The notes under the pieces are model-generated. The model was not told where the DNA came from and did not search any database. It worked only from the letters and a program-made list of their open reading frames with translations. Below, one piece after another: positions 1-64,000 of a DNA stretch of 64,000 nucleotides (positions within the stretch are counted from its first letter, which is position 1; every line of letters starts with the position of its first letter). Both the position numbers and the translations under genes were made by a program. Source of the stretch: an uncultured virus (IMG/VR IMGVR_UViG_3300035698_035306) (taxonomy: Duplodnaviria > Heunggongvirae > Uroviricota > Caudoviricetes). The stretch lies in IMG/VR virus record IMGVR_UViG_3300035698_035306; one strand, written 5' to 3'.

Positions 1-1
1 G

Positions 2-9
2 TATTTTAG
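2..9 (+). promoter_or_regulatory. -7 box of the repeated Bacteroidota-type promoter (upstream part outside window)
   Basis: TATTTTAG followed by tcctataattaa, same context as the other copies; upstream of ATG 33. Confidence 0.55.
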
Positions 10-32
10 TCCTATAATTAAACAAAAACATT

Positions 33-1052
33 ATGAATTTAAGAGAACTATTAACAAAGATACATGAAGGTGAAGTAACTGTCGAGATGGACGGTCATAG
101 ATGTAACCCATTCATTGATAGATTTCAAAAAGAAGTTGAGTCAGTTGAAAAACACAGAGCAGAATATCAAGCACTTGTAGATAAAGGTGTTAAAAAGACT
201 AAAGGTGACCATCCTGTTGACCCTGCAAATATGGTTAAAATGTATGATTATGATTTTGAAGTAAGAACAGGCAACTATATAAGAAGTATGGAGATATACT
301 GTTTCGATTGTGGTTCAAGAATGTACCCAATTTATATGGAAGAAGATAAGACTATTCGCTTTATCAACAGTGGTACTTTTTGGAATATTGCAGATGCATC
401 TGGTAAGAAATATGACTTTGTTGCAACAGTTAAAGATGTACCTAAATGTTCAGCAAAAGAATTAAGAGATACAGGCGTATTAAGAACTGAAATTGAGTGC
501 CCAAGTGGACATTTAATATTTAAGAACTTCTTCAGAGATAAGTATTTCTATGAAGATGATGATAAAGTTGAGTATGGCGGTTCAGATATTTGTTGTGTTG
601 GTGGTCGTTATGATTTAATGAAGAACTTAGCAGAAAGGAATATTGGATATGGACAGATGGGTAATACATCCGTAAATGTCTATTCAAATGACAAAAATGA
701 AGTTATCATTGGAAGTGAAGGTTGTTTCTTAGATAATGATGCCTATTATAAGTCACACCCAGAAAAATTAAAAGAAGATAGAAATTGGGATAAAGAGACT
801 GAACAGTATAGAGCATTCGAGACTGCAACTAAAGACATGGAGCTTAAAGGAGATATCTGTTTAGACGTATGGAGATGGCAATGTGCTGATGTAGTTGTAT
901 TAGCTACTAAGAATGAAAAATGGAAAGAAGAGATGGATGAAGGAACTGATGTTGTTGAATTACATCTTAAGCCAGGTACTTATGTCATAGAACACTATTA
1001 TGATTTCCCTGCAAATGGGGATTATCTACACTCAAAAATTTACAAGAAATAA
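33..1052 (+). CDS. hypothetical phage protein (339 aa, CxxC)
   Basis: long ORF in gene-dense + strand; no recognised family. Confidence 0.8.
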   Translation: MNLRELLTKIHEGEVTVEMDGHRCNPFIDRFQKEVESVEKHRAEYQALVDKGVKKTKGDHPVDPANMVKMYDYDFEVRTGNYIRSMEIYCFDCGSRMYPIYMEEDKTIRFINSGTFWNIADASGKKYDFVATVKDVPKCSAKELRDTGVLRTEIECPSGHLIFKNFFRDKYFYEDDDKVEYGGSDICCVGGRYDLMKNLAERNIGYGQMGNTSVNVYSNDKNEVIIGSEGCFLDNDAYYKSHPEKLKEDRNWDKETEQYRAFETATKDMELKGDICLDVWRWQCADVVVLATKNEKWKEEMDEGTDVVELHLKPGTYVIEHYYDFPANGDYLHSKIYKK

Positions 1053-1417
1053 TGGCCGCATTTGAACTATTAGTTGACATGTTTGGTAGTCGAAAGGGTA
1101 CGATATGTAAGACTGATAATGATTATCTATATCTGCCTACATCAAGTGTTAAATATACACAAGGAAAGAAAGTCATATGGTGGAAGGTCAGAGTACCTGT
1201 TGACGTTGTTGACGATTTTAATGAATATTTTAAGAAGATATGATAGACAAAGATGAAATGATTGATGAAGTAAGAACATTGATAAAAGACGTAGAAAGTA
1301 TGTCTGAAGATGTAACTTGGTTCAATGCAGGAGAAGACATGCAGAGTATAGGTGATAAAGTTGACAGCTTTCTTATCTTACATGCAGCCAAACTGAGAGC
1401 TTTAATAGAAGAATAAC

Positions 1418-1448
1418 TTTATAGTTGCGGACTTAATTTATATATTTG
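1418..1448 (+). promoter_or_regulatory. Bacteroidota-type promoter (TGCG spacer class), probably leaderless
   Basis: TTTA-N19-TATATTTG; ATG at 1452 only 3 nt downstream. Confidence 0.7.
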
Positions 1449-1451
1449 AAT

Positions 1452-1841
1452 ATGGCATACAGACGAGAAGAGAACCCAGGAACATGGGAAAAGATACAAC
1501 TTTGGTGGAAAGAACGTAAGCGAATAAAAGCTGAGAAGAAATTAGCTAAAGCAGCTGATATTTTAAAAGCTGAGAAGAAATTAGCTGAGTTAAAGAAAGC
1601 TGAAGATGAAGCATGGGAAAGAGGGTTTGAAATGAGAATGGAAAGACGAAGAAAATATCCTGAACTATATGCTCCGCCACCACCAAGACCAACTGTACCA
1701 CAAGCATCAGATGATGATGATTTCTTAATATCTGCAGCAATAGGAGCTGTTACTGATAGTGCTCTATTAGGTGGACTATTAGGTGGTAACATGGCAGGTG
1801 GACTATTAGGTGATGTATTAGATGGAGATTTATTTGATTAA
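1452..1841 (+). CDS. hypothetical protein, coiled coil + Pro-rich linker + C-terminal glycine-zipper
   Basis: KAEKKLA repeat (23-nt direct repeat 1525-1547/1564-1586), PPPPRP, GGLLGG/GGLLGD. Confidence 0.7.
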   Translation: MAYRREENPGTWEKIQLWWKERKRIKAEKKLAKAADILKAEKKLAELKKAEDEAWERGFEMRMERRRKYPELYAPPPPRPTVPQASDDDDFLISAAIGAVTDSALLGGLLGGNMAGGLLGDVLDGDLFD

Positions 1842-1846
1842 ATATT

Positions 1847-4800
1847 ATGGAAGAAATAACAATAAAATTCAGATTACGATTGAACAGTGAAAAAAGGGGT
1901 AAGTATAAGAAAGGTGATGAAGATGATTTCTACATCAAGCTTTTAGATGAACAGTGTGGCTTATGTAGGTTTCCTATTGATAAACATTGGGACATAGTTG
2001 GTTATAAAATTGAAAAGGATTAAGATGACAACTATATCATGTGGTAGTGGAGATTGTGAAGATACTCGCACTGACTTACAGAAAGAAAAAGACCACTTTG
2101 CACAACTAAAGAGAATGTATGACTATTCTTATCATCAAGCATTAAGTAAAAATGATATGATAAAGGCAGACTATTATAAGAAGGAAGCTTGGTCTGCAGA
2201 ACTGAAATTAAAAAACTTAAACGAATGAGCCATTCAAATAAACAACATACACTTGACACTTTTCAAGAATTGAAAGGTCAACATGTCTTAATCAATCGAA
2301 AGGTATTAAGATTTATCGCAATAGCACTTGACCAATACGATTATCTTTATATTATGTGGGATGGTAGAGAAGTAAGCTACTGTACTATACTCGATAGAAT
2401 GAGTCAACTAAAAGACAGAATAGATAAGAGTGACTATGATGAGATGGTACGTATATCAAGTATCAATCATATGGATAGTGCAGACTTATGGATGCCGAGA
2501 ACAGATGAAGATAAAGCTAAAACTGCAAAGCAAGCAAATAGAGCAAGATGTATTATTGAAAAACAATTAAACGAAGTAAAAGACTTAGATATGCTCAGCG
2601 AAGTATGTTGGGAATTAAATTAAATATATGATAAGAAAAAAAGAATTAGAGGTTATAATTAAAAATGTACGTCTTAATATAACTACTATCGCAAGTGAAG
2701 TTCATTATGTACGAGAAGCAGGTGATAGTTCACATATTGAATCACTGAAAGCTAAAATCACAGAGCTTGAGGAATATCAAAAAGAGTATATGAAAATCAA
2801 GCACGATGGCACTGAAGAAGTGGACTAATATTGAAAGCTGCCCGCATGGTAGTAATTTCTTAGCTATACTTAAGAAGGGATGGCGTAGAAAAGTCGTGTC
2901 AGTATATGTACATGTTGATAATAACTTCCTTATGTGGAGAGACTTACGTAAAGTGAAGACTAAAATCAGCATGCCTGGGTGGGATTGTACTCATTATTTT
3001 GACTAAATACTTTGGCTCCTGAAGAACTTTTGTTACTTTAGACTTGTAATTAAAAGATAAGACTATGAATAACAAGACATATGAAGGTAACGCAGTTCTA
3101 ACAATCGAAGCTTTCGATTTCAAACAATATAAAGATTTCGTATGGTACCCAGAAAGCAAATCATTTTGGAATGGCCATAAGAAAGAAGGTTTTGAAAGTA
3201 AAAGAGGTGGTGGTCATCGTTACTTAGTATCTGAATTAGAATCAGGCAATGGAGGTGGAGTATTTCAAGATATTATTTATCGTATCAAAGATAAAAAAGC
3301 TTATTACAGACCTCATGTATCTATTAAATTCATAGATGGTTCTTATGCTGATAAACAATTTGAGACATTTAAAGAAGCTCAAGAATATGCAGAAGAAATG
3401 ATTAAAAAGACAATTCAAATCCCTATTCAAATAAACAAATAAGATGGTAAAAGATATTGAAGGCACAGAGATAGCCCCTGGTTGTACAGTAGTATTCTCA
3501 AGGAACTTATGGCATGGTAAAGATGTACTATGTAAGGGTATAGTTAAAACAGTAGCAGCTCAGTCTTGCAGCATCGAAGTAACAACACCTCAACCAGAGG
3601 GTATTAAAGTATACGAAGGTTGGAACGTTTTAAAAAGAGCAAAATTCACGAAAGTATTCGTAATAAAAACCAAATAATTATGGCAAAAGTATTAGAAATA
3701 GTTAAGAAAGTAGATAAAAGAGTTACATTACCTAATGGTACTTATAAAGGTGTTCAAGGTGGGTATGTAATTGAAATTGTATACAACAAAGAGACTTACT
3801 GTATTAAGACAGATGATGGTGTACGTGGATTCAATATTCCAGTAGTTGTGACTATCAGCAATGAGCAGATAGACATTATAAATCTTAAAAACTAATGAAC
3901 GACTTAAAATATATTATCGTAGAACAATTACGAAGTAGTGGTATCAAGAGGGCTATCATATTTAATGGCATGATTAATCATTGTGAAGTAGTACCTAATG
4001 AGAAATATTGGAAAGTAATCTCAGCTGGCTTTTGTCAAGTATCTGGTATGATGTCAATGGACGTAAAAGTCTGGGGTAAGTCAGTGTCATTAGGAGATTT
4101 ACCAAGTCAACCTGAAGATGCAGAGATAATAATGAGAACTGTTAACTGTTTACATGTAATGAATTAAAAATGAAGAATATAAGAACGATGATGGCTGTCA
4201 TATTAGTCATAGTAGCACTAGCATGCTTTGGAGCAACTTACTATTTTTGGGAAGTTGAACCTGTTAAGTGGATGAGTATCTTATTTGCACTCGCGGGTTT
4301 AGATATGATATTTACAGTATGTGGTAAACCATTATTCAAAGGTGGCCCATTAGCTAAGGCAGCTTACGGTGATATTGCTAAAGATGGAATAATTTAAAAA
4401 CAATCATATGAAACCAATAATATTATCAGATAAACAGACTGTTGCACGTATAGAAACAGCAAGGAACACAGGCTTAAACATAGAGTTAGTTGACCATACT
4501 CGAGATGAGTTGGCACCTGTTGGTGCATGTTACAAAATTAGTTCATATATGCCAAATCGAGATGGAGGAAGCGGTGTACAATTAAATGGAGATATTGCAT
4601 TTGTATATGCTGGAAGTAAAGGACTTATCCTTGGTTCTGCAGAACGTAAACGTGCACATGATTTACATATTAAAGATGAAAAAAAATGAACAATCCAAAA
4701 AAGAATTACGGTGAAATAGGTGCTGAACATCAGTACGGTCATACATGTCCAACATGTGGTGAAGATTTCTTAGGAGCTAAAGACCATCACGTATGTAAAG

Positions 4801-5594
4801 AATGCGCAGCTGCCTGGCAAGAGAAAGTAAAAGAATTATCAGAAGAAGAAAGAGAAGCTATCGCACAATTATGTTTTGATATGTCAAAGAGAGTTGTCAG
4901 CTTCATTAAGACAATGGACATAACTAAGAATGGTGAGTTCGATGATGAAGAACCTGTTGTTGGTGTAAATGCATTAGAATTACCAATCACATCAGGTTTA
5001 ATTGATATGTTCTACAAAGGTTATATTAAGGGCAAACACAATGTATAAAATGTTAACATTCCTAGCCCTCATATTCTATCATAGATTTAGAGTTATTAAG
5101 ACTCAACAAATAGCTTATGAAAGAGGTTTAATGCATTACAGAAATGTCCATGGTGATGAAATTAACTTCACTAATTGTCGTTCATTTTGGGCTGATAAGT
5201 TTGGATTTCTATACAGATGTTCAGAACTATATGATGAGAGTAAAATTGATAAACCAAGGTGTACTAATTGCGAATGTACTGATGTTTATATCGTATGTCC
5301 AGACCTATGTTTAGATTGCTATAATGCAGCTAAAGAATGGGAAGGTATAGAAATAATATAGATATGGCAAAAGAATTTATAATTATAAAAAAGAGTACTA
5401 CAGAAACAGCATGGTACGCTAAGAAAATAGGTTACATGTTTCAAGTTGATGAAGATGTTTCATTTCCGAATTGTTACACTATTAGAATATCACATAAGAA
5501 AAACAAGGCTAATTATGGCACTGTTAGTTTAGAAGATGCTGAAATACTTACACCTACAATATTAGAAAAAATCAAAATAGCTTTAAAATATTAA
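1847..5594 (+). other. run of short hypothetical ORFs (about 55-145 aa), tightly packed
   Basis: ORF track; stop-start overlaps; no recognised domains. Confidence 0.7.
3011..3041 (+). promoter_or_regulatory. Bacteroidota-type promoter (CTGA class)
   Basis: TTTG-N19-TACTTTAG then acttgtaattaa; intergenic. Confidence 0.85.
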
Positions 5595-5596
5595 AA

Positions 5597-6745
5597 ATGA
5601 GAAAAACTAAAGAAGCTTCAATTATATTACCAGAAAATCCATTCTGGGAAGTGTTCAAGAGATTTGGACGAGATGAGTTCATTGCACTTGTCATTAATAT
5701 ATTAGGGACTGTTATTTTAGCAGCCATTCTATCTGCTTCTTCAGTGCCAATCGAAACTAAGGTATTACTATTAGCATTCGTCGGTCCTGTCATAGAGAAG
5801 ATTGGGTTCTACCCTGGTCACTTCTGGGAAGCACGCAAGACATTTAATTCTATACCACTCAAGCGAAGAAAACCTTTCAAGTTCTACAGAAAACGAGCTA
5901 TCAAAAGAGGTACTAAATCTTTAATACAAGATATACTTATTCATGACCCAGTTTATATTATCTTAATGTATGTTGGTTTAAATATGTATGCAGGTACTCC
6001 TGAATGGATTCTAGCATTTTTAAGCTTTATCATTGCAGTAGTCATCGTATCATTTATTGAAGTCGGTATGAATGAATTACTGTACAGAGGTTTAATAGCA
6101 AGAATGAAACTTAGGGGCTTTGATAAAGAGAGTTATTATGAAGCTCGTTTTAAGATTGACACATCAAGAAAACCTGAAGATGTTATAAAAATATTCTCTG
6201 AAGAGTTTAATTTACCTAATATCAATAAACACTCTTACGTAGACTATTACTATCAGACTAAGTTACCTATGTTCTCAGGTAGAACACCGAAATTAAGACT
6301 TAGAAAGAGATGTAATAAGAAGCATGATGGTTTTATTCAGACTGCTCAGTTAGTTTATACCCGTGCAGGTGAATGGAGTAAGAATGCATTAAGTCAGTAC
6401 AGGTATTTTCCATTAAGAAAAGATAAGATGTACGCATTCCTTGACCAAGATATGCCTCAGAACATTGATGAAATAAAAGATGAGAAGGTTAAGAGATTTT
6501 TCGCTAAGAATATTGAATTAGAGACACATACGACCGTTAAATTTGATAGATGGGTAGCATTTAACTCTGCAACTATATTGATGTCAGTTGATTACATTGA
6601 AAATGGTGAAGAAAATCCTCATTATTTAGTAGAATTGAAAACATACCATGATAAGGCACTCCTTAAAGAGGCCATGAGATATATGATGGATGAATTTACA
6701 GTAGTGCAAACAACTAAAGATAAGTATAATATCATTAATGAGTAG
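5597..6745 (+). CDS. membrane protein with C-terminal CYTH/VTC-like (triphosphate tunnel) domain
   Basis: 3-4 hydrophobic N-terminal segments; YYEARF, YVDYYY, LRLRK, KFDRW, MSVD, LVELK, terminal KDKY in CYTH/VTC motif order. Confidence 0.6.
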   Translation: MRKTKEASIILPENPFWEVFKRFGRDEFIALVINILGTVILAAILSASSVPIETKVLLLAFVGPVIEKIGFYPGHFWEARKTFNSIPLKRRKPFKFYRKRAIKRGTKSLIQDILIHDPVYIILMYVGLNMYAGTPEWILAFLSFIIAVVIVSFIEVGMNELLYRGLIARMKLRGFDKESYYEARFKIDTSRKPEDVIKIFSEEFNLPNINKHSYVDYYYQTKLPMFSGRTPKLRLRKRCNKKHDGFIQTAQLVYTRAGEWSKNALSQYRYFPLRKDKMYAFLDQDMPQNIDEIKDEKVKRFFAKNIELETHTTVKFDRWVAFNSATILMSVDYIENGEENPHYLVELKTYHDKALLKEAMRYMMDEFTVVQTTKDKYNIINE

Positions 6746-6762
6746 AGTTTCCTGTTAAATAC

Positions 6763-6793
6763 TTTGGCTTCTGAATATTGTTTGTTACTTTTA
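6763..6793 (+). promoter_or_regulatory. Bacteroidota-type promoter (CTGA class)
   Basis: TTTG-N19-TACTTTTA then acttgtaattaa. Confidence 0.8.
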
Positions 6794-6816
6794 ACTTGTA
6801 ATTAATAATAGAAACT

Positions 6817-9800
6817 ATGAGTAATATTAAAACTTCAATCCAAAAAGCTGAACACCTTAAAAAGAAGTTCGGTCCCCAAGCATTAGACGTAGCTAAAGAA
6901 GTACAAGATTTAGCATTATATGTTAACCGACAAGGTGACTTCCCGAATATTAATTCAATCTGGGATAATGTAGTATTAATCTTAACTGACGTTTAAAATG
7001 ACAATTACATCAATGGAAAAAGGCCTAGAAGCAATTAACGACAAGTACTGGAATATAAACTCTGGTGGTTGTGCAATATTTGCAGCTGAATTATGTCAAT
7101 TATTTAATGAAATAGGAGTAAGAGCTGAGATTGCAATTAAGTCATCGTGTTCAAATGCTGAAGAAATTACAGAAGAATTGAGACAAGCTAAAAAGTTTAC
7201 TCTTAATGAATGTAATATGAGAGGCTTTTGGTTCACACATGTACTTGTAAAAGTAGGTGATGTATACATCGACAGCCGCGGTGTACAAGAGAACTCAAAA
7301 TCGAAATATTATACTTATGTTACATTAGATGAGATGAAAGATTTTGCATACCAAGATGGTTGGAACCCTGCATTTGACAGAGAACAAGTTCCTGCTATTA
7401 TTGAAGATTTAAACCAATTAGTAAATAACCAAATATAAAAAATAAGAATATGTCACTATACGAAATGTTAACAGAAGCTGGATTCAAAGGATTATTAATA
7501 CCTGAAAAGTTTTGGGACAAAATGGCCCATAAATATTTTTGGCTACGTAAATTCCACACACCAACATACATAAGCTCTAATAAATGGCTTATTAATGAGA
7601 AAGTTGAAGTATATTTTGATGACTTCCATGTTGATGTATTTAAAGTTGGAAATGATAAACCAACAATGACTTTTGGTAAGAGAGACCAAAATGAAGTAAT
7701 CTTCAAATATATTCAAGATTTAGAGGCATCTATTAAAAATAAATCTGAATAATACTTTGGCTTCTGAGGAATATTTGGTACTTTAGTATAGTAATCAAAC
7801 ATATAAAATATGACATTATTCACTATCGCAGCTACATTCTTTCAACTAAGTGCAACCGCAGACGTAGTAAAAAAGAGTGGAATTTCATTATCAAAAATCA
7901 ACAGAGATTTAACGATAATAATCGGTTCAGCAGTAGTTGGAATTGGAGGTGGTATCACATTAGGAATTTTATCAGCATGTGGAGTAATATAAAAAATCAA
8001 ATATGAGCATTATAAAAGACAAAAACGGTATACAATACGAAGCTGTTAACGAAGAAGATGACAGCTGTAAAGGTTGTGCATTCATGAAAGACCTAAATTA
8101 TAAGGAGACTCAATGTCCTATTAGTATGGCACAGATTGCTTCTTGTGTTAAGAATAAAACGATTTATAAAAAGCTATAATGGACTACACTAAGAAGAATA
8201 AGATAAGACCAGAAAAGGACTTCAATAAGATGGCCGCATCAGAGTATAAATTACTTTACAGACAAGACAGTGAAGACATATTCACTGAGATGATTAACGA
8301 AAAACAACTTAATCATGCAGAATGTATCTTAGTAAGAAGTTACTTTGAACATGCATTACGTAATATTACTCTTGGTCAATATGCATCAGTTAATAAGACA
8401 AGTTATTATCATTTAGCATTTGAACTTGTAGAGAAAATCGTAATTAAAGAGAATTTCAATCATGTATCATTTGACATAGCTAAACGAAACAAACTTAATA
8501 TAAATGAAATGGAAGCATTAAGCGCATTCATGATATCTTGTGTTGGTTTAGGTTTAACGATGGCAACTTTAAAATCTTCAATATGTTAACAACAATTTAT
8601 TTATTTAAAGTAGGAAAAGACATTCAATATACATCTGATAATAAAGTGTTCCATGAATACATGAGTAAAGATGGCTATGAGTACACAGGAGTAATCAGAG
8701 TAAGTAAAGGTGGCTCACTGACAAGTGAAGCTTCAGTAAGTCCAATAATCGGAAAAAATTAAAATATGAATACAGTAGAATTAAAAGACGTAAAGGAGCT
8801 TAACAATCAAATGTTTGAGCTTATCACAAGACATAATGATAAAATCAGAACTGCTATCAAAGGTATTAACAAAGTACTTCCAAAAGATAGTCAGATAGAT
8901 GAAGATTGTTTCTTTGAGATTTATACAAATCACATCGAAGCATTTGCAACTGATGGTAATACAAGAGTACCAGGAAGAGAATGGAGTGTTTATTGGTCAT
9001 TCCCAGTAGCAGGCCAGACAAAGAAAGACTTCTATAAAGGTTCTATTGACGGCGATTATTCAGAAGCAGCTATTCATTTCAGATTAGATAATTTCAATGA
9101 GAGATTAAGCGACAATAACATTTCAGGCTGTGAGTTCTTCACATTAACATTTTGTAATGGAGTATACAGTGACATTATTAATATCTCTGATAGAGGACAA
9201 AGTAAAAGCGTACGATTAGATTATCAAAACGATAACTACTCTGAGATGTCTATCATGAAAGTAGCTAACTATGCAAAGATAGTTCTTTCAATGAAAAGAC
9301 TTAAAGAAGCTTACGATGTAGTTAATAGTTTATCACATATAAAATAAGAAATATGAAAGTAGAAATGATATCTCGTGACGAGAGTGAATTAGAAGATTTT
9401 GACTACAGAGATGAAGTAGTTATTAAAGTTGATGGTAAGACAGTATTCCAAGCCGCTGATGGTGAACCAGAAGATGGCAATTTAAGCCGTGATTTCAGTG
9501 CAATTTATGGTATAGTTGACTTAATGAAAATGGCTTACGATGCAGGTAAGAAAGATGAAGAATTTGAGCAAGTATAATCATGAGTAAAATCAAAGTAGAA
9601 TATTACGTAGAAGATGATAACTTTTCTGATGAAGAATATCAGGCAAGTGAAGCAGTAGTATACATCACAGAAGATGAGATATGGGAACTTGTCAGACAAA
9701 AAGTTGACTTAAAGGAAGGTCAAGATATTTGCCAAGATAATTTTTATTTACATTTAGAAAAATAAGATATGAGCTTTTACAGAAAGATATTAGATGCAGG

Positions 9801-11617
9801 TTACGACAATCAAATGTTTTATGGTAAATACGTAGCAGAATCAGATTCTGAACACGATAAGGATAGGATTTACTACCTTCATAGAAATAATGATGCCAGA
9901 GATGGATTTGCAGATACAATCTACTCAGGTGATAATAGAGGAATGGGCCAAGGTGGCTATGACAGTAATTTAATTGCAGCAGGTGATAAGTATTTTATAG
10001 AAGCAACTGAAGCAGAGTATGAAGCTCAAAAAGTGGCTGATGAAGCTATACCTAAAAGAGATTTAATATGGGATGCAAAAGATTCTTCTGTAATGGGTAA
10101 AGATGCAAGACTTGGTAAATTTGTGATGCAATTAATGCATGTTGAAAAGATACGCGCAAATTGGACACCTCATGAAGAATTACCAAAGGGATTTTCTTCT
10201 AAATTTGGTATCAGAGTAAATGAAGAAGACATTGATATACTTACTGAAGTATTTCAAAAACAATTAGAACGTGTTGTCAGCGGTGATTTAAAATTTTACG
10301 GAAGATATTAATATGACAGAATTAAATTATATTGATGCAGCTGACGCAATAGCTATATCAACAGACAAAAAAGAAGAAGACTTTAATAACACAATGAATC
10401 ATATCTTTGATAAGATAAGAGATACTTGTTCAAGAGGTGACACTGGTTATTCGCTATTCAATGAAACTCTTAATGCTGAATGTAAACAAGAACTTATTAA
10501 AAGAGGTTATAAAGTTGATGAAGTTCCTGATGGTCCTAATGAAACAAAAACTGAAATAAGTTGGGCCAAAGACGAAGAAGTCGAGAACATTAAGAACATT
10601 AAGACTATCAATGTAGTAGATGCTATTCATTTATCTATTGGTTGTGAAAGAAATGACAGTGTAGATGTAAGAGCAGGAGGCCCACCTATACTTGGATATG
10701 ATTTTTACGTAACTGAAGAATCTGCTAGGAATGGTGGACTTGATGTAATGAAAAATGAACTTGAACAATGTTGTAGACAACACAGGAGAGGATTTATAAG
10801 TATCTCATCAAAAACAATTCCTGATTTTAAAGTTGAAAACATATGGACTATGGAGAATATGCAAAAATGTATTAAAGAAAACGAATTATAATGATTGAAT
10901 TATCAAAGACTGACAAGCAGTGGATATTACTATTCAAATTCCACTTAAAAGATAAGTACCCAATGAAAGGTAACTGGATAGAGACGATGAAACCTATGTT
11001 CGAAGAATTATACGGTTGGTCTGCAGATGAATTTCATGTTGACTATTGTAATTGTATGTTTCAGAGACTATTAGAATTATGGCTTAAAATACAAGATGAT
11101 AAGTCAGGTACTAATCTACAATTGAGAGAGATATTCTCTGCTGCATTCTATAAAGGTATCAGTGACACGAGTGAAGTACCAATCGAAAGAGCTATATGTA
11201 GATTGGCTGGATTAATTCAAAACAACAGAGTAAAAGACAGATATAAATTAGATTAATATGGAAGACAATAAAAATATAATGGTTGAGCAAGGTGGTATTC
11301 AATGTGATGCATGTGATTGGAAAGATGATACGCCATTATCGACAAAGGAACTAGAGGCTTATCTTAATAAACCATGCCCCAAATGTGGTGAAAACTTACT
11401 GACAGAAGACGACTTACTCGAGTACGCCAAATTCATGGCAGCTATCAATACAGTTAATGCAATGGATAGCTCAGTAATTGAACAGTTTGAGAGTCTTCTA
11501 GATGAAGATGCAATCATAGATGCATATCAAATAGCAAAAACAAAAGGACTGTCCCAAACAAGACCTGGTACGTTCGTATATGACCAAAAATCTATCAAAG
11601 ATGGCAAGAAAATATAG
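6817..11617 (+). other. run of short hypothetical ORFs
   Basis: ORF track; no recognised domains; 11258-11617 has two CxxC pairs. Confidence 0.7.
7756..7786 (+). promoter_or_regulatory. Bacteroidota-type promoter (CTGA class)
   Basis: TTTG-N19-TACTTTAG. Confidence 0.85.
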
Positions 11618-11852
11618 AATTGAAACAAAAATATTAGAAGATGGCACTGCAGAATACAGAGCTCAAACAAAATGGCATCAACTAAGTTTCTAGTGGTCTG
11701 ATATTAGCTGGAATGGCTCCTATGCTTCTGAAGATATAAGTGTTGCAAATAACTGGAAAGATGCTGAAAGTCGTATCACTTCATATAAAAATAAGAAGAG
11801 AAAGGAAAAGCTTCGAACAAAGTCAAAGAATGTTAAATTTACTAAATTTTAA
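11601..11852 (+). pseudogene. 83-codon ORF interrupted by one in-frame TAG
   Basis: MARKYRIETKILEDGTAEYRAQTKWHQLSF*WSDISW...KFTKF; TAG at 11691-11693, frame stays open to TAA at 11850-11852. Confidence 0.6.
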
Positions 11853-11980
11853 GATATGCAAGGATTAAATATACCTTCAGGTAAGCAGATAATTATATTT
11901 ATTTGTGTAGTATTAGTAGTAGGAATTGCAATAGGATATGGAATAAGTTGCCTATTTTAATAGAGTTTTACGAATAATAC

Positions 11981-12011
11981 TTTGGGTTGTCAAATATTAT
12001 TCTTACTTTAG
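11981..12011 (+). promoter_or_regulatory. Bacteroidota-type promoter (GTCA class)
   Basis: TTTG-N19-TACTTTAG then acttataattaa. Confidence 0.85.
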
Positions 12012-12906
12012 ACTTATAATTAAAAAATAGAATTATGGCAAAATATAAACTTGCAATTGAAATTCAGTATAATGGTGAAACATTCACTAGTAATTTCGCG
12101 AAAAAAGCAGATGAGAAAGAAACAATTGGCACATTCGTAAAAGCTGCAGCTGATGGTGAATTAGACCATTTATCATTTAACAGTGGTAATAAGAAACACT
12201 ACTTCCCAAAGCTTGTTCTTAAGAATAGTGTAATTTCAGTTGTACAGAAGAGTTATTGGATTTAAGATGACATTAGCAAAATAAAATGAAGAAAACACTC
12301 ACATATAATTTAACAAAGAAAGCCCCTGTAAGAGAATTAACTCTTCAGGGCTTTGTCATGCAGGGTATACCAAAAATAAAGCATGATATAACAATTTTCA
12401 ATCACTGGGAATCCCACCAAACTTACGTTGATAGTCAAGGTAGACCAGCTTATTTCGATAGTGATATCGTTACATATTCAGTAGAAATTGATGCAGGTGT
12501 AATGAAACCTTGGAAAGAAGAGAAACCATTATGGGAAGGTAAATATAAAGCAATTTATAGAGACACTCCAGCTATATTACGAATAGGTAAATCTAAAACT
12601 TGGCATGTTCTTGCTGAGAATGGACATGAGGTACATGAACTTTGTAAAGGATTAAGAGCCGGTGATAGAATTGAAGTAGAAAACTTATATTGGCAGTACG
12701 ATTTATAATGGAAAGACAAAAATACTCCAAGCCTTATATGGCACGTTTCTTACTCTATCGTTTCTTTAAAAAAGGGACGTGGAGAAAATACAGCTACTCA
12801 TTAGCTGGTAACTATCCATGGGGTTGGTATTGGACTCAAGAAGATAATGATTTTGCTTGTGGTAGTCAGTTAACTAAATTAAAAGAGCAAACTTTCTGAG
12901 AAAGTC

Positions 12907-12937
12907 TTTGGGTTCTGAAGATTTATTTGTACTTTAG
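12907..12937 (+). promoter_or_regulatory. Bacteroidota-type promoter (CTGA class)
   Basis: TTTG-N19-TACTTTAG then tcttgtaattaa. Confidence 0.85.
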
Positions 12938-13430
12938 TCTTGTAATTAATTTAAAACATTAACCTATGGCTAAAAGACGCAAAACAATCGAACTTCAACT
13001 AGTTATCGACACTGCTAATAATAATCTTGCACGTACAGATTCTGTTGCAACAATAGCGTTCAAAATTGGAATATGTAATATGATTGAGACTATCTTAATC
13101 AATTCAGGTACATATGAAGGTTATTTTCATTCTGATAAAGATGATTGTGAATTTGGTACAATGGGTTATTTCACACGTAAATATTTTTAATCATGGCAGA
13201 AAAGACAGACATACCACAAGAAGCAATAGACTTGCTGTTAGAATACAGAGAACATTATCGTCAGTATACTACTATTAATTATCGTAGAGGTACAAATGGT
13301 GAAAGAGGCTTACACGGTCAATATAGAACTGTACGTGCTAAAATGAACAAAGTGAAACAAAAGCTTGAAGCAACTACTGATTACACAGTTATTACTTCTA
13401 ACTACGAAGCTTATTTAAAAGAAAATTAAG

Positions 13431-13916
13431 ATGACTGACCAAGACTTAAGAGAACTCAGAGAATTATTAGGTGACCAAAAATTCATCGAACCAAAAGATG
13501 ACTTCATCGACTGGTTAATTGAATACGCTAAAGACAGAATGATTATTGATGTTGGTTGTGGTAACGGTCACGTAACAAGAGCAATAAATGCCAAAGGTGG
13601 CAAAGCAATCGGCGTAGACCCGTTCATGACAGATGCATGTAAGATGTCCGCTCCATCAGCTTTCTATCAACACAAAATAGAACACACACCTTTCAGAAAC
13701 TTACCTGGCCATCAAGTATTGTACTTACTTGCAAGACCTTGCCATGGTCACTTCACTGAATTAACTTTAGCATATGCTCAGCCTCAATCTGAAGTATTAT
13801 ATGTTGGACTTCATAAGAATGTAGAGATTGATTTCTTTAAGACATTTGACTTTCATAAAGTAGATGCACCAACTGCAAAGAGTTACGAATTAGCATTATC
13901 AGTTAAAAAATCATAA
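13431..13916 (+). CDS. class I SAM-dependent methyltransferase-like protein
   Basis: motif I IIDVGCGNG, then AIGVD. Confidence 0.7.
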   Translation: MTDQDLRELRELLGDQKFIEPKDDFIDWLIEYAKDRMIIDVGCGNGHVTRAINAKGGKAIGVDPFMTDACKMSAPSAFYQHKIEHTPFRNLPGHQVLYLLARPCHGHFTELTLAYAQPQSEVLYVGLHKNVEIDFFKTFDFHKVDAPTAKSYELALSVKKS

Positions 13917-13918
13917 AT

Positions 13919-14365
13919 ATGTTAACAGTTGAATTAGTTCCTAAAACATCTTGGTATGCAAATGTTCGTAAAGAAGTTACGAAAAAGCAATGGAATATTA
14001 TCAAGAAACAAACTGCAGAAGACGCAAATCATATCTGTCAAGAATGTGGAAGTTCAGGATTGAAACAAGGACGTAAGCATGCAGTAGAATGTCATGAGAT
14101 ATGGCAATATGATGATAAAACCCTTAAGCAAACATTAGTAGGTTTTATAGCATTATGCCCAAGATGTCACAATGTTAAGCACTTTGGTAAAGCTAGAATG
14201 TTAGGTCTTGAACAACAAACACTTCAACATTTTTGTAAAGTTAATAAGATGACTGCACCTTTTGCAAATGCATATATTAATGAAGCTTTTAGAAAATGGT
14301 TCGAAAGAAGTCAATTCAAATGGGAAGTTGATATGTCTTACTTAAAAGTATACAATTATGAGTAA
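13919..14365 (+). CDS. HNH endonuclease
   Basis: CQEC...ECHEIW...LCPRCHNVKH. Confidence 0.8.
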   Translation: MLTVELVPKTSWYANVRKEVTKKQWNIIKKQTAEDANHICQECGSSGLKQGRKHAVECHEIWQYDDKTLKQTLVGFIALCPRCHNVKHFGKARMLGLEQQTLQHFCKVNKMTAPFANAYINEAFRKWFERSQFKWEVDMSYLKVYNYE

Positions 14366-14603
14366 CAATCTCACATATTACTGTGATGACAAAAGGCATC
14401 TCGTATGTAAACCATACAGTATTGATAACCTTCATACAATGGCTGAAGATTTGGCCATAAAAAGATGTTGGTTCCATAAGAATCACTATGACATTCCAAA
14501 AAGAAGAATTGATGAGATAACATCTAAGTGCACTTTAATTAAACCTAGAGAAATAGCAATGATAATTTATGCTCATAACGTAATTAAAAAAATATACAAA
14601 TGA
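14358..14603 (+). CDS. DUF4031-like small protein
   Basis: HLV...LHTMAEDLAIKRCWFH..HYDI pattern recalled for DUF4031. Confidence 0.55.
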   Translation: MSNNLTYYCDDKRHLVCKPYSIDNLHTMAEDLAIKRCWFHKNHYDIPKRRIDEITSKCTLIKPREIAMIIYAHNVIKKIYK

Positions 14604-14848
14604 AAACAATATTAATTATATTCGCATTCTTAGCGATAATGTTAACAAGCTGTAATGAAAGAACTTCAGTAACTGTTAGTACACTTAACTGTACTATAAT
14701 AGATACAACAAATGTATCTCAAAATGGTTTCAATGTAACAGTTGGATATAGCGTAATTATAAAAATGGACAGTACATATTACTCTGCATACATGGACACT
14801 GATGGCGAAGTAACTACTATCTACAGAACACTTAAAATAAGAGAATAA
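14600..14848 (+). CDS. putative lipoprotein
   Basis: MKTILIIFAFLAIMLTSC lipobox. Confidence 0.65.
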   Translation: MKTILIIFAFLAIMLTSCNERTSVTVSTLNCTIIDTTNVSQNGFNVTVGYSVIIKMDSTYYSAYMDTDGEVTTIYRTLKIRE

Positions 14849-15344
14849 TGAACAAAGTAGGAGATAAATGGAGTTTAAAATTTGGCCAAAAACAAATAAT
14901 GGACCATCCGAGTAGCGACAGTAGGGTTTATATAGAAGGGTGCTATGGTGAAGAAGCTTCAACATTCACACAAGCTTTAAAAGCAATAGATGTTGGTGTA
15001 AAACACGGTGGCTATTTTCAGTTAGTAACTGTAATTGCAATTTGTGGTACTAAATTTAAAGGTACTTATATGCAACTGAAGAAAATCGTCGAGCAAATTA
15101 ATGAAGATGGTTTAATCACTGAAAAGGTTAGTAAGCCTAAGAAAGTTGCAACTAGGGGGTTTTGGGCCCGGATTTTCTGTACTCATAGTTATAAGCTTAT
15201 CCAGAATTTTACAGTGCCTTCAGAGTTTGATGTTATAGTAGAATCAGGGAAGATACCTAATACCCACAATAGTCAGCAGAGAAAGATTGTAAGTGACTAT
15301 AAGTGTGAAAACTGTGGTAAATTAAAACGATTAACAGCATAAAA

Positions 15345-16022
15345 ATGGATATAAAAGTAAATATCATCGAGGATTATCGTAAACTTGTTAAAGGAGAAAC
15401 TATTACATTCTCTAATAAACTTAATTTCGTAGTTGGGTCAAACGGCTCAGGTAAGTCAAGTCTATTAAACGTCATACGTTCACAGTGGAAAGGTCATTAT
15501 ATGGGACGTTTACGTAAAGACGAAGTTGAGAAAGTAGCTACAGTTACAGGCCTCGATTCATTTGATAGTAAATATGACTACAATACTGAGACTGATAGTA
15601 ATAAAGGTCAAAGCTTTGCAGATATGGATTACCTCTTATCTAATGGTGGTATTCATGCAATGAGAATGTCTTCAGGAGAAGCTCAGAATCAACAAATCTA
15701 TGCAATGTTTAATAAGATTGCATCTGAAAAAGAAAAGAAAGTTCTTATAATTCTTGATGAACCGGAAAAAGGCCTTGATGTTAAACGACAAGTAGAATTG
15801 TTTAAGTTTATAAGACTTACATCGAAAATGTTTGACTTCAATTATATCATATCTACTCACTCAGTTATTTTACTAGAATTATTAAATGGAGATGCATTTG
15901 ATATTGAAACAAGAACATGGGTTAATTCAAAGGAGTATGTTAAAGGCTATATTGATGAGACTTTAACAGAAGAACCGATAGAAAAAGCTATAAAGAATCA
16001 AAATAAAAAGAATGAAAAATAA
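15345..16022 (+). CDS. stand-alone ABC-type ATPase
   Basis: Walker A GSNGSGKS, signature MSSGE, Walker B IILDEPE, H-loop ISTHS. Confidence 0.9.
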   Translation: MDIKVNIIEDYRKLVKGETITFSNKLNFVVGSNGSGKSSLLNVIRSQWKGHYMGRLRKDEVEKVATVTGLDSFDSKYDYNTETDSNKGQSFADMDYLLSNGGIHAMRMSSGEAQNQQIYAMFNKIASEKEKKVLIILDEPEKGLDVKRQVELFKFIRLTSKMFDFNYIISTHSVILLELLNGDAFDIETRTWVNSKEYVKGYIDETLTEEPIEKAIKNQNKKNEK

Positions 16023-17076
16023 AAAGAAATTTTTAAAGGAGTACATTGATACTCCATCTCCGTCTGGTTATGAGATGGAATTAGGTGGCCAAAAAGTATG
16101 GATTGCTCAAGTTAAACCTTTTTGTAATAGCGTCGATGTAGATGAATACGGTAACGCATATGCCCATTACGGTAATTACAAATCGGAAGCTAAGACAGTA
16201 CTGTTAGATGCACATGGGGATGAAATTGGCTTCTTCGTGTTTGACATTACAGATAAGGGATTCCTTAAAATCGGATGCTTAGGTGGTTCAGATATTACTA
16301 TCGCACCATCGTCAAGAGTTAATGTATGGGGAGAAAAAGGCTCAGTTAAAGGAGTATTTGGACATCCTGCTATTCATGTCCATAAACGTAAATTTGAATC
16401 AAAAGTAGAAGATACTTTCGTTGATGTTGGAGCTAAAGATAAAGAAGCTGTTGAAAAGATGGGTATCGAAGTTGGAACTCCTATTACAATGGTTGATGGT
16501 TATATGGAATTAGGTGACTTTTATTGTGGTCGTTCTCTTGATGATAAGATTGGTGGTTTCATTACTGCAAGTTTATTAGAGAGATTACATGATGAGAAGA
16601 TTGAACTACCATTTAACTTAGTAGTTGTTAACGCAGTACAAGAAGAAGTTGGTTTATTTGGAGCTCAAATCGCAGCTCAAAGAATTAAGCCTGATGTTGC
16701 CATTGCAATTGATGTGACCCATTGTACTGATGCACCATGTTATAATAAAAATCTCCAAGGTAGCATATCTGCAGGTGAAGGTATAGTTATCATGAATGCC
16801 CCGTCAATCCAAAAGAACTTAATGAAGTTACTTGTTAAGACTGCAAAGGACAACAAGATTAAATATCAAATGACTGCTGCCGGAAGAGGTTCTGGAACAA
16901 ATGCAGATTCATATGCATATCCTAATGGTATACCCACTGCATTACTGAAAATGGGAATGAGGTACATGCATACAACAGTTGAGACAGTCCATAAAGAAGA
17001 TGTAAAGAATGCAATCGACTTATTATATCACGTCCTTCAAACAGACGCGATTAACCAATCACTTAAGTACGATTAA
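16012..17076 (+). CDS. M42 family aminopeptidase (TET-like)
   Basis: SPSGYE, DAHGDEIG, LDDKIG, QEEVG, AIDV, GTNA, RYMHT. Confidence 0.92.
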   Translation: MKNKKKFLKEYIDTPSPSGYEMELGGQKVWIAQVKPFCNSVDVDEYGNAYAHYGNYKSEAKTVLLDAHGDEIGFFVFDITDKGFLKIGCLGGSDITIAPSSRVNVWGEKGSVKGVFGHPAIHVHKRKFESKVEDTFVDVGAKDKEAVEKMGIEVGTPITMVDGYMELGDFYCGRSLDDKIGGFITASLLERLHDEKIELPFNLVVVNAVQEEVGLFGAQIAAQRIKPDVAIAIDVTHCTDAPCYNKNLQGSISAGEGIVIMNAPSIQKNLMKLLVKTAKDNKIKYQMTAAGRGSGTNADSYAYPNGIPTALLKMGMRYMHTTVETVHKEDVKNAIDLLYHVLQTDAINQSLKYD

Positions 17077-17133
17077 ATAGAAGAACTATTATTAATAAGT
17101 AAGTATATAAATAAATAAAAATTAAGAAGAAGA

Positions 17134-17325
17134 ATGAAGAAGATTTTAATCGTATTAGCGTTTGTGGCTTTAATGTTCACAGCATGTACACCAACAGTAG
17201 AAACAGAAGTAATTTCTGAAACAGTAGACTCAACATCTACAGAACAAGTAGATACTACAGTAACTTTAGTAGAAGATACTACAGTTTATGTTATTGACAC
17301 AGCGAAAGTTAACGCTCATAGATAA
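17134..17325 (+). CDS. small Thr-rich lipoprotein
   Basis: MKKILIVLAFVALMFTAC lipobox. Confidence 0.75.
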   Translation: MKKILIVLAFVALMFTACTPTVETEVISETVDSTSTEQVDTTVTLVEDTTVYVIDTAKVNAHR

Positions 17326-17339
17326 TCTAAAAATATAAA

Positions 17340-17359
17340 GTGACTTCGGTCATATTTTT
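17340..17359 (+). terminator. intrinsic terminator with cUUCGg tetraloop
   Basis: GTGAC-TTCG-GTCAT then ATTTTT. Confidence 0.6.
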
Positions 17360-17400
17360 CCGCAATTCCTTTGGTGTTGCGGTTTTTTTATGTAATTTAG
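17360..17400 (+). promoter_or_regulatory. terminator hairpin overlapping a promoter (TGCG class)
   Basis: CCGCAA/TTGCGG stem + T7; TTTG (17370) in the loop, N19, TAATTTAG (17393-17400). Confidence 0.75.
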
Positions 17401-17429
17401 TATCATAATCATTTAAAGAAAACAATAAG

Positions 17430-19824
17430 ATGGCAAAAGAAATTGAAATTGGAGAAAACTTAACTTGGATTCTCATTATATTATTATTCGTAGTAGGTGG
17501 TGGATTATTCGAATATCTAAGTGATAAATCTGAAAATGAAACAAAGGCTAAAACTGAGATGGTTATCACTAAGACTATCACAGATGGTGTAGAAGTATGT
17601 GACACAACATACATAGTAAAACAATAACATGACAATAAAAGAAATTAAAGAAGATTATAAAGTAGAGACTTACGATAGAGGTAAGACACTGATACTTTCA
17701 CATAAAACTAAAAATGGCATATATGCCGTAAGTAAATTTTTAGTTGCACTTAATAAAGTTAAGCCTGGTGTTTACGAGGTTCAAGCTTCTAAATGCCCAA
17801 ACTCTTGGAAAATTAATCATACATCAATGGCCACTGCGAAATGGGCTATCCTTAAGCAACTCATTGGTTTACGAGTAAAAGACTATGATTTCAATTCAGA
17901 GTTTTATAACCCAATGTACAGAGAAGGTTATATGGAAGAGTTGGCAGTAAGAAACCATCTCACTGATAGACTTGATTTCAAATATCTTGATAGTCAGTGG
18001 GGTATTGATGCATATGAAAAAACATGGCCAGGTGTTTACGGTAAAGGTGAATACAGAATGCTTTTACATATCAACGGATTAGATTTAATCGGTGGATTTG
18101 GTGGTTCAAAGAAAACTATTAAAGATAAGGTTAGCGTAAGCTTATCAATGAGAGATGGCAGTTGGGTAGAAGTTAAAGTTGATAGAAAACCTGAAGAGAT
18201 TGCTAATACAATTGATAGCTTAATCAGGCCTGAAATACTCGTCTTAGCTAAAAATCTACTTAATTATTCACACATCTTAAATTCTGTAGAAATTAATCCA
18301 ACAATGAAAGAACCTTCAGGTGCTTTAGATATTACTGAAAAGAATATCAAAAAAGAGATGATACAACAATTAGAACAAACATTAAAATCACTAAGAGGAC
18401 ATTAAAATGGGATATTGGCAAGATATGAAAGCAGCAGAAGTACCTAACTTACAAATAGATGCAACAGGTAATCCAATTAAATTAGGTAGAATGTATGGTT
18501 TCTCAAATGATAGTTCAGGTGTAACTACAACTACTGTAGGTAAAGCTGTTAAGTTCAATGAAAAATCAGTAACTATTGAAATAGCTTACAGGCAGACAGG
18601 TCTTTGGACCAATGCTCCTGATTCAAAAGACCATAAGATTGGTAAAAAATCTGCAGTAAAAGCAATGAAATTATTTCCTATGCATGATGTTAACCATCCA
18701 GATGAAGACTTATTCGACAAAGACTTCCTTAAAGAAATAGGATTTGAAACAATAAAAGATAATGGTAAATACGGTGAAGCACATAGTATCAGACCTAAAG
18801 GTAAAATTATCTTAAATTGGAATAAAGATGGTGCGAACTGTGACTATTTCGGAACACCTGAACCGAGACGTAATTCTTTTTTAGGTATTAAAGAAGATGG
18901 TGGGACGAGAACTACATTTAATGGCATTGTTTATACAAGAGAACAAATAGAATTATTAATCAAATTAAGTTGTTAAAATGGAAAAGAAATTAAGAATATC
19001 ACATAAGTCATTTGAAATAAATGCGTATAGATTCCAAGCTAAATTTCTTAAAGCTGCACTTAGTCATTCTGATGCAAATTTACATAGCTGGAATGACATT
19101 GATAACATTTTAAATTTAGTAGAAAAAATTGTTAAAAGTTATAAGGCTAAATCACATAGACGCTATAGTGCTTATACCCATAAGATTAATAACATTGAAG
19201 GTTTTAGAATTGATGGTGCGGTTGATGAGTATAAAGTATCTTACACATTTAAAAGAGTTGATGGCAAGCTTAAACTTCATTTCAAACTACATTTAAGGAA
19301 ACAAGGATGGGTACGACCTCACAGAATAACTGAATTGGTAATTAGAATTAACGAGAAATAATATGGAAACTTGGTACTTAATAAAGACTGAATCTTGGGA
19401 CCAACCTACTTGGAGATTAAAAATCGAAAGAAATGGTATGGACTGGTTTGTTAACTCTGCAGGTGGTGGTATGCCAATTAATGGTACAGAAGAAATTCTT
19501 GACGAAAAAACAGTTGAAGATGAATCTGACCTTGACTGGAGCATGACATCGTATTTTCATTACAAAGAAGATTGGGATAATGGCTGGTTAAGCCCAGCAG
19601 GAATATGGACCCAATGTGATTATAGAGGCCATTCTGATGTTGCTTATTATGTTCTTAAGACATCTGAACAAGATTTAGAAAAAAATAACTATGTTAAAAT
19701 CTCAGGTAAATATATTTTCACTACACCTACACATAGATATACTAGGAAGCAGATTGAGTGGTTAAAGAAGCATACTCATGCTAAACATGCAGAACTTCTT
19801 GAAGAAACTTGCACAATTATTTAA
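17430..19824 (+). other. five hypothetical ORFs; 19363-19824 carries a GWLSPAG...H domain also seen in 25958-26743
   Basis: ORF track; shared W-x-x-P-A-G...H motif. Confidence 0.65.
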
Positions 19825-19833
19825 CAGAAACTC

Positions 19834-19864
19834 TTTGGATTCTGAGGAATTATTCTTACTTTAG
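19834..19864 (+). promoter_or_regulatory. Bacteroidota-type promoter (CTGA class)
   Basis: TTTG-N19-TACTTTAG then tcttgtaattaa. Confidence 0.85.
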
Positions 19865-20071
19865 TCTTGTAATTAATAATAAACAACATGGCTTTAACAG
19901 TAGAACAAGAAAAAATCAGAAGCAAATACGAGCACAAACTTACTTATGGAAGAGGTATTTTCACAAGCCAATGGGATGAATTAAAAGAATTAAGAACATT
20001 GTGGCTTGAAGCTAAAGGATTAAATCCTAACGATTATAATTTAGACAGTAGGAACATTACAAAGAAATAAT

Positions 20072-20269
20072 ATGACAAAAGACGAAGCAATTCAAGAAAT
20101 GAAAAAAGGAGTTAAAATAACTCATACATATTTCGCATCAGATGAATGGATGACAATGAAAGGCAATAAAATTGTACTCGAAGATGGTGTCAAATGTTGG
20201 CCAGAAGAATTTTGGACCTACAGAACTGATAAAGGTTGGTTAGATGGTTTTGAAATTTACAAAGCTTAA
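20072..20269 (+). CDS. small protein, possibly distant Tad2/DUF2829-like
   Basis: MTKDEAIQEMKKGVKITH...W...DGFEIY resembles the EA..A.K.G.KV...DWE pattern. Confidence 0.35.
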   Translation: MTKDEAIQEMKKGVKITHTYFASDEWMTMKGNKIVLEDGVKCWPEEFWTYRTDKGWLDGFEIYKA

Positions 20270-21022
20270 TCAGATGAAGAAAGGAATTAAGTTAAACATC
20301 AGAGCTTTATTAGCTGATGATAAAAAAGAGACAATGAGTGAAGAACAAGCCTTTATTACAGCTCTCTGTATTAATCTCGGCATGACATACTCACATCATT
20401 CATTTGACAGTAAAGACCCCTACGTATGTATGGCAGCCCCTAATCATACGAATGTAAAGCAAATATTCTATTGCAAAGATATTAAAGAAGATTATTTCCT
20501 TGAAAGAATCGGAAGCTTCTTAAAACAAATCGGAAGAGTAGATTACAAATACGAAGTTCACAGATTAACAAACCCATTAACATATTAACAATGCCAAGAT
20601 TACACGCAGACAGATTAAACGCAATTGGAGCAACACTTTCAACTATCCTTTTCGTAGTACTTTTATTAACAGGCATCGCATTAATTGCAATACCTACATA
20701 CACAGTTGCAGCACTCGGTTTAGACCCAAATTGGTTCTGGCTATTAATACCATCAACCGTGTCTTTTGCATGTTCTTATGGTATAATTGACAATATTAAC
20801 TCAAATACAGGATTATAAATGATAGACAAGACTAAAATATCAAACGTCGTTATTGAAGATATCGACATGAAAGATTGCCCAGACTTCTGTGATGCTAATA
20901 TCACATCTGCAGATGTAACTGAAGGTGATGTAACAAGAGAACTAACTGACAAAGAGTTAGATGAAATTAACGAAGACGGTGAATATATCTTAGAAGAAGT
21001 TCACAAATTTTTATACTAAACA

Positions 21023-21778
21023 ATGAGCAAGAAACCTTTATACGGTAACTGGGAATTTAGAGCACCTGATAATGAAGTCATATTTTATGACTCAATTAAA
21101 AGGGCTAACTGGTATCTGGATAGAGAATTAGCTACAATTGTTGCACCTAACACTATCAAGCTTAAATTTGAACCAGCAGGTAGAAGAGACCCAAATGACT
21201 TATATTCATTAAGTAAGAAGAGTAATAATTGTGTTGTATGTAACACGTCTACATTAGATGTACTTACTAAACATCACATTGTTCCAAGTGAGTACAGAAA
21301 GTTCTTTCCTGTTGAAATTAAATCTAGGTCTTCACATGATATTGTTCCTATATGTAGAGAGCACCATAATGAATATGAAACACAAGCGGATAAGCTAAAA
21401 CAAAAGCTTGCTGATAAATATGGATTTGCTCTTAATAGACATGAAATTAAGGATGAAATTCACACTGCAATAAAACTTTCTAAGGTTTTATTAAATGTTC
21501 CAGTTAATATTCCAGCTGATAGATTAGAGCAGATTAGAGAAGCTTTTATCAAATCCAGTGGTATCATTCATGTGACTGAACAAAGCATCCTAGATTTCTG
21601 CCTAAAACATAAAGAACATAAGGCTAGAACACATGGTGACATGATTATAGAACAAGTTAAAAAAGAAGGTAAATTATTTGAGTTTGTACAGATGTGGAGA
21701 CAGCATTTTCTTGACACTACTAACCCTCAATTTATGCCGCAACACTGGTCGGTAAATCGACCATTAATAATAGAATAA
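21023..21778 (+). CDS. HNH-like protein resembling the C-terminal domain of eukaryotic EXD2
   Basis: PLYGN..RAPD..ANWYL..LKFEPAGR..NCVVC..HHIVPSEYRKFFP..SHDIVPIC..HG..WRQHFL..P..WSV. Confidence 0.75.
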   Translation: MSKKPLYGNWEFRAPDNEVIFYDSIKRANWYLDRELATIVAPNTIKLKFEPAGRRDPNDLYSLSKKSNNCVVCNTSTLDVLTKHHIVPSEYRKFFPVEIKSRSSHDIVPICREHHNEYETQADKLKQKLADKYGFALNRHEIKDEIHTAIKLSKVLLNVPVNIPADRLEQIREAFIKSSGIIHVTEQSILDFCLKHKEHKARTHGDMIIEQVKKEGKLFEFVQMWRQHFLDTTNPQFMPQHWSVNRPLIIE

Positions 21779-22229
21779 ATGACAGAAACAGAAAACGATT
21801 TCGACAACATGGTTGAAGATACTAAAAAAGAAGTAACACCTACTGTAGATAATTATAGTAAGCAAATTGAAATTCTTGTAGAAAAACGAGATAAGAAAAT
21901 GAAGAACTTTGATTTTGCAAAAGCAAAGGGCTTTCATGAATGGGAAGCTAACATGGAACCTGAACAAGGTCAGATAGAAGCATTGGTAAGAAAATCAAGA
22001 CTTATTGCAGTTTCTGAACTTGAAGATATTCCAAGTTACGGTGACCACATGAGATTTGAAGATTTCAAAGAGTGTTGTGATTCAGGTGGTTTCATTGATT
22101 ATGACGGTAGTGGTAATTATGCAACCAAAGATAAGATGTCAAGTATTGGTATCTGGGCAAGTGACATTACTGAAGGAGTACATCGTACTGACTTCACACA
22201 TGTCGTATGGTTTAACAAATAAAAATAAA

Positions 22230-22892
22230 ATGGGAAAGTTTGATAAAGTAAAAAAGAAGATAAAGAAGAAGAAAAGAGAAATTCACTTCGGTTACATATT
22301 TCTATTAGTGGCTATTTTAGCTATCGGAATTGTAACAGGTACTCAATATGAAAAGACAAAGCGTAATGAACTGCACAGATTAGGTTTAATCTATAATGAT
22401 GACGTCAAGGCTTTAGAGATGATTATTGAGTCACATCGGAATGAAATAAATATCTACAAGACTTACTTAGATTCAATCCCATTAGGAACCCCAATCGATG
22501 TTATTGAAATTGCATCTGATTATGGTTATAGAGTTGACCCATTTGATACAATTATCTTATTCCATAAAGGTTTAGATTTACAAGCTAAATTAAAACAAGA
22601 GATTTATACACCTGCAGATGGTATTGTTACCAGGGCAGAATACGTCAGAGGATATGGTTTATGCGTAAACGTAAAACATTCACAAGACTATTCAACTGTA
22701 TACGCTCACTTAAATAACCTCATCGTCAGCAAAGGTGACTCAGTAAGTAAAGGTGATGTGGTTGGTTTAGCAGGTTCAACAGGTAAGAGTACTAACGTGC
22801 ACTTACATTATGAAGTTCGCAAAGAGAATTTACCATTAGACCCAGAAGATTTCATAAATATTCAGGTAAAAGCTTTGGGTCCTGAAAATTAA
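22230..22892 (+). CDS. membrane-anchored M23 (LytM) peptidase
   Basis: TM segment; HKGLD, YAHL, GSTGKST, HLHYEV; ATG 22230 preferred over the track start 22056. Confidence 0.9.
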   Translation: MGKFDKVKKKIKKKKREIHFGYIFLLVAILAIGIVTGTQYEKTKRNELHRLGLIYNDDVKALEMIIESHRNEINIYKTYLDSIPLGTPIDVIEIASDYGYRVDPFDTIILFHKGLDLQAKLKQEIYTPADGIVTRAEYVRGYGLCVNVKHSQDYSTVYAHLNNLIVSKGDSVSKGDVVGLAGSTGKSTNVHLHYEVRKENLPLDPEDFINIQVKALGPEN

Positions 22893-22904
22893 TTAGTACT
22901 TTAG
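22874..22904 (+). promoter_or_regulatory. Bacteroidota-type promoter (CTGA class)
   Basis: TTTG-N19-TACTTTAG overlapping the M23 stop. Confidence 0.8.
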
Positions 22905-23297
22905 AAAAATAAAACAATTAAAAATAAAGAATATGGAATTTAAAATAGCAGGACCAAAAAGAATACCAAAAGGACCAAAAAACGTATTTCGTTTAAAGGT
23001 TTCAGCAATGTCTGGAGATGCAGACCATTACGAAACAAACGTATGGGACGTTGAACCTGAACGTAAGAAAGCTATTGAATTAGCAATTGGTTTATGTGAC
23101 TGGGCAAATAAGGATTGGCCTAATAGAGATTCAATTCTTGACAGAATTAATGAAATTCAAAAAGACCATAAGGTAAATCTTTATAGTTTAGTAGGTCGCG
23201 ATACAACTTGTTATGACTATATATGTCGTCCAAGTCTTAAAGAACTTACATGGTTTGATGAAAATGGTGTAGAACATTTAGTAAATATTAAAAGATA

Positions 23298-24242
23298 ATG
23301 AATTGTAGCTATAGAATAATGAAGAACGTAAACATCGGGTTACGTGTAAGAAAGACAGCTGATAAATCAACTGTTAAATTTGATAATGAACCATTCACTG
23401 GTGCAAAATTACTTCAATATGACAGACAAGGTTTTAAAATTGGACATGAAAGTCTTCCTAAAGACATTTGGGTTGATTTTGAACAATTACCATTAACTAA
23501 ACTTAAGATTGACAATGGTATCATTCAAGATGAGATTACATTTGTCGAGAGATTAATGGGTGGTGGTGGAACTACATCAATGTTCTTAATGCCAACACAT
23601 TGGTTAGATTATCAAGAATTACTTCATGATAAGCAACTTAAAGATTCTGAAGTTAAATATACAATCTCACAACTTAATGAAGGTGACAATGTTATCAGTG
23701 CATTATGTCGTGAAGGTAATGTTATGACTTATCTTGGTAAGTTCTTCGTTGTCTATACAAAAGACTATCAAAGATGGGGTTACCACGACAGGAGAAAATT
23801 CCCTTACATTTCTAATGCACCTGAAAGAGCATTCTTTGCTATCAGAAAAGACAATGGTAAAATTAAGATAGTTAACTATCCTATTACTAATAAGAAGATT
23901 ACAGAGCTTTATAAGGCTGAAGATAGAGGTTTAGAAGCATGTGATGTTGAATTTACAAGTATGTCAGTTAACCTTGACATGATTAGATACGTAAATCATA
24001 ATCGAAAGAATGCAAAATACTACAGTGGATATGAGTTCACAGAAGAAGCAATTGAAAGATTAACCAATTACGATAAAGTAACAGAAGGTGCAGAACGTGC
24101 CATTTTCATTACAGATTTTAAGAAAGATTTTAAGACAAGAGCAATGGAATATTATGCTACAAATCTTAAACAATTAACCGAAACACTTTTCGAGACTGAG
24201 CAATTAGCTCAAGATGAGTATTCAAGAAAAAACAGATATTAA
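23298..24242 (+). CDS. hypothetical phage protein, probable distant paralog of 49724-50668
   Basis: shared N.P..G, I..G.IQ, ..L..G..., TY.G pattern; both 314 aa. Confidence 0.6.
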   Translation: MNCSYRIMKNVNIGLRVRKTADKSTVKFDNEPFTGAKLLQYDRQGFKIGHESLPKDIWVDFEQLPLTKLKIDNGIIQDEITFVERLMGGGGTTSMFLMPTHWLDYQELLHDKQLKDSEVKYTISQLNEGDNVISALCREGNVMTYLGKFFVVYTKDYQRWGYHDRRKFPYISNAPERAFFAIRKDNGKIKIVNYPITNKKITELYKAEDRGLEACDVEFTSMSVNLDMIRYVNHNRKNAKYYSGYEFTEEAIERLTNYDKVTEGAERAIFITDFKKDFKTRAMEYYATNLKQLTETLFETEQLAQDEYSRKNRY

Positions 24243-24243
24243 A

Positions 24244-24882
24244 ATGAACATAAAATTAACAGACTTCGCAATGAAGCATTTTGAGCGTAAGTCTCATGGT
24301 ACAAAAATATTAAATGTAACATCTGAAGATTTTGAAAAAAGAATACAGAGCCTTTTAGCTGATGTAGACTTATCAGCATCATCAAAGAATATTCCTCATG
24401 CAGGTGGAGTTTATGTCCATGACGGATATGCCCCATTTTGTAAGCTTGTAGCAGTACCTAACTTCACAGATGCAAGAGTTGGTTCAGTACCTATTACTGA
24501 GTCTAACTACCAATATCTAAGGTCAGGTTACTCATCAAGAAAGAGAGATGAATTAAAAGTGTTAACGAGGTGGTTAGAACTGCCTTTAGGTAAGCCTAAA
24601 GCTGACTGGTTAATGATTGTACTGTATGATAAGAATCAGATTGACACAGAAGCTCGAAAAGATTATTCTGTAGACCAAGACCCACATAAAAAAATGTATT
24701 ACTTCGATGCTGATTGGGGTATTATCACAATCTTAGGTCAAAGTCATAGTAATGAAGAACCAATGACACCAATGACAGCAATTAGAAATGCTTATATGCA
24801 TGGCGGTTCAGGTGCACCAATAGATGAGTCTTATTATAAACGTTCTGTTGACTTCTGGCAAACCAATGCTATAGTCAAATAA
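24244..24882 (+). CDS. DUF3228 family protein
   Basis: DGYAPFCK, LRSGY..R..EL.VL.RW, DWGI, PM.P.T..RNA, GGSG, Y..SV.FW. Confidence 0.8.
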   Translation: MNIKLTDFAMKHFERKSHGTKILNVTSEDFEKRIQSLLADVDLSASSKNIPHAGGVYVHDGYAPFCKLVAVPNFTDARVGSVPITESNYQYLRSGYSSRKRDELKVLTRWLELPLGKPKADWLMIVLYDKNQIDTEARKDYSVDQDPHKKMYYFDADWGIITILGQSHSNEEPMTPMTAIRNAYMHGGSGAPIDESYYKRSVDFWQTNAIVK

Positions 24883-25170
24883 AATGAAACAAGTGAAGCT
24901 TTTATGGTAAAAGGACTATATGAATAATATTGATAAAGGTTTAATTAAAATGTTCTGGCGAGGTTGGGATGATTCAGGAGAAGATAATCCTAGATTCGAA
25001 CACTTTACTGGCAAGGAACTCAAAGCATACCAAATTGGATGGTATGACTATTTGGCTGGAGATGATGTATCTTCTGTCGATGAAAAAACTGATGAAGAAG
25101 TGTTAGCTCAAATACACAAAAAAGCCTCAGGCTTAATTTGAAATATTAACAACTTTATGAAAACAATGAT

Positions 25171-25197
25171 AAAACGGGCTTTACGGCCCGTTTTTTT
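25171..25197 (+). terminator. intrinsic terminator
   Basis: AAAACGGGCT-TTAC-GGCCCGTTTT plus T-run, directly before a promoter. Confidence 0.9.
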
Positions 25198-25207
25198 ATG
25201 ATATAAC

Positions 25208-25238
25208 TTTGGGCCCTGAATTATTATTGTTACTTTAG
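25208..25238 (+). promoter_or_regulatory. Bacteroidota-type promoter (CTGA class)
   Basis: TTTG-N19-TACTTTAG. Confidence 0.85.
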
Positions 25239-25907
25239 ACTTATAATAATTAAATAAAGAAAAATGATAACAAGACCAAAGGAAATTTTCGCATATCTAA
25301 GAGAGTTAAAAACAATTAAGAAAATCAGAGCAGGTAAAACAGAATTTTCATATAGAGATTTCATTCGTTTTATTGGAATTTGTCAAAGACAAAAAGCCAA
25401 AGGTAAACAAAGTAAAGAATATCGTGCATTTATGTGCAAGATTGCAAAAGAATTTAGCCCTAAATTCACATTTACACCTACAGATTATTCAAAACCTAAA
25501 GCTTCTTATGATAAATTCGTTGCAGAAGGTGGTATCACAGACTTAAATGATGTGAAAAAAGGAGATTGGATTACTTGTATCAGAAATTGGGATTGCCCAA
25601 TCAAAGGTGATACTTACGCATCTTACTACTCAAACGGTAACTCTGCAGGAAATATTGACGAAGCTTACGAAATTGATAAAATGTGGCCGACAATTGACAC
25701 AGCAGGAGTTGTTGGTAACGGTTCAGGACTTATTCTTGGTCAATTCAGATTATCAACCCAAGAAGAAATTGATGCTAAAGATGGTATCGTTTACAAAAGA
25801 GAATTAAAGAAAATCAATGACTATGCTCACACTAAGATTAAGCAAATCATTGAGTTAAACGACGAAAGAAGAGCTTTAAAAGAAAAATACGGAAAATAAT
25901 CTCAAAT

Positions 25908-25953
25908 TAACTCAGAAACTACTTTGGCTTCTGAGTTCTTTTTCTTACTTTAG
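25908..25953 (+). promoter_or_regulatory. hairpin-embedded promoter, probably leaderless
   Basis: AACTCAGAA/TTCTGAGTT stem with TTTG (25923) in the loop; TACTTTAG 25946-25953; ATG 25958; 30 nt identical to 55345-55374. Confidence 0.85.
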
Positions 25954-27953
25954 ACCTATGAAAAACACAAAATTTACATTCTATTTTACAAGCTTGGAAT
26001 ACGGTGACTTTAATAAAACCGTCTTTCAAACAGTATTAAAGGGTCAACCCTTTGAGGATAAGATGGATGCAAGAGAATGGTTTGAAGACCATACTGATAT
26101 CATATTCACAAAATTTGACTTAGCTACAGTGTTTGAACATACTGTAATTGACTTTCATGAAACTACTGATGACGTTAGTGATATTGAAATTCTTTCTGTG
26201 CATAAAGGTCGCTTAGATTTTGAACAAGTTGTTGTAAAGAATAATGTAGAAGCTGAAGTAAGTAGCCAATTACATGCAACATTAAATGCAGCTACTATAT
26301 TACGTGACAGTATATCAGATTTAGACGGTAAGTTAGGTTCAGATTCAGTTAAAAACGTTCAGACTGCAATTGAAGGTATTAACAAACAAGTTGCAACATT
26401 CTTAAAAGATTTTGAAGTAGCAGCAGAAAAAAAGAAGAAACCTAAGAAAGAATACCCTTCTGTTTGGATAGACCCAGCTGGAACATCATATAGAGTAGGC
26501 TTTGCAATGCACAATGAATGGGCTGCAAGATGGCTCAGAGAAAATGCACCTGAATACAAACATGATGGTTATGGTTACTGGTACGAAGAATTGGAAAGCC
26601 GAGGTTGGGCTAGAATATTAGGTTGGACAGACCCTCCATCTTTCTCACTACCAGAACGATTAGGACCAAAAATAACACGAGCTATTAAAGATTACTGCCA
26701 AGGACAAGGAGTTAAATATCCTGACAGAATAAACACATATTAAAATGAAAAACTTTAAAAATAAATCAACAGGAAAAGTGTATGTCCATAAAGGTACATT
26801 TGAACAAGATGGTAAAACATTCTTGAGAACAGGTGACTATTCAGGTATTGAAAGTAAGTACACAGAAGAAACAGAAGAGCAACCATGGCAAGAATGGTAT
26901 GGTAGACTTACTGGTTATGATAACGCAGTTAAGATAACTGAACATATCTGTAAACTAGGTGGATATGGAAACATCACAGTAGGTGGATTTTATATCGAAG
27001 GTGATAAAGAAATGATTAAATCAACAATGATGTTCACAGAAACTTTAGATTGTAGATATGAATGGTCAGGAGACCACCCGACAAAAACTGTTGACAATAT
27101 TGTATCAAATTTAAAAGAACAAGGAGTAATATAATGGGCAAACAAGCAACTGATAGACAAAAGAAAATCTCTGAATTAAGAGAAAAGATGTTAAAGAAAC
27201 AACAGATTAGTGAAGGCATCCCTACTGAATTATGGATTGTAGATTGTAATTACGATAACAATAAAGTGACTATCAACTCAGTCAGTGTTAAAGAAGCTAA
27301 GAAAGGCCCAATGAGAATGACGCCTTTCACTGAAAGTACAAGATATTGCTTAGACAAATCACCATTTGAAGTTGATATTTATGATGGTGAGATGAGTAGT
27401 AAAGATGAAGGTCACGGCAGTGGCTTCGGTGACTTACATGCTTGGACACATTATGCATTCTTAAATAAAGTTGATGCTGAAGAGCAGTTCGTAAACAGTT
27501 CACATGAATTAGTTGAAAGACGTATTAATAAGCTTGGAGTTCTTGATTACTTTGCTTCTGCTTTATATAATGAAGCTGAAAAGAAAGCTGGATTTGAATG
27601 TGGTGTCAAATGGGATATTCTAGCTGATGAAAAGAAACAAGGCTGTAGAAGCATCGTTACAAGTGCATTTAATGAATGGAAAGAAGATGAAGTTATTGCA
27701 GCAAAACTAAGAGAGAATATTGAAATTGAATGTACACTTAATAACATAAAATAATGTTTAAATTATACGGTAACCACGAATTAAAATCAGGAAAATGTCT
27801 TGCATGTGGTAAAAAGAAAGATGATATTGTAATTGAAGATGGTAGATGTCTTGACTGTATTGAAGATGACATTGTAGCTGCACAAGAAGAGCATGATAAT
27901 TTCAAAAGAATTGGCACACAAAGAAGCCCATTCGGATTTTAATCGCAATAAAC

Positions 27954-27984
27954 TTTGGGTTCTGAGGAATTATTGGTACTTTAG
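27954..27984 (+). promoter_or_regulatory. Bacteroidota-type promoter (CTGA class)
   Basis: TTTG-N19-TACTTTAG. Confidence 0.85.
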
Positions 27985-30189
27985 ACCTATATTAAAAATA
28001 AGAATATGAAAATGGATATCACAATTTGGGTAGTTAAAAAAGATTTAGCAAAATTTTGCTTAATGGCCAATTATGCTGCAGAAGCTGCTGTTGATTTCGG
28101 AAACAGCTGTACAATAACTGGAAACCAAAAAATCCAAATGTCAAAAGCAAACGAAGTTACTTATTATGAAACATTAGACGAGCAAATAAAAGCTCCTCAT
28201 GTATTTGATTCAATGGATAACATTAAAGTACGAGAACTAAATACAGTTCAGATAACATTATCACTTTATGATTATTTAAGTTTAGAAACAGTTAAAACAA
28301 CATCAAAAAACTAATGACAAAATTATACGAAATATTAGTTCCTGCATCAGGTAACCAAGAGAAATTCTCTTACGAACATCACAAAATATGGGATGCTTTT
28401 GTTATGGAGATTTCAAAGGGTATTACTGTAATGAAAACAGGTAAAGGCGAATGGATAAGCCCAGAAGGAGACTTATACAAAGATAGAGTAATTCCTTGTA
28501 GAGTTGCTTGCACCACTGAAGAAATTCACAAAATCATAGACTTCACAATCACTCATTATAACCAAGAAGCTGTAATGGCTTACTGTATCAGTGAAGAAGT
28601 AATAATAAAACATAAATAATGAAAGACTTTCAACTAATTATAAAATTCATGGGTGGTCAACTTGTAAAACACCCACTTGCACCTAAAAGTAGCCAATCAA
28701 CATACATGGATTGGAGCTTTAAAGACGGTGTTTACCCAACCGTAGCTACTTGGGCTGCAGAGAGTAGAATGAAATTCAATAAAGATTGGAACTTATTAAT
28801 GCCAGTTGTAAAGAAAATCATAAACGAAGTTGAACCGTTTTCTGAAGAAGGAGCTTTCGTTATAACAATGAGAAAGAAATTAATGGACGTAGACATAGAA
28901 GAAGTATATGCTTACGCTCTTCATATAATAACAATGATAAACGATGCCAAAATTAAGAAGAATTAGTGATGGAGCTGGTCATAACGGCTCACTTGCGCAA
29001 GCAATAAAATGGAAAGAAAATAAACGATTTGATAAGGTCGTTGATAGTAAACCAACTGTAGGATGCTCATTCTTAGTAGGTTCTGCCACTGCAAGCTCAT
29101 ATGGAGGTGGTGATGATTATTGGTTAACTACAGTAGTAACTGAAATAATTGAAGAACGTTGGAATGATGATGGTAAATTAGAGTATTGTAAATTTAAAAC
29201 AGGCAACTCAGTATATGAATGTACAGCATAATGAAAAAAGAAATTGAAGTAAAAGGTAAGAAGTTTTTATATGAAGTAAGAAGTCATGATTGTGGCGACT
29301 ACGGCGTGAATACTTGTTATGATACAGACTTCTTTGAGTACAAATATACAATTAAATACTCAAAGAAATATTGGCTTTTTGGCCCTGAAGTTCAAACATG
29401 TGTTCATCAAAAACTCTTTACAATTCCATTCAATATTGAGTGTGAAAAGTATTTAAAGAAAGATGTTCGTGCAAAGATTGAAAAACAAGTTGAATTACTT
29501 GATAGAAAACTTGAAATTGAAAAAGGTGAAATAATATGAATGTAGCATTCCATACATACTGCGGAGAAGCAGGAGACTTACAGTTATTATTAATCGGTAG
29601 AACTGAATGTGGCGTAAGTGAAAGTGAATTATATACAAGAGTAGGCCCATTTCATCTTTGGAATATGCGCAGAGCAAAGAAGAAGATATTAAAGAGAATA
29701 GAATTATTAACAGGAAGTAAAGCACAAGAAATATGTCAAACGCATTAATTTATATCGTAGAAACAACAACTAATGACCCTTGGGAAATGTGTGGTGGAAC
29801 TTATCTTGTTCGAAGTGCTAACAAAGAACAAGCAGGTAAAGATGTTATTAGTTATCTTAATGACCAGAATAAGAACGTACAGAAAGAAGTAGTTTCTAGT
29901 GTGAAGCGTTACTATAAGTCTGAACAAAAATATGATGTTGAACTTCTACAAGAACCTATAGTACAATGAAAAAACATAAAAAATTATGGATTATAATAGG
30001 ACTAATAGTCATTTGGAATATCTTATTGCAGATTGAACTTGTCATGGTTATAAAGAACCAAAAGGATATTATACATGAACAAAGGACTCAATATCAAACT
30101 GACAGTCTTCAAAATGTAAATCTACAGATTTTGTATGACATTTATACTCAACAAGATACAATAAAATCTCAAAATAACACAACAAATAC

Positions 30190-30220
30190 TTTGGTAAGTC
30201 AATAATTATTGATAGATTTA
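30190..30220 (+). promoter_or_regulatory. Bacteroidota-type promoter (GTCA class)
   Basis: TTTG-N19-TAGATTTA. Confidence 0.7.
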
Positions 30221-30266
30221 ACCTTAATTAATAACAAAAATAATATAAACAAGTAAAAAAAGAAAA

Positions 30267-30917
30267 ATGAAGAAAACATTAATCACATTAGGAGTTTTAA
30301 TAGTCGTACTGATAGCAGTTAGCTTTTTCTGGGACATGTCAGTAGACAATAAAGAAATAGATTTAAGAAAACAACACTACGCCCAAGTAGATGTATGTAA
30401 AACATCACATGATGCGATGTGGAAAGTAATTGCACAAGATGCAGAGATTACTGACAAGTACAAACAAGATTTTGAAGAAATATTCCCGAAGATTGCAAAC
30501 AACATGATGAGTGATGAAGCAATGTTCCAATGGATGGCAGGTTTCAATCCAGAATACAGCCCAGACCTTTATAAGGAATTAATGAAAACAATTAAAACTG
30601 AACGTTCTAAATTTAAACGTGCACAAGATATCGCAATTGATATATCACGTGAATACAAGGCCTATATACAAAAGAAGCCAGCAACTTGGATGATTAATAA
30701 TGACATCTTAGAAGCATTAGAATATAAAAAATACAGTTTAGAAGAAGTAGAACAACTATCCCTTGCTGATAATACATATGAAGCATATCTAGTATTATCT
30801 TACAAGCCTGTACTTTCGACCAAAACAAATGATGTCTTTAAGACTGGACTTGATGACGATGTCAAGTTATTCGGTAATAAAGAAGTTGACACATCAAAAC
30901 AAGACAGTTTAAGATAA
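30267..30917 (+). CDS. LemA-like membrane-anchored helical protein
   Basis: N-terminal TM, N.E..L, NP.....Y..LM..I...R..F..AQ pattern. Confidence 0.55.
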   Translation: MKKTLITLGVLIVVLIAVSFFWDMSVDNKEIDLRKQHYAQVDVCKTSHDAMWKVIAQDAEITDKYKQDFEEIFPKIANNMMSDEAMFQWMAGFNPEYSPDLYKELMKTIKTERSKFKRAQDIAIDISREYKAYIQKKPATWMINNDILEALEYKKYSLEEVEQLSLADNTYEAYLVLSYKPVLSTKTNDVFKTGLDDDVKLFGNKEVDTSKQDSLR

Positions 30918-30939
30918 TAATTAAAAAGGAGATAAAAGA

Positions 30940-32199
30940 ATGATAGTCTACGGCTCAATACTAATCGCAGTAATTTTTTCAATCATATTATGGTTCAAAT
31001 TCAAACAACAAGTAGTATGGTGGGAACCACTTATTATAATTGGTGTAGCTGTTGGACTATCATTCGGCTCTAAAGCTTTAATCGAACACAGTCAAGTAAC
31101 TTTCACAGAACTTTGGGGTTCCGAAGTAGTAAGCGTTTACGAATCAGAACCTTGGAATGAATGGGTTACTCAAACATGTTCAAGAGAATATGCATGTGGA
31201 AGTGATTCAGACGGTAATACAACATACTGTACTGAATACTACGACTGTTCATATCAAGATGACCATGGCCCACGATGGTATTGTGTAACAACATCAGGTG
31301 AAGATTTATCAATCACTGAAGCTCAATACGATAAATGGATGGCTCAATTCGGTGCAGCTAAGACAATTACAAAAACAAGAAGTAATCATGCAAGTCGAGA
31401 TAGATGTTCTTATAGTTCAGGTTCTAAATTTGCTGGTAAGAAAGTAGGAAGTAAATCATACATATATCGTACTGACTGGAATGGTGATTACACTACAAGC
31501 GTTCCTGTAACTACTGAACACACATACGAAAATAGAATTAAAGCATCTGACTACTCAGTATTTAACTACATTGAATTATCTGAAGAAGAAGTTGCATCTA
31601 ACAACTTATATGAATATCCTGAACTAAACAGTAACTTCTATCCAAAGAGTATTTTAGGTTCAGATAATAATTACTATCAGAAACTTATTCATAAAGTAAA
31701 TGGTCATACAGGACCTGATGCACAATGTAGAGTTTGGATATTATTACATGATACTGATGATTCAGAAGTTGGTTACTTACAAGAGAATTATTGGGTTGGT
31801 GGAAATAAGAATGAATTAGTCATTAACATTGGAGTAGACAGTATGAGCCAAGTTAACTGGTGTCACGTATTCTCATGGTCAAACTCAGCAGGTCTTAAAG
31901 ATGAAATAGTCAAATATGTTGAATCGCTTGACCAAATGAACGACACAGTTTGGGCAGACTTTAGCATATTCCTAAAAGACAACATTGATAAAGATTGGGA
32001 ACGATTAGAGTTCACTCAATTTAGTTATCTTTCAGTAGACCCACCTTTATGGTCAATCATACTCGTATATGTATTAACATTGCTTGTAAGTGGTGCAATT
32101 AGTATATGGGTTGTTCGTAATGAATTTGAACATAGAGGTGAAAGTAAATCAAGTCACAGTTACAATAGAAATAATAGAAACAGATTCAGAAGATATTAA
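30940..32199 (+). CDS. membrane protein with Cys-rich extracytoplasmic region and TPM-like domain
   Basis: 2 N-terminal TMs, 1 C-terminal TM, YWVGGNKNELVINIG; follows the LemA-like gene. Confidence 0.5.
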   Translation: MIVYGSILIAVIFSIILWFKFKQQVVWWEPLIIIGVAVGLSFGSKALIEHSQVTFTELWGSEVVSVYESEPWNEWVTQTCSREYACGSDSDGNTTYCTEYYDCSYQDDHGPRWYCVTTSGEDLSITEAQYDKWMAQFGAAKTITKTRSNHASRDRCSYSSGSKFAGKKVGSKSYIYRTDWNGDYTTSVPVTTEHTYENRIKASDYSVFNYIELSEEEVASNNLYEYPELNSNFYPKSILGSDNNYYQKLIHKVNGHTGPDAQCRVWILLHDTDDSEVGYLQENYWVGGNKNELVINIGVDSMSQVNWCHVFSWSNSAGLKDEIVKYVESLDQMNDTVWADFSIFLKDNIDKDWERLEFTQFSYLSVDPPLWSIILVYVLTLLVSGAISIWVVRNEFEHRGESKSSHSYNRNNRNRFRRY

Positions 32200-32899
32200 G
32201 ATGGACAACATAAGATTTTTACCATATGACCCTGAGACAGCCGATAAGATTACCAAAGCAGGTAGATATTATCTTAAAGAAGGTATGAAAGCAATAGAGG
32301 AATTAGGTTGTCCCATTTGTGATTATGTTGATAAGATTACCAGACCTACTCTAAAAGCTAAATTAAAATCACGTAAAGTAACTTATAAAATAATCAGAGA
32401 ATGATATTTCCAATATTTATACAAATGAGAAGTTGGGACGATGACTGTGATAGAGATAAACACGGTTATGATTGCGAGTGTTCTAAGTGCAAAGAAAAAA
32501 AGAAGTATGATTCAATGCCTCGTAATTATTACGACCAGTGGTATGCAATACCAAAGAGTTGGAAATACAAAAGAATTTTCAGACAGTCTGTAAAACTTTC
32601 TCTTATGTTAATTGGAGTTGCATTTGCAATCTCTTATATTGTAGACAGAACTTGGTTATTTCCAGACGTATTCGGATGGCCAATGTTAGTTCATATCATA
32701 GGTGGAATGTTAATGGTTGTTGTACCTATAGTTGCATTAGATAAATGGACTTCAGCCACTTACACGTGGAGATGTCCTGATTCAATAACTCTTAAAGTCT
32801 ATACTGGATATGGTAAGAATAAGACTTTAGAAGAAGTTAAAAAAGAAAAGAACGTACCAGAAGATTATATATTAACAGACTTTAAAAATAGTTGGGAAT

Positions 32900-34000
32900 A
32901 TGCATAAAACAATATTATTAGCAATCACAGGAGGCATCGCAGCATACAAAGCTGCAGATGTTATTTCTGGATTAAGAGCAAAAGGACATACAGTACATGT
33001 AATTACTACTGACAGTGCGCTTAAGTTTATTACACCTACAGTAATTGGTGCAATATCAGGAGGTCAATACATCACAGATGAAGACCCAAATCATATCATG
33101 CACATTAAGTTAGCACAAGAATGTGATTTATTTATGTGTCTACCTTGCACAGCCAATACAATGGCTAAATTTGCAAATGGTATGGCAGATAACTTCGTAA
33201 CTTCAACGTTCCTAGCACTGCCGAAAGATACGCCTAAAATTATTTGTCCTGCAATGAATACAAAGATGTGGACTAATTTAATAACTCAACAGAATTATTG
33301 GAAACTTAAATCATTTGAAAATCTTACAATGATAGACCCAGTTAAAGGTTTATTAGCTTGTGGAGATACAGGAATGGGGAAACTTCCTAAGCCTAGAGCA
33401 ATTGTTAATGAAGTTCATGGCATCTTAGATGACAGTCCTGCATGGGAATGGCCATTAGTATTAAGACCAGTAGGAACTACTAATGATAGCTATAGTTTTC
33501 TTCATATTGACTTAAACAGAGATGTTGAATTACCAATCTATCCTCATGTTGGAGCTTTTGGTGTTAAACGTAGACATGACAAACATAGAGGTGTAGACTT
33601 ATATGCTCCTGAAGGAACATTAGTCACTCCTGTCGAAGACGGTGTCGTAGTAATAGTAAGACCTTGGACAGGTAAAGACGCCAATTGTCCTTGGTGGGAA
33701 GATACTGAAGCAATTGGAATATTAGGTGAAAGTGGTTTAGTTTATTATGGAGAACTACGAGTTAATAATAATCTTAAACCAGGTATGAAAGTAGTCAAAG
33801 GAACTACGTGGTTAGGTAGAGTTATAAAAGTTCTTAAGAAAGATAAAGGTCGTCCAATGAGCATGTTACACCTTGAATTAAGAGAACCAGGATTTCTTAA
33901 GAATATTGATAAAGATTGGGAATTTAATCTGCCAAAAGGTTTACTTGACCCAACTCCCTATCTTAAGAGATGCATCGAAAAGTTGCCAAAAGCTTCATAA
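32900..34000 (+). CDS. coaC: phosphopantothenoylcysteine decarboxylase (CoaC, HFCD flavoprotein) fused to C-terminal M23 peptidase domain
   Basis: ITGGIAAYKA, HIKLA, PCTANTMAK, PAMNTKMW, LACGDTGMGKL; then HRGVDLYAPEGT, YGEL, MLHLEL, DPTPYL. Confidence 0.88.
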   Translation: MHKTILLAITGGIAAYKAADVISGLRAKGHTVHVITTDSALKFITPTVIGAISGGQYITDEDPNHIMHIKLAQECDLFMCLPCTANTMAKFANGMADNFVTSTFLALPKDTPKIICPAMNTKMWTNLITQQNYWKLKSFENLTMIDPVKGLLACGDTGMGKLPKPRAIVNEVHGILDDSPAWEWPLVLRPVGTTNDSYSFLHIDLNRDVELPIYPHVGAFGVKRRHDKHRGVDLYAPEGTLVTPVEDGVVVIVRPWTGKDANCPWWEDTEAIGILGESGLVYYGELRVNNNLKPGMKVVKGTTWLGRVIKVLKKDKGRPMSMLHLELREPGFLKNIDKDWEFNLPKGLLDPTPYLKRCIEKLPKAS

Positions 34001-34024
34001 TTGCGAAAAGTTTATGTACTTTTA
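33994..34024 (+). promoter_or_regulatory. Bacteroidota-type promoter (TGCG class, degenerate -33)
   Basis: TTCA-N19-TACTTTTA then acttgtaattaa. Confidence 0.65.
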
Positions 34025-34053
34025 ACTTGTAATTAACTTAAAGAAATAAAAAG

Positions 34054-34500
34054 ATGAATTTAGAATTTGAATTATTAAGATTTAAAATGTGGCTAGTTTA
34101 TGCTACAAACAGATTATACAAGAATATATCTTGGACTTATCAGTATAAAAGTATTTATGACTTGGTAAAAAAAGACAGTGAAGGTTTAGTAAATGAAGTT
34201 AGGTCGAAATTTACGTGGACTGCACTTCCAATTTTATTATTCGTGTTTTTAATCCTGGATTTATTACAGACTGCAGTAGTAGGTTTCGTAGTAGGTGTCG
34301 GTTGGGTTGCAATAAACTATTGGTGTCATGGTGATTTTGGAATTGAATCAACTACAGAAGTTGCAATTACCTTTTGGTATGCATGGCTGATAATGGGTAC
34401 TGTATTCTCAATCGTTATATTATTCTGGCAATTCGTATTCAATATAATTATAGAGATAGGCCGATTCATTAAATTTGCGTATTTGAAAATCAAAAGATAA
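34054..34500 (+). CDS. hypothetical membrane protein
   Basis: two to three hydrophobic segments. Confidence 0.7.
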   Translation: MNLEFELLRFKMWLVYATNRLYKNISWTYQYKSIYDLVKKDSEGLVNEVRSKFTWTALPILLFVFLILDLLQTAVVGFVVGVGWVAINYWCHGDFGIESTTEVAITFWYAWLIMGTVFSIVILFWQFVFNIIIEIGRFIKFAYLKIKR

Positions 34501-34687
34501 AAATGTACACTCCTGAAAAACTACACGAACACTTAACTGGATTGTTAATCAACGTTACAGTAGAAAGTGTTAGAATAAGATTTGCAAGAGAACTAAAATT
34601 CGCAAGAAAACAAAAGAAACAAATCCAATATGGTGATGATTTATACAAATACGTATACAGCAGAACTGTTAAACATATACTAGATTT

Positions 34688-35371
34688 ATGAAAATTTTAA
34701 TCACATCAGGTGGGACCAAAGAATATATTGATGATGTAAGAGTATTAACAAATATCTCATCAGGAGCTCTTGGTGCTAAAATAGCTGAAAGCTTTACATG
34801 GGACAATCACGAAGTACATTACGTCTATACAAAAGGCTCAGTATTACCACGCAACGATTTTAAAGATAAGACAAGGCTATTCTTCCATGTAGTTAAAGAT
34901 GTTGTATCACTTGTCCACAAGACTGCAGAGCTTATTCCAGAAATGGATGTTATAATTCATGCAATGGCAGTAAGTGATTTTGGATTTTCTCCTTGTAAAG
35001 AGAAGCTTAAGTCTAACAGTACTGAAGACTTTATTAATTCACTAAGAGACAGAATTACAGTTAACCCTAAGGTATTATCACATATGCGTGATTGGAACCC
35101 TAAAGCAGTCCTTATCAGCTTTAAGTTTGAAGTAGGTAAGACTAATGAAGACTTACTTGATATTGCTCGTAAATCTCTAATAGCTAATCGATGTGATATT
35201 GTAGTTGCAAATGATAAGACTGAGATGGTTAAAGAAGGTAAGCATATCGCATATATTCAAGATGTTTACAAGAACGTTATTAAATGTGATAGTAAAGAAA
35301 ACATTGCAAGACAACTTGTAAGAATCGTAAATGAAACAAAAGGAAATAGAACCATAGAAATATCAAGATGA
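34688..35371 (+). CDS. coaB: phosphopantothenate-cysteine ligase (stand-alone CoaB)
   Basis: ITSGGTKEYIDDVRVLTNISSG, HAMAVSDF, NPKVL, SFKFE, VVAND. Confidence 0.92.
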   Translation: MKILITSGGTKEYIDDVRVLTNISSGALGAKIAESFTWDNHEVHYVYTKGSVLPRNDFKDKTRLFFHVVKDVVSLVHKTAELIPEMDVIIHAMAVSDFGFSPCKEKLKSNSTEDFINSLRDRITVNPKVLSHMRDWNPKAVLISFKFEVGKTNEDLLDIARKSLIANRCDIVVANDKTEMVKEGKHIAYIQDVYKNVIKCDSKENIARQLVRIVNETKGNRTIEISR

Positions 35372-36950
35372 AAAAGCCCGAAATTATAACGAAAGTTAAA
35401 AAGTTTTATGACTATCTGTCATGTCAAGAATACTTAGCCGAAAAATACAAAGACGACGAAAGATTTGATGAAGAAAAGTTATGGGACCACCTATGTGAGT
35501 ACTCAGATGTACATAATGATTCATTCTTCCATATGAATACTGACACTCGTTTTACTGGTGATGATACTATTGCTTATGCAAAAGAAATATTCCAGAAAGA
35601 ATTTGGTATAGAAGGTGAAACTGATATTAAATTTTATGTATCTTGGTAATGGAGAACGACAAATTAACTACAATAGAAACAGAAAAGCTCATTTCATTAT
35701 TGTCATGGGCTTATACTGCAGGTTGGAAAGATAGCGCTAAAGTTATCTTAGAAAGTGCACCTGATGAGAGTATTATGATAAATTTATTCAAAGAAAAACT
35801 CAAACCATAATGGACGAATATTACGAATACTACAACGATGGTAAAGAAGTATCTCAAGCAAAGAAAATCGTATTTGATATCATAAGCGAGCTCAATGGAA
35901 GGCGTGGTATGGGTATCGAATCAGCTGATGATGAAATTCAAGAAGAAATACTCGAAACTTTAATTGAATTAACTGAAAATAACATAAAGGAAAAAACAAA
36001 TCTTGAAGATGTTAAAGAGGTAATTAAATCATATGATAAAGATAATGGATATGGGTGTGGTTCATTAAGAAGCGTACTATATAACAAAGTACAAAGTATT
36101 AACGCATTTAGAGACGGCTCATAATGGGAAGTAGAATAATTCCATTTGAACCAGATGAGATTTGTGATGAATGTGGTGCTAAAGGAGCATTTGATTTTAT
36201 GGGAGATTGTTACTGCCCGAAATGTGCAAAGAAATTCGTCTATGACGAAGAAGATAGTGACGAAATAAAAGAATAATATGACACATATTGAAGAATATAA
36301 AAGGACTGGTACTTGTGCAGGTTGGTCTGAAGAGCATGCAAAGCAATCTGCAGATTGGAGTGTTAACTTAATGTTCAAAGATGTACATGGTAAAACTTCT
36401 ATAGTTGAACAAGTTGCACTTAAATTAGATGCATTATTAGCATATAATGATGTAGTTCATATACCTGAAGAAGAAGTACTTGAGAAAGCACAAGAAATTA
36501 TCAATCATATTAAAAACCAATATTAATGGACATAATTACAGCATATAGAGATTTTATTTTAGGATTAATTGAACTTCCAACAAGGGTTCATGTCCTAAAG
36601 AGAATGATAAACAAGGGTGAAGGTGCAGAAGCTGAATATGGTTTCTACTCTACAAAGTTAGGTATTGGCCCAGTAATTGATGTCGATGTAAGGATTGATG
36701 ATGTTTATAGCAGGTCAGCTAAAATTATCGTTAAATTTGATAAGTATGAGAAAGAATACATCTACTACATCAGTAGACATTTCTCACCTGAAACTCAATT
36801 AGAAAAATTTGACCAAAAACTTTCTGATGTGATTAACGATACTCTTATTAAAGATGAGAGATGGGAATTACTTGATGAACTTGAAAAGAAAGAAAAACAA
36901 CGATTCTTTGGTAGATTCAAAGGTGGTACATTTAAAATTATTCAAAGCGA

Positions 36951-37301
36951 ATGAGAAATTTAGTTTTAATATTATTCTTAATACTCGCAATGACTTGCAA
37001 TTCACAAGTAATGCAAGTTCGTACACCCTATGACACTACTGCTAATATCACTATAGTTGCTGTTCATGATAAGTCTGAAGCAGATATGATTGTGATGATA
37101 GTAGATAAAAAATCTCAGTGTGGTCATGATGTATACTGGAAACTAACATCAAAGAATAAAAGGAGATATGACTACACAATTCGATTCGTAACCAGAAATG
37201 ATAAACATGATTTAAAGATTTACTTTACAATCAACTCTGATGAACCCCGTGTCATGAGTGAATATCTCAAATCTGGTTTAGAACAATATAAACCAAAATA
37301 A
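36951..37301 (+). CDS. secreted protein, DUF6150-like
   Basis: signal peptide; repeated V.....AD/DL.IYF pattern. Confidence 0.4.
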   Translation: MRNLVLILFLILAMTCNSQVMQVRTPYDTTANITIVAVHDKSEADMIVMIVDKKSQCGHDVYWKLTSKNKRRYDYTIRFVTRNDKHDLKIYFTINSDEPRVMSEYLKSGLEQYKPK

Positions 37302-37303
37302 AC

Positions 37304-37334
37304 TTTGGGGTGTCAAACAAATTTGATACTTTAG
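37304..37334 (+). promoter_or_regulatory. Bacteroidota-type promoter (GTCA class), near-leaderless
   Basis: TTTG-N19-TACTTTAG; ATG 37342. Confidence 0.85.
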
Positions 37335-37341
37335 CACTATT

Positions 37342-38511
37342 ATGAAACAGATACTATTAAATAGAACCGATTTTAAAGAGCAAGTTTTCAAAAGAGACAA
37401 TCATACATGTCTATTTTGTGACAAACCAGCAGTCGATGCACATCATATAATCGATAGGTCATTATGGAGTGACGGAGGTTATTATGTTGATAATGGTGCA
37501 TCATTATGTACTGAACATCACTTAGCAGCTGAAAAGACTCTTATATCTGCACATAACTTAAGGCAGTTAGCAGGTATTGATAATGCAATTTACCCCCAAA
37601 ACTTATCAAGAAATGAATTTGTTGTAGACTATGACAAATGGGGTAACCCTATCTTAAAGAATGGTAGACGTTTAAAAGGTTACTTATTCTATAAAGATAA
37701 TGTTCAGAAGATGCTTAAACAAACAATAGAACATGGTGCATTTGATAAGCCATTTGATATGTTAGTAGATAAGTACCCTCGTACCTATCACTTACTTAAT
37801 TCTCCAGGAACAACTTCAGATGATAGAATTGCAAAGACTTGTAATAAAGTTCTTACTCAAGGCAACGTTATTACTGAAAAGTTAGATGGTGAGAATACTT
37901 CTATGAGTGAATATGGATTATTTGCAAGAAGTCGTACTGAACCTACTAAAAATCCTTGGGCCCAGTGGCTTAAGCAACGTTGGGAAAGTATCAAGAGAGA
38001 TTTAAAAGACTTTGACCTTGAAATATGCGGTGAGAATATGTACGGAGAACATTCGATCGTTTACTCTGGCTTACAAGAACACTTCTATGTATTTGGAATG
38101 AGGAATATGAAGCACGATGTATTTTTAAGTTGGGAAGAAACTGAATACTTTGCAGAACTATTTGACTTTCAGATGGCCCCAGTATTAATGAAGTGTGATG
38201 GATTAACATACGAAGAATTAGTAGATAATATTGATTTATTTATGAGTCAACCATCAGAACTAAATGATAGTAAGTACTGGACTACACCTAAAGAAGGTAT
38301 AGTAATAAGAATCAAAGATGAATTTCCAAATGACATGTTCTATAACTCCGTATACAAATATGTAAGAGCAAAACATGTTAAGACTGGAGAACACTGGGCT
38401 AAGAACTGGCACAGAGCATATTTACATCACGAATTAGAAAGATTACAACATGACAAATTCCCTCAAATATTCGAAGATAGAGTACGAGAAGGACTAATAA
38501 CATTATCATGA
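37342..38511 (+). CDS. HNH domain fused to ATP-dependent RNA/DNA ligase domain
   Basis: N-term RDNHTCLFC..DAHH..NGASLC..HH; ligase KYPRTYHL..SPG, motif I EKLDGEN, GEN, FYVF, EGIVIR, KYVR. Confidence 0.88.
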   Translation: MKQILLNRTDFKEQVFKRDNHTCLFCDKPAVDAHHIIDRSLWSDGGYYVDNGASLCTEHHLAAEKTLISAHNLRQLAGIDNAIYPQNLSRNEFVVDYDKWGNPILKNGRRLKGYLFYKDNVQKMLKQTIEHGAFDKPFDMLVDKYPRTYHLLNSPGTTSDDRIAKTCNKVLTQGNVITEKLDGENTSMSEYGLFARSRTEPTKNPWAQWLKQRWESIKRDLKDFDLEICGENMYGEHSIVYSGLQEHFYVFGMRNMKHDVFLSWEETEYFAELFDFQMAPVLMKCDGLTYEELVDNIDLFMSQPSELNDSKYWTTPKEGIVIRIKDEFPNDMFYNSVYKYVRAKHVKTGEHWAKNWHRAYLHHELERLQHDKFPQIFEDRVREGLITLS

Positions 38512-39617
38512 TAGATTTTATAAAACATATACAGACCGTAATTCCTGAAATTATACCTTATTTTCATGCGATGAAAGGTTGTCAACAAGACAAGACATAT
38601 CATCCAGAAGGAGATGTTTGGATTCATACTAAACTTGTCCTGGAAGAATTTTATAATGAATGGGATTTATATACACCGAAGGCAAGAAAGATAATGGCTT
38701 ACGCTATCATATTTCATGACATAGGGAAACCTTATTGTTCTGAAAAGATTGATGGTCATATTCGTTCACATGGACATTCAAGAATTGGCTATCATATTGC
38801 ATTAGAATTACTAGATAAGGCATTAGCAGCTGGTGATATTGAATACGATGACATGCTTGAAATTGCAAATCTTGTTTTATTTCATGGTAAGCCACCTTGG
38901 GTATCTGAAAAGTCAACAAGAGATGCTGAATATGAAGTTATTAAATTGAGTCAAGATTGTCATATTTGGTTACTTTGGAAGCTATCTACATATGATATCA
39001 AAGGTAGAACTGCTAAAGATGTACCTGAAATGCTCGAGAAGGTTGAATATTTCATGATGTTAGCTGAAGAATTAAACTGTCTCCATTTAGATTATAAATT
39101 CTACAATGACTACAATAAATTTGGTTACTTAGTTAAACACAATTATCACCATACTGACCAAGCTTACGATGATAGTAAAGGTCATGTTTATCTAATGGTT
39201 GGATTACCAGGTACAGGAAAAGATACTTACATTAAAGAGAACTTATCAATATGGCCTATAGTCAGCTTAGATGATATTAGAGCTGAACTTAAAATCAAAC
39301 CGACCGGTAATCAAGGTAAAGTTATTCAAGCAGCTAAAGAGAAAGCTAAAGTGTTTATGAGAGAAGGTGCAACCTTTACTTGGAATGCTACAAACACATC
39401 TAAGTTAATTAGAGATGGTTTGATTTCTTTATTCACTCAATATAACTATCGCATACATATTCATTATATTCATAATACGTTTGATAAAATCCTCGAACAG
39501 AACAAACAAAGAGAAGCTCAGGTACCTGAAAAGGTTATCAAGAAACTATTTAGAAATATTGATATCCCTAAAAACTCTGAGGCCCATATTGTAGTTCACA
39601 TTGATAAAACGAAATAA
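38508..39617 (+). CDS. HD-Pnk: HD phosphoesterase + P-loop polynucleotide kinase
   Basis: HPEGDVWIHT, FHDIGKP; GLPGTGKDT, SLDDIR, WNATN; ATGA overlap with the ligase. Confidence 0.88.
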   Translation: MIDFIKHIQTVIPEIIPYFHAMKGCQQDKTYHPEGDVWIHTKLVLEEFYNEWDLYTPKARKIMAYAIIFHDIGKPYCSEKIDGHIRSHGHSRIGYHIALELLDKALAAGDIEYDDMLEIANLVLFHGKPPWVSEKSTRDAEYEVIKLSQDCHIWLLWKLSTYDIKGRTAKDVPEMLEKVEYFMMLAEELNCLHLDYKFYNDYNKFGYLVKHNYHHTDQAYDDSKGHVYLMVGLPGTGKDTYIKENLSIWPIVSLDDIRAELKIKPTGNQGKVIQAAKEKAKVFMREGATFTWNATNTSKLIRDGLISLFTQYNYRIHIHYIHNTFDKILEQNKQREAQVPEKVIKKLFRNIDIPKNSEAHIVVHIDKTK

Positions 39618-39629
39618 ACTGTGGAATAC

Positions 39630-39660
39630 TTTGGAACCTGAAAATTAATTATTACTTTAG
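39630..39660 (+). promoter_or_regulatory. Bacteroidota-type promoter (CTGA class)
   Basis: TTTG-N19-TACTTTAG. Confidence 0.85.
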
Positions 39661-39684
39661 TACCAAACAATAAAACTTAGAATC

Positions 39685-40365
39685 ATGTATTTATTTTATG
39701 ACACAGAAACAAATGGTCTACCTAAAAACGCATCACTATCTCATGTTGATGTTGATAACTGGCCTCGATTAGTTTCAATTACATGGGTTCTTCAAGATGA
39801 AGAGAAGAATGTTGTTGAAGAAGAATCATTCATAATCAAACCTGATGGCTGGACTATCCCACAAAGACTTACAGATTATGTCCACGGAATATCTGATGAA
39901 CAAGCTGAAAAAGAAGGTGTACCTATCAAAGTAGTTCTAAACGAATTTATGAAAGCTTTGTGGAGAGCAGACTATGTTGTAGGTCATAATATCAGATTTG
40001 ACCGTAAAGTAGTTGCAGCAGAGATGTACAGGTATTTATTTGGTTATCATTATGATGAAGTACTTTATGGCACTCGCTTTAGAGATACAATGCACGCTTC
40101 TCGCTTACACGTTAAAGCTCTTAATAAAAAAGGTGGAATTAAATTCCCTAAGTTACAAGAAATGTACGTAAAGATTTTTGGTTCTGAATTTGAAAATGCT
40201 CACGACGCTACTGCAGATGTTCATGCAACTGCAGACTGCTTCTGGAAATTAGATGAAATGGGAATTATAGACGATTACTATTTAACACATAGCGATTTGT
40301 CAGAAAAGTTTAAACCAAGAGCTGAAATTAAGATAGATATATTCAACTTACCAGAAGTAGAATAG
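39685..40365 (+). CDS. DEDDh 3'-5' exonuclease (DnaQ-like)
   Basis: YDTETNG, GHNIRFD, DTM, AHDATADV. Confidence 0.9.
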   Translation: MYLFYDTETNGLPKNASLSHVDVDNWPRLVSITWVLQDEEKNVVEEESFIIKPDGWTIPQRLTDYVHGISDEQAEKEGVPIKVVLNEFMKALWRADYVVGHNIRFDRKVVAAEMYRYLFGYHYDEVLYGTRFRDTMHASRLHVKALNKKGGIKFPKLQEMYVKIFGSEFENAHDATADVHATADCFWKLDEMGIIDDYYLTHSDLSEKFKPRAEIKIDIFNLPEVE

Positions 40366-40395
40366 AAAGTTTATTGCGTTTAATCTGAGGAATAC

Positions 40396-40426
40396 TTTGG
40401 TTCCTGAAGTTTTATTGATACTTTAG
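40396..40426 (+). promoter_or_regulatory. Bacteroidota-type promoter (CTGA class)
   Basis: TTTG-N19-TACTTTAG then tcttgtaattaa. Confidence 0.85.
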
Positions 40427-40449
40427 TCTTGTAATTAAAAGAAAACGAT

Positions 40450-40935
40450 ATGACATCAATAGACCTTTATACAGACGCATCTTACGCACAGCACAAAGCA
40501 CCTAAACATTTCGGAATAGGAATGTTCATGATTGACTACGCTGATGATGAAAAAGAATACCAACATGGTCAAAGAGTACAATTCGCTCATATCACAAATA
40601 AAATCAAGCAAAAATATCAACACAAAATCAAAGGTAACCTCACTTTATTTGAATTACATGCTATCGTTGAAGGTATTAGATGGACTATTAAACAAACAAA
40701 TAAGAGAGAAAGTATCGAAGAGATTAGAATTTATACTGACAGTTTAAATGTCGTAGAATGCTATCACGGTTTAGTAGAACACCCGATGTTTACAGGTTAT
40801 ACCAAATCTTTAAAACACCAAATCGAAGGTATTGAAAAAACTAACAATCTTAAAATTACATTATCACATATCAAAGCACACTGCGGAGTATATGGAAACA
40901 CTAAAGCTGACAAATTAGCTAAAAAGAGAAACTAA
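40450..40935 (+). CDS. rnhA: ribonuclease HI
   Basis: YTDAS, ELHAI, IYTDS, HIKAHCG..GN..ADKLAK. Confidence 0.88.
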   Translation: MTSIDLYTDASYAQHKAPKHFGIGMFMIDYADDEKEYQHGQRVQFAHITNKIKQKYQHKIKGNLTLFELHAIVEGIRWTIKQTNKRESIEEIRIYTDSLNVVECYHGLVEHPMFTGYTKSLKHQIEGIEKTNNLKITLSHIKAHCGVYGNTKADKLAKKRN

Positions 40936-40938
40936 AGC

Positions 40939-40969
40939 TTTTAATTTGCGAATAATTTAATTAGATTTG
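40939..40969 (+). promoter_or_regulatory. Bacteroidota-type promoter (TGCG class), probably leaderless
   Basis: TTTT-N19-TAGATTTG; ATG 40973. Confidence 0.7.
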
Positions 40970-40972
40970 AAT

Positions 40973-41731
40973 ATGACAAAAATAGATTCAACTGTTGTAG
41001 TAACAGACATCAGAAATTTCACTGGACTTTCTATCCTCTTTGAAGATAGAGGTAGTGATATTTTCATGGATTTTATGGAAGACTATTATGAACATCACAT
41101 GCTTCTTGCAAAAGAAATTAGCACTGAAGATGTTTATGTAAGTACTACAGGTGATGGCATTATTACCATTTTTATGGGTGAAAATCATGCATTTGAAGGT
41201 TATGCTTATGCTCTTTCAATGAATAGAGTACTTACTGAAATATGTGGTAAATTTAGCAAAGATGCAGGTGTAAAATTGTCATTTGGAATTGGAGCTGATT
41301 CAGGTTTCATTAAAAAAATTGATACAAGTAAGAGAGGTATCAGTATAAACACATATCTAGGCCCTGTAATTAACAGGACTGCAAGAATTGAAAGTCTTAC
41401 AAAGGGCTATCACTTTACTAATATGGCAATAGGTGGAAACCTTTACAAGTTAATCCTATCTTTAATCGTACCTGATTCAATAGAAATATTTGAAAACGTT
41501 ACAAATTATGATGACTTACTTGAAGATAACCCAAGATTAGTATCAAAGAGTAAAAGGTTATTAGTTTATTATGGCGGAACAAATGTTCTTAAAGGTTTAG
41601 AAAGTGAAACACTTCCAATCTTTAGATTAATTAAAAAGCTCGCTGATAACGATTTCTACTTTTGGAGAACAATCATTACATTAATTGGCAAAGAAAAAGC
41701 TAAAAAAATATTAAGCTTAGACGAAGAATGA
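40973..41731 (+). CDS. class III nucleotide (adenylate/guanylate-type) cyclase
   Basis: TDIRNFT, TGDG, FGIGADSG, TYLGPVINRTARIE. Confidence 0.88.
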   Translation: MTKIDSTVVVTDIRNFTGLSILFEDRGSDIFMDFMEDYYEHHMLLAKEISTEDVYVSTTGDGIITIFMGENHAFEGYAYALSMNRVLTEICGKFSKDAGVKLSFGIGADSGFIKKIDTSKRGISINTYLGPVINRTARIESLTKGYHFTNMAIGGNLYKLILSLIVPDSIEIFENVTNYDDLLEDNPRLVSKSKRLLVYYGGTNVLKGLESETLPIFRLIKKLADNDFYFWRTIITLIGKEKAKKILSLDEE

Positions 41732-42249
41732 TAAAATTAAAAGGTAAAATATTATTTAATCCTGCGGATTTAACTAAGAAACATAAAGGGCAAGCATCTT
41801 GGAAAAAGATGGCACTCATTATGTTCGAAGGGGATGTGTCGGAATACTTCTCATGGTTCATTGAGAAAAGATATAACCTTAAGCTGAATAGACCACTTAG
41901 AGGAGCTCACGTTAGTTTTATAAACGATTCATTGAATGACATGAAACAAGGCCTTATGACTGAACATGACGGCATATGTGAACTGAAATGGAAACAGTTA
42001 GCTAAGAAATGGGATGGTAAAGAAATTGAGGTTGTTTTAGACCCAGATGTTCGTTCAGATGGTGAACACTGGTGGTTTATAATTCCACAAGAAAGTAGAG
42101 ATTTAATACACGAAATTAGAGCAGAAGTAGGTTTAGGAAGACCATTCTTCGGCTTACACATGAGTATAGGTTATGCAAATAATAAGAACATAGCTCACTC
42201 AAAATACATTGTTAACTTAGCCACTAAGTACGGCGGCGATTATAATTAA
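41728..42249 (+). CDS. 2H phosphoesterase
   Basis: two HxS motifs (GAHVSF, GLHMSIG) about 83 aa apart; ATGA overlap with the cyclase. Confidence 0.75.
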   Translation: MIKLKGKILFNPADLTKKHKGQASWKKMALIMFEGDVSEYFSWFIEKRYNLKLNRPLRGAHVSFINDSLNDMKQGLMTEHDGICELKWKQLAKKWDGKEIEVVLDPDVRSDGEHWWFIIPQESRDLIHEIRAEVGLGRPFFGLHMSIGYANNKNIAHSKYIVNLATKYGGDYN

Positions 42250-42252
42250 AAT

Positions 42253-42627
42253 ATGACAGAAGATAAACTTTATTATGTCAAAGATTATCCTGAATTTGGG
42301 ATGATTAATTTGACTTGGGTAAGAAAGATAATACCAACTGGAAAAGAAGGCGATTATAAAATTTATATTGCATATGGAACTAAAGGTGGGTATTCTGATA
42401 CTTGGGAATTTGGTGCAAATAAAACAATGAGAGATGCAGTAATGCGATGTATGTTTGACCAATTACATTCAGTCTATACTGATGAGACTGAACTTGAAGC
42501 TGCAGTAGAAGAAATTGCTGAAGAAAGAAAAGGTGTTGAAGCAGAAGAAGCTTTGGAACATTTAGAAAAGAAACGCAAGTTTATTGACCCAACTGATTTG
42601 TCACAGTTCCCTGAAGTAAAAGTATAA
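42253..42627 (+). CDS. hypothetical protein ending DPxxLxxFPEVKV
   Basis: C-terminus shared with 43459-43782. Confidence 0.7.
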   Translation: MTEDKLYYVKDYPEFGMINLTWVRKIIPTGKEGDYKIYIAYGTKGGYSDTWEFGANKTMRDAVMRCMFDQLHSVYTDETELEAAVEEIAEERKGVEAEEALEHLEKKRKFIDPTDLSQFPEVKV

Positions 42628-43458
42628 TGAAGCTACCTTGGGATATGCCACAGAAGCGTAGGGTTAGAATACTCATACCAACTTTAATAGTTTGGGTGGG
42701 AAGTTTAATCTTACAGAACATTATTAAAGAGCCCATAACTATAGCTATTGCAGCTCTTAGTACATTATGGTTCCAAGCTTTTTCAATATTCATAATTTTT
42801 GATAACTCAAGGCAAACTCGAACTAATTTCCAACATGAAATTGATAGAGAAGAACAAAAGTATAGAAATTATCAAATACCAAAACCTGAACCTGAATCAG
42901 ATGGGTTCTCAAAAAATTATTAAATGGATTTAACAGAAGCAAAAGATATAGTGAGACAAATGTCATGTGGCTCAGTAGAAGCTACAATGAAACTACCTAA
43001 CACGCACCTTCATTCTGAAGCAATACGACAAGTATGTGCTGCAGCATGCTATGGCGATAAAGAAGCTCAAGGAGTTCAAACATGTATACCAGATGAGATG
43101 GCTTATATGGGCTTATATCCGCATATAATGGAGAAGATTGATATTATACCAGAAGGTAGTAATAAAAGGAATACTGAAATGTTGGATAAAATTTTCAAAG
43201 CAAGAAAAGAATATAAAGAAAGAAAGAATAAAGAATAATATGGAAACAATTCAAACAATAAGCATGTGGTTTATGTGTATACTGTGGCCACTTATGGGAT
43301 TAACATCAACAATAAGATTACTAATTCGAAATTCTACTTATTGGAGTAAATTTGAATGGGAAGGATTTATGTGGTTTTTAACATTAATCTTTAAATTAAT
43401 GTGAGGCCCATTTTGTTATTTCAATGATTTGTTTGTCCAAACTAAAGACAAAAACTAA

Positions 43459-43782
43459 ATGGAACAACTTACAGAACCTAAAGCAGAATTTCTCCACATG
43501 GAGAAGCAGAGTATTATTTTCAGAATTGAAGATATCGGAAGTGTATTCAGAACATATAAAACAGAAGGCAATAGTGTAAATCATTGTATTGAATTTTATA
43601 ATAGAGAAGATAAGTCAGTAGGTAAATGGCATTTTGCAGATGAAGAACAAACTTTAGATGCACTCACAATCATCAGAAATGCATTACCTTGTAAAGTAAT
43701 TAAGTTAGAAGAGCTTAAAGATGAGAGACGTAAGAATTACGACCCTTGTAATTTAGATAATTTCCCTGAAGTAAAAGTATAA
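43459..43782 (+). CDS. hypothetical protein ending DPxxLxxFPEVKV
   Basis: C-terminus shared with 42253-42627. Confidence 0.7.
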   Translation: MEQLTEPKAEFLHMEKQSIIFRIEDIGSVFRTYKTEGNSVNHCIEFYNREDKSVGKWHFADEEQTLDALTIIRNALPCKVIKLEELKDERRKNYDPCNLDNFPEVKV

Positions 43783-44187
43783 TGAGAGCTATAATAATTA
43801 AAGGTACTACAATTAACCTTGATAAGATGTTCGTGGTTACTAGATATGACGGTGACCATGATGAAGACGCGTCGAAACATACATTTATAATGAGAGTTAG
43901 GCCAACAAATTGCTAGAAAAATCATATATGATATGAGAAATTCTGAATTTGAAAATCCTGTAATACTCTTTAATTCATTTACTGAGAATTATGTTGGACA
44001 AAACCAAGAGTCTATATATAAAGGCGCTCATAGCATGCATAACCTTGATAGTTTGCAAACTAAGATTTCTATTACACCTAAATATTGTTTCATAGATAAG
44101 TCACATCATCTATGTACACCTTTATTAGCAAAGAGATTAGAATTAACGGTAGATGAAAATACAATAAAAACAAATAATTATGGCTAA
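43782..44187 (+). pseudogene. probable single gene split by a +1 frameshift near 43893
   Basis: MRAIIIKGTTINLDKMF...TFIM from TAATG-coupled ATG 43782; removing 1 nt joins ELGQQIARKIIYD-MRNSEF... (ORF 43933). Confidence 0.45.
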
Positions 44188-44388
44188 GAGCATTGAAATT
44201 AAAATCTGTACAGCATGTCCAAATCACTCATCAGAACGTGATTATACTGCAGACTCATTTGAGTACTGTGATAAATGGCTTTGTAAACATCCTGATGGTC
44301 CAAAAGAACCTGTCAGAAGATATGTAGATTGGAATGATAAAGCAACTGAGTTCATTCCAAAGGAATGCCCATTAAAAGATAAAGAATA

Positions 44389-45096
44389 ATGAACGCAAGA
44401 TTAGGATTAGAAAAAGGTGAAGTACGAAACATAATTGCACCTGTTGGAGAATATAAGACAATATATTGTCTCTCTACAATAAAAAAATATGTTGAAGCAG
44501 GTTACAATGTTATGTACTATTCAATTGAAAACAATACAAGTCATATTCAACAAAGACTTTTAGATAGTGGAATAAGATTAGGTAAAGCAAAACCGTTCTT
44601 CAGAACGTTACCATCACTTAATCTCACTGCTTTAAGAAAACAAGTTGAAATTGATATCAATAAGATTGCTAATGTGAAACTTGTTATCATTGAAGACATT
44701 AACCTTCTTATAAGCGATTATATTGGAATGAAAAGCTTTTTAGAAGATATAACTTGTATGTTGAAGTCAGCTGACATTGCTTGTCTATTTACAACACATG
44801 CCGCTAAGAATTATATCAACGGCCCAATCAATATAGAAGACATTAGACATTCAGCAGGAGCGATGCATATATGTGATACTGTATACGGAATTAAGTCTGT
44901 TAAAACAAGTGATAAGATTTCTTTCTGGCAATGGTTATTCAATATCTTTAGAAATAAAAAGAACAGAGTAAAACCCAATACTGAAAAGTCAATTTACTTA
45001 AGTGTTCTTAAGAATAGATATGGCGAAAGTAATCAAACATGTAAACTAGATGTTGATGAAAAGAAATTAGAATTTAACTTTAAACAAGCAGAATAA
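44389..45096 (+). CDS. degenerate DnaB/RecA-fold ATPase domain
   Basis: IIAPVGEYKT (degenerate Walker A), YSIEN, VIIED, DIRHS, LKNRYG. Confidence 0.7.
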   Translation: MNARLGLEKGEVRNIIAPVGEYKTIYCLSTIKKYVEAGYNVMYYSIENNTSHIQQRLLDSGIRLGKAKPFFRTLPSLNLTALRKQVEIDINKIANVKLVIIEDINLLISDYIGMKSFLEDITCMLKSADIACLFTTHAAKNYINGPINIEDIRHSAGAMHICDTVYGIKSVKTSDKISFWQWLFNIFRNKKNRVKPNTEKSIYLSVLKNRYGESNQTCKLDVDEKKLEFNFKQAE

Positions 45097-46050
45097 ATGA
45101 TTACAATTGGATGCCCAAATATAATGAATGCAGTATCTTTCTTGGAGAAAGATTTCAATGTATGTTACCCTCACTTAGCGTATCAAGGTAAAAAGTTCAA
45201 AACAAATTTCGACGTTCTGTTGCAATTTGACTATGAAATTAATGGCGTTAATTCTAAACAATTAATTGAACACGGTTATCCTGTTATCGGGACATCTCGT
45301 TACTCTAAATTTAAACAGATGACAATCTTGGATGCACTTGATATCAATCACCCAGAGATTTACAAGTCAATTCTCAATGGTACAAATGATGACCGCAATG
45401 ATATCATGCAAGTGCTTCTAAATGAATACGATGACCACGATAAATTAGTACTTAAAGCGGAGAATGGTGCAAGAGGATTGGGTCAAATAATCGTGAATAG
45501 AAATACATTCTATGACATTATAGATATGGTCCAACATGACACAGGTTCTGTTGAAGATATGGCTGATAAGATAGTTGCAGATTATCAAACAGGTAGTGAT
45601 ATCTTCAGGCATGTTGATGAGAAGAACTACATTGTTAATATTCTTAAAGAAGAAGACTATCATATTGAGAAATATATACCTCGCAGAGCAGAGTATAGAT
45701 TAATTGCTTTTTACGGTTCTGACCCTATTATCATTGAAAGAAAATGTCCAAAAGGAGAGAAATGGCAAGCTAATGCATCAGTAACAGGTGAAGGTAAAAG
45801 AATGTCAGAGACTGATATGCAACCAGACGATTGGAAAGCAATGAAAGAACTTGGCCAAAAGATGTGTAGCTATTTAAGAAGCCCATGGTTAAGTATCGAT
45901 GTATATTTCGATTCAGATAACAAAATGGGAGTATTTGAATTTCAAATGCAATTTGGTTACAAGAAAGTACCAAAGAAAGAATTGGTTAACAAAATCAATG
46001 AAGCTACTCACAATATTTTAAAACAATTATACCCTAACCTTAAAAAATAA
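45097..46050 (+). CDS. ATP-grasp ligase (RimK-like)
   Basis: VLKAENGARGLG, IEKYIP, EYRL, WQAN..VTG, SIDV, VFEFQ. Confidence 0.8.
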   Translation: MITIGCPNIMNAVSFLEKDFNVCYPHLAYQGKKFKTNFDVLLQFDYEINGVNSKQLIEHGYPVIGTSRYSKFKQMTILDALDINHPEIYKSILNGTNDDRNDIMQVLLNEYDDHDKLVLKAENGARGLGQIIVNRNTFYDIIDMVQHDTGSVEDMADKIVADYQTGSDIFRHVDEKNYIVNILKEEDYHIEKYIPRRAEYRLIAFYGSDPIIIERKCPKGEKWQANASVTGEGKRMSETDMQPDDWKAMKELGQKMCSYLRSPWLSIDVYFDSDNKMGVFEFQMQFGYKKVPKKELVNKINEATHNILKQLYPNLKK

Positions 46051-46056
46051 CTTACT

Positions 46057-46383
46057 ATGAAAAGATTCTTACTGATTTTATTTATATTTGCGACAAGTTT
46101 TACATTTGCTCAAACATATGAACTAGATAAATCTGGTGATATTAAGCTTGATAGTACATTGACAACAATTGTTAATGACATCTATTATGACGAAATGTAC
46201 TCAGATTCAAACAACATTGAATATTATAACAAAAGATTAAAAGATGTGATGTTTAAATATTACTTTGTAAAAGATAATTCTGAAGCTATTGAAGTACAGA
46301 ATTGGATTTCAACATCATTTAAACCTGCTCTTGATAATGCAATAAAACAAAGGCAGGAATTTATTAACAAACAAAATAATTAA
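46057..46383 (+). CDS. small secreted protein
   Basis: Sec signal MKRFLLILFIFATSFTFA-Q. Confidence 0.7.
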   Translation: MKRFLLILFIFATSFTFAQTYELDKSGDIKLDSTLTTIVNDIYYDEMYSDSNNIEYYNKRLKDVMFKYYFVKDNSEAIEVQNWISTSFKPALDNAIKQRQEFINKQNN

Positions 46384-46385
46384 TT

Positions 46386-49298
46386 ATGAAAAAACTCTTA
46401 GTAATATTCTTATTCTTTCTTATAAGTCTTACTGGATTTTCACAAGGAACTGATTGTGCAAGTGCTGACCCATTTTGTACAGGAACTACTTATGATTTCC
46501 CATTATCAACAAGTACTACAGCTCAGACTGGGCCTGATTACGATTGTTTACTCACACAACCTAACCCAGTATGGTACTATCTACAAATAGACCAACCCGG
46601 CGATATCACAATTACGATGAATGCCGGTAGTGATATTGATTTTGTAGCATGGGGACCATTTGCATCTCAAGCTGTTATGTGTAGTAATCTTACTTCAGCT
46701 AATGTTGTAGATTGTAGTTTCTCAATAGCATCATCAGAAGACTGTGACATAACAGGAGCTTTACCTGGTGAATTTTATATGATGATGATAACAAACTACG
46801 CAGGTATAACACAGAATGTCACATTTTCACAAACAAGTGGATTAGGAAGTACAGACTGTTCTATTATATGCGAAGTCAATGCAGGTACTGACCAATCAAT
46901 TTGTATTGGAGACCAAGCAACTTTAGGAGGTTCGCCTGTTTATAATGGTGGTTTGCAACCTGTCACTTACCTTTGGGACAATGCTGCTACTATAACTACA
47001 CTTGCAACTGATTCGACACCTACTGTAGAACCCTTAATTACAACAACTTATACAGTTACTATGACTACTGATGACGGTTGCACGTCTACTGATGATGTTC
47101 TCATTACAGTGATAGACCCTACTGCTAGTTTTATATCAAGTGTAGACCAGTGCTTAACTGGGAACTTATTTACTTTTACAAATACAGGAGATACTGGACC
47201 AGGAATTACATGGGACTGGACATTACCTAATTCAAATACATTAACATCTACTAATGAAAATGTTGTTAACGTATCATGGGCTAATCCAGGAACTTATATA
47301 ATAACCCAAACTGTTACTATAGGTACATGTACAGATGATAATACAGATATAATAGAAGTATTTGAAATGCCAACAGTAACTATGTCTACAGTAGATGAGA
47401 TATGTGCAGGAGCTTGTGATGGAAGTGCTACTGCAAATCCATTAAACGGCACTCCTGGTTATACTTATCAATGGTTAGGAATAGCTGATATCACACAAAC
47501 TGTGAATGCTTTATGTGCTAACAATTACTTCGTAACAGTAACAGACTTAAATGGTTGCACAGCAACTAATGCTGGTACTGTAAGTTCTGCACAACCTATA
47601 GATATTGATAATGTTACAGTGACTGATGTTCTTTGTAATGGTGATAATACTGGTGGATTTTTAATACAAGCTTCAGGTGGATGCACTCCTATTACTTATA
47701 ATAATGGAATTAGCAATACGACTGGCATATTTACTAACTTACTTGCTGGGAGTTACGATGTAACGATTACTGATTGTAATTCATGCTCAGTTATTGAAAC
47801 TGTAATCGTAGATGAACCTGAGTTTCCTTTAAGTGCAATCATGACACATACAGATTTACTTTGTTTTGATGATAATTTAGGAACAGCTACTGCAAATGTC
47901 TCAGGTGGAACAATTGGTTATACTTATCAATGGTTACCTTCTGTAGGTATAGCAGGTACAATTATAAATGTACCAGCTGGGAATTATCAAGTTACTATAA
48001 CTGATGCTAACAATTGTCAAATCTTTGATAATGTAGAAGTTAATACACCATCTGAAGTATTTCTTGCAGTTTCACAAAGTGGTGAAATTGTATGTTTCAA
48101 CCAGGACGTTGAAATAAATGCATCGACAACAGGTGGAGTAGCTCCTTATATTTATTACATTAATGGTGTTTACACTGCTATGCCGTTTGTGACCAATCCA
48201 ACAGGATTTGAAACTTACATTATATATGCTGAAGATATCAATGGCTGTACAAGTAATATTGAAGTTGTTGACTTAGATGTCTTTGACAATTTGAATTTTT
48301 CTATCGTGTCAACACCTGCAGATGTTTGTTTAGGTGACCCTGTTACTATTTCATGTATCACATCAGGTGGAACTGGTGGTCCATATCAAATATCATTTAA
48401 CGGGAATATTGTTAATGTTCCTTTTACTTACTGGCCAAATCTCAATGAATCTGTAACTTTAACAGCTACTGATTACTGTTCTACAGCTTCATCTACTGTC
48501 GATATTGATGTTCATATATTACCTACACCTCAATTTTCTACTGATATTATACATGGTTGTGAACCACTTACAGTACACTTCGATGCATATTCAGCTTTCC
48601 CAAATGAAACATATAGATGGGTATTTGGAGATGAATCACAGGGGTATGGTATGACAGCTACTCATGAATTTGATAATTATGGTATGTATGACATTACTCT
48701 TATGGTTACTGATGAATACGGCTGTTCTAATAACATCAACTACACTAATTACATTACTGTATATGAGAACCCTGACGCAAGATTTTATGTAACACCTTCT
48801 AATGCAAGTATAATTGACCCAGTAATACAATTTGATAATAATAGCCAGAATAATTACTGGAATTATTGGACTTTTGGTGATGGAGATACATCAATGACAC
48901 TTAATCCAGTCCATACTTATAATGAAGTTGGAGATTATATGGTAGAATTAAAAGTTGTATCAATTCATAATTGTAGAGATTCAGCTATGTCACAAATTAT
49001 AATAACTGACATCACTACAGTATACTTTGCTTCTGCATTTAGTCCAGATGGTGATGGCATTAATGATTTCTTTGGTGCAGTCGGTGAGAATATAACACCA
49101 ACTGGATTTGGCTTATGTATTTATGATAGATGGGGAGAAGTTATCTTCGAAAGCTCAGACATTGATAATAAATGGGATGGTAAAGCAAAGAATGGAATGA
49201 AGACTGTTCAAATTGGAGTTTATACTTACACTTGTAATTTTATAGATGTATACGGTGTTGCAAGAGAATACGCTGGAACAGTAACAGTTATAAGATAA
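46386..49298 (+). CDS. T9SS type-B substrate: SprB repeats + PKD domains + gliding-motility CTD
   Basis: signal peptide; GGT.GYTYQW..G.Y.VT.TD.N.C repeats; W.FGD..H...G.Y...L.V PKD; CTD FSPDGDGINDFF..IYDRWGE..WDG..GVY.Y..GTVTVIR. Confidence 0.92.
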   Translation: MKKLLVIFLFFLISLTGFSQGTDCASADPFCTGTTYDFPLSTSTTAQTGPDYDCLLTQPNPVWYYLQIDQPGDITITMNAGSDIDFVAWGPFASQAVMCSNLTSANVVDCSFSIASSEDCDITGALPGEFYMMMITNYAGITQNVTFSQTSGLGSTDCSIICEVNAGTDQSICIGDQATLGGSPVYNGGLQPVTYLWDNAATITTLATDSTPTVEPLITTTYTVTMTTDDGCTSTDDVLITVIDPTASFISSVDQCLTGNLFTFTNTGDTGPGITWDWTLPNSNTLTSTNENVVNVSWANPGTYIITQTVTIGTCTDDNTDIIEVFEMPTVTMSTVDEICAGACDGSATANPLNGTPGYTYQWLGIADITQTVNALCANNYFVTVTDLNGCTATNAGTVSSAQPIDIDNVTVTDVLCNGDNTGGFLIQASGGCTPITYNNGISNTTGIFTNLLAGSYDVTITDCNSCSVIETVIVDEPEFPLSAIMTHTDLLCFDDNLGTATANVSGGTIGYTYQWLPSVGIAGTIINVPAGNYQVTITDANNCQIFDNVEVNTPSEVFLAVSQSGEIVCFNQDVEINASTTGGVAPYIYYINGVYTAMPFVTNPTGFETYIIYAEDINGCTSNIEVVDLDVFDNLNFSIVSTPADVCLGDPVTISCITSGGTGGPYQISFNGNIVNVPFTYWPNLNESVTLTATDYCSTASSTVDIDVHILPTPQFSTDIIHGCEPLTVHFDAYSAFPNETYRWVFGDESQGYGMTATHEFDNYGMYDITLMVTDEYGCSNNINYTNYITVYENPDARFYVTPSNASIIDPVIQFDNNSQNNYWNYWTFGDGDTSMTLNPVHTYNEVGDYMVELKVVSIHNCRDSAMSQIIITDITTVYFASAFSPDGDGINDFFGAVGENITPTGFGLCIYDRWGEVIFESSDIDNKWDGKAKNGMKTVQIGVYTYTCNFIDVYGVAREYAGTVTVIR

Positions 49299-49723
49299 TG
49301 AATGAAATAATAGTAAAATCAAACCAGAAGCTTACACATAAAGCATGTGTTGAGAAAATTGGTATAAGTAGAATCGACGGTAAAACAATTTATAAAATCG
49401 ATTTGAACTTAATTCTAGATAAAACTAGAGCAATTTCAGAAGAATTAGGTACTAAGAATTTTGAAATAATTACAGATTTAGAAACTGAAAAACAAACAAT
49501 ATAATGCAAACGTATAATATAAAAACGTACACGAACATTGATTTAGCAGGACAAGGTACTGCTTTAGTTATTCACAGATTTGATAATGAGTGCCCAGATA
49601 TTAAAGCTGGTGATACTATTATTACTGATAATGGTACTTTTGAGATTACAAAACTGGAACAATTTAAAAAATCATTTGATAGACCTGGAGACAACGTAAC
49701 TGTCTTAGTTAAAAGAAAATAAT

Positions 49724-50668
49724 ATGAACATACCAAAAGAAATATTAGTAAGAGTCCATGCCGGTAAAAACCCTTTATCGTTTATGACGTATGTCGATGA
49801 AGAAGGTAAAATTAGAAGTGAATATTCATGGAATGGATGGGGACAAAAACAATTAAAGAAACCTGTAACAAATATACCACGAGAAGGATTTAAAATAAGT
49901 GGACTAACTAAACGTTCATCAGATTGGTTTGGAAGTGGTCGTACTTTATTTTATATTGACCACCCAGAAGGTTATCACTTTGAAATAACATCAGATAACC
50001 TTTTAGCTTTAATGGGACACCATGACATTATAGGAGGTGTTATTCAGGGTAAGTTATTACTTGTATGGGACGGAAGAAAGATGTCTTTAATAACTGCAGA
50101 ATCTGATGAGTACAAGAAGTATACTGTACAAACAAGTGTAATTGCAAGTGGTACAGTTAAAATGAGTGAGCTTATCCCTGGTCATGTATATTCTAATAGA
50201 GATGGAAATGATAAGAATACTTATTATGGCAGCAAATATCTGATTAGTGCAACACCTGGTTATAAAAGTAGAGAACATGATGGCTTCACATCATATTACT
50301 ATTCGTATAGACATAATCGTCATACACATTATCCTGTAATTGAAGTAAGAATAGAAAAAGTACATGTATTTTCAGGATATAGTTATAATGGCGAAAAACA
50401 TACATTCAATACTTGTTTAACAAAGAAGTGCTATGATACAGGTAAAACAAAATCAGTTTCAACAATAGAAGAATTGAAAGGTACTTTAGCAAAAGATAAA
50501 CATTGGATGGGCCATAGTCGTTATGCAATAGAAATGTTTAATACAAGACCTTCTAAAGATGAGATAGCTAAATACTTAGACAAAGAGTCAGATGAATGTC
50601 AGACAATGATAAAACGACTCGATAGTAAAGAACATAAATCATGTGAAATAATTTTAAAGAAAACATAA
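49724..50668 (+). CDS. hypothetical phage protein, probable paralog of 23298-24242
   Basis: NIPREGFKI, HPEG..FEITSDNL, IIGGVIQG. Confidence 0.65.
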   Translation: MNIPKEILVRVHAGKNPLSFMTYVDEEGKIRSEYSWNGWGQKQLKKPVTNIPREGFKISGLTKRSSDWFGSGRTLFYIDHPEGYHFEITSDNLLALMGHHDIIGGVIQGKLLLVWDGRKMSLITAESDEYKKYTVQTSVIASGTVKMSELIPGHVYSNRDGNDKNTYYGSKYLISATPGYKSREHDGFTSYYYSYRHNRHTHYPVIEVRIEKVHVFSGYSYNGEKHTFNTCLTKKCYDTGKTKSVSTIEELKGTLAKDKHWMGHSRYAIEMFNTRPSKDEIAKYLDKESDECQTMIKRLDSKEHKSCEIILKKT

Positions 50669-51132
50669 TGGAACAATACGACAGTAGACCTGATACTCTT
50701 AAGCACAAATTAAGAGTACAAACATTAATAACAGATTTCTGTATGCAGATGTCTGATATTGCAAAAGAACATGACAATTCTAAACTTGAGGAACCTGAAA
50801 AGTCAATCTTCGACAAGATGACACCCAGATTAGCAAAGTTAGAATATGGCTCAGATGAGTATAAAGAATCACTTAAAGAATTAGGTGTAGCACTTGACCA
50901 TCATTATAAAGAGAACTCACATCATCCAGAACATAATGCTTTTGGTATTAATGGTATGAACCTTTTTGATATAATTGAGATGTTCATGGACTGGAAAGCA
51001 GCTGGAGAAAGACATAATACAGGTTGTATCTTTAAGAGTATTGAAGTTAATAAGAATAGATTCAATATGTCAGACCAATTAGTAGAAATATTTAAGAATA
51101 CAGCTGATAAACTTGGATGGGAGCCTAAATAA
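50668..51132 (+). CDS. HD-like protein (DUF5662)
   Basis: HK..V, HDNSK, HHYKENSHHPEH, EM..DW.A. Confidence 0.75.
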   Translation: MEQYDSRPDTLKHKLRVQTLITDFCMQMSDIAKEHDNSKLEEPEKSIFDKMTPRLAKLEYGSDEYKESLKELGVALDHHYKENSHHPEHNAFGINGMNLFDIIEMFMDWKAAGERHNTGCIFKSIEVNKNRFNMSDQLVEIFKNTADKLGWEPK

Positions 51133-51549
51133 ATGGAAAATACAGTACATTATTATAAAAGTGCACTACAAACAAATGCACTTTTATTAGAATTAGCAAG
51201 ATTCGAATTAAATATAGTCTCAACAGATGACAACATTATGCATGACATGAAGTTATTTTCAGTTGGTTCATATGACTATATTGCTTGCAGAGATAAAGAG
51301 AACAACATCTTAGGCTATATGAAGTTTTATGAGACTGAATACAATGCAGAAGAATGTATATGGATTGAAAAAGCTTTTGTTAGACCTGAGTATCGAAAGA
51401 AAGGTGTTTATTCTAAAATGTATAAGCGATTACGTTCAGAACATACTTTACCAATTATGTCAGGTGTACTTCCTACAAACAAAAATATGATTGCAATTAA
51501 GGAAAAACAAGGAGCTAAAGTTTTATCTATAATTTATAAAATAGCTTAA
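51133..51549 (+). CDS. GNAT acetyltransferase
   Basis: FVRPEYRKKGVYS acetyl-CoA motif A; N..M. Confidence 0.85.
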   Translation: MENTVHYYKSALQTNALLLELARFELNIVSTDDNIMHDMKLFSVGSYDYIACRDKENNILGYMKFYETEYNAEECIWIEKAFVRPEYRKKGVYSKMYKRLRSEHTLPIMSGVLPTNKNMIAIKEKQGAKVLSIIYKIA

Positions 51550-51552
51550 TAC

Positions 51553-51583
51553 TTTTAAATTGCGTAATAAATTAATACTTTTA
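51553..51583 (+). promoter_or_regulatory. Bacteroidota-type promoter (TGCG class), probably leaderless
   Basis: TTTT-N19-TACTTTTA; ATG 51588; 16-nt perfect direct repeat 51546-51561/51572-51587. Confidence 0.7.
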
Positions 51584-51587
51584 AATT

Positions 51588-52058
51588 ATGATAACGAATA
51601 GTAAATATGTATTCTTTTGGGCTGGAGAGTTCTCCAACTGGCACAACGCTAAAATTGAATACAAGGGTGAAAAGTTTGCAAACACAGAGCAAGCTTATAT
51701 GTGGGAAAAAGCCCTCCATTTTGATGACTATGAAATTGCAGAACTTATTTTAAATGAACCTAATCCTAAAGAGAACAAGAAATTAGGTAGACAAGTAAAA
51801 GGATTTAATGCAGCTGAATGGTTAAATGTATCGTTTGATTTAATGCTTGAAATTAATCGAGCTAAATATAGTCAACACGAAAGTCTTAAATGGCAATTGA
51901 TTAATACAGGTGATAGATTACTTGTAGAAGCAAGCCCATTTGATGAAATATGGGGTATAGGATTAACAGCTGCAGAAGCAGTTAATACACCTGAAGAAGA
52001 ATGGCCTGGAATGAACCTTCTAGGTAAATGTTTAACTAAATTAAGAGGAGAAATTTAA
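51588..52058 (+). CDS. NADAR (YbiA-like) family protein
   Basis: FSNW, EQAYM..KA..F.D, K.LGR.V, K.SQ, LVEASP.D.IWGIG, GMNLLG. Confidence 0.92.
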   Translation: MITNSKYVFFWAGEFSNWHNAKIEYKGEKFANTEQAYMWEKALHFDDYEIAELILNEPNPKENKKLGRQVKGFNAAEWLNVSFDLMLEINRAKYSQHESLKWQLINTGDRLLVEASPFDEIWGIGLTAAEAVNTPEEEWPGMNLLGKCLTKLRGEI

Positions 52059-52657
52059 TGCGATATGTAAGTATAGATACAGAGACTACAGGTCTCGATA
52101 AAGAAAGATGCCAATTACTTTCAATTGGTGCAGTTATAGAAGATACTGAGAATCCTCTTCCACTTGAAGAAATGCCTCAGTTCCATTGTATTATTGTACA
52201 TGATTTCATCGAAGGTCAACCCTTTGCACTGAACATGAATAAAGAGATAATTGAAATACTTGGCCGTTATGCTGTTGCAAGTTATCAACAAAAGGCCTTA
52301 ATTGCTCAAGAAGTTCTTGATGAAAAAGGTATTTATCTTCTTCACATGCATGAAGTTGCAAACAAATTCTTAGACTTTATTGATGATAATAACATGCCAA
52401 GGAAATTTGTTGTTGCAGGTAAGAACTATAATGCATTTGACAGAATATTCTTATCAAATGTTCCTAACTGGGATAGTCACTTTCCTATTCATAGAAGAGT
52501 ACTTGACCCTGCTACATCACTTACCAAAACTACAGATGAAGTACCACCTAACTTAGAAGAATGTTTGAAAAGATGCGGTATTATAAAAGGAATAGCACAT
52601 GATGCAGTAGAAGATGCATTTGATGTTGTTCAAGTTTTAAGACACGTAATAAAATAA
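52058..52657 (+). CDS. DEDDh exonuclease
   Basis: IDTETTGLD, AGKN..FD..FL, HR.LD, HDAVEDA. Confidence 0.88.
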   Translation: MRYVSIDTETTGLDKERCQLLSIGAVIEDTENPLPLEEMPQFHCIIVHDFIEGQPFALNMNKEIIEILGRYAVASYQQKALIAQEVLDEKGIYLLHMHEVANKFLDFIDDNNMPRKFVVAGKNYNAFDRIFLSNVPNWDSHFPIHRRVLDPATSLTKTTDEVPPNLEECLKRCGIIKGIAHDAVEDAFDVVQVLRHVIK

Positions 52658-52661
52658 AAAT

Positions 52662-53273
52662 ATGAAATTAGTTGGAATAACTGGAAGTATCGGTGCAGGT
52701 AAGAGTTACATTGGTAATTTAATCGGAGAACTAGGTGGATATGTCTATAATATGGATGACCATGTTAAATATTTACAAGAAACTGACCCATGGCTTAGAG
52801 AAGAAATGATTGAAATGTTCGGGGCAGATATCTATACAGATGAAGGCCTTGACAGAAAGAAAGTCGGTTCAATTATATTTCAAGACCCAGCTAAATTGAA
52901 GAAGATTGAAGATATGATAAGAGGTCCAATTGAAAAAGACCTCTATTGTACTGCTTACCATGTAAAACATACACTGAAATATAACGTAATGTTCATCGAG
53001 AATGCAATACTTTACGAAACAGGACAGTATAAACGTATGGACCATGTTTTAATGGTTAATGCACCTCAAAAACTTAGAATGGAAAGAGTTACAGAAAAGC
53101 GTGGAATGTCTGAAGAAGATTTCAAACAAAGAGATGCTATTCAAATTGACTTTCCAACAAAAGCAAATGCAATGACTAGTGCAGGTATTGAATGGACTCA
53201 TATATGGAATGCGCCTGATTTACCAAACCTTAAGAAAATGATTAAAGATATTTATATTAAATTTTCAAAGTAA
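52662..53273 (+). CDS. coaE: dephospho-CoA kinase
   Basis: VGITGSIGAGKS, D, LDRKKVG.IIF.D, AILYE, V.AP...R..R...R....R...Q. Confidence 0.88.
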   Translation: MKLVGITGSIGAGKSYIGNLIGELGGYVYNMDDHVKYLQETDPWLREEMIEMFGADIYTDEGLDRKKVGSIIFQDPAKLKKIEDMIRGPIEKDLYCTAYHVKHTLKYNVMFIENAILYETGQYKRMDHVLMVNAPQKLRMERVTEKRGMSEEDFKQRDAIQIDFPTKANAMTSAGIEWTHIWNAPDLPNLKKMIKDIYIKFSK

Positions 53274-54172
53274 TGAGTGCAAAAATGAAAGTAATACAAG
53301 AGACTGTAGATGAAGTATTTAACGATGCATTTGGTAGTACACCTCTTACTAAACGACTTGAAGATATTGAAGGTGAAGCAAGAGAGCTTTGTCAATTCAC
53401 AGACCTTAAGAATCTGAAAGAAGAAGCAGGAGACTTACTTGCAACAACATTGATGCTTTGTAATGAAGCAGGATGGGATGCAGAAGAATTAGTTTATAAT
53501 ACTTTGAAAAAAATCAATCGACGTATAGACCAATATAAAAGCCTTGGGCGTAAGACCAATGTTGCAATATTCGGTGGTGCTTTTAATCCTATCACTCTTG
53601 GTCATATTGAAATGGCTAAACTTGTATTAAATGCAAGTAAATGGGCTGATGAGGTTTGGTTAATGCCTACGAACATTCATATGTTTGGCAAGGATATGTT
53701 ACCATTTAAAGAACGTTATGAGATGTGTAAGATTGCTGCTCAGGCAGACGGAAGGATTAAAGTATGTGATTATGAACACAAACACAATCTGAAAGGTGAG
53801 ACATATCATCTACTGAATAAGATGGTACATGATTCTGAACTTGAGAATTATCGATTTGGTTTTATAGTTGGACAAGATAACGCAAATACACTTGACACTT
53901 GGTATAATGCTGATGAAGTAATTAAACTTGATGTTAAGTTTATTGTAGTTCCAAGAAAAGGAGTGCCGCGTGACCCAAATGTAACATGGTATCTACAGAA
54001 GCCTCATCAGTTCATAGCAGATGATGATAAAGTTAAATATGAAATATCTTCAACCATGGTTCGAACTGCTCTAAAGTCAGGTGACGAACCCACAATTAAA
54101 GATTGTATGGACTCAAACGTTACAAATTATATTTACGATAAGTTACTCTACCAAGATGAAAGCTCAATGTAA
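53273..54172 (+). CDS. nadD: MazG-like NTP pyrophosphatase fused to NadD/NMNAT nucleotidyltransferase
   Basis: E..E..EEAGDLL...K..RR (MazG); IFGGAFNPITLGH, R..M, T, GQDN...W, ISST.VR (NadD). Confidence 0.85.
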   Translation: MSAKMKVIQETVDEVFNDAFGSTPLTKRLEDIEGEARELCQFTDLKNLKEEAGDLLATTLMLCNEAGWDAEELVYNTLKKINRRIDQYKSLGRKTNVAIFGGAFNPITLGHIEMAKLVLNASKWADEVWLMPTNIHMFGKDMLPFKERYEMCKIAAQADGRIKVCDYEHKHNLKGETYHLLNKMVHDSELENYRFGFIVGQDNANTLDTWYNADEVIKLDVKFIVVPRKGVPRDPNVTWYLQKPHQFIADDDKVKYEISSTMVRTALKSGDEPTIKDCMDSNVTNYIYDKLLYQDESSM

Positions 54173-54792
54173 ACCCTTACGCTTTCTCGATGGTACGTTA
54201 TTTGCAAGTGACTATGTTAGAATAGTTAATGGAGGAAGAGGTAGTTATATAGAATTAGAAAAGGAACAAATAGAAGTCGAACTGGTATCAAAGTTCGGCT
54301 TTTTATTGCCTGATGAAATTACCCCAAAGCCATTCTATTACTATTGGCTTATTCCAGAAGATAGAGAAGAAAAAATCTATTGGCAAATTAAAACAGTCTC
54401 ATACGCAGACTATAAGATTGGCATGTTTTATATTGCCCCTGATTTAGTGTCAGGCTGGGATAAACCTAAGTCATTACAAATAAAAGAAGAATTTCCACCA
54501 CCTTTATTTTAAATATCCGAATAAATATTACATGCAAAATCCAAAAGAGCATGCAATAAGAATACGAATAGAATATCTTCTAGATTTGAAAGATGTTAAA
54601 GGCAATAATGATGACTACAATAGAGTTTATAATGAGCTGAAAGCTTTGGACCCCTCTAATAAAATTTTCCTTAAAATAATTAGAAAATGATATGACTGAA
54701 TCAAAATTTCAAAAGTTTCTTGTATGGGTTGGTGCAATAGGTATGGTTGGTGCATCAATAGGAATGAGCCTATATTATATTTTCACGTAATT

Positions 54793-54835
54793 CTCAGAAA
54801 ATACTTTGGCTTCTGAGGAATGTTTGTTACTTTTA
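54793..54835 (+). promoter_or_regulatory. hairpin-embedded promoter (CTGA class)
   Basis: CTCAGAA/TTCTGAG stem; TTTG 54805, N19, TACTTTTA. Confidence 0.85.
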
Positions 54836-55344
54836 TCTTGTAATTAATTTAAAACGACACAAAATGAACGTAACATCATTCAAAAAAATAGCAGGTAAAA
54901 AATCACAATACGTATCAGATAACCAATTCGAATTTCCAGGAGTAGTTGTAACAATCATGGAAGAAGTTCATGCATGGTACGATTTATATTTCGCATCTAA
55001 ATACACAGTAAGCGAAACAGTAGATGCTTATTTAGTAATTGCAGGAAACGCTGGTTATTTCAAAACAGATGGTCAAGTAAATTGTACTCAAGTATTTCTA
55101 CATAACAAAGCAACTGGAGAATGTTGGTTAGAAACTTGCAAATGTGGTTGGAATGAAAAAGACATCAAGCAAAGTATCAGAGCAATGAAAAAACATATTA
55201 GCAATATCACTCCTGCACAAGTTGAAGAACGTGCAGCTCATCAGAAAGAAAATTACCCTTGGCAAATAGCAGTTAATAAATTCGGTTCAGTTGGTACTCA
55301 AGATTATTTCAACAAACTTAAATAAAACGCAACTAATTTCAAAA

Positions 55345-55390
55345 TAACTCAGAAACTACTTTGGCTTCTGAGTTTTTTATGATACTTTAG
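55345..55390 (+). promoter_or_regulatory. terminator-like hairpin overlapping a promoter
   Basis: AACTCAGAA/TTCTGAGTT + T-run; TTTG 55360, N19, TACTTTAG 55383-55390. Confidence 0.85.
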
Positions 55391-56969
55391 TATTGTAACA
55401 TTAAAACTATATAAAATGTCAATATTTAAAGAACATAACCACTCATTCACTACAATCGAAAAAGAATCAGCTCAAGTTTATAACGATGCTTGCGATTATG
55501 GTGTATCTTACAACACAAACAGCCTACCTCAATCAGTTAAAAATCTTATTTTTCATGTAAATGATTTAAAAGATACTTCTTTAATCAAAGAACGTAATGA
55601 ATACGTAAATGGTGTTAGCATCAAAGTACAAATCGCTTGGGAAATGGACGAAGGATTTGAAAGAGGTACTGAATACGAAATTTCATTCAACAAAATATCT
55701 GGCCCTTCCAGATTTAATAAAGAGCATAATGCATACATAAGCGTTACAAGTAAATCTTATAGAAAATAAAAAATATGTGGACAGAAGAAAATCATATCAA
55801 CAACGTACAAGCATCTGTAGATAAGTTAACTAAAGTACTTACTGCAAATGGAATTACATTCCAACCTACTGACGGTCATTTATCTAATGTAGTCTTTACA
55901 ATGGGTGACAAGACAATGAAACTGGCTCACAGTTGTTTCTATGGTTTTTCAAGAATGGCTGGAGTATTAGTCCATTATGGTAAAAGCAGCGCAGACTTCG
56001 TTACAGTAACTGACGAGCTTCATATTAATGTTTACATGAAAGCAATGATACTTCAAAACTTCTTACCTGAACAATTTGGAGGTATTAGAAAAATGGTTCC
56101 TTTCTATTGTGAAAAAACAAAGAAATTAAAACAAGTTCAGAACTCTGCATACTTCTATGTAAGAGGTGAACTTTACAAAGCGTGTAGTAAATCTTTTAAA
56201 AAATCAAAATAATGCCTAAAACAATAATCCCTTTCAAATTAAGACTAAGACAAGATTCAGGAGAACGTTTTCCTGCATATACAAAAGTTCAAGTTGTTGA
56301 GAAATTAGTTGGCCAATCAGCCAGAATTATCACTACTGAAAATGGTACTATCATGATTGTAGATACAAATAGAACAGATAAAATCATGGCAATAGTTGAA
56401 TAATATGAACTGGACTAAAGCAGATAGAGAACGTCAAATCAAACTTGAGGAGACAATTAGAGTGTATGAAGATGACGACATCAAAGTTATTATTCCTACT
56501 ACAATTGACTCTATGTGTATTTATGGTAAAGGAACCCAATGGTGCGTAGCATCTGAAGATGAACGTAAAATGGTTCATGATGGTACGATGACTAAAATGA
56601 AATGGCAATCTACATTTGAAGATTATTATGAAAGAGATGTTATGTATGTCTTTATAATGAAGAAGAAATTAGATTATCAAGGCAGGAATAGAAAATACAT
56701 CATGATGTTTGAAGATGGTCGATTTCACGATGAAAAAGGCACACATCATCATTTCGGTGCTTTCCTTGAGAAATTCCCAAAATTAAAAGAAACTCTAATA
56801 AGTCATATTAATTCTGGCATTTATCACGAATATCCTCACAAGTTTATATTTATTGATTATTGTGGTGGTAATAATAAGAGTAAGAACAAGTTACGTAATC
56901 CATTTGATGATTACTCATCATTACAAGTAGAAATAAACGGAGATTTATCGCAATTTAAACACTAATTAC

Positions 56970-57000
56970 TTTGGGTTCTGAGGAATGTTTGTTACTTTAG
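56970..57000 (+). promoter_or_regulatory. Bacteroidota-type promoter (CTGA class)
   Basis: TTTG-N19-TACTTTAG then acttgtaattaa. Confidence 0.85.
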
Positions 57001-58983
57001 ACTTGTAATTAAAACATATAAAAATAATATCATGGCACAAAATAAAATTGATTTAAGAACTTGCACAAAAGGCGACACATTAATAAGTTCATTAGGAGCA
57101 ACTTTAATATATGTTGGACCAACAGAAGAAGGTGATTATTACGACCATATCGTAGAATACTCAGACCCTTCAAAGGGTAAAGGTAGTAGAACTCATGAAG
57201 GTTATGTGATGAGACATAATAGAATTGCAAGAATTGACCACGATATCGTGAAAATAATTAAAAAATAAAGTAATGTTGACACTTAAACAACTTAAAGAAT
57301 GACTAAATATATCGGAGGATTATTCCAAGCTAAAATCGGTGACCGCATTGAAATTGGTATTCAAGGTCAGAGATTTAAACATAGAACTGAAATAGTTGCA
57401 ATAGGAGCCAACAGAAGACTAAGAGACTCATGGGGAAACATTTTCAACAGAGATGGTCAACTTTATAGACGTGCTAGTCATCCTATTAATGTTATTGATA
57501 AGAAGCGTAAAGTATCTGCTCAACTTGTTGTACAAGAGCAACATGATTCAGAATATAGAAGAATTAAAATAGATTTTGTTAGAAGTTTTGATTTTAGCAG
57601 AATGACTACAAAAGATATCGAAGCTTTAATTGACAATATGCCAGTTAAACAAGCAAACACATTGCAAACCTCAAGATTTACAAAATAATGAACTTTTATA
57701 AAAAATACAAGCAAAATAAAGCAAGGAAAGAATTTTTAAAGAAACACAATCGTCAAATACCCGGAGATTTAGCTACAGAGATTTATAATATCTTAGTAGA
57801 GTATGCAGGGTATTATGATTGTGAAAGCAACCTTAGTCAATTCATATATCATCAAGGTGAAAATCCATCTAAATATAATGAGTTTGGTGGTTGTACAGAG
57901 TATAGATTTCAAGGTAAGCTTGGTTTTGGTGGTAAGTTTTGGAACTGTAACAGTAGGTTCTATGTGAATGGATATTCTGAAGACAAAGGTCCTAAAGAAG
58001 AGAAAATCATTACAGAAGTTAATGAACTGTTGAAACCTATCTATAAAGAACATATAAGTCGAAAATAATGGAGAAAGAAATAAAAAGATTCGTTGCCTGG
58101 TATGCAGGTTATCATCATCATAAAGGTGTCAAGTCAACTATTCGAGGTACTGACATTATAGATGCTTTAAAGAAGAGTAATCAGAATGCAATTGTAGTAA
58201 GAGTGATTGATGAAGATGGTACAGTATATGTCGTTAGAGAACGAGAGAACTGTTCTCCTGATAAATATTATCACAATCAATGGATTGATGAGAATGGTAA
58301 GATATTGTTCGATGAGCATGTCGAGAAATATGGCCCAGAAAAATCAATTAAAGTGAAAGAACCTAAAAAAGAAATTCCTATGAAATTTGAAGAAACTAAA
58401 GACTATCAAGAAGCTGCAGGTGTTAACGCTTACATCAAAGAAGGTGAAATAATTGGAAACCCTATTTGGCAAAAATGGTATGAAAAATCTGGTTTCAAAT
58501 ATGGCTTAGATGCTTATGATACTGATTTTGAAGTAAAGATACCTCAAATGATAGGTGATAAAGTGTACTTCAAAGACAATGATGGTAAACTCATGAAGAC
58601 AAGAATTGACCTTACAGAAGATGGTCGACGTAAAGTCTCTGCAGACATTCGTTCTTGGGTAGGTATCTCCCCTGGTGCTATCCATTATTACACAAGTTTG
58701 AAAGTAAATGGTGGTTGGTTAACTCCTGCATTAGAAGAATCAAATATGACTTGTTCATATGGTGGTAAGAAATTTCCTGAATATACTGAAGGTGTTAAAG
58801 TTGAAATTACCAAACAACTTACTAAAGAAGAAAAAGAAAACTGGCCAGACAGATGGGACGATTCATATGATGTTGGTGACAATGTGAATGCATTTGAAGA
58901 AGTATCAGAGCTTAAAGAAAAGATTAAGACTGAATTTGACCGTATTTTTGGTGACAAAGATTGGAAATTAGAAATAAACGACT

Positions 58984-59113
58984 AAAATGTTCTTTGTAAA
59001 ATTGAGGCTAGATACGCAGATACTACCAAGAGTCCAAATCTTAACTGTATGCCACCGAGGATTTAACGATACCCGAACGCAATATCGGTTAGTGTATTAG
59101 ATAAGAACATTTT
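58984..59113 (+). ncRNA. candidate structured RNA upstream of an RNA ligase
   Basis: 11-bp closing stem AAAATGTTCTT/AAGAACATTTT enclosing three further helices; non-coding, GC-richer than other spacers. Confidence 0.5.
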
Positions 59114-59126
59114 TAAAAATATAAAC

Positions 59127-59801
59127 ATGAAAGCATACCCAAGTATAGAATATTTTAATAAAGGCAAATATGGAGAACAATGTTATGGCTTTGATAAGCT
59201 AGATGGTTCTAATATTCGTACTGAATGGAACCGTAAGCTTTCAAAGAAGTCTCAGTTTACAAATGGCTTTAAGAAGTTTGGTACAAGAAAACAAATGATT
59301 GATGGGAACCACCCTCACTTTGGAGAAGCCTGTCACTTAATCATGGAGAAATATTCGAATGATTTAGATAAGATGTACAGAGAGTCAAAGTACTTCAGAG
59401 GCATCGATACAATAACATCATTTTTTGAATATCTTGGACCAAATTCATTCTCAGGTAAACATGAAAAAACAGATGTCATGGATGTTATCTTATTCGATTC
59501 AATCCTCTATAAAAAGGGGTTTATGGCACCCAAAGATTTCTTAGCTGAATATGATTCGATTCATATACCACGTCTTATCTACAGTGGCTTGTATACTGAA
59601 GAAATTATAACAGATGTCAGGCGCAACAAGTTCGGCCTCATCGAAGGTGCTGTGTTTAAGGGAGTTAGAAAGACCAAAGGCCAAGACATAGTGTGGATGA
59701 CTAAAGTAAAAACTGATGATTGGCTTACTAAGATTAAGCAAAAGCTGGGCCAAGAAGGCTTGCAGAAAGAATTGAATGGCGATTTGAGTTTACTCTTATA
59801 A
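59127..59801 (+). CDS. ATP-dependent RNA ligase-like nucleotidyltransferase
   Basis: YPSI, motif I DKLDGSN, FEY.G, LFD, EGAVFK, KVK. Confidence 0.8.
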   Translation: MKAYPSIEYFNKGKYGEQCYGFDKLDGSNIRTEWNRKLSKKSQFTNGFKKFGTRKQMIDGNHPHFGEACHLIMEKYSNDLDKMYRESKYFRGIDTITSFFEYLGPNSFSGKHEKTDVMDVILFDSILYKKGFMAPKDFLAEYDSIHIPRLIYSGLYTEEIITDVRRNKFGLIEGAVFKGVRKTKGQDIVWMTKVKTDDWLTKIKQKLGQEGLQKELNGDLSLLL

Positions 59802-59805
59802 AAAC

Positions 59806-59836
59806 TTTGCCGTTGCGATTAAAATTAGTACTTTAA
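59806..59836 (+). promoter_or_regulatory. Bacteroidota-type promoter (TGCG class)
   Basis: TTTG-N19-TACTTTAA. Confidence 0.75.
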
Positions 59837-59857
59837 CAAAGAATTAAAATATTAGAC

Positions 59858-60274
59858 ATGACATTAAAAGAACAAATATTAGAAGATTTCAAAAATGCAA
59901 GAAAAGCTAAAACTGAAAAAGAAAAGGTACTTATCTTATCTACATTCATAGGTGAACTTGATAGAATTTCTAAGACACCAACAGATGGTGAAGTTATCAA
60001 AACTATTAAGAAGATTATTGCAAACAACGCAATTGTAAACTCAATGGCAAATTTCATGGAAGATGAGCTTTTAGCTGAATACTTACCTAAGATGTTAACT
60101 GCAGACGAAATTAAAGAAAAGATAGCTTTTTGTTTCGTTGAAGAGAACTTAATGGGAAAAGGTATGATGGCTATGGGTAAAATCATGAAGTTCTTATCAA
60201 AAAACTACGAAGGTCAGTATGACGGTAAATTAGCAAGTGATTTAATTAGACAAGCAATTCAAGACAATGAATAA
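59858..60274 (+). CDS. GatB/YqeY domain protein
   Basis: MTLKEQI..D.K.A.K, E...L..YLP..L...EI, MGKIM, DGK. Confidence 0.88.
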   Translation: MTLKEQILEDFKNARKAKTEKEKVLILSTFIGELDRISKTPTDGEVIKTIKKIIANNAIVNSMANFMEDELLAEYLPKMLTADEIKEKIAFCFVEENLMGKGMMAMGKIMKFLSKNYEGQYDGKLASDLIRQAIQDNE

Positions 60275-60667
60275 AAACGAAGGAATATTAGGAGAAATGA
60301 TTGAGCAGCTTGGTGAAAGCCAAGCGCTTGACCAATTCAGTATCAGATGGGATAACACTTATATGAACAGCTTAGGTGGACATTGGGGACAATATAAATA
60401 TCCAGCATTTGGTAACATATTACATTGGTTACACGCTTTCGGAAGCTTTGAAATGGCTGAACAAGGTATAATAGGGGACGGCATAGTAAAACTACACGGA
60501 CAGTTTGTAGCATCTTATGAAATGGATGATGAACTACAAAGACCTGTATTCAAATTTACTGAGAAGTACGATTGGTTACAATCCGCTCAAGATTTGTTTG
60601 CAGAAGGTTTTCAGAGGCTTGATATTACTCAACCTACAATTGATAAAATGAAAAAAATTCGCTCATT

Positions 60668-61021
60668 ATGGGACAAAAAAACGACTTCAAAAATTTCGGA
60701 ATAAATTTAGAATATTATAGAACAAAATCAGATTTGACGATAGAACAAGTGTCTGGTTTTCTAGAAATAGACCAAGATGTATATTTAGCATATGAAAATG
60801 GTGCTGATAATATCACGCTTATTGAATTACATAAGCTTGAAGATTTATACAACATGGAACTTATAGATTTATTTGAACCAGACATTAGTAAGCACAATAA
60901 AGAATTAAATAGAGTGTCGTTGTCAGGTATGTGTAAATCAGATTTAAAATCTATTTCAAATTTCTACAAAATCATTCGTAACTTCATTAAAATTAAAAGA
61001 TTAAGTGATGAAAATAAATAA
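60668..61021 (+). CDS. XRE-family helix-turn-helix protein
   Basis: G.NL..YR....LT.EQ....L......Y..YENG...I.L..L.KL..LY. Confidence 0.8.
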   Translation: MGQKNDFKNFGINLEYYRTKSDLTIEQVSGFLEIDQDVYLAYENGADNITLIELHKLEDLYNMELIDLFEPDISKHNKELNRVSLSGMCKSDLKSISNFYKIIRNFIKIKRLSDENK

Positions 61022-62120
61022 AATGCCGAATGGGAATAGTTATATGTTCCTTGAAAAGAAAGCACTTGTATGGAATGCTTGTAAAGTAACTAAAAAAGAG
61101 TATAAAATAAAAATTAACATCCGCGATTTCAGTGATATCTTAGCTGGAGAAGATGTTGATAAAGTTGTACCTGAAATGTCTGTATATAATAGAGTATTCT
61201 TAAAGACAGGTTTTACACCTCGAGAACAAACTCATAATTTTAACAAGCCAAACATTGATTGGAAAGAAAAACCAGTTGATGAACGCCAATACAATTTACT
61301 TGATATTGCTATCAGGTCAGTCATAGATGCATCAGAATATATGATGTCAGTATATAATGAATCTGAAGACATCGGGGTAAAATATAAAGATGAGAATCAA
61401 CCTTTAACTAAAGCAGATATAGGTTCACATAATCATCTAATGGGCTATCTCAAAGCTCATACACCTTTCTTTGTTCTCAGCGAAGAATGTGGTGAAAAAT
61501 ATCACAAAATGATTACTGACCACGAATCTTTCTGGTTAATTGACCCACTTGATGGAACAAAGGAGTTCATTAAAAAGAATGGTGAGTTTGGTATCTTAAT
61601 TTCATTTATTCATAAAGGTGAGTCTATTGTCGGCGTAATGTATTTCCCAGCTACTGATGAACTTTATTACGCATGTAAAGATGGCGGAGCTTATAAAGTT
61701 GATGAGTATATTCAAACTATTCGTCATCAAGGTTTTAATCACGCTATTGCAAATAGAAAACTTTTAAACATGGAATTAAATGTGACGAAAGATTTAACTT
61801 TACTCACAAGTCGTTCACATAAAACTATTAAGCTTACTGGTTATATGACTGGTTTACGAAATGAAGGCTACACAGTTAAAGAAGATGGATTCGGTGCAGC
61901 TGTTAAGTTTGCAAAAATGCTTGAAAACAAAGCTGACATCTATGCAAGAAATTGCGAAGGTGGTGGTCCAAATCAATGGGACATGGCAGCCGCTCATTGT
62001 ATTATCAAAGCTGCAGGTGGTACTGTATGTAATCTTTTCACAAGAAGAGAACTTACATACGGAATGGCTGATATGAAGTTACCATCATTTATAATAAAGC
62101 ACCCTAAATTAAACGTATAA
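61008..62120 (+). CDS. cysQ: 3'(2'),5'-bisphosphate nucleotidase CysQ with ~90 aa N-terminal extension
   Basis: PLTKAD, LSEE, WLIDPLDGTKEF, SRSH, WDMAAAH...AGG. Confidence 0.9.
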   Translation: MKINKMPNGNSYMFLEKKALVWNACKVTKKEYKIKINIRDFSDILAGEDVDKVVPEMSVYNRVFLKTGFTPREQTHNFNKPNIDWKEKPVDERQYNLLDIAIRSVIDASEYMMSVYNESEDIGVKYKDENQPLTKADIGSHNHLMGYLKAHTPFFVLSEECGEKYHKMITDHESFWLIDPLDGTKEFIKKNGEFGILISFIHKGESIVGVMYFPATDELYYACKDGGAYKVDEYIQTIRHQGFNHAIANRKLLNMELNVTKDLTLLTSRSHKTIKLTGYMTGLRNEGYTVKEDGFGAAVKFAKMLENKADIYARNCEGGGPNQWDMAAAHCIIKAAGGTVCNLFTRRELTYGMADMKLPSFIIKHPKLNV

Positions 62121-63073
62121 TGAGTAAATTTACCGAAGATAGAATTAAAGAACTTGAAGGAAAAAAAGGAATAGCAATTTCAGATGAACAGAAAGATGCT
62201 ATAAGAGAATATTATGGTTCACTTGAAAATGAAATTATGTACTGTCCAGTATGCCGCAAACAGCTAGAAGTAGGTGATTGGTTCACTTATGATGATGTAT
62301 GTGGTGAAAGTAGTTCACCGAAATACAGTTGCACAACTGAAGGTTGTGATTGCTGTACAAGTAAATCTTTCTGGACATATTCTGGTGATTTCTTTGGTGG
62401 AGATATGCCTTATCATTTGATTACAATATTATTTCCTGATGACCAATATGGTGCATTAGGTTCTCATGCAAAATCTTCAGAAGTGGAAATATATGGAAGA
62501 GGATTAAAAAGAAACATGTGGGGACATCCTGCCATGTGCCTTTGGTTATTAAGCCCTTACATAGAGTTTAAATATAAAGGTGATAATATGGGTAATGTAC
62601 TTGGAAGAACTTGGAAGTTGAAGTTCTTAAAATACGATAAGCAACAGAAGCGTTATTGTAATGGTTACACATCAGGTATTCATATGCTTATATTCAGCTT
62701 AAAAAGCTTCAGGAGAGATAGGAAAGATTTCCTTGAAAGAAAAACTGCTTATGCAACTAAAGAGTTCTTAGAGAATTATGAAAGTAAAGGATGGGACAAA
62801 CGTTGGTGGAACTTATTAAGTAAGTGGTATTTTAATAATTTTTGGGACATGCAAAAGAAAAATGCATTGAATATTCAAAGAATTTGGGACATACTTAAAC
62901 ATGAAGATATTGAGGAAATTTCAAAAGAATTAGGCTTTACTTTAGAAACAATTATAAATTTTCTTGAAACCTCGTCTGACGAGAAAGTAAAAGAATACAA
63001 AGAGCTTGCTCAAAAGTTCAAAGCAAAAAATGAAGAAATATGCCAACTAAAGAAGAAACTATTAAAGAAGTAA
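62120..63073 (+). CDS. hypothetical Cys-rich protein
   Basis: ORF; CPVC...C....C. Confidence 0.75.
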   Translation: MSKFTEDRIKELEGKKGIAISDEQKDAIREYYGSLENEIMYCPVCRKQLEVGDWFTYDDVCGESSSPKYSCTTEGCDCCTSKSFWTYSGDFFGGDMPYHLITILFPDDQYGALGSHAKSSEVEIYGRGLKRNMWGHPAMCLWLLSPYIEFKYKGDNMGNVLGRTWKLKFLKYDKQQKRYCNGYTSGIHMLIFSLKSFRRDRKDFLERKTAYATKEFLENYESKGWDKRWWNLLSKWYFNNFWDMQKKNALNIQRIWDILKHEDIEEISKELGFTLETIINFLETSSDEKVKEYKELAQKFKAKNEEICQLKKKLLKK

Positions 63074-63261
63074 GGAAATTTAATGTCGCAGACTTTAATT
63101 TCCGATGTTCTTGTGGTAAAATATTACCAATCATAAAAGGTACTACAGAAGCAGTAATCGTCAAATTTGAATTGCAAGAAGATGCGTCAATGGATATTAA
63201 ATGTGAATGTGGAAGAGAAATTTCATTGTATGTAACTGTAAGTAAAAACATAAGAGGATAA
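63040..63261 (+). CDS. small zinc-ribbon protein
   Basis: CSCG...CECG. Confidence 0.65.
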   Translation: MPTKEETIKEVRKFNVADFNFRCSCGKILPIIKGTTEAVIVKFELQEDASMDIKCECGREISLYVTVSKNIRG

Positions 63262-64000
63262 TGAAATATAATTTAAGTCATTTGAACGCTCTGGAAGCAG
63301 AGTCAATTTATATAATGAGAGAAGTTGCTGCTCAGTTTGAGAATCCAGCGCTTCTTTTTTCAGGTGGAAAAGATTCAATTGTTATGGTTCACTTAGCAAT
63401 GAAAGCTTTTTATCCTGGTAAGATTCCATTCCCTTTAGTACATATTGATACAGGTCATAACTTCGATGAGACTATTCAATTCAGAGATGCACTTGTAAAA
63501 AATATAGGTGCAAACCTAATCGTAGGTTCTGTACAGAAAGCTATTGACAATGGAACTTCACATGAAGAAAAAGGATTTAATGCTAGCCGAAATTTACTAC
63601 AGACTGCAACACTCCTTGAAACACTTGAAAGCTTTAACTGTGATGCTGCATTAGGTGGTGGTCGTAGAGATGAAGAGAAAGCACGAGCAAAAGAAAGGTT
63701 CTTCTCACATAGAGATGACTTTGGTCAGTGGGACCCTAAAAATCAACGCCCTGAACTTTGGGATTTATATAATGGTAAGATGAATATGGGTGAAAACTTC
63801 AGAATCTTTCCAATATCTAATTGGACAGAGATGGACGTATGGCAATACATTTATCGAGAGAACATTAAAATACCAAGTCTTTATTTTACACATGAACGAG
63901 ATGTATTTTTAAGAGATTACATTTGGTTAGATGGTGATGGTGTAATTAAATTAAAGCCTGAAGAGAAAGTAGAGAAAAGAATGGTAAGATGTAGAACAAT
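63261..64000 (+). CDS. cysD: sulfate adenylyltransferase subunit 2, runs off window end (missing from ORF track)
   Basis: my translation MKYNLSHLNALEAESIYIMREVAAQFENPALLFSGGKDS...HIDTGHNF...GGGRRDEEKARAKERFFS.RD.FGQWDPKNQRPELW...FPISNWTE.DVW.YI. Confidence 0.95.
   Translation, partial: MKYNLSHLNALEAESIYIMREVAAQFENPALLFSGGKDSIVMVHLAMKAFYPGKIPFPLVHIDTGHNFDETIQFRDALVKNIGANLIVGSVQKAIDNGTSHEEKGFNASRNLLQTATLLETLESFNCDAALGGGRRDEEKARAKERFFSHRDDFGQWDPKNQRPELWDLYNGKMNMGENFRIFPISNWTEMDVWQYIYRENIKIPSLYFTHERDVFLRDYIWLDGDGVIKLKPEEKVEKRMVRCRT

Follow-up and report, generated by a model that had tools for sequence, protein, structure and literature searches.

Does a huge phage that encodes late enzymes of coenzyme A (CoA) synthesis hold a CoA pathway of its own, and which steps of that pathway does it carry? 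The DNA considered here (the window, 64 kb in full) is a fragment of huge-phage DNA, and these 64 kb are all of the phage genome that is visible. That the contig might instead be cellular is countered by a PHROG virion protein and phage RNA-ligase/kinase genes within the window, and by relatives that are confined to IMG/VR contigs of 51-461 kb and to GenBank huge phages. The host is probably a member of the Bacteroidota. Four open reading frames (ORFs), encoding CoaC, CoaB, CoaE and an adenylyltransferase that starts at position 53273, were confirmed at the coordinates given below, all on the + strand.

The first of these ORFs (32900-34000, 366 aa) opens with a CoaC domain (phosphopantothenoylcysteine (PPC) decarboxylase; residues 1-175, 32900..33424), which the Pfam Flavoprotein family PF02441 (E 1.1e-32, 113 bits) assigns to the HFCD flavoprotein fold. 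Among NCBIfam models the domain scores 180 bits with coaC_strep and 167.7 bits with coaBC_dfp, as opposed to 19.8 bits with the RiPP decarboxylase CypD. Among solved structures, CoaBC (6tgv), human PPCDC (1qzu) and AtHAL3a rank first, with EpiD and MrsD behind these PPC decarboxylases. An identity as a RiPP or peptide-cysteine decarboxylase was rejected on the strength of these scores and rankings. The domain has the motifs HIMHIK, CPAMNTKMW and LACGDTGMG, each of which aligns with its counterpart in 1qzu and 6tgv. In AtHAL3a and Dfp these correspond to the stretch with the active-site His, to the PxMNxxMW motif and to the stretch with the Cys that clamps the substrate, respectively. In the plant and human enzymes, the clamp Cys and active-site His denote true PPC decarboxylases that complete the reduction to phosphopantetheine.

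CoaB (phosphopantothenate-cysteine ligase; 34688..35371, +) is a stand-alone protein that matches the Pfam DFP family (PF04127; E 1.5e-30, 106.8 bits), and its motifs align with those of its best solved relative, the equally stand-alone S. pneumoniae protein 2gk4. The N-terminal motif GGT.E.ID.VR..N.SSG, the AVSDF stretch and the Lys of KFE, motifs with known roles in CoaB function, are invariant across 23 homologues. Both proteins fall below the NCBIfam equivalog cut-offs (for CoaC, 180 vs 261.4 bits with coaC_strep and 167.7 vs 219.7 bits with coaBC_dfp, a model that expects both the CoaB and the CoaC half; for CoaB, 172.6 vs 265 bits with PRK06732 and 164.2 vs 217.2 bits with coaB_strep), and are therefore divergent members of their families. 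Between the two genes lie two tightly packed small ORFs of 148 and 62 aa (34054..34691, +), the second of which overlaps the start of CoaB. Neither has a Pfam or NCBIfam match, and tblastn (1e-5) found neither in the 16 related loci.

With respect to ancestry, the phage CoaB has 464 homologues, many of them on contigs of 100-736 kb. CoaC is present in 14 of 16 related CoaB-bearing IMG/VR huge-phage records, where it is adjacent to CoaB or within about 5 kb of it. In a quick tree the phage CoaBs form a single clade (SH-aLRT 99) with 45-65% identity, far from cellular CoaBs, and the sister of this clade is a split CoaB from a Eubacteriaceae MAG. The single CoaB clade at this level of identity indicates long purifying selection. 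The best cellular identity to the phage CoaB is no higher than 37%, and the CoaBC of Bacteroides is distant at 28%. The proposal in the first-pass annotation that the split coaB and coaC are not a recent host capture is thus well supported.

CoaE (dephospho-CoA kinase; 52662..53273, +) scores above the equivalog cut-off of its NCBIfam model (TIGR00152, 76 vs 65.55 bits), has the P-loop GITGSIGAGKS, and finds only dephospho-CoA kinases or CoA synthase among its 15 PDB matches (best 2if2, E 2.6e-26). Judged by sequence, CoaC, CoaB and CoaE are genuine CoA-synthesis genes with intact motifs, covering the late steps 2, 3 and 5, just as the initial annotation of CoaC at 32900, stand-alone CoaB at 34688 and CoaE at 52662 had held on the basis of motifs that Pfam, NCBIfam and PDB matches now corroborate.

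The stop codon of CoaE overlaps the start of the next gene as TAATG, a feature that can be read in the sequence and that bears out the described translational coupling to a T/HxGH adenylyltransferase. The further suggestion that this enzyme fills the CoaD step is not supported. The coupled gene (53273..54172, +) encodes a fusion of a MazG domain (residues 34-85) with a nicotinate/nicotinamide mononucleotide adenylyltransferase, NadD (residues 94-296). It scores 122.1 bits with the NadD model TIGR00482 (cut-off 112.45) across model positions 1-194, compared with 27.4 bits for the CoaD model TIGR01510 (cut-off 103.3), of which only positions 1-65 are covered. Its 16 PDB matches are all named NadD or NaMN adenylyltransferase except for one uncharacterised protein, with no phosphopantetheine adenylyltransferase (PPAT) among them, and it aligns over the full length of the NadD part (residues 94-294) with B. 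subtilis NadD (1kam), including the WY and SSTxxR stretches. On this evidence the enzyme is a NadD that belongs to NAD metabolism and not to the CoaD step.

It is very improbable that this NadD-type enzyme doubles as the missing PPAT, in which case the window would hold four consecutive steps. NadD and CoaD do belong to one nucleotidyltransferase superfamily, and the gene is coupled to CoaE and follows it directly, in the slot that a CoaD-like gene takes in the relative G011 and at several other viral loci. Nonetheless, the enzyme has only a 23-residue N-terminal motif in common with the CoaD of G011, and in that relative a NadD coexists with a distinct CoaD, the latter next to CoaE. A NadD-type gene adjoins CoaE at none of 20 other viral loci, and the scores and full-length alignment likewise speak for NadD. 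The NadD coupled to CoaE would then serve NAD+ synthesis, a known jumbo-phage trait; one published account (PMC11662467) already describes nadD in huge phages, a 735-kb relative included, as a gene of NAD+ synthesis.

As for the steps that remain, CoaD was found in no frame of the 64-kb window, and pantothenate kinase (type III or type I) in none of the 16 related records, with the type III search positive in a Bacteroides control genome. CoaE occurs in 4 of the 16 records, as do CoaD-like genes (4 of 16), and two records with a completeness of 91-100% have no CoaE. Identity among the phage CoaEs is only 24-33%. G011 carries CoaB, CoaC, the M23-like domain discussed below and a CoaE-CoaD operon, and a second relative, G007, has the same set, so that both hold all four late steps, with CoaD-like scores of 95 and 91 bits that lie below the 103.3 cut-off. 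A third relative (96% complete) has CoaB, CoaD and CoaE without CoaC. Among 20 viral loci with CoaE, 10 have a CoaD-like gene abutting it. Overall, the relatives nearly always have steps 2 and 3 and in some cases steps 4 and 5, but none has step 1. The distribution is mixed, since coaB and coaC go closely together but coaE and coaD are patchy, which means that the "pathway" is not a single co-inherited unit.

We consider it slightly better than an even proposition that the phage enzymes for steps 2, 3 and 5 sustain or deregulate the supply of 4'-phosphopantetheine and CoA during infection. CoaB would join cysteine to 4'-phosphopantothenate, the CoaC domain would decarboxylate the CoaB product to 4'-phosphopantetheine, and CoaE would phosphorylate dephospho-CoA. 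From these assignments we infer enzymatic activity and the direction of the effect on the CoA pool, namely that the three enzymes may maintain or increase the flux towards 4'-phosphopantetheine and CoA independently of the host CoaBC. Step 1 (pantothenate kinase) and step 4 (the CoaD absent from the window) would come from the host or from elsewhere in the phage genome. In the one bacterium studied, a mycobacterium, CoA and acyl-CoAs inhibit the CoaB activity of CoaBC, and CoA inhibits CoaD (PMC7794376), which would help to explain why a phage carries its own versions of these particular steps. This feedback-bypass argument is built on the mycobacterial enzyme, not on a Bacteroidota one. For hosts whose pantothenate kinase is of the CoA-insensitive type III, the pattern of steps among the relatives points to those at which flux is limited or regulated.

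The C-terminal part of the CoaC ORF (33425..34000, +; residues ~180-361) is a domain that had been overlooked. Pfam M23 matches all 11 aligned homologues of it, with the copy in the window under the cut-off (23.3 vs 28.7). In Foldseek, its AF2 model (pLDDT 83) matched M23/LytM structures in every case, with probability 1.0 to many M23 chains, which supports a predicted M23 fold. Across 150 family members H54, D58, R49, T82, G83, W91, T94 and Y108 are invariant, with E110 and H149 each conserved in 149 of them and M147 in 148; the HxxxD...H zinc triad (H54, D58, H149) is accordingly invariant or nearly so. Met147 replaces the catalytic His that opens the HxH motif of M23 enzymes such as LytM, and Glu110 replaces the other catalytic His, which belongs to the YxH-type motif. 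Rather than a cell-wall peptidase, the domain is probably a hydrolase of small-molecule or nucleotide-linked type, or else a binding module.

The family to which this domain belongs is phage-centred, with 474 cluster representatives at E <= 1e-30 and with nearest protein clusters that are mostly viral. It tracks CoaC, in that 11 of the 14 CoaC-bearing records have it and neither of the 2 others does, and is seen fused as CoaC-M23 and as M23-CoaC-CoaB; other members are fused to Nudix, NADAR, methyltransferase and semialdehyde dehydrogenase domains. Since 26 of 37 viral loci with M23-like genes have no CoaB or CoaC nearby, the link to CoA chemistry may be incidental.

These properties bear on an alternative that we think doubtful, in which CoaC-M23-CoaB makes or processes a compound other than the CoA precursor, such as a cysteine-derived thiol, or phosphopantetheine for RNA 5' capping or for a phage carrier protein. 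The M23-derived zinc site would, in such a scheme, add a hydrolytic or thiol-binding step. An active site that is remodelled yet strictly conserved, the association with CoaC and the variety of fusions would all fit, as would ACP-like genes in 2-3 of 13 relatives and the ability of PPAT to cap RNA with phosphopantetheine (reported in PMC10761072). However, every canonical motif is intact in CoaB and CoaC, which match enzymes of CoA synthesis far better than peptide decarboxylases, a phosphopantetheinyl transferase was found in none of the 13 relatives, and most M23-like genes lie away from CoaB and CoaC.

Gene neighbourhood bears on a different prospect, the counter-defence role proposed in the first-pass annotation, which we regard as unlikely. 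Here the genes would, by analogy with phage NAD+ reconstitution, rebuild CoA or 4'-phosphopantetheine that host immunity has destroyed or sequestered. CoaC and CoaB are accompanied by an RNA repair pair (RNA ligase, and HD phosphohydrolase with P-loop kinase; 37342..39617, +), identified by Pfam and by PHROG matches to RNA ligase (5.7e-87) and polynucleotide kinase. This pair lies 2 kb 3' of CoaB in the window and, by tblastn synteny, directly upstream of CoaB in one relative. Upstream of CoaE, Pfam and NCBIfam identify a GNAT (51133-51549, +), a NADAR (51588-52058, +) and, directly before it, a DEDD/RNase T-like exonuclease (52058-52657, +), with MazG-NadD on the other side. The CoaD and CoaE genes of relatives adjoin Nudix, PARP, cREC, PIN and PhoH genes, and stand-alone M23-like genes adjoin Acb1 (2 loci), Lar and RNA-repair genes. 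Such neighbourhoods nonetheless count for little because huge-phage genomes pack accessory genes densely. A full-text literature search on anti-phage defence and CoA depletion found no relevant paper, and term searches of two broad reviews of jumbo-phage conflict systems turned up no mention of CoA synthesis. Moreover, without step 1 and, in the window, step 4, the phage would be unable on its own to regenerate CoA from the products of its breakdown.

A bolder and rather improbable proposal sees in the M23-derived zinc domain a novel phage enzyme, or a module that binds thiols or phosphates, working together with CoaC and CoaB on an intermediate derived from cysteine. Huge phages would then run a modified phosphopantetheine/CoA route, possibly restoring a cofactor hit by a still-unknown host defence, and the wider family, with its Nudix, NADAR and methyltransferase fusions, could be a general tool in nucleotide-cofactor conflicts.

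Under the preferred reading of a sustained or deregulated supply, CoA would be the second central cofactor partly made by huge phages themselves, in a field that has been active since NAD+ reconstitution pathways were described; a literature search found no paper describing phage coaB/coaC or a CoaC-M23 fusion. The remodelled M23 domain is compact and strongly conserved, and its partners (CoaC, CoaC-CoaB, Nudix, NADAR) are direct handles for biochemistry. Even if these are merely ordinary auxiliary metabolic genes, the annotation is corrected in two respects, namely NadD rather than CoaD, and an M23-like domain that is not a lysin.

In terms of known systems, active M23/LytM endopeptidases (LytM, lysostaphin, Csd3) have the fold and HxxxD...H zinc triad of the phage domain, which differs in having YGE for YxH and MLH for HxH, in the additional invariant R49, TG, WW and T94, and in being joined to cytoplasmic enzymes. 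It fits neither the standard active M23 type nor the degenerate LytM domains without zinc ligands, such as those of EnvC, NlpD and SpoIIQ. Bifunctional CoaBC (Dfp; M. smegmatis 6tgv, E. coli 1u7u) has the same two reactions and motifs, whereas the phage halves are split, and the M23-like domain follows the phage CoaC where CoaBC has CoaB. The monofunctional enzymes of Bacillota (streptococcal/enterococcal type) resemble the phage arrangement in that CoaB and CoaC are encoded by two separate genes, and they supply both the best NCBIfam matches (the strep-type models) and the closest solved CoaB (2gk4). The phage-borne genes are, however, only ~30-37% identical to them and under the equivalog cut-offs, and the phage CoaC has the extra M23-like domain, which none of 79 cellular loci carries. 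Finally, the NAD+ synthesis sets of jumbo phages (PMC11662467) are, like the CoA genes described here, partial cofactor pathways in huge phages, and nadD occurs in the window too; coaE and coaD have been annotated as viral auxiliary metabolic genes in snow viromes (PMC11097641).

The coenzyme A (CoA) genes of the window are a real gene set that is conserved in phages, and, within its 64 kb, the pathway they encode is partial. Specifically, CoaC, a stand-alone CoaB and CoaE, all proposed in the first-pass annotation, are each borne out by family matches and solved relatives. Residues 3–173 of the 366-aa CoaC–M23 fusion (32900–34000) match the Flavoprotein family of Pfam, and the protein scores 180 bits with the NCBIfam model coaC_strep, 168 bits with coaBC_dfp and 20 bits with the RiPP decarboxylase CypD. 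Among solved structures it is closest to M. smegmatis CoaBC, human PPCDC and Arabidopsis HAL3a, with EpiD and MrsD ranking behind. Alignments retain the His of HIMHIK, the PAMNTKMW motif and the Cys of LACGDTG, positions with functional roles in these enzymes. The CoaB protein (34688–35371) matches PF04127, scores 172.6 bits with PRK06732 and has the stand-alone S. pneumoniae protein 2gk4 as its closest solved relative, while CoaE (52662–53273) lies above the dephospho-CoA kinase equivalog cut-off (76 versus 65.55) and matched only DPCK structures in the PDB. As CoaC and CoaB score below the NCBIfam equivalog cut-offs, both are divergent members of their families. When PHROGs was searched at 1e-5, CoaB matched an unannotated family only, and CoaC, its M23-like domain, CoaE and NadD gave no match.

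With respect to the step between CoaC and CoaE, the TAATG overlap joining CoaE to the following gene is present as described, but the suggestion that this coupled adenylyltransferase might act as CoaD did not survive. The protein (53273–54172) consists of a MazG domain (residues 34–85) followed by a full-length NadD, and it scores 122.1 bits with the NadD model TIGR00482 (cut-off 112.45) versus 27.4 bits with coaD (cut-off 103.3), the latter over the first 65 model positions only. NadD or NaMN adenylyltransferase is the name of 15 of its 16 PDB matches and none of the 16 is a PPAT; we therefore rejected it as the CoaD step. It aligns with the NadD of one related virus record (G005) at 29% identity across 217 residues, and has only a 23-residue nucleotide-binding motif in common with the CoaD-like protein of another (G011), which carries a NadD-type gene plus a separate CoaD-like gene. 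A six-frame tblastn search of the window with the CoaD-like proteins of three relatives found no coaD, frameshifted or otherwise, the sole match being the N-terminal motif of NadD (E 0.004). Immediately 5′ of CoaE (51588–52657, + strand) lie genes for a NADAR protein (153 bits) and an oligoribonuclease-like DEDD exonuclease, which are preceded by GNAT and DUF5662 genes; the arrangement resembles a small nucleotide/ADP-ribose-processing island.

The contig is viral rather than cellular, as the presence of phage markers and a GenBank similarity to huge phages alone both indicate, and its treatment as phage DNA from the outset was sound. PHROG markers comprise a virion structural protein (30267–30917), a phage RNA ligase with an HNH-like N-terminus (37342–38511, +; E 5.7e-87), a polynucleotide-kinase-like HD plus P-loop protein and a primase/helicase-like protein. 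Among GenBank phages, short stretches with 67–78% DNA identity were found in LR756501/LR756503 (735 kb) and LR756500 (462 kb) alone, all of them uncultured huge phages. The G+C content is 33%, GC skew is positive along the whole length, and 122 of 131 non-overlapping ORFs of at least 50 aa lie on the + strand; most of the 127 ORFs scanned have no Pfam family, and no tRNA gene was found in the window. A phage-encoded 970-aa SprB/PKD protein (46386–49298, +), assigned with Pfam and bearing a CHU_C type IX secretion sorting domain, is a surface protein of Bacteroidota type and thus points to a probable host in the Bacteroidota. Other assignable products are an M42 glutamyl-aminopeptidase-family protein (16012–17076, +; 248 bits), a DUF3228 protein (24214–24882, +; 177 bits) and a canonical M23 peptidase (22056–22892; 103.6 bits) distinct from the remodelled M23-like domain. 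The RNA ligase and the HD/P-loop kinase form an RNA-repair pair (37342–39617, +), and this pair, at 58–60% identity, sits directly 5′ of CoaB in one relative (L009, 7361–9564), which places it in synteny with the CoA genes.

CoaB homologues number 464 at E ≤ 0.001, many on contigs of 100–736 kb. An alignment-based IMG/VR scan with CoaB gave 16 loci on contigs of 6.5–461 kb (a single-protein query matched none), about 14 of them independent in view of the near-identical pairs L004/L005 and L010/L011. Counted in whole records, Flavoprotein/CoaC was found in 14 of 16 and the M23-like profile in 11, CoaE in four (G003, G004, G007 and G011), a CoaD-like protein at ≥90 bits in four and a strong NadD-type match in three; neither type III nor type I PanK was detected in any of the 16. 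The records lacking CoaC are G004 (96% complete) and one fragment. The M23-like profile matched a single copy per matching record, invariably beside CoaC and as its own ORF in L007, L013 and L014, and was absent from both records without CoaC. The CoaD-like protein of G004 exceeds the cut-off with 130.7 bits; that of G011 scores 94.9 and those of G007 and G012 score 90.9 each. All four late CoA steps are present in G011 and G007. Among the five records at least 89% complete, four have CoaC, three CoaE and two a CoaD-like gene.

The gene order in G011 is Nudix, DUF3307, CoaE and CoaD, with CoaE and CoaD overlapping. In an independent viral CoaE scan, a CoaD-like gene directly adjoined CoaE at 10 of 20 loci and a full NadD-type gene at none of the 20; the CoaE–NadD coupling of the window is unusual. 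The window CoaE is 24–33% identical to other phage CoaEs, whereas the corresponding values for CoaB and CoaC are 45–65%. On the basis of these identities and the record counts, coaB–coaC(–M23) is a stable, co-inherited module and coaE–coaD a second, patchier one; the co-occurrence that the first-pass annotation proposed to check is tight for coaB with coaC and patchy for coaE and coaD. A metagenome scan with CoaE yielded no new relative, returning one 17.9-kb contig only, whose CoaE is 100% identical.

Several neighbouring observations concern genes at the edge of this set. The 429-kb relative G004 has CoaB, CoaD and CoaE and lacks CoaC and the M23-like gene; its 386-aa CoaD (locus L115, G004:C1:290000–306000; 130.7 bits) has a C-terminal extension of ~230 aa without an assigned family, and is neighboured by R2K ATP-grasp, PARP, cREC, PhoH and PIN genes. 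The window also encodes a 371-aa inositol-monophosphatase-family protein (61005–62120, +) with an N-terminal extension of ~95 aa, closest to CysQ, a 3′(2′),5′-bisphosphate nucleotidase (164 bits, cut-off 228.8). Although pAp is released as a by-product both when CoA donates its phosphopantetheinyl group and when PAPS is used, we set this gene aside as a link to CoA turnover, since it has no counterpart in the 16 relatives and hence falls outside the conserved set. A phage carrier protein was likewise discarded as a general rationale, with ACP-like proteins in 3 of 13 relatives (two over the cut-off) and a PPTase in none of the 13. A PF05742 match, which would mark a TANGO2/NRDE partner, was found in none of the 127 window ORFs scanned.

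In terms of origin, our cellular comparison (80 loci, one genome per prokaryotic species) found CoaC, the M23-like domain and CoaB together at a single locus, L034, which lies on a contig of 97 kb assigned to a Cellvibrionaceae MAG. Its trio is 48–53% identical and groups inside the phage clade, and L034 is probably huge-phage DNA wrongly placed in a bacterial MAG. The remaining 79 cellular loci are at most 37% identical over full length; 67 of them have CoaC immediately 5′, the arrangement of fused CoaBC, and the M23-like domain is missing from all 79. In a quick maximum-likelihood tree (IQ-TREE; 92 rows, the short matches L107, L108, L110, L112 and L113 having been dropped), midpoint-rooted and with sampling biased by the peptide patterns used, all 18 phage-type rows fell on one side of a branch with an SH-aLRT of 99. 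A Eubacteriaceae MAG supplies their sister, a split CoaB (94); the Bacteroides sequence is distant. This grouping, the identity ceiling of the cellular loci and the distance of the Bacteroides sequence support the earlier supposition that the phage did not recently capture its split coaB and coaC from a host.

Within the gene set, it is the remodelled M23 domain that stands out as most novel. It occupies residues ~180 to 361 of the CoaC fusion protein as a conserved domain; Pfam Peptidase_M23 was matched by 11 of 11 aligned homologues (best E 2.9e-13), and structural matches of its AlphaFold model (pLDDT 83) were solely to M23/LytM. In domain numbering, the zinc ligands are kept (H54 and D58 of HxGxD, and H149), and Glu110 (YGE) and Met147 (MLH) stand where active M23 enzymes have their two catalytic histidines. 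Searching 1.84 billion representatives with the family profile gave 2219 members at E ≤ 0.001, of which 474 reached E ≤ 1e-30. R49, H54, G56, D58, T82, G83, W91, T94, Y108 and V136 are invariant in 150 of 150 family representatives, and E110 (149/150), M147 (148/150) and H149 (149/150) nearly so. The nearest atlas clusters are 60–83% viral, counting members with a record.

A Pfam scan of 42 long members identified fusions to CoaC (P0133, P0136 and P0215), Nudix (three), NADAR (one) and semialdehyde dehydrogenase (one), and the 565-aa P0263 comprises M23, CoaC and CoaB, in that order, in one protein. By BLAST, 143 of the 149 members listed have no CoaC/CoaB part. On viral contigs, the M23-like profile identified 37 loci: 11 are the CoaC/CoaB loci, and at the other 26 neither gene occurs within 5 kb. 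Neighbours at 25 of these 26 (one duplicate dropped; 115 same-strand ORFs of at least 100 aa) include cREC, DUF3307 (two loci), Acb1 (two loci), Lar, a phosphoribosyltransferase, a PRA-PH/MazG-like pyrophosphohydrolase, a T4-type RNA ligase, a CCA/poly(A) polymerase, an Rv2179c-like exoribonuclease and RNase H. Given these loci and their neighbours, the family is one that huge phages carry generally, among nucleotide, RNA-repair and counter-defence genes; one of its subclades is joined to CoaC, and it is tied to CoA in part only. At L167 (3798–6065 of a 179-kb viral contig) the family is paired with a CoaB-type ligase in another way: a divergent DFP/CoaB-like protein of 388 aa is encoded directly 5′ of an M23-like–methyltransferase fusion. 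Co-folding of CoaB with the M23-like domain, run without controls, scored 0.00, a value that counts neither for nor against binding.

The best-supported reading is that the phage would provide its own CoA steps 2 (CoaB), 3 (CoaC) and 5 (CoaE), which may keep 4′-phosphopantetheine/CoA available, or raise it, through a long, resource-hungry infection. Phage copies of CoaB and CoaC, with CoaD in relatives and PanK never, could bypass downstream feedback control, since the CoaB activity and CoaD studied so far are feedback-inhibited and type III PanK is known to be insensitive to CoA. A role in counter-defence, as raised in the first-pass annotation, is a less probable candidate. Type III was the PanK family found in Bacteroides, a control row of our PanK search. 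For the one CoaBC whose regulation has been studied, a mycobacterial enzyme, CoA and acyl-CoAs inhibit the CoaB activity, and CoA also inhibits CoaD (PMC7794376).

A literature search, confined to papers available without subscription, found no description of phage coaB/coaC or of a CoaC–M23 fusion, and no CoA-depleting anti-phage defence; term searches of PMC7824862 and PMC9503650, two broad comparative papers on jumbo phages and viral NAD/ADP-ribose systems, likewise found none of these. Among known systems, coaD and coaE are reported as abundant viral auxiliary genes of unknown purpose in snow viromes (PMC11097641), and the nadD of huge phages, including the 735-kb one, is described as part of phage NAD+ synthesis (PMC11662467).

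Follow-up and report, generated by a model that had tools for sequence, protein, structure and literature searches.

A class III nucleotide cyclase gene overlapping a 2H phosphoesterase gene in an uncultured phage: two probable enzymes that are probably neighbours and not a dedicated pair

Studies of cyclic nucleotides in phage infection have focused on hosts that make such signals and on phages that destroy or sponge them. A locus in an uncultured member of the Caudoviricetes (IMG/VR record IMGVR_UViG_3300035698_035306) raises the question of whether a phage may make such a signal itself, and whether the gene next door serves to erase it. Within the 64,000-nucleotide stretch that was analysed (the window), a gene for a predicted class III nucleotide cyclase (ORF A) overlaps a gene for a predicted 2H phosphoesterase (ORF B), and a sequence-only reading had proposed that the two form a coupled module. 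In the literature searched, no published description of a phage-encoded stand-alone class III cyclase was found, nor any paper that mentions BCSR5 together with a phosphodiesterase.

The locus and its start signals

Both genes lie on the plus strand at the end of a block of genes for nucleic-acid enzymes, which is arranged as follows.

37342..38511, plus strand: fusion of an HNH endonuclease with an RNA ligase (PF09414, E 4.6e-27; phrog_24030, E 5.7e-87), which opens the block
38508..39617, plus strand: HD phosphohydrolase with a P-loop kinase (AAA_33, E 4.6e-16; HD, E 8e-4; phrog_505 polynucleotide kinase, E 1.2e-13), likely an RNA end-healing enzyme
39685..40365, plus strand: DEDD (RNase_T-type) exonuclease, with a promoter-like motif of 11 copies ahead of it at 39628
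40450..40935, plus strand: RNase H, with the 11-copy promoter-like motif ahead of it at 40394
40936..40972, plus strand: gap of 37 bases before ORF A, with CTTTTAATTTGCG at 40938-40950 and TAGATTTG at 40962-40969
40973..41731, plus strand: ORF A, 252 aa with an ATG start, predicted sensor-less class III nucleotidyl cyclase
41728..42249, plus strand: ORF B, 173 aa, predicted 2H phosphoesterase of family phrog_12204
42253..42627, 42627..42923 and 42924..43238, plus strand: three tightly packed ORFs without a family match

ORF B comes last in this block, after the genes for RNA ligase, HD-kinase, exonuclease and RNase H, and the ligase and HD-kinase genes lie 2-4 kb upstream. The overlap between the two genes is ATGA (41728-41731), as had been noted before, and it is unremarkable in the window, where four-base overlaps occur at 11 of 128 gene junctions and one-base overlaps at 26 of 128. 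Three packed ORFs follow straight after ORF B, and ORFs A and B therefore do not constitute a two-gene unit. The second of these ORFs (42627..42923) contains two hydrophobic helices.

The promoter that the sequence-only reading had placed directly ahead of the two genes was not recovered. A sigma-70 scan of positions 37000..44500 returned 38 sites against 38.3 expected, which is chance level, with none in the gap at 40936..40972; what the gap does contain is a recurrent motif. This motif, CTTTWWANTTGCG, begins at 40938 and has three exact copies in the window, all of them just 5' of genes. With one mismatch it has six copies against 1.69 expected, a count reached in 0 of 100 shuffles. In addition, TAGATTTG (40962-40969) fits TAnnTTTG, the consensus of the Bacteroidota -7 box. 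A candidate start signal in the gap, of a phage or Bacteroidota type and not of the sigma-70 type, is plausible. A TTG at 40967 is a second possible start codon for ORF A. The ATGA overlap and the shared recurrent motif point to co-expression of ORFs A and B, at least in this genome. A DNA search with positions 40000-43000 of the window against 50,697 phage records gave no match, and an RNA run was not found among the 14 listed sequencing runs that contain the stretch.

The cyclase and its predicted reaction

ORF A carries D12 within TDIRNFTG, S57-T-T-G-D61 and N134-R-T-A-R138. Its key residues are the metal aspartates D12 and D61 together with N134, R138 and K207, while S57 and T127 occupy the specificity slots. 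Eight residues (D12, F16, G60, D61, G105, G111, N134 and R138) are unchanged in 58 of 58 relatives, a diverse set with 20-72% identity, and in a comparison of the family profile with the PDB, D12, D61, N134 and R138 line up with the equivalent motifs of 2w01. Judged from the alignments, the occurrence of these motif residues is far beyond chance. The same profile was compared with solved class III cyclases in the PDB, where 2w01 was the top match (E 1.6e-5). In searches of ORF A against HMM collections, Pfam Guanylate_cyc matched at E 0.033 and 14.2 bits, under its gathering cut-off of 21.9, and the best HMM matches were four PADLOC PycC models (E 3.9e-7 to 6.5e-3), which have no curated cut-off.

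The AF2 model of ORF A (pLDDT 95.7) gave 195 Foldseek matches in the PDB at E<=1e-3, with CyaB (3r5g) as the best (E 8e-11, TM 0.74-0.76). The top matches listed are class III cyclases throughout, and the Atlas structure rows carry PF00211 throughout. ORF A shares its fold with bacterial class III cyclases such as P. aeruginosa CyaB (3r5g), Cya2 (2w01) and CyaC (1wc1), at E 8e-11 to 2e-9 and TM 0.71-0.77, and like them has both metal aspartates, the Asn-x-x-x-Arg pair and the late lysine. Unlike them, it is encoded by a phage, lacks a sensor or regulatory domain, has Ser or Asn in the base slot, scores below the Pfam threshold and has some 40 additional helical residues (approximately 155-195) inserted ahead of the final beta-hairpin (LKG..P.FR). 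ORF A looks like a genuine class III cyclase and appears catalytically intact. The earlier identification of a sensor-less enzyme with the metal aspartates and N-x-x-x-R is thus borne out by the invariance of D12, D61, N134 and R138 and by the modelled fold.

Members of the family, which is found in huge phages and Myxococcota, are not rare. When 1.84 billion representatives were searched with the profile, 3755 matched at E<=1e-3; at the stricter E<=1e-30 there were 36 clusters, mostly full-length at 250-290 aa.

In class III cyclases, the purine is selected by a lysine (adenylyl cyclases) or a glutamate (guanylyl cyclases) four residues before the second aspartate. This slot is S57 in ORF A, so that the serine of STTGD reported earlier is confirmed, and it is filled by Asn in 24 and Ser in 15 of the 58 relatives (39 of 58 together), by Lys in two and by Glu in none. 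The missing Lys/Glu bears on substrate choice and not on fold membership. Threonine in the second specificity slot is known from some adenylyl cyclases. The base used by ORF A is not predictable, because Ser or Asn stands in place of Lys/Glu and T127 is the sole specificity position that is adenylyl-cyclase-like. By analogy with other class III cyclases, ORF A would act as a head-to-tail homodimer in which D12 and D61 would bind two metal ions while N134, R138 and K207 would place the ribose and the triphosphate. The 3'-OH of an NTP would then attack its alpha-phosphate to yield a 3',5'-cyclic NMP. Since ORF A has neither a sensor domain nor a conserved partner, this product would probably work as a second messenger on the infected host.

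The 2H phosphoesterase and its predicted substrate

ORF B carries H61-V-S63 and H144-M-S146. The two HxS motifs of the sequence-only reading are therefore present, their histidines are unchanged in 41 of 41 relatives, and an N-terminal extension (G6..K26) is conserved as well. As in ORF A, chance does not account for these motif residues. The family has at least 319 relatives, is mostly confined to phages, is highly conserved and has no Pfam model of its own. Its profile had no match among PDB sequences at E<=10, and therefore fold searches were needed. Foldseek with the ORF B model (pLDDT 90.9) against the PDB returned nothing at E<=1e-3 (best E 5.4e-3). A VIA-align search of 48,161 chains placed 2H-type enzymes in the first 18 rows (Z 7.1-4.8), with Z falling to 3.0 past row 21. 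These 18 include MHV ns2 (Z 7.1), LigT-like proteins (Z 6.5), Usb1, YjcG, CPDase, VP3 and AKAP18, as well as Acb1, CNPase, the poxvirus cGAMP PDE and ASCC1. ORF B looks like a genuine 2H phosphoesterase that appears catalytically intact, and its two HxS/T motifs would hydrolyse a cyclic phosphate.

The genomic neighbourhood of the family was surveyed in the best 80 of 212 loci, which come largely from one phage group. Within these 80, an RNA ligase (PF09414, phrog_548) occurs in 50, a PARP-domain gene in 41 and a 237-aa 'hydrolase' (phrog_3668) in 63, and the gene order is conserved with the 2H gene last. In about 11 of the same 80 an RNA ligase was not seen nearby, and the same holds for phage G and the E. 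coli jumbo phages. One phage group dominates these loci, and common descent rather than function may explain the synteny.

According to two papers (PMC7824862, PMC9503650), large phages widely encode 2H domains and RNA ligases, which are predicted to clear 2',3'-cyclic ends. The likeliest substrate of ORF B would be the 2',3'-cyclic phosphate end of a cut RNA or tRNA, because the family usually lies beside an RNA ligase and here closes the block described above; other possible substrates are a 2',3'-cNMP and ADP-ribose 1'',2''-cyclic phosphate. From this context and the published views of jumbo-phage 2H enzymes, ORF B would take part in RNA repair after attack by host nucleases, and RNA-end healing is its most likely role. 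A 2H enzyme would be redundant, however, if the HD-kinase in the window can heal both RNA ends by itself, as it might.

The known RNA-repair 2H enzymes (LigT/ThpR, 2H-SAK and the CPD of fungal and plant tRNA ligases) likewise have the 2H fold with two HxS/T motifs, and genes of the ORF B family lie beside genes for an ATP-dependent RNA ligase and a kinase. 2H-SAK is also the sole Pfam 2H model that the family touches, with weak matches in 4 of 41 relatives that stay below the cut-off (best E 0.0067). ORF B differs from these enzymes in that it has no significant sequence match to their family profiles (LigT/ThpR, 2H-SAK), in the roughly 25 conserved residues that extend its N terminus and in the tie of its family to a PARP-domain gene in other phages. 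In an Atlas feature search with the 2H protein, 18 of 30 matches came from one set of clusters. The cluster of this set that is shown carries 2H-SAK on 11% of its members, one more cluster carries it on 96%, and one match is an Acb1 cluster.

Pair or neighbours

We favour, with moderate confidence, the reading that ORFs A and B encode two genuine and probably active enzymes which are co-transcribed here without forming a dedicated pair, the cyclase making a second messenger and the 2H enzyme acting in RNA repair as proposed above. The sequence-only reading had instead described a coupled writer/eraser or counter-defence module, in which a decoy or otherwise non-canonical cNMP would be made by the cyclase, and either this product or the cyclic nucleotides of host immunity would be degraded by the 2H enzyme, thereby tuning or jamming signalling. 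The ATGA overlap and the common upstream motif are consistent with such a module, as are the rarity of Lys and Glu in the base slot and the PycC models as the best HMM matches of ORF A. Some 2H enzymes cleave cyclic oligonucleotides, and two of these, Acb1 (Z 5.7) and the poxvirus cGAMP PDE (Z 5.3), match the fold of ORF B. Furthermore, in a second cyclase lineage (L118, with a remnant in L011) no more than 1.3 kb separates the cyclase from the 2H gene, in reversed order and with a different RNA ligase adjoining. The state of L011 speaks against the module, since only the last 59 residues of the cyclase survive there, next to a retained 2H gene and RNA ligase. The conservation of the pair, which the sequence-only reading had set as a test, was not found: the 2H gene is near the cyclase in one of the 35 other cyclase loci (0 of 5 and 1 of 30, within the fetched flanks) and missing from 34, and a full cyclase occurs in none of the best 80 of 212 2H loci. 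Two records hold both genes far apart, at 176 kb in LR745206 and 47 kb in G002, and a third (G001; 168 kb, 72% complete) has the cyclase, with the 2H gene not found. Like-for-like searches returned at least 319 relatives for the 2H family and eight for the cyclase, an approximately 40-fold difference. Finally, no 2H enzyme is known to hydrolyse a 3',5'-cNMP. The genes lie far apart in most related phages and are therefore probably neighbours, not a dedicated signal-making and signal-erasing pair, and we consider the module distinctly unlikely. On the other hand, if genes were placed at random in genomes of 150-600 kb, the pair would be expected in fewer than the two of about ten cyclase lineages that have it. 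For each of the closest relatives (71% and 68% identity) the longest contig listed has 3866 bases, and the pair may be retained in them.

Each gene has also been considered as a defence or anti-defence component in its own right. ORF B could be an independent, Acb1-like nuclease directed against CBASS or other cyclic oligonucleotides, with the cyclase unrelated to it. Acb1 (T4 gp57B, phage FBB1; PF23474) is also a small phage-encoded 2H enzyme, its structure 7t27 aligns with the ORF B model over 106 residues (VIA-align Z 5.7, rmsd 3.1), and a mostly phage-confined, very conserved family is what anti-defence enzymes can look like. Moreover, the phage G homologue gp116, which is 32% identical to ORF B, carries the annotation Acb1 in PMC12484599, where it is based on an HHpred match to 7T26. 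Membership of ORF B in the Acb1 family is nonetheless rejected by the profile tests. PF23474 has no match on ORF B at E<=1 and none in its 41 relatives even at that threshold, whereas it is present in 67 of 68 Acb1 relatives found with T4 57B, and hhalign of the 2H profile against the Acb1 profile gave a probability of 1.1% (E 0.048) with the wrong halves paired. A BFVD search with ORF B listed Acb1 entries only at ranks 24 and 31 (E 0.26-0.42), other 2H enzymes such as MHV ns2 and the LigT-like proteins match its fold equally well or better, and the usual neighbour of the family is an RNA ligase. The ORF B family is thus separate from Acb1 by Pfam, PHROG and profile-profile comparison and differs in genomic context, and an Acb1-like role appears rather unlikely. 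The cyclase, in turn, could generate the signal for a Pycsar-like system of superinfection exclusion that the phage carries, with an unrecognised nearby gene as the effector. Pycsar cyclases produce cCMP or cUMP. PycC (7r65, 8jsz) resembles ORF A in being a minimal class III cyclase that lacks both a sensor and the purine-selecting Lys/Glu, and the small two-helix membrane ORF at 42627..42923 lies two genes 3'. The Pycsar hint of the sequence-only reading has some basis, in that PycC models outscore Guanylate_cyc (E 3.9e-7 against 0.033). A search of the ORFs near ORF A (E<=1 or E<=1e-4) detected no effector of the cNMP-binding, TIR or large TM kind, and across 36 cyclase loci no conserved neighbour was found, with synteny only at the level of clades (RNase H near the cyclase in seven loci of one clade); unlike PycC, ORF A has no adjacent effector in the window or in the 35 related loci. 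A small membrane protein as conserved partner was rejected, as a hydrophobic helix occurs in 23 of 127 ORFs near the cyclase, compared with 53 of 350 in the full set, and is thus not enriched there. Myxococcota homologues, from a scan seeded with a narrower cyclase alignment, have variable, non-defence neighbours, and an effector was not found there. In the Foldseek search, 8jsz and 7r65 matched ORF A at E 3-4e-8 and ranked 34 and 42, behind generic class III cyclases. A phage with a whole Pycsar system has been reported in a preprint (10.64898/2026.05.02.722434), and for ORF A we give this explanation hardly any weight.

Returning to the favoured reading of two co-transcribed neighbours, the cyclase, if active, would represent a bacterial virus that makes its own cyclic-nucleotide messenger. 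A broader and highly speculative extension, to which we attach little credence, is that stand-alone cyclases widespread among huge phages make an unusual cNMP, neither cAMP nor cGMP, that rewires host signalling or jams cNMP-based immunity, and that at least two lineages recruited the cyclase beside a 2H enzyme and an RNA ligase, with the esterase limiting or converting the signal, in one counter-defence island with RNA repair. For the 2H family, the stake is one of annotation: one homologue has been published as 'Acb1', although its family does not pass the Acb1 profile tests and usually lies beside an RNA ligase. Once its substrate is settled, the 'Acb1' label would be corrected or confirmed across hundreds of phage genomes.

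A cyclase and a 2H phosphoesterase

The locus comprises two overlapping genes:
40973..41731, + strand: ORF A, class III nucleotide cyclase, 252 aa
41728..42249, + strand: ORF B, 2H phosphoesterase, 173 aa
41728-41731: ATGA overlap of the two, as described in the sequence-only reading

Pfam gave a weak Guanylate_cyc match to ORF A (E 0.033; 14.2 bits, cut-off 21.9), and a PHROGs search returned no match. A word-based search recovered eight relatives, ORF A included, and their profile reached solved class III cyclases with the catalytic motifs aligned (best 2w01, E 1.6e-5). A profile scan of 1.84 billion representatives returned 3755 proteins at E<=1e-3, of which 36 reached E<=1e-30. These 36 were mostly full-length (250-290 aa), and lower-ranked matches were classical multi-domain cyclases aligned over residues 5-150/170 only. 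The motifs assigned earlier to ORF A (D12, S57-TTG-D61, N134..R138) were all present. When 58 diverse full-length members (20-72% identity) were aligned, D12, F16, G60, D61, G105, G111, N134 and R138 proved invariant, and K207, in a late LKG motif, was shared by 47. The AF2 model (pLDDT 95.7, pTM 0.93) matched CyaB, Cya2, CyaC, soluble guanylate cyclase and photoactivated cyclases (E 8e-11 to 1e-8). It carries a helical insertion ahead of the final hairpin (residues ~155-195), because of which the Pfam model covers only the first 144 residues. Profile, fold match and invariant catalytic residues agree on the sensor-less class III cyclase originally proposed, and ORF A is a genuine, apparently intact member of this class.

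Four residues ahead of D61, the base-selecting slot is Ser (S57) in place of the purine-selecting Lys or Glu, confirming the earlier observation. Among the 58 relatives this slot is Asn in 24, Ser in 15, Lys in two and Glu in none; the product of ORF A is therefore not readable from the usual code. A second slot, seven residues before N134, is Thr in 49 of 58.

ORF B had no match in Pfam or NCBIfam; in PHROGs it hit phrog_12204 (E 8.7e-16), a family of unknown function. At least 319 relatives were recovered, almost all unnamed, the best 120 of which are listed at 51-68% identity. Both expected HxS motifs were found (H61-V-S63, H144-M-S146), and their histidines were invariant in 41 of 41 aligned members, which also share an N-terminal extension of ~25 residues. 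Foldseek matches to the model (pLDDT 90.9) were weak and one-sided, the best being Usb1 (E 5.4e-3). In a VIA-align comparison with 48,161 chains, the first 18 rows (Z 7.1 to 4.8) were entries that we take, with help from their titles, to be 2H enzymes: MHV ns2, archaeal 2'-5' ligase, Usb1, YjcG, CPDases, rotavirus VP3, AKAP18, Acb1, CNPase, poxvirus cGAMP PDE and ASCC1. Z dropped to 3.0 after row 21. Motifs, invariant histidines and fold matches concur with the assignment made from sequence, and ORF B is likewise a genuine 2H phosphoesterase that looks intact. Four family members (P0071, P0096, P0099, P0120) carry a C-terminal extension of ~100 residues matching Pfam DUF3696 (E 8e-8 to 7e-5).

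Acb1 and a possible RNA-repair neighborhood

Phage G gp116, 32% identical to ORF B, has been named Acb1 from an HHpred match (PMC12484599). For comparison, T4 57B (NC_000866) and 68 relatives were collected as an Acb1 reference. PF23474 was present on 67 of the 68 relatives and matched neither ORF B nor any of its 41 relatives, four of which gave weak 2H-SAK matches (best E 0.0067). Alignment of the two family profiles with hhalign gave a probability of 1.1% (E 0.048) and paired the second half of ORF B with the first half of Acb1. Acb1 entries ranked 24 and 31 in a BFVD search. By these results ORF B belongs to the 2H superfamily, as Acb1 does, but falls outside the Acb1 family. Hits of the Atlas feature search point in this direction too: one of 30 was an Acb1 cluster, 18 came from a cluster set whose shown cluster carries 2H-SAK on 11% of its proteins, and another cluster carries it on 96%.

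Neighbors of the 2H gene were counted in the best 80 of 212 loci found; the counts are lower bounds because many loci end at contig edges. A 237-aa protein (phrog_3668, "hydrolase") occurred in at least 63 loci, a 67-aa protein in at least 62, an RNA ligase (PF09414, phrog_548) in at least 50, a 190-aa protein in at least 43 and a PARP-domain protein (PF00644, E 3.5e-27) in at least 41. Typically these genes run RNA ligase, small gene, PARP, hydrolase, 190-aa gene and 2H. In IMG/VR loci L008-L085, from many large phages, the run reads RNA ligase, 67-aa gene, PARP-domain gene (~430 aa), 237-aa hydrolase, 190-aa gene, 2H. None of these neighbors was seen in ~11 of the 80 loci, and in phage G and E. 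coli jumbo phages no RNA ligase lay within 6 kb of the 2H gene. The block of RNA ligase, PARP, hydrolase and 2H may constitute a so far undescribed module for RNA repair linked to NAD. In large phages, 2H domains and ATP-dependent RNA ligases are described as widespread (PMC7824862 sections 3.4.8, 3.4.9; PMC9503650 section 3.7.3); the same sources note HNH-fused RNA ligases and predict a 2H role in clearing 2',3'-cyclic ends or in ADP-ribose cyclic phosphate processing. Upstream of the cyclase, the window carries genes for an HNH-RNA ligase, an HD-plus-kinase protein, a DEDD exonuclease and RNase H, in that order.

Conservation of the pair and its putative promoter

The sequence-only reading had proposed the two genes as a coupled cyclic-nucleotide writer/eraser module, which the loci examined do not bear out, the pair being rarely adjacent. 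A 2H gene lay within 4 kb of the cyclase in none of five loci from phage collections. Of 31 metagenome cyclase loci, one is the window itself; among the other 30, a 2H gene was found at L118 only, where it precedes the cyclase by 1.2 kb. Conservation of the pair thus fails, at one of 35 other cyclase loci, and a full cyclase was found in none of the best 80 of 212 2H loci. L099, with a cyclase relative of 55% identity, had no 2H gene in its 1.7 kb downstream flank. Four whole records were searched: two hold both genes, and a 168-kb record (estimated 72% complete) has the cyclase with no 2H gene found. LR745206.1 carries homologues of the two at 52.7 kb (cyclase) and 229.2 kb (2H).

Some observations speak for a link between the genes. 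In the L118 clade they run 2H, three small genes, cyclase, RNA ligase (L118 1098..4795), and L011 is a decayed form of this order: of the cyclase, only the last 59 residues (5707..5886) remain, flanked by an intact 2H gene and an RNA ligase. With the window, these arrangements put both genes no more than 1.3 kb apart, near an RNA ligase, in two of ~10 cyclase lineages (our own grouping of the 36 loci), which exceeds random placement. For ORF A and ORF B, the closest listed relatives (71% and 68%, respectively) also share a longest-contig size of 3866 bases. However, phage genomes group their accessory nucleic-acid genes in any case, the two genes lie 47 kb and 176 kb apart in the two whole records with both, and ATGA overlaps are frequent in the window (11 of 128 junctions; one-base overlaps occur at 26). 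A dedicated writer/eraser pair is not supported; a looser cyclase-2H link inside an RNA-repair and counter-defense neighborhood may exist.

The pair had also been placed behind its own promoter. No sigma-70-like site was found in the 37-base gap (40936..40972) between the RNase H gene and ORF A. The gap does hold a motif that recurs at two other gene starts (1417 and 51552) and a TAnnTTTG-like box ending three bases before the ORF A ATG. A stronger motif, ACTTTGGNNNCTGA-(8-16)-TACTTTW, has 11 intergenic + strand copies in the window against 0 expected, each shortly upstream of a gene:
3009, 6761, 7754, 25206, 25921, 27952, 39628, 40394, 54803, 55358, 56968 (positions, + strand)
It contains TTTG and TAnnTTT-like boxes, resembles the Bacteroidota -33/-7 boxes, and is probably the phage's main promoter class. 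Copies precede the RNA ligase region, the exonuclease and RNase H; none precedes the cyclase.

The phage and its apparently free-standing cyclase

Window genes are densely packed, all on the + strand, with no tRNA genes found. Their proteins' best relatives come from an uncultured phage record of 635 kb and from IMG/VR contigs up to ~425 kb, and the window is therefore read as a fragment of a large phage. Together with the 11-copy motif, the first of the following suggests a Bacteroidota host:
46386..49298: protein of 970 aa that combines SprB and PKD repeats with a CHU_C type IX secretion signal
51588..52055: NADAR domain protein (E 1.1e-44), part of ADP-ribose processing

Coenzyme A pathway genes (32900..34000, 34688..35371, 52662..53273, 53273..54172) comprise a Flavoprotein (CoaC-like), a DFP C-terminal domain (CoaB-like), a dephospho-CoA kinase and a cytidylyltransferase-like protein fused to MazG. 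Three of 133 ORFs share a C-terminal tail: the DEDD exonuclease (39685..40365, ..NLPEVE) and two unknowns (42253..42627, ..DLSQFPEVKV; 43459..43782, ..NLDNFPEVKV). This tail may dock the proteins to a shared partner, e.g. a replication or repair factor.

PADLOC PycC models, which have no curated threshold, match ORF A better than Pfam does (E 3.9e-7). The Pycsar cyclases 8jsz and 7r65 rank 34 and 42 among its fold matches. Clustering the neighbors of the 36 cyclase loci revealed clade-level synteny only, and neither a cNMP-binding domain near ORF A nor an excess of membrane proteins near the cyclase was found. The nine homologues from Myxococcota have unrelated housekeeping genes as neighbors. 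ORF clustering placed several cyclase-family ORFs on single contigs (three in L124, two in L127), which may be paralogues. A complete Pycsar system carried by a phage is described in a preprint (10.64898/2026.05.02.722434); searches of the literature on phage-encoded cyclases turned up no account of a stand-alone class III enzyme encoded by a phage. The cyclase, lacking a fixed partner, looks like a free-standing signal maker, and the cyclase family itself is the most interesting piece of the locus.
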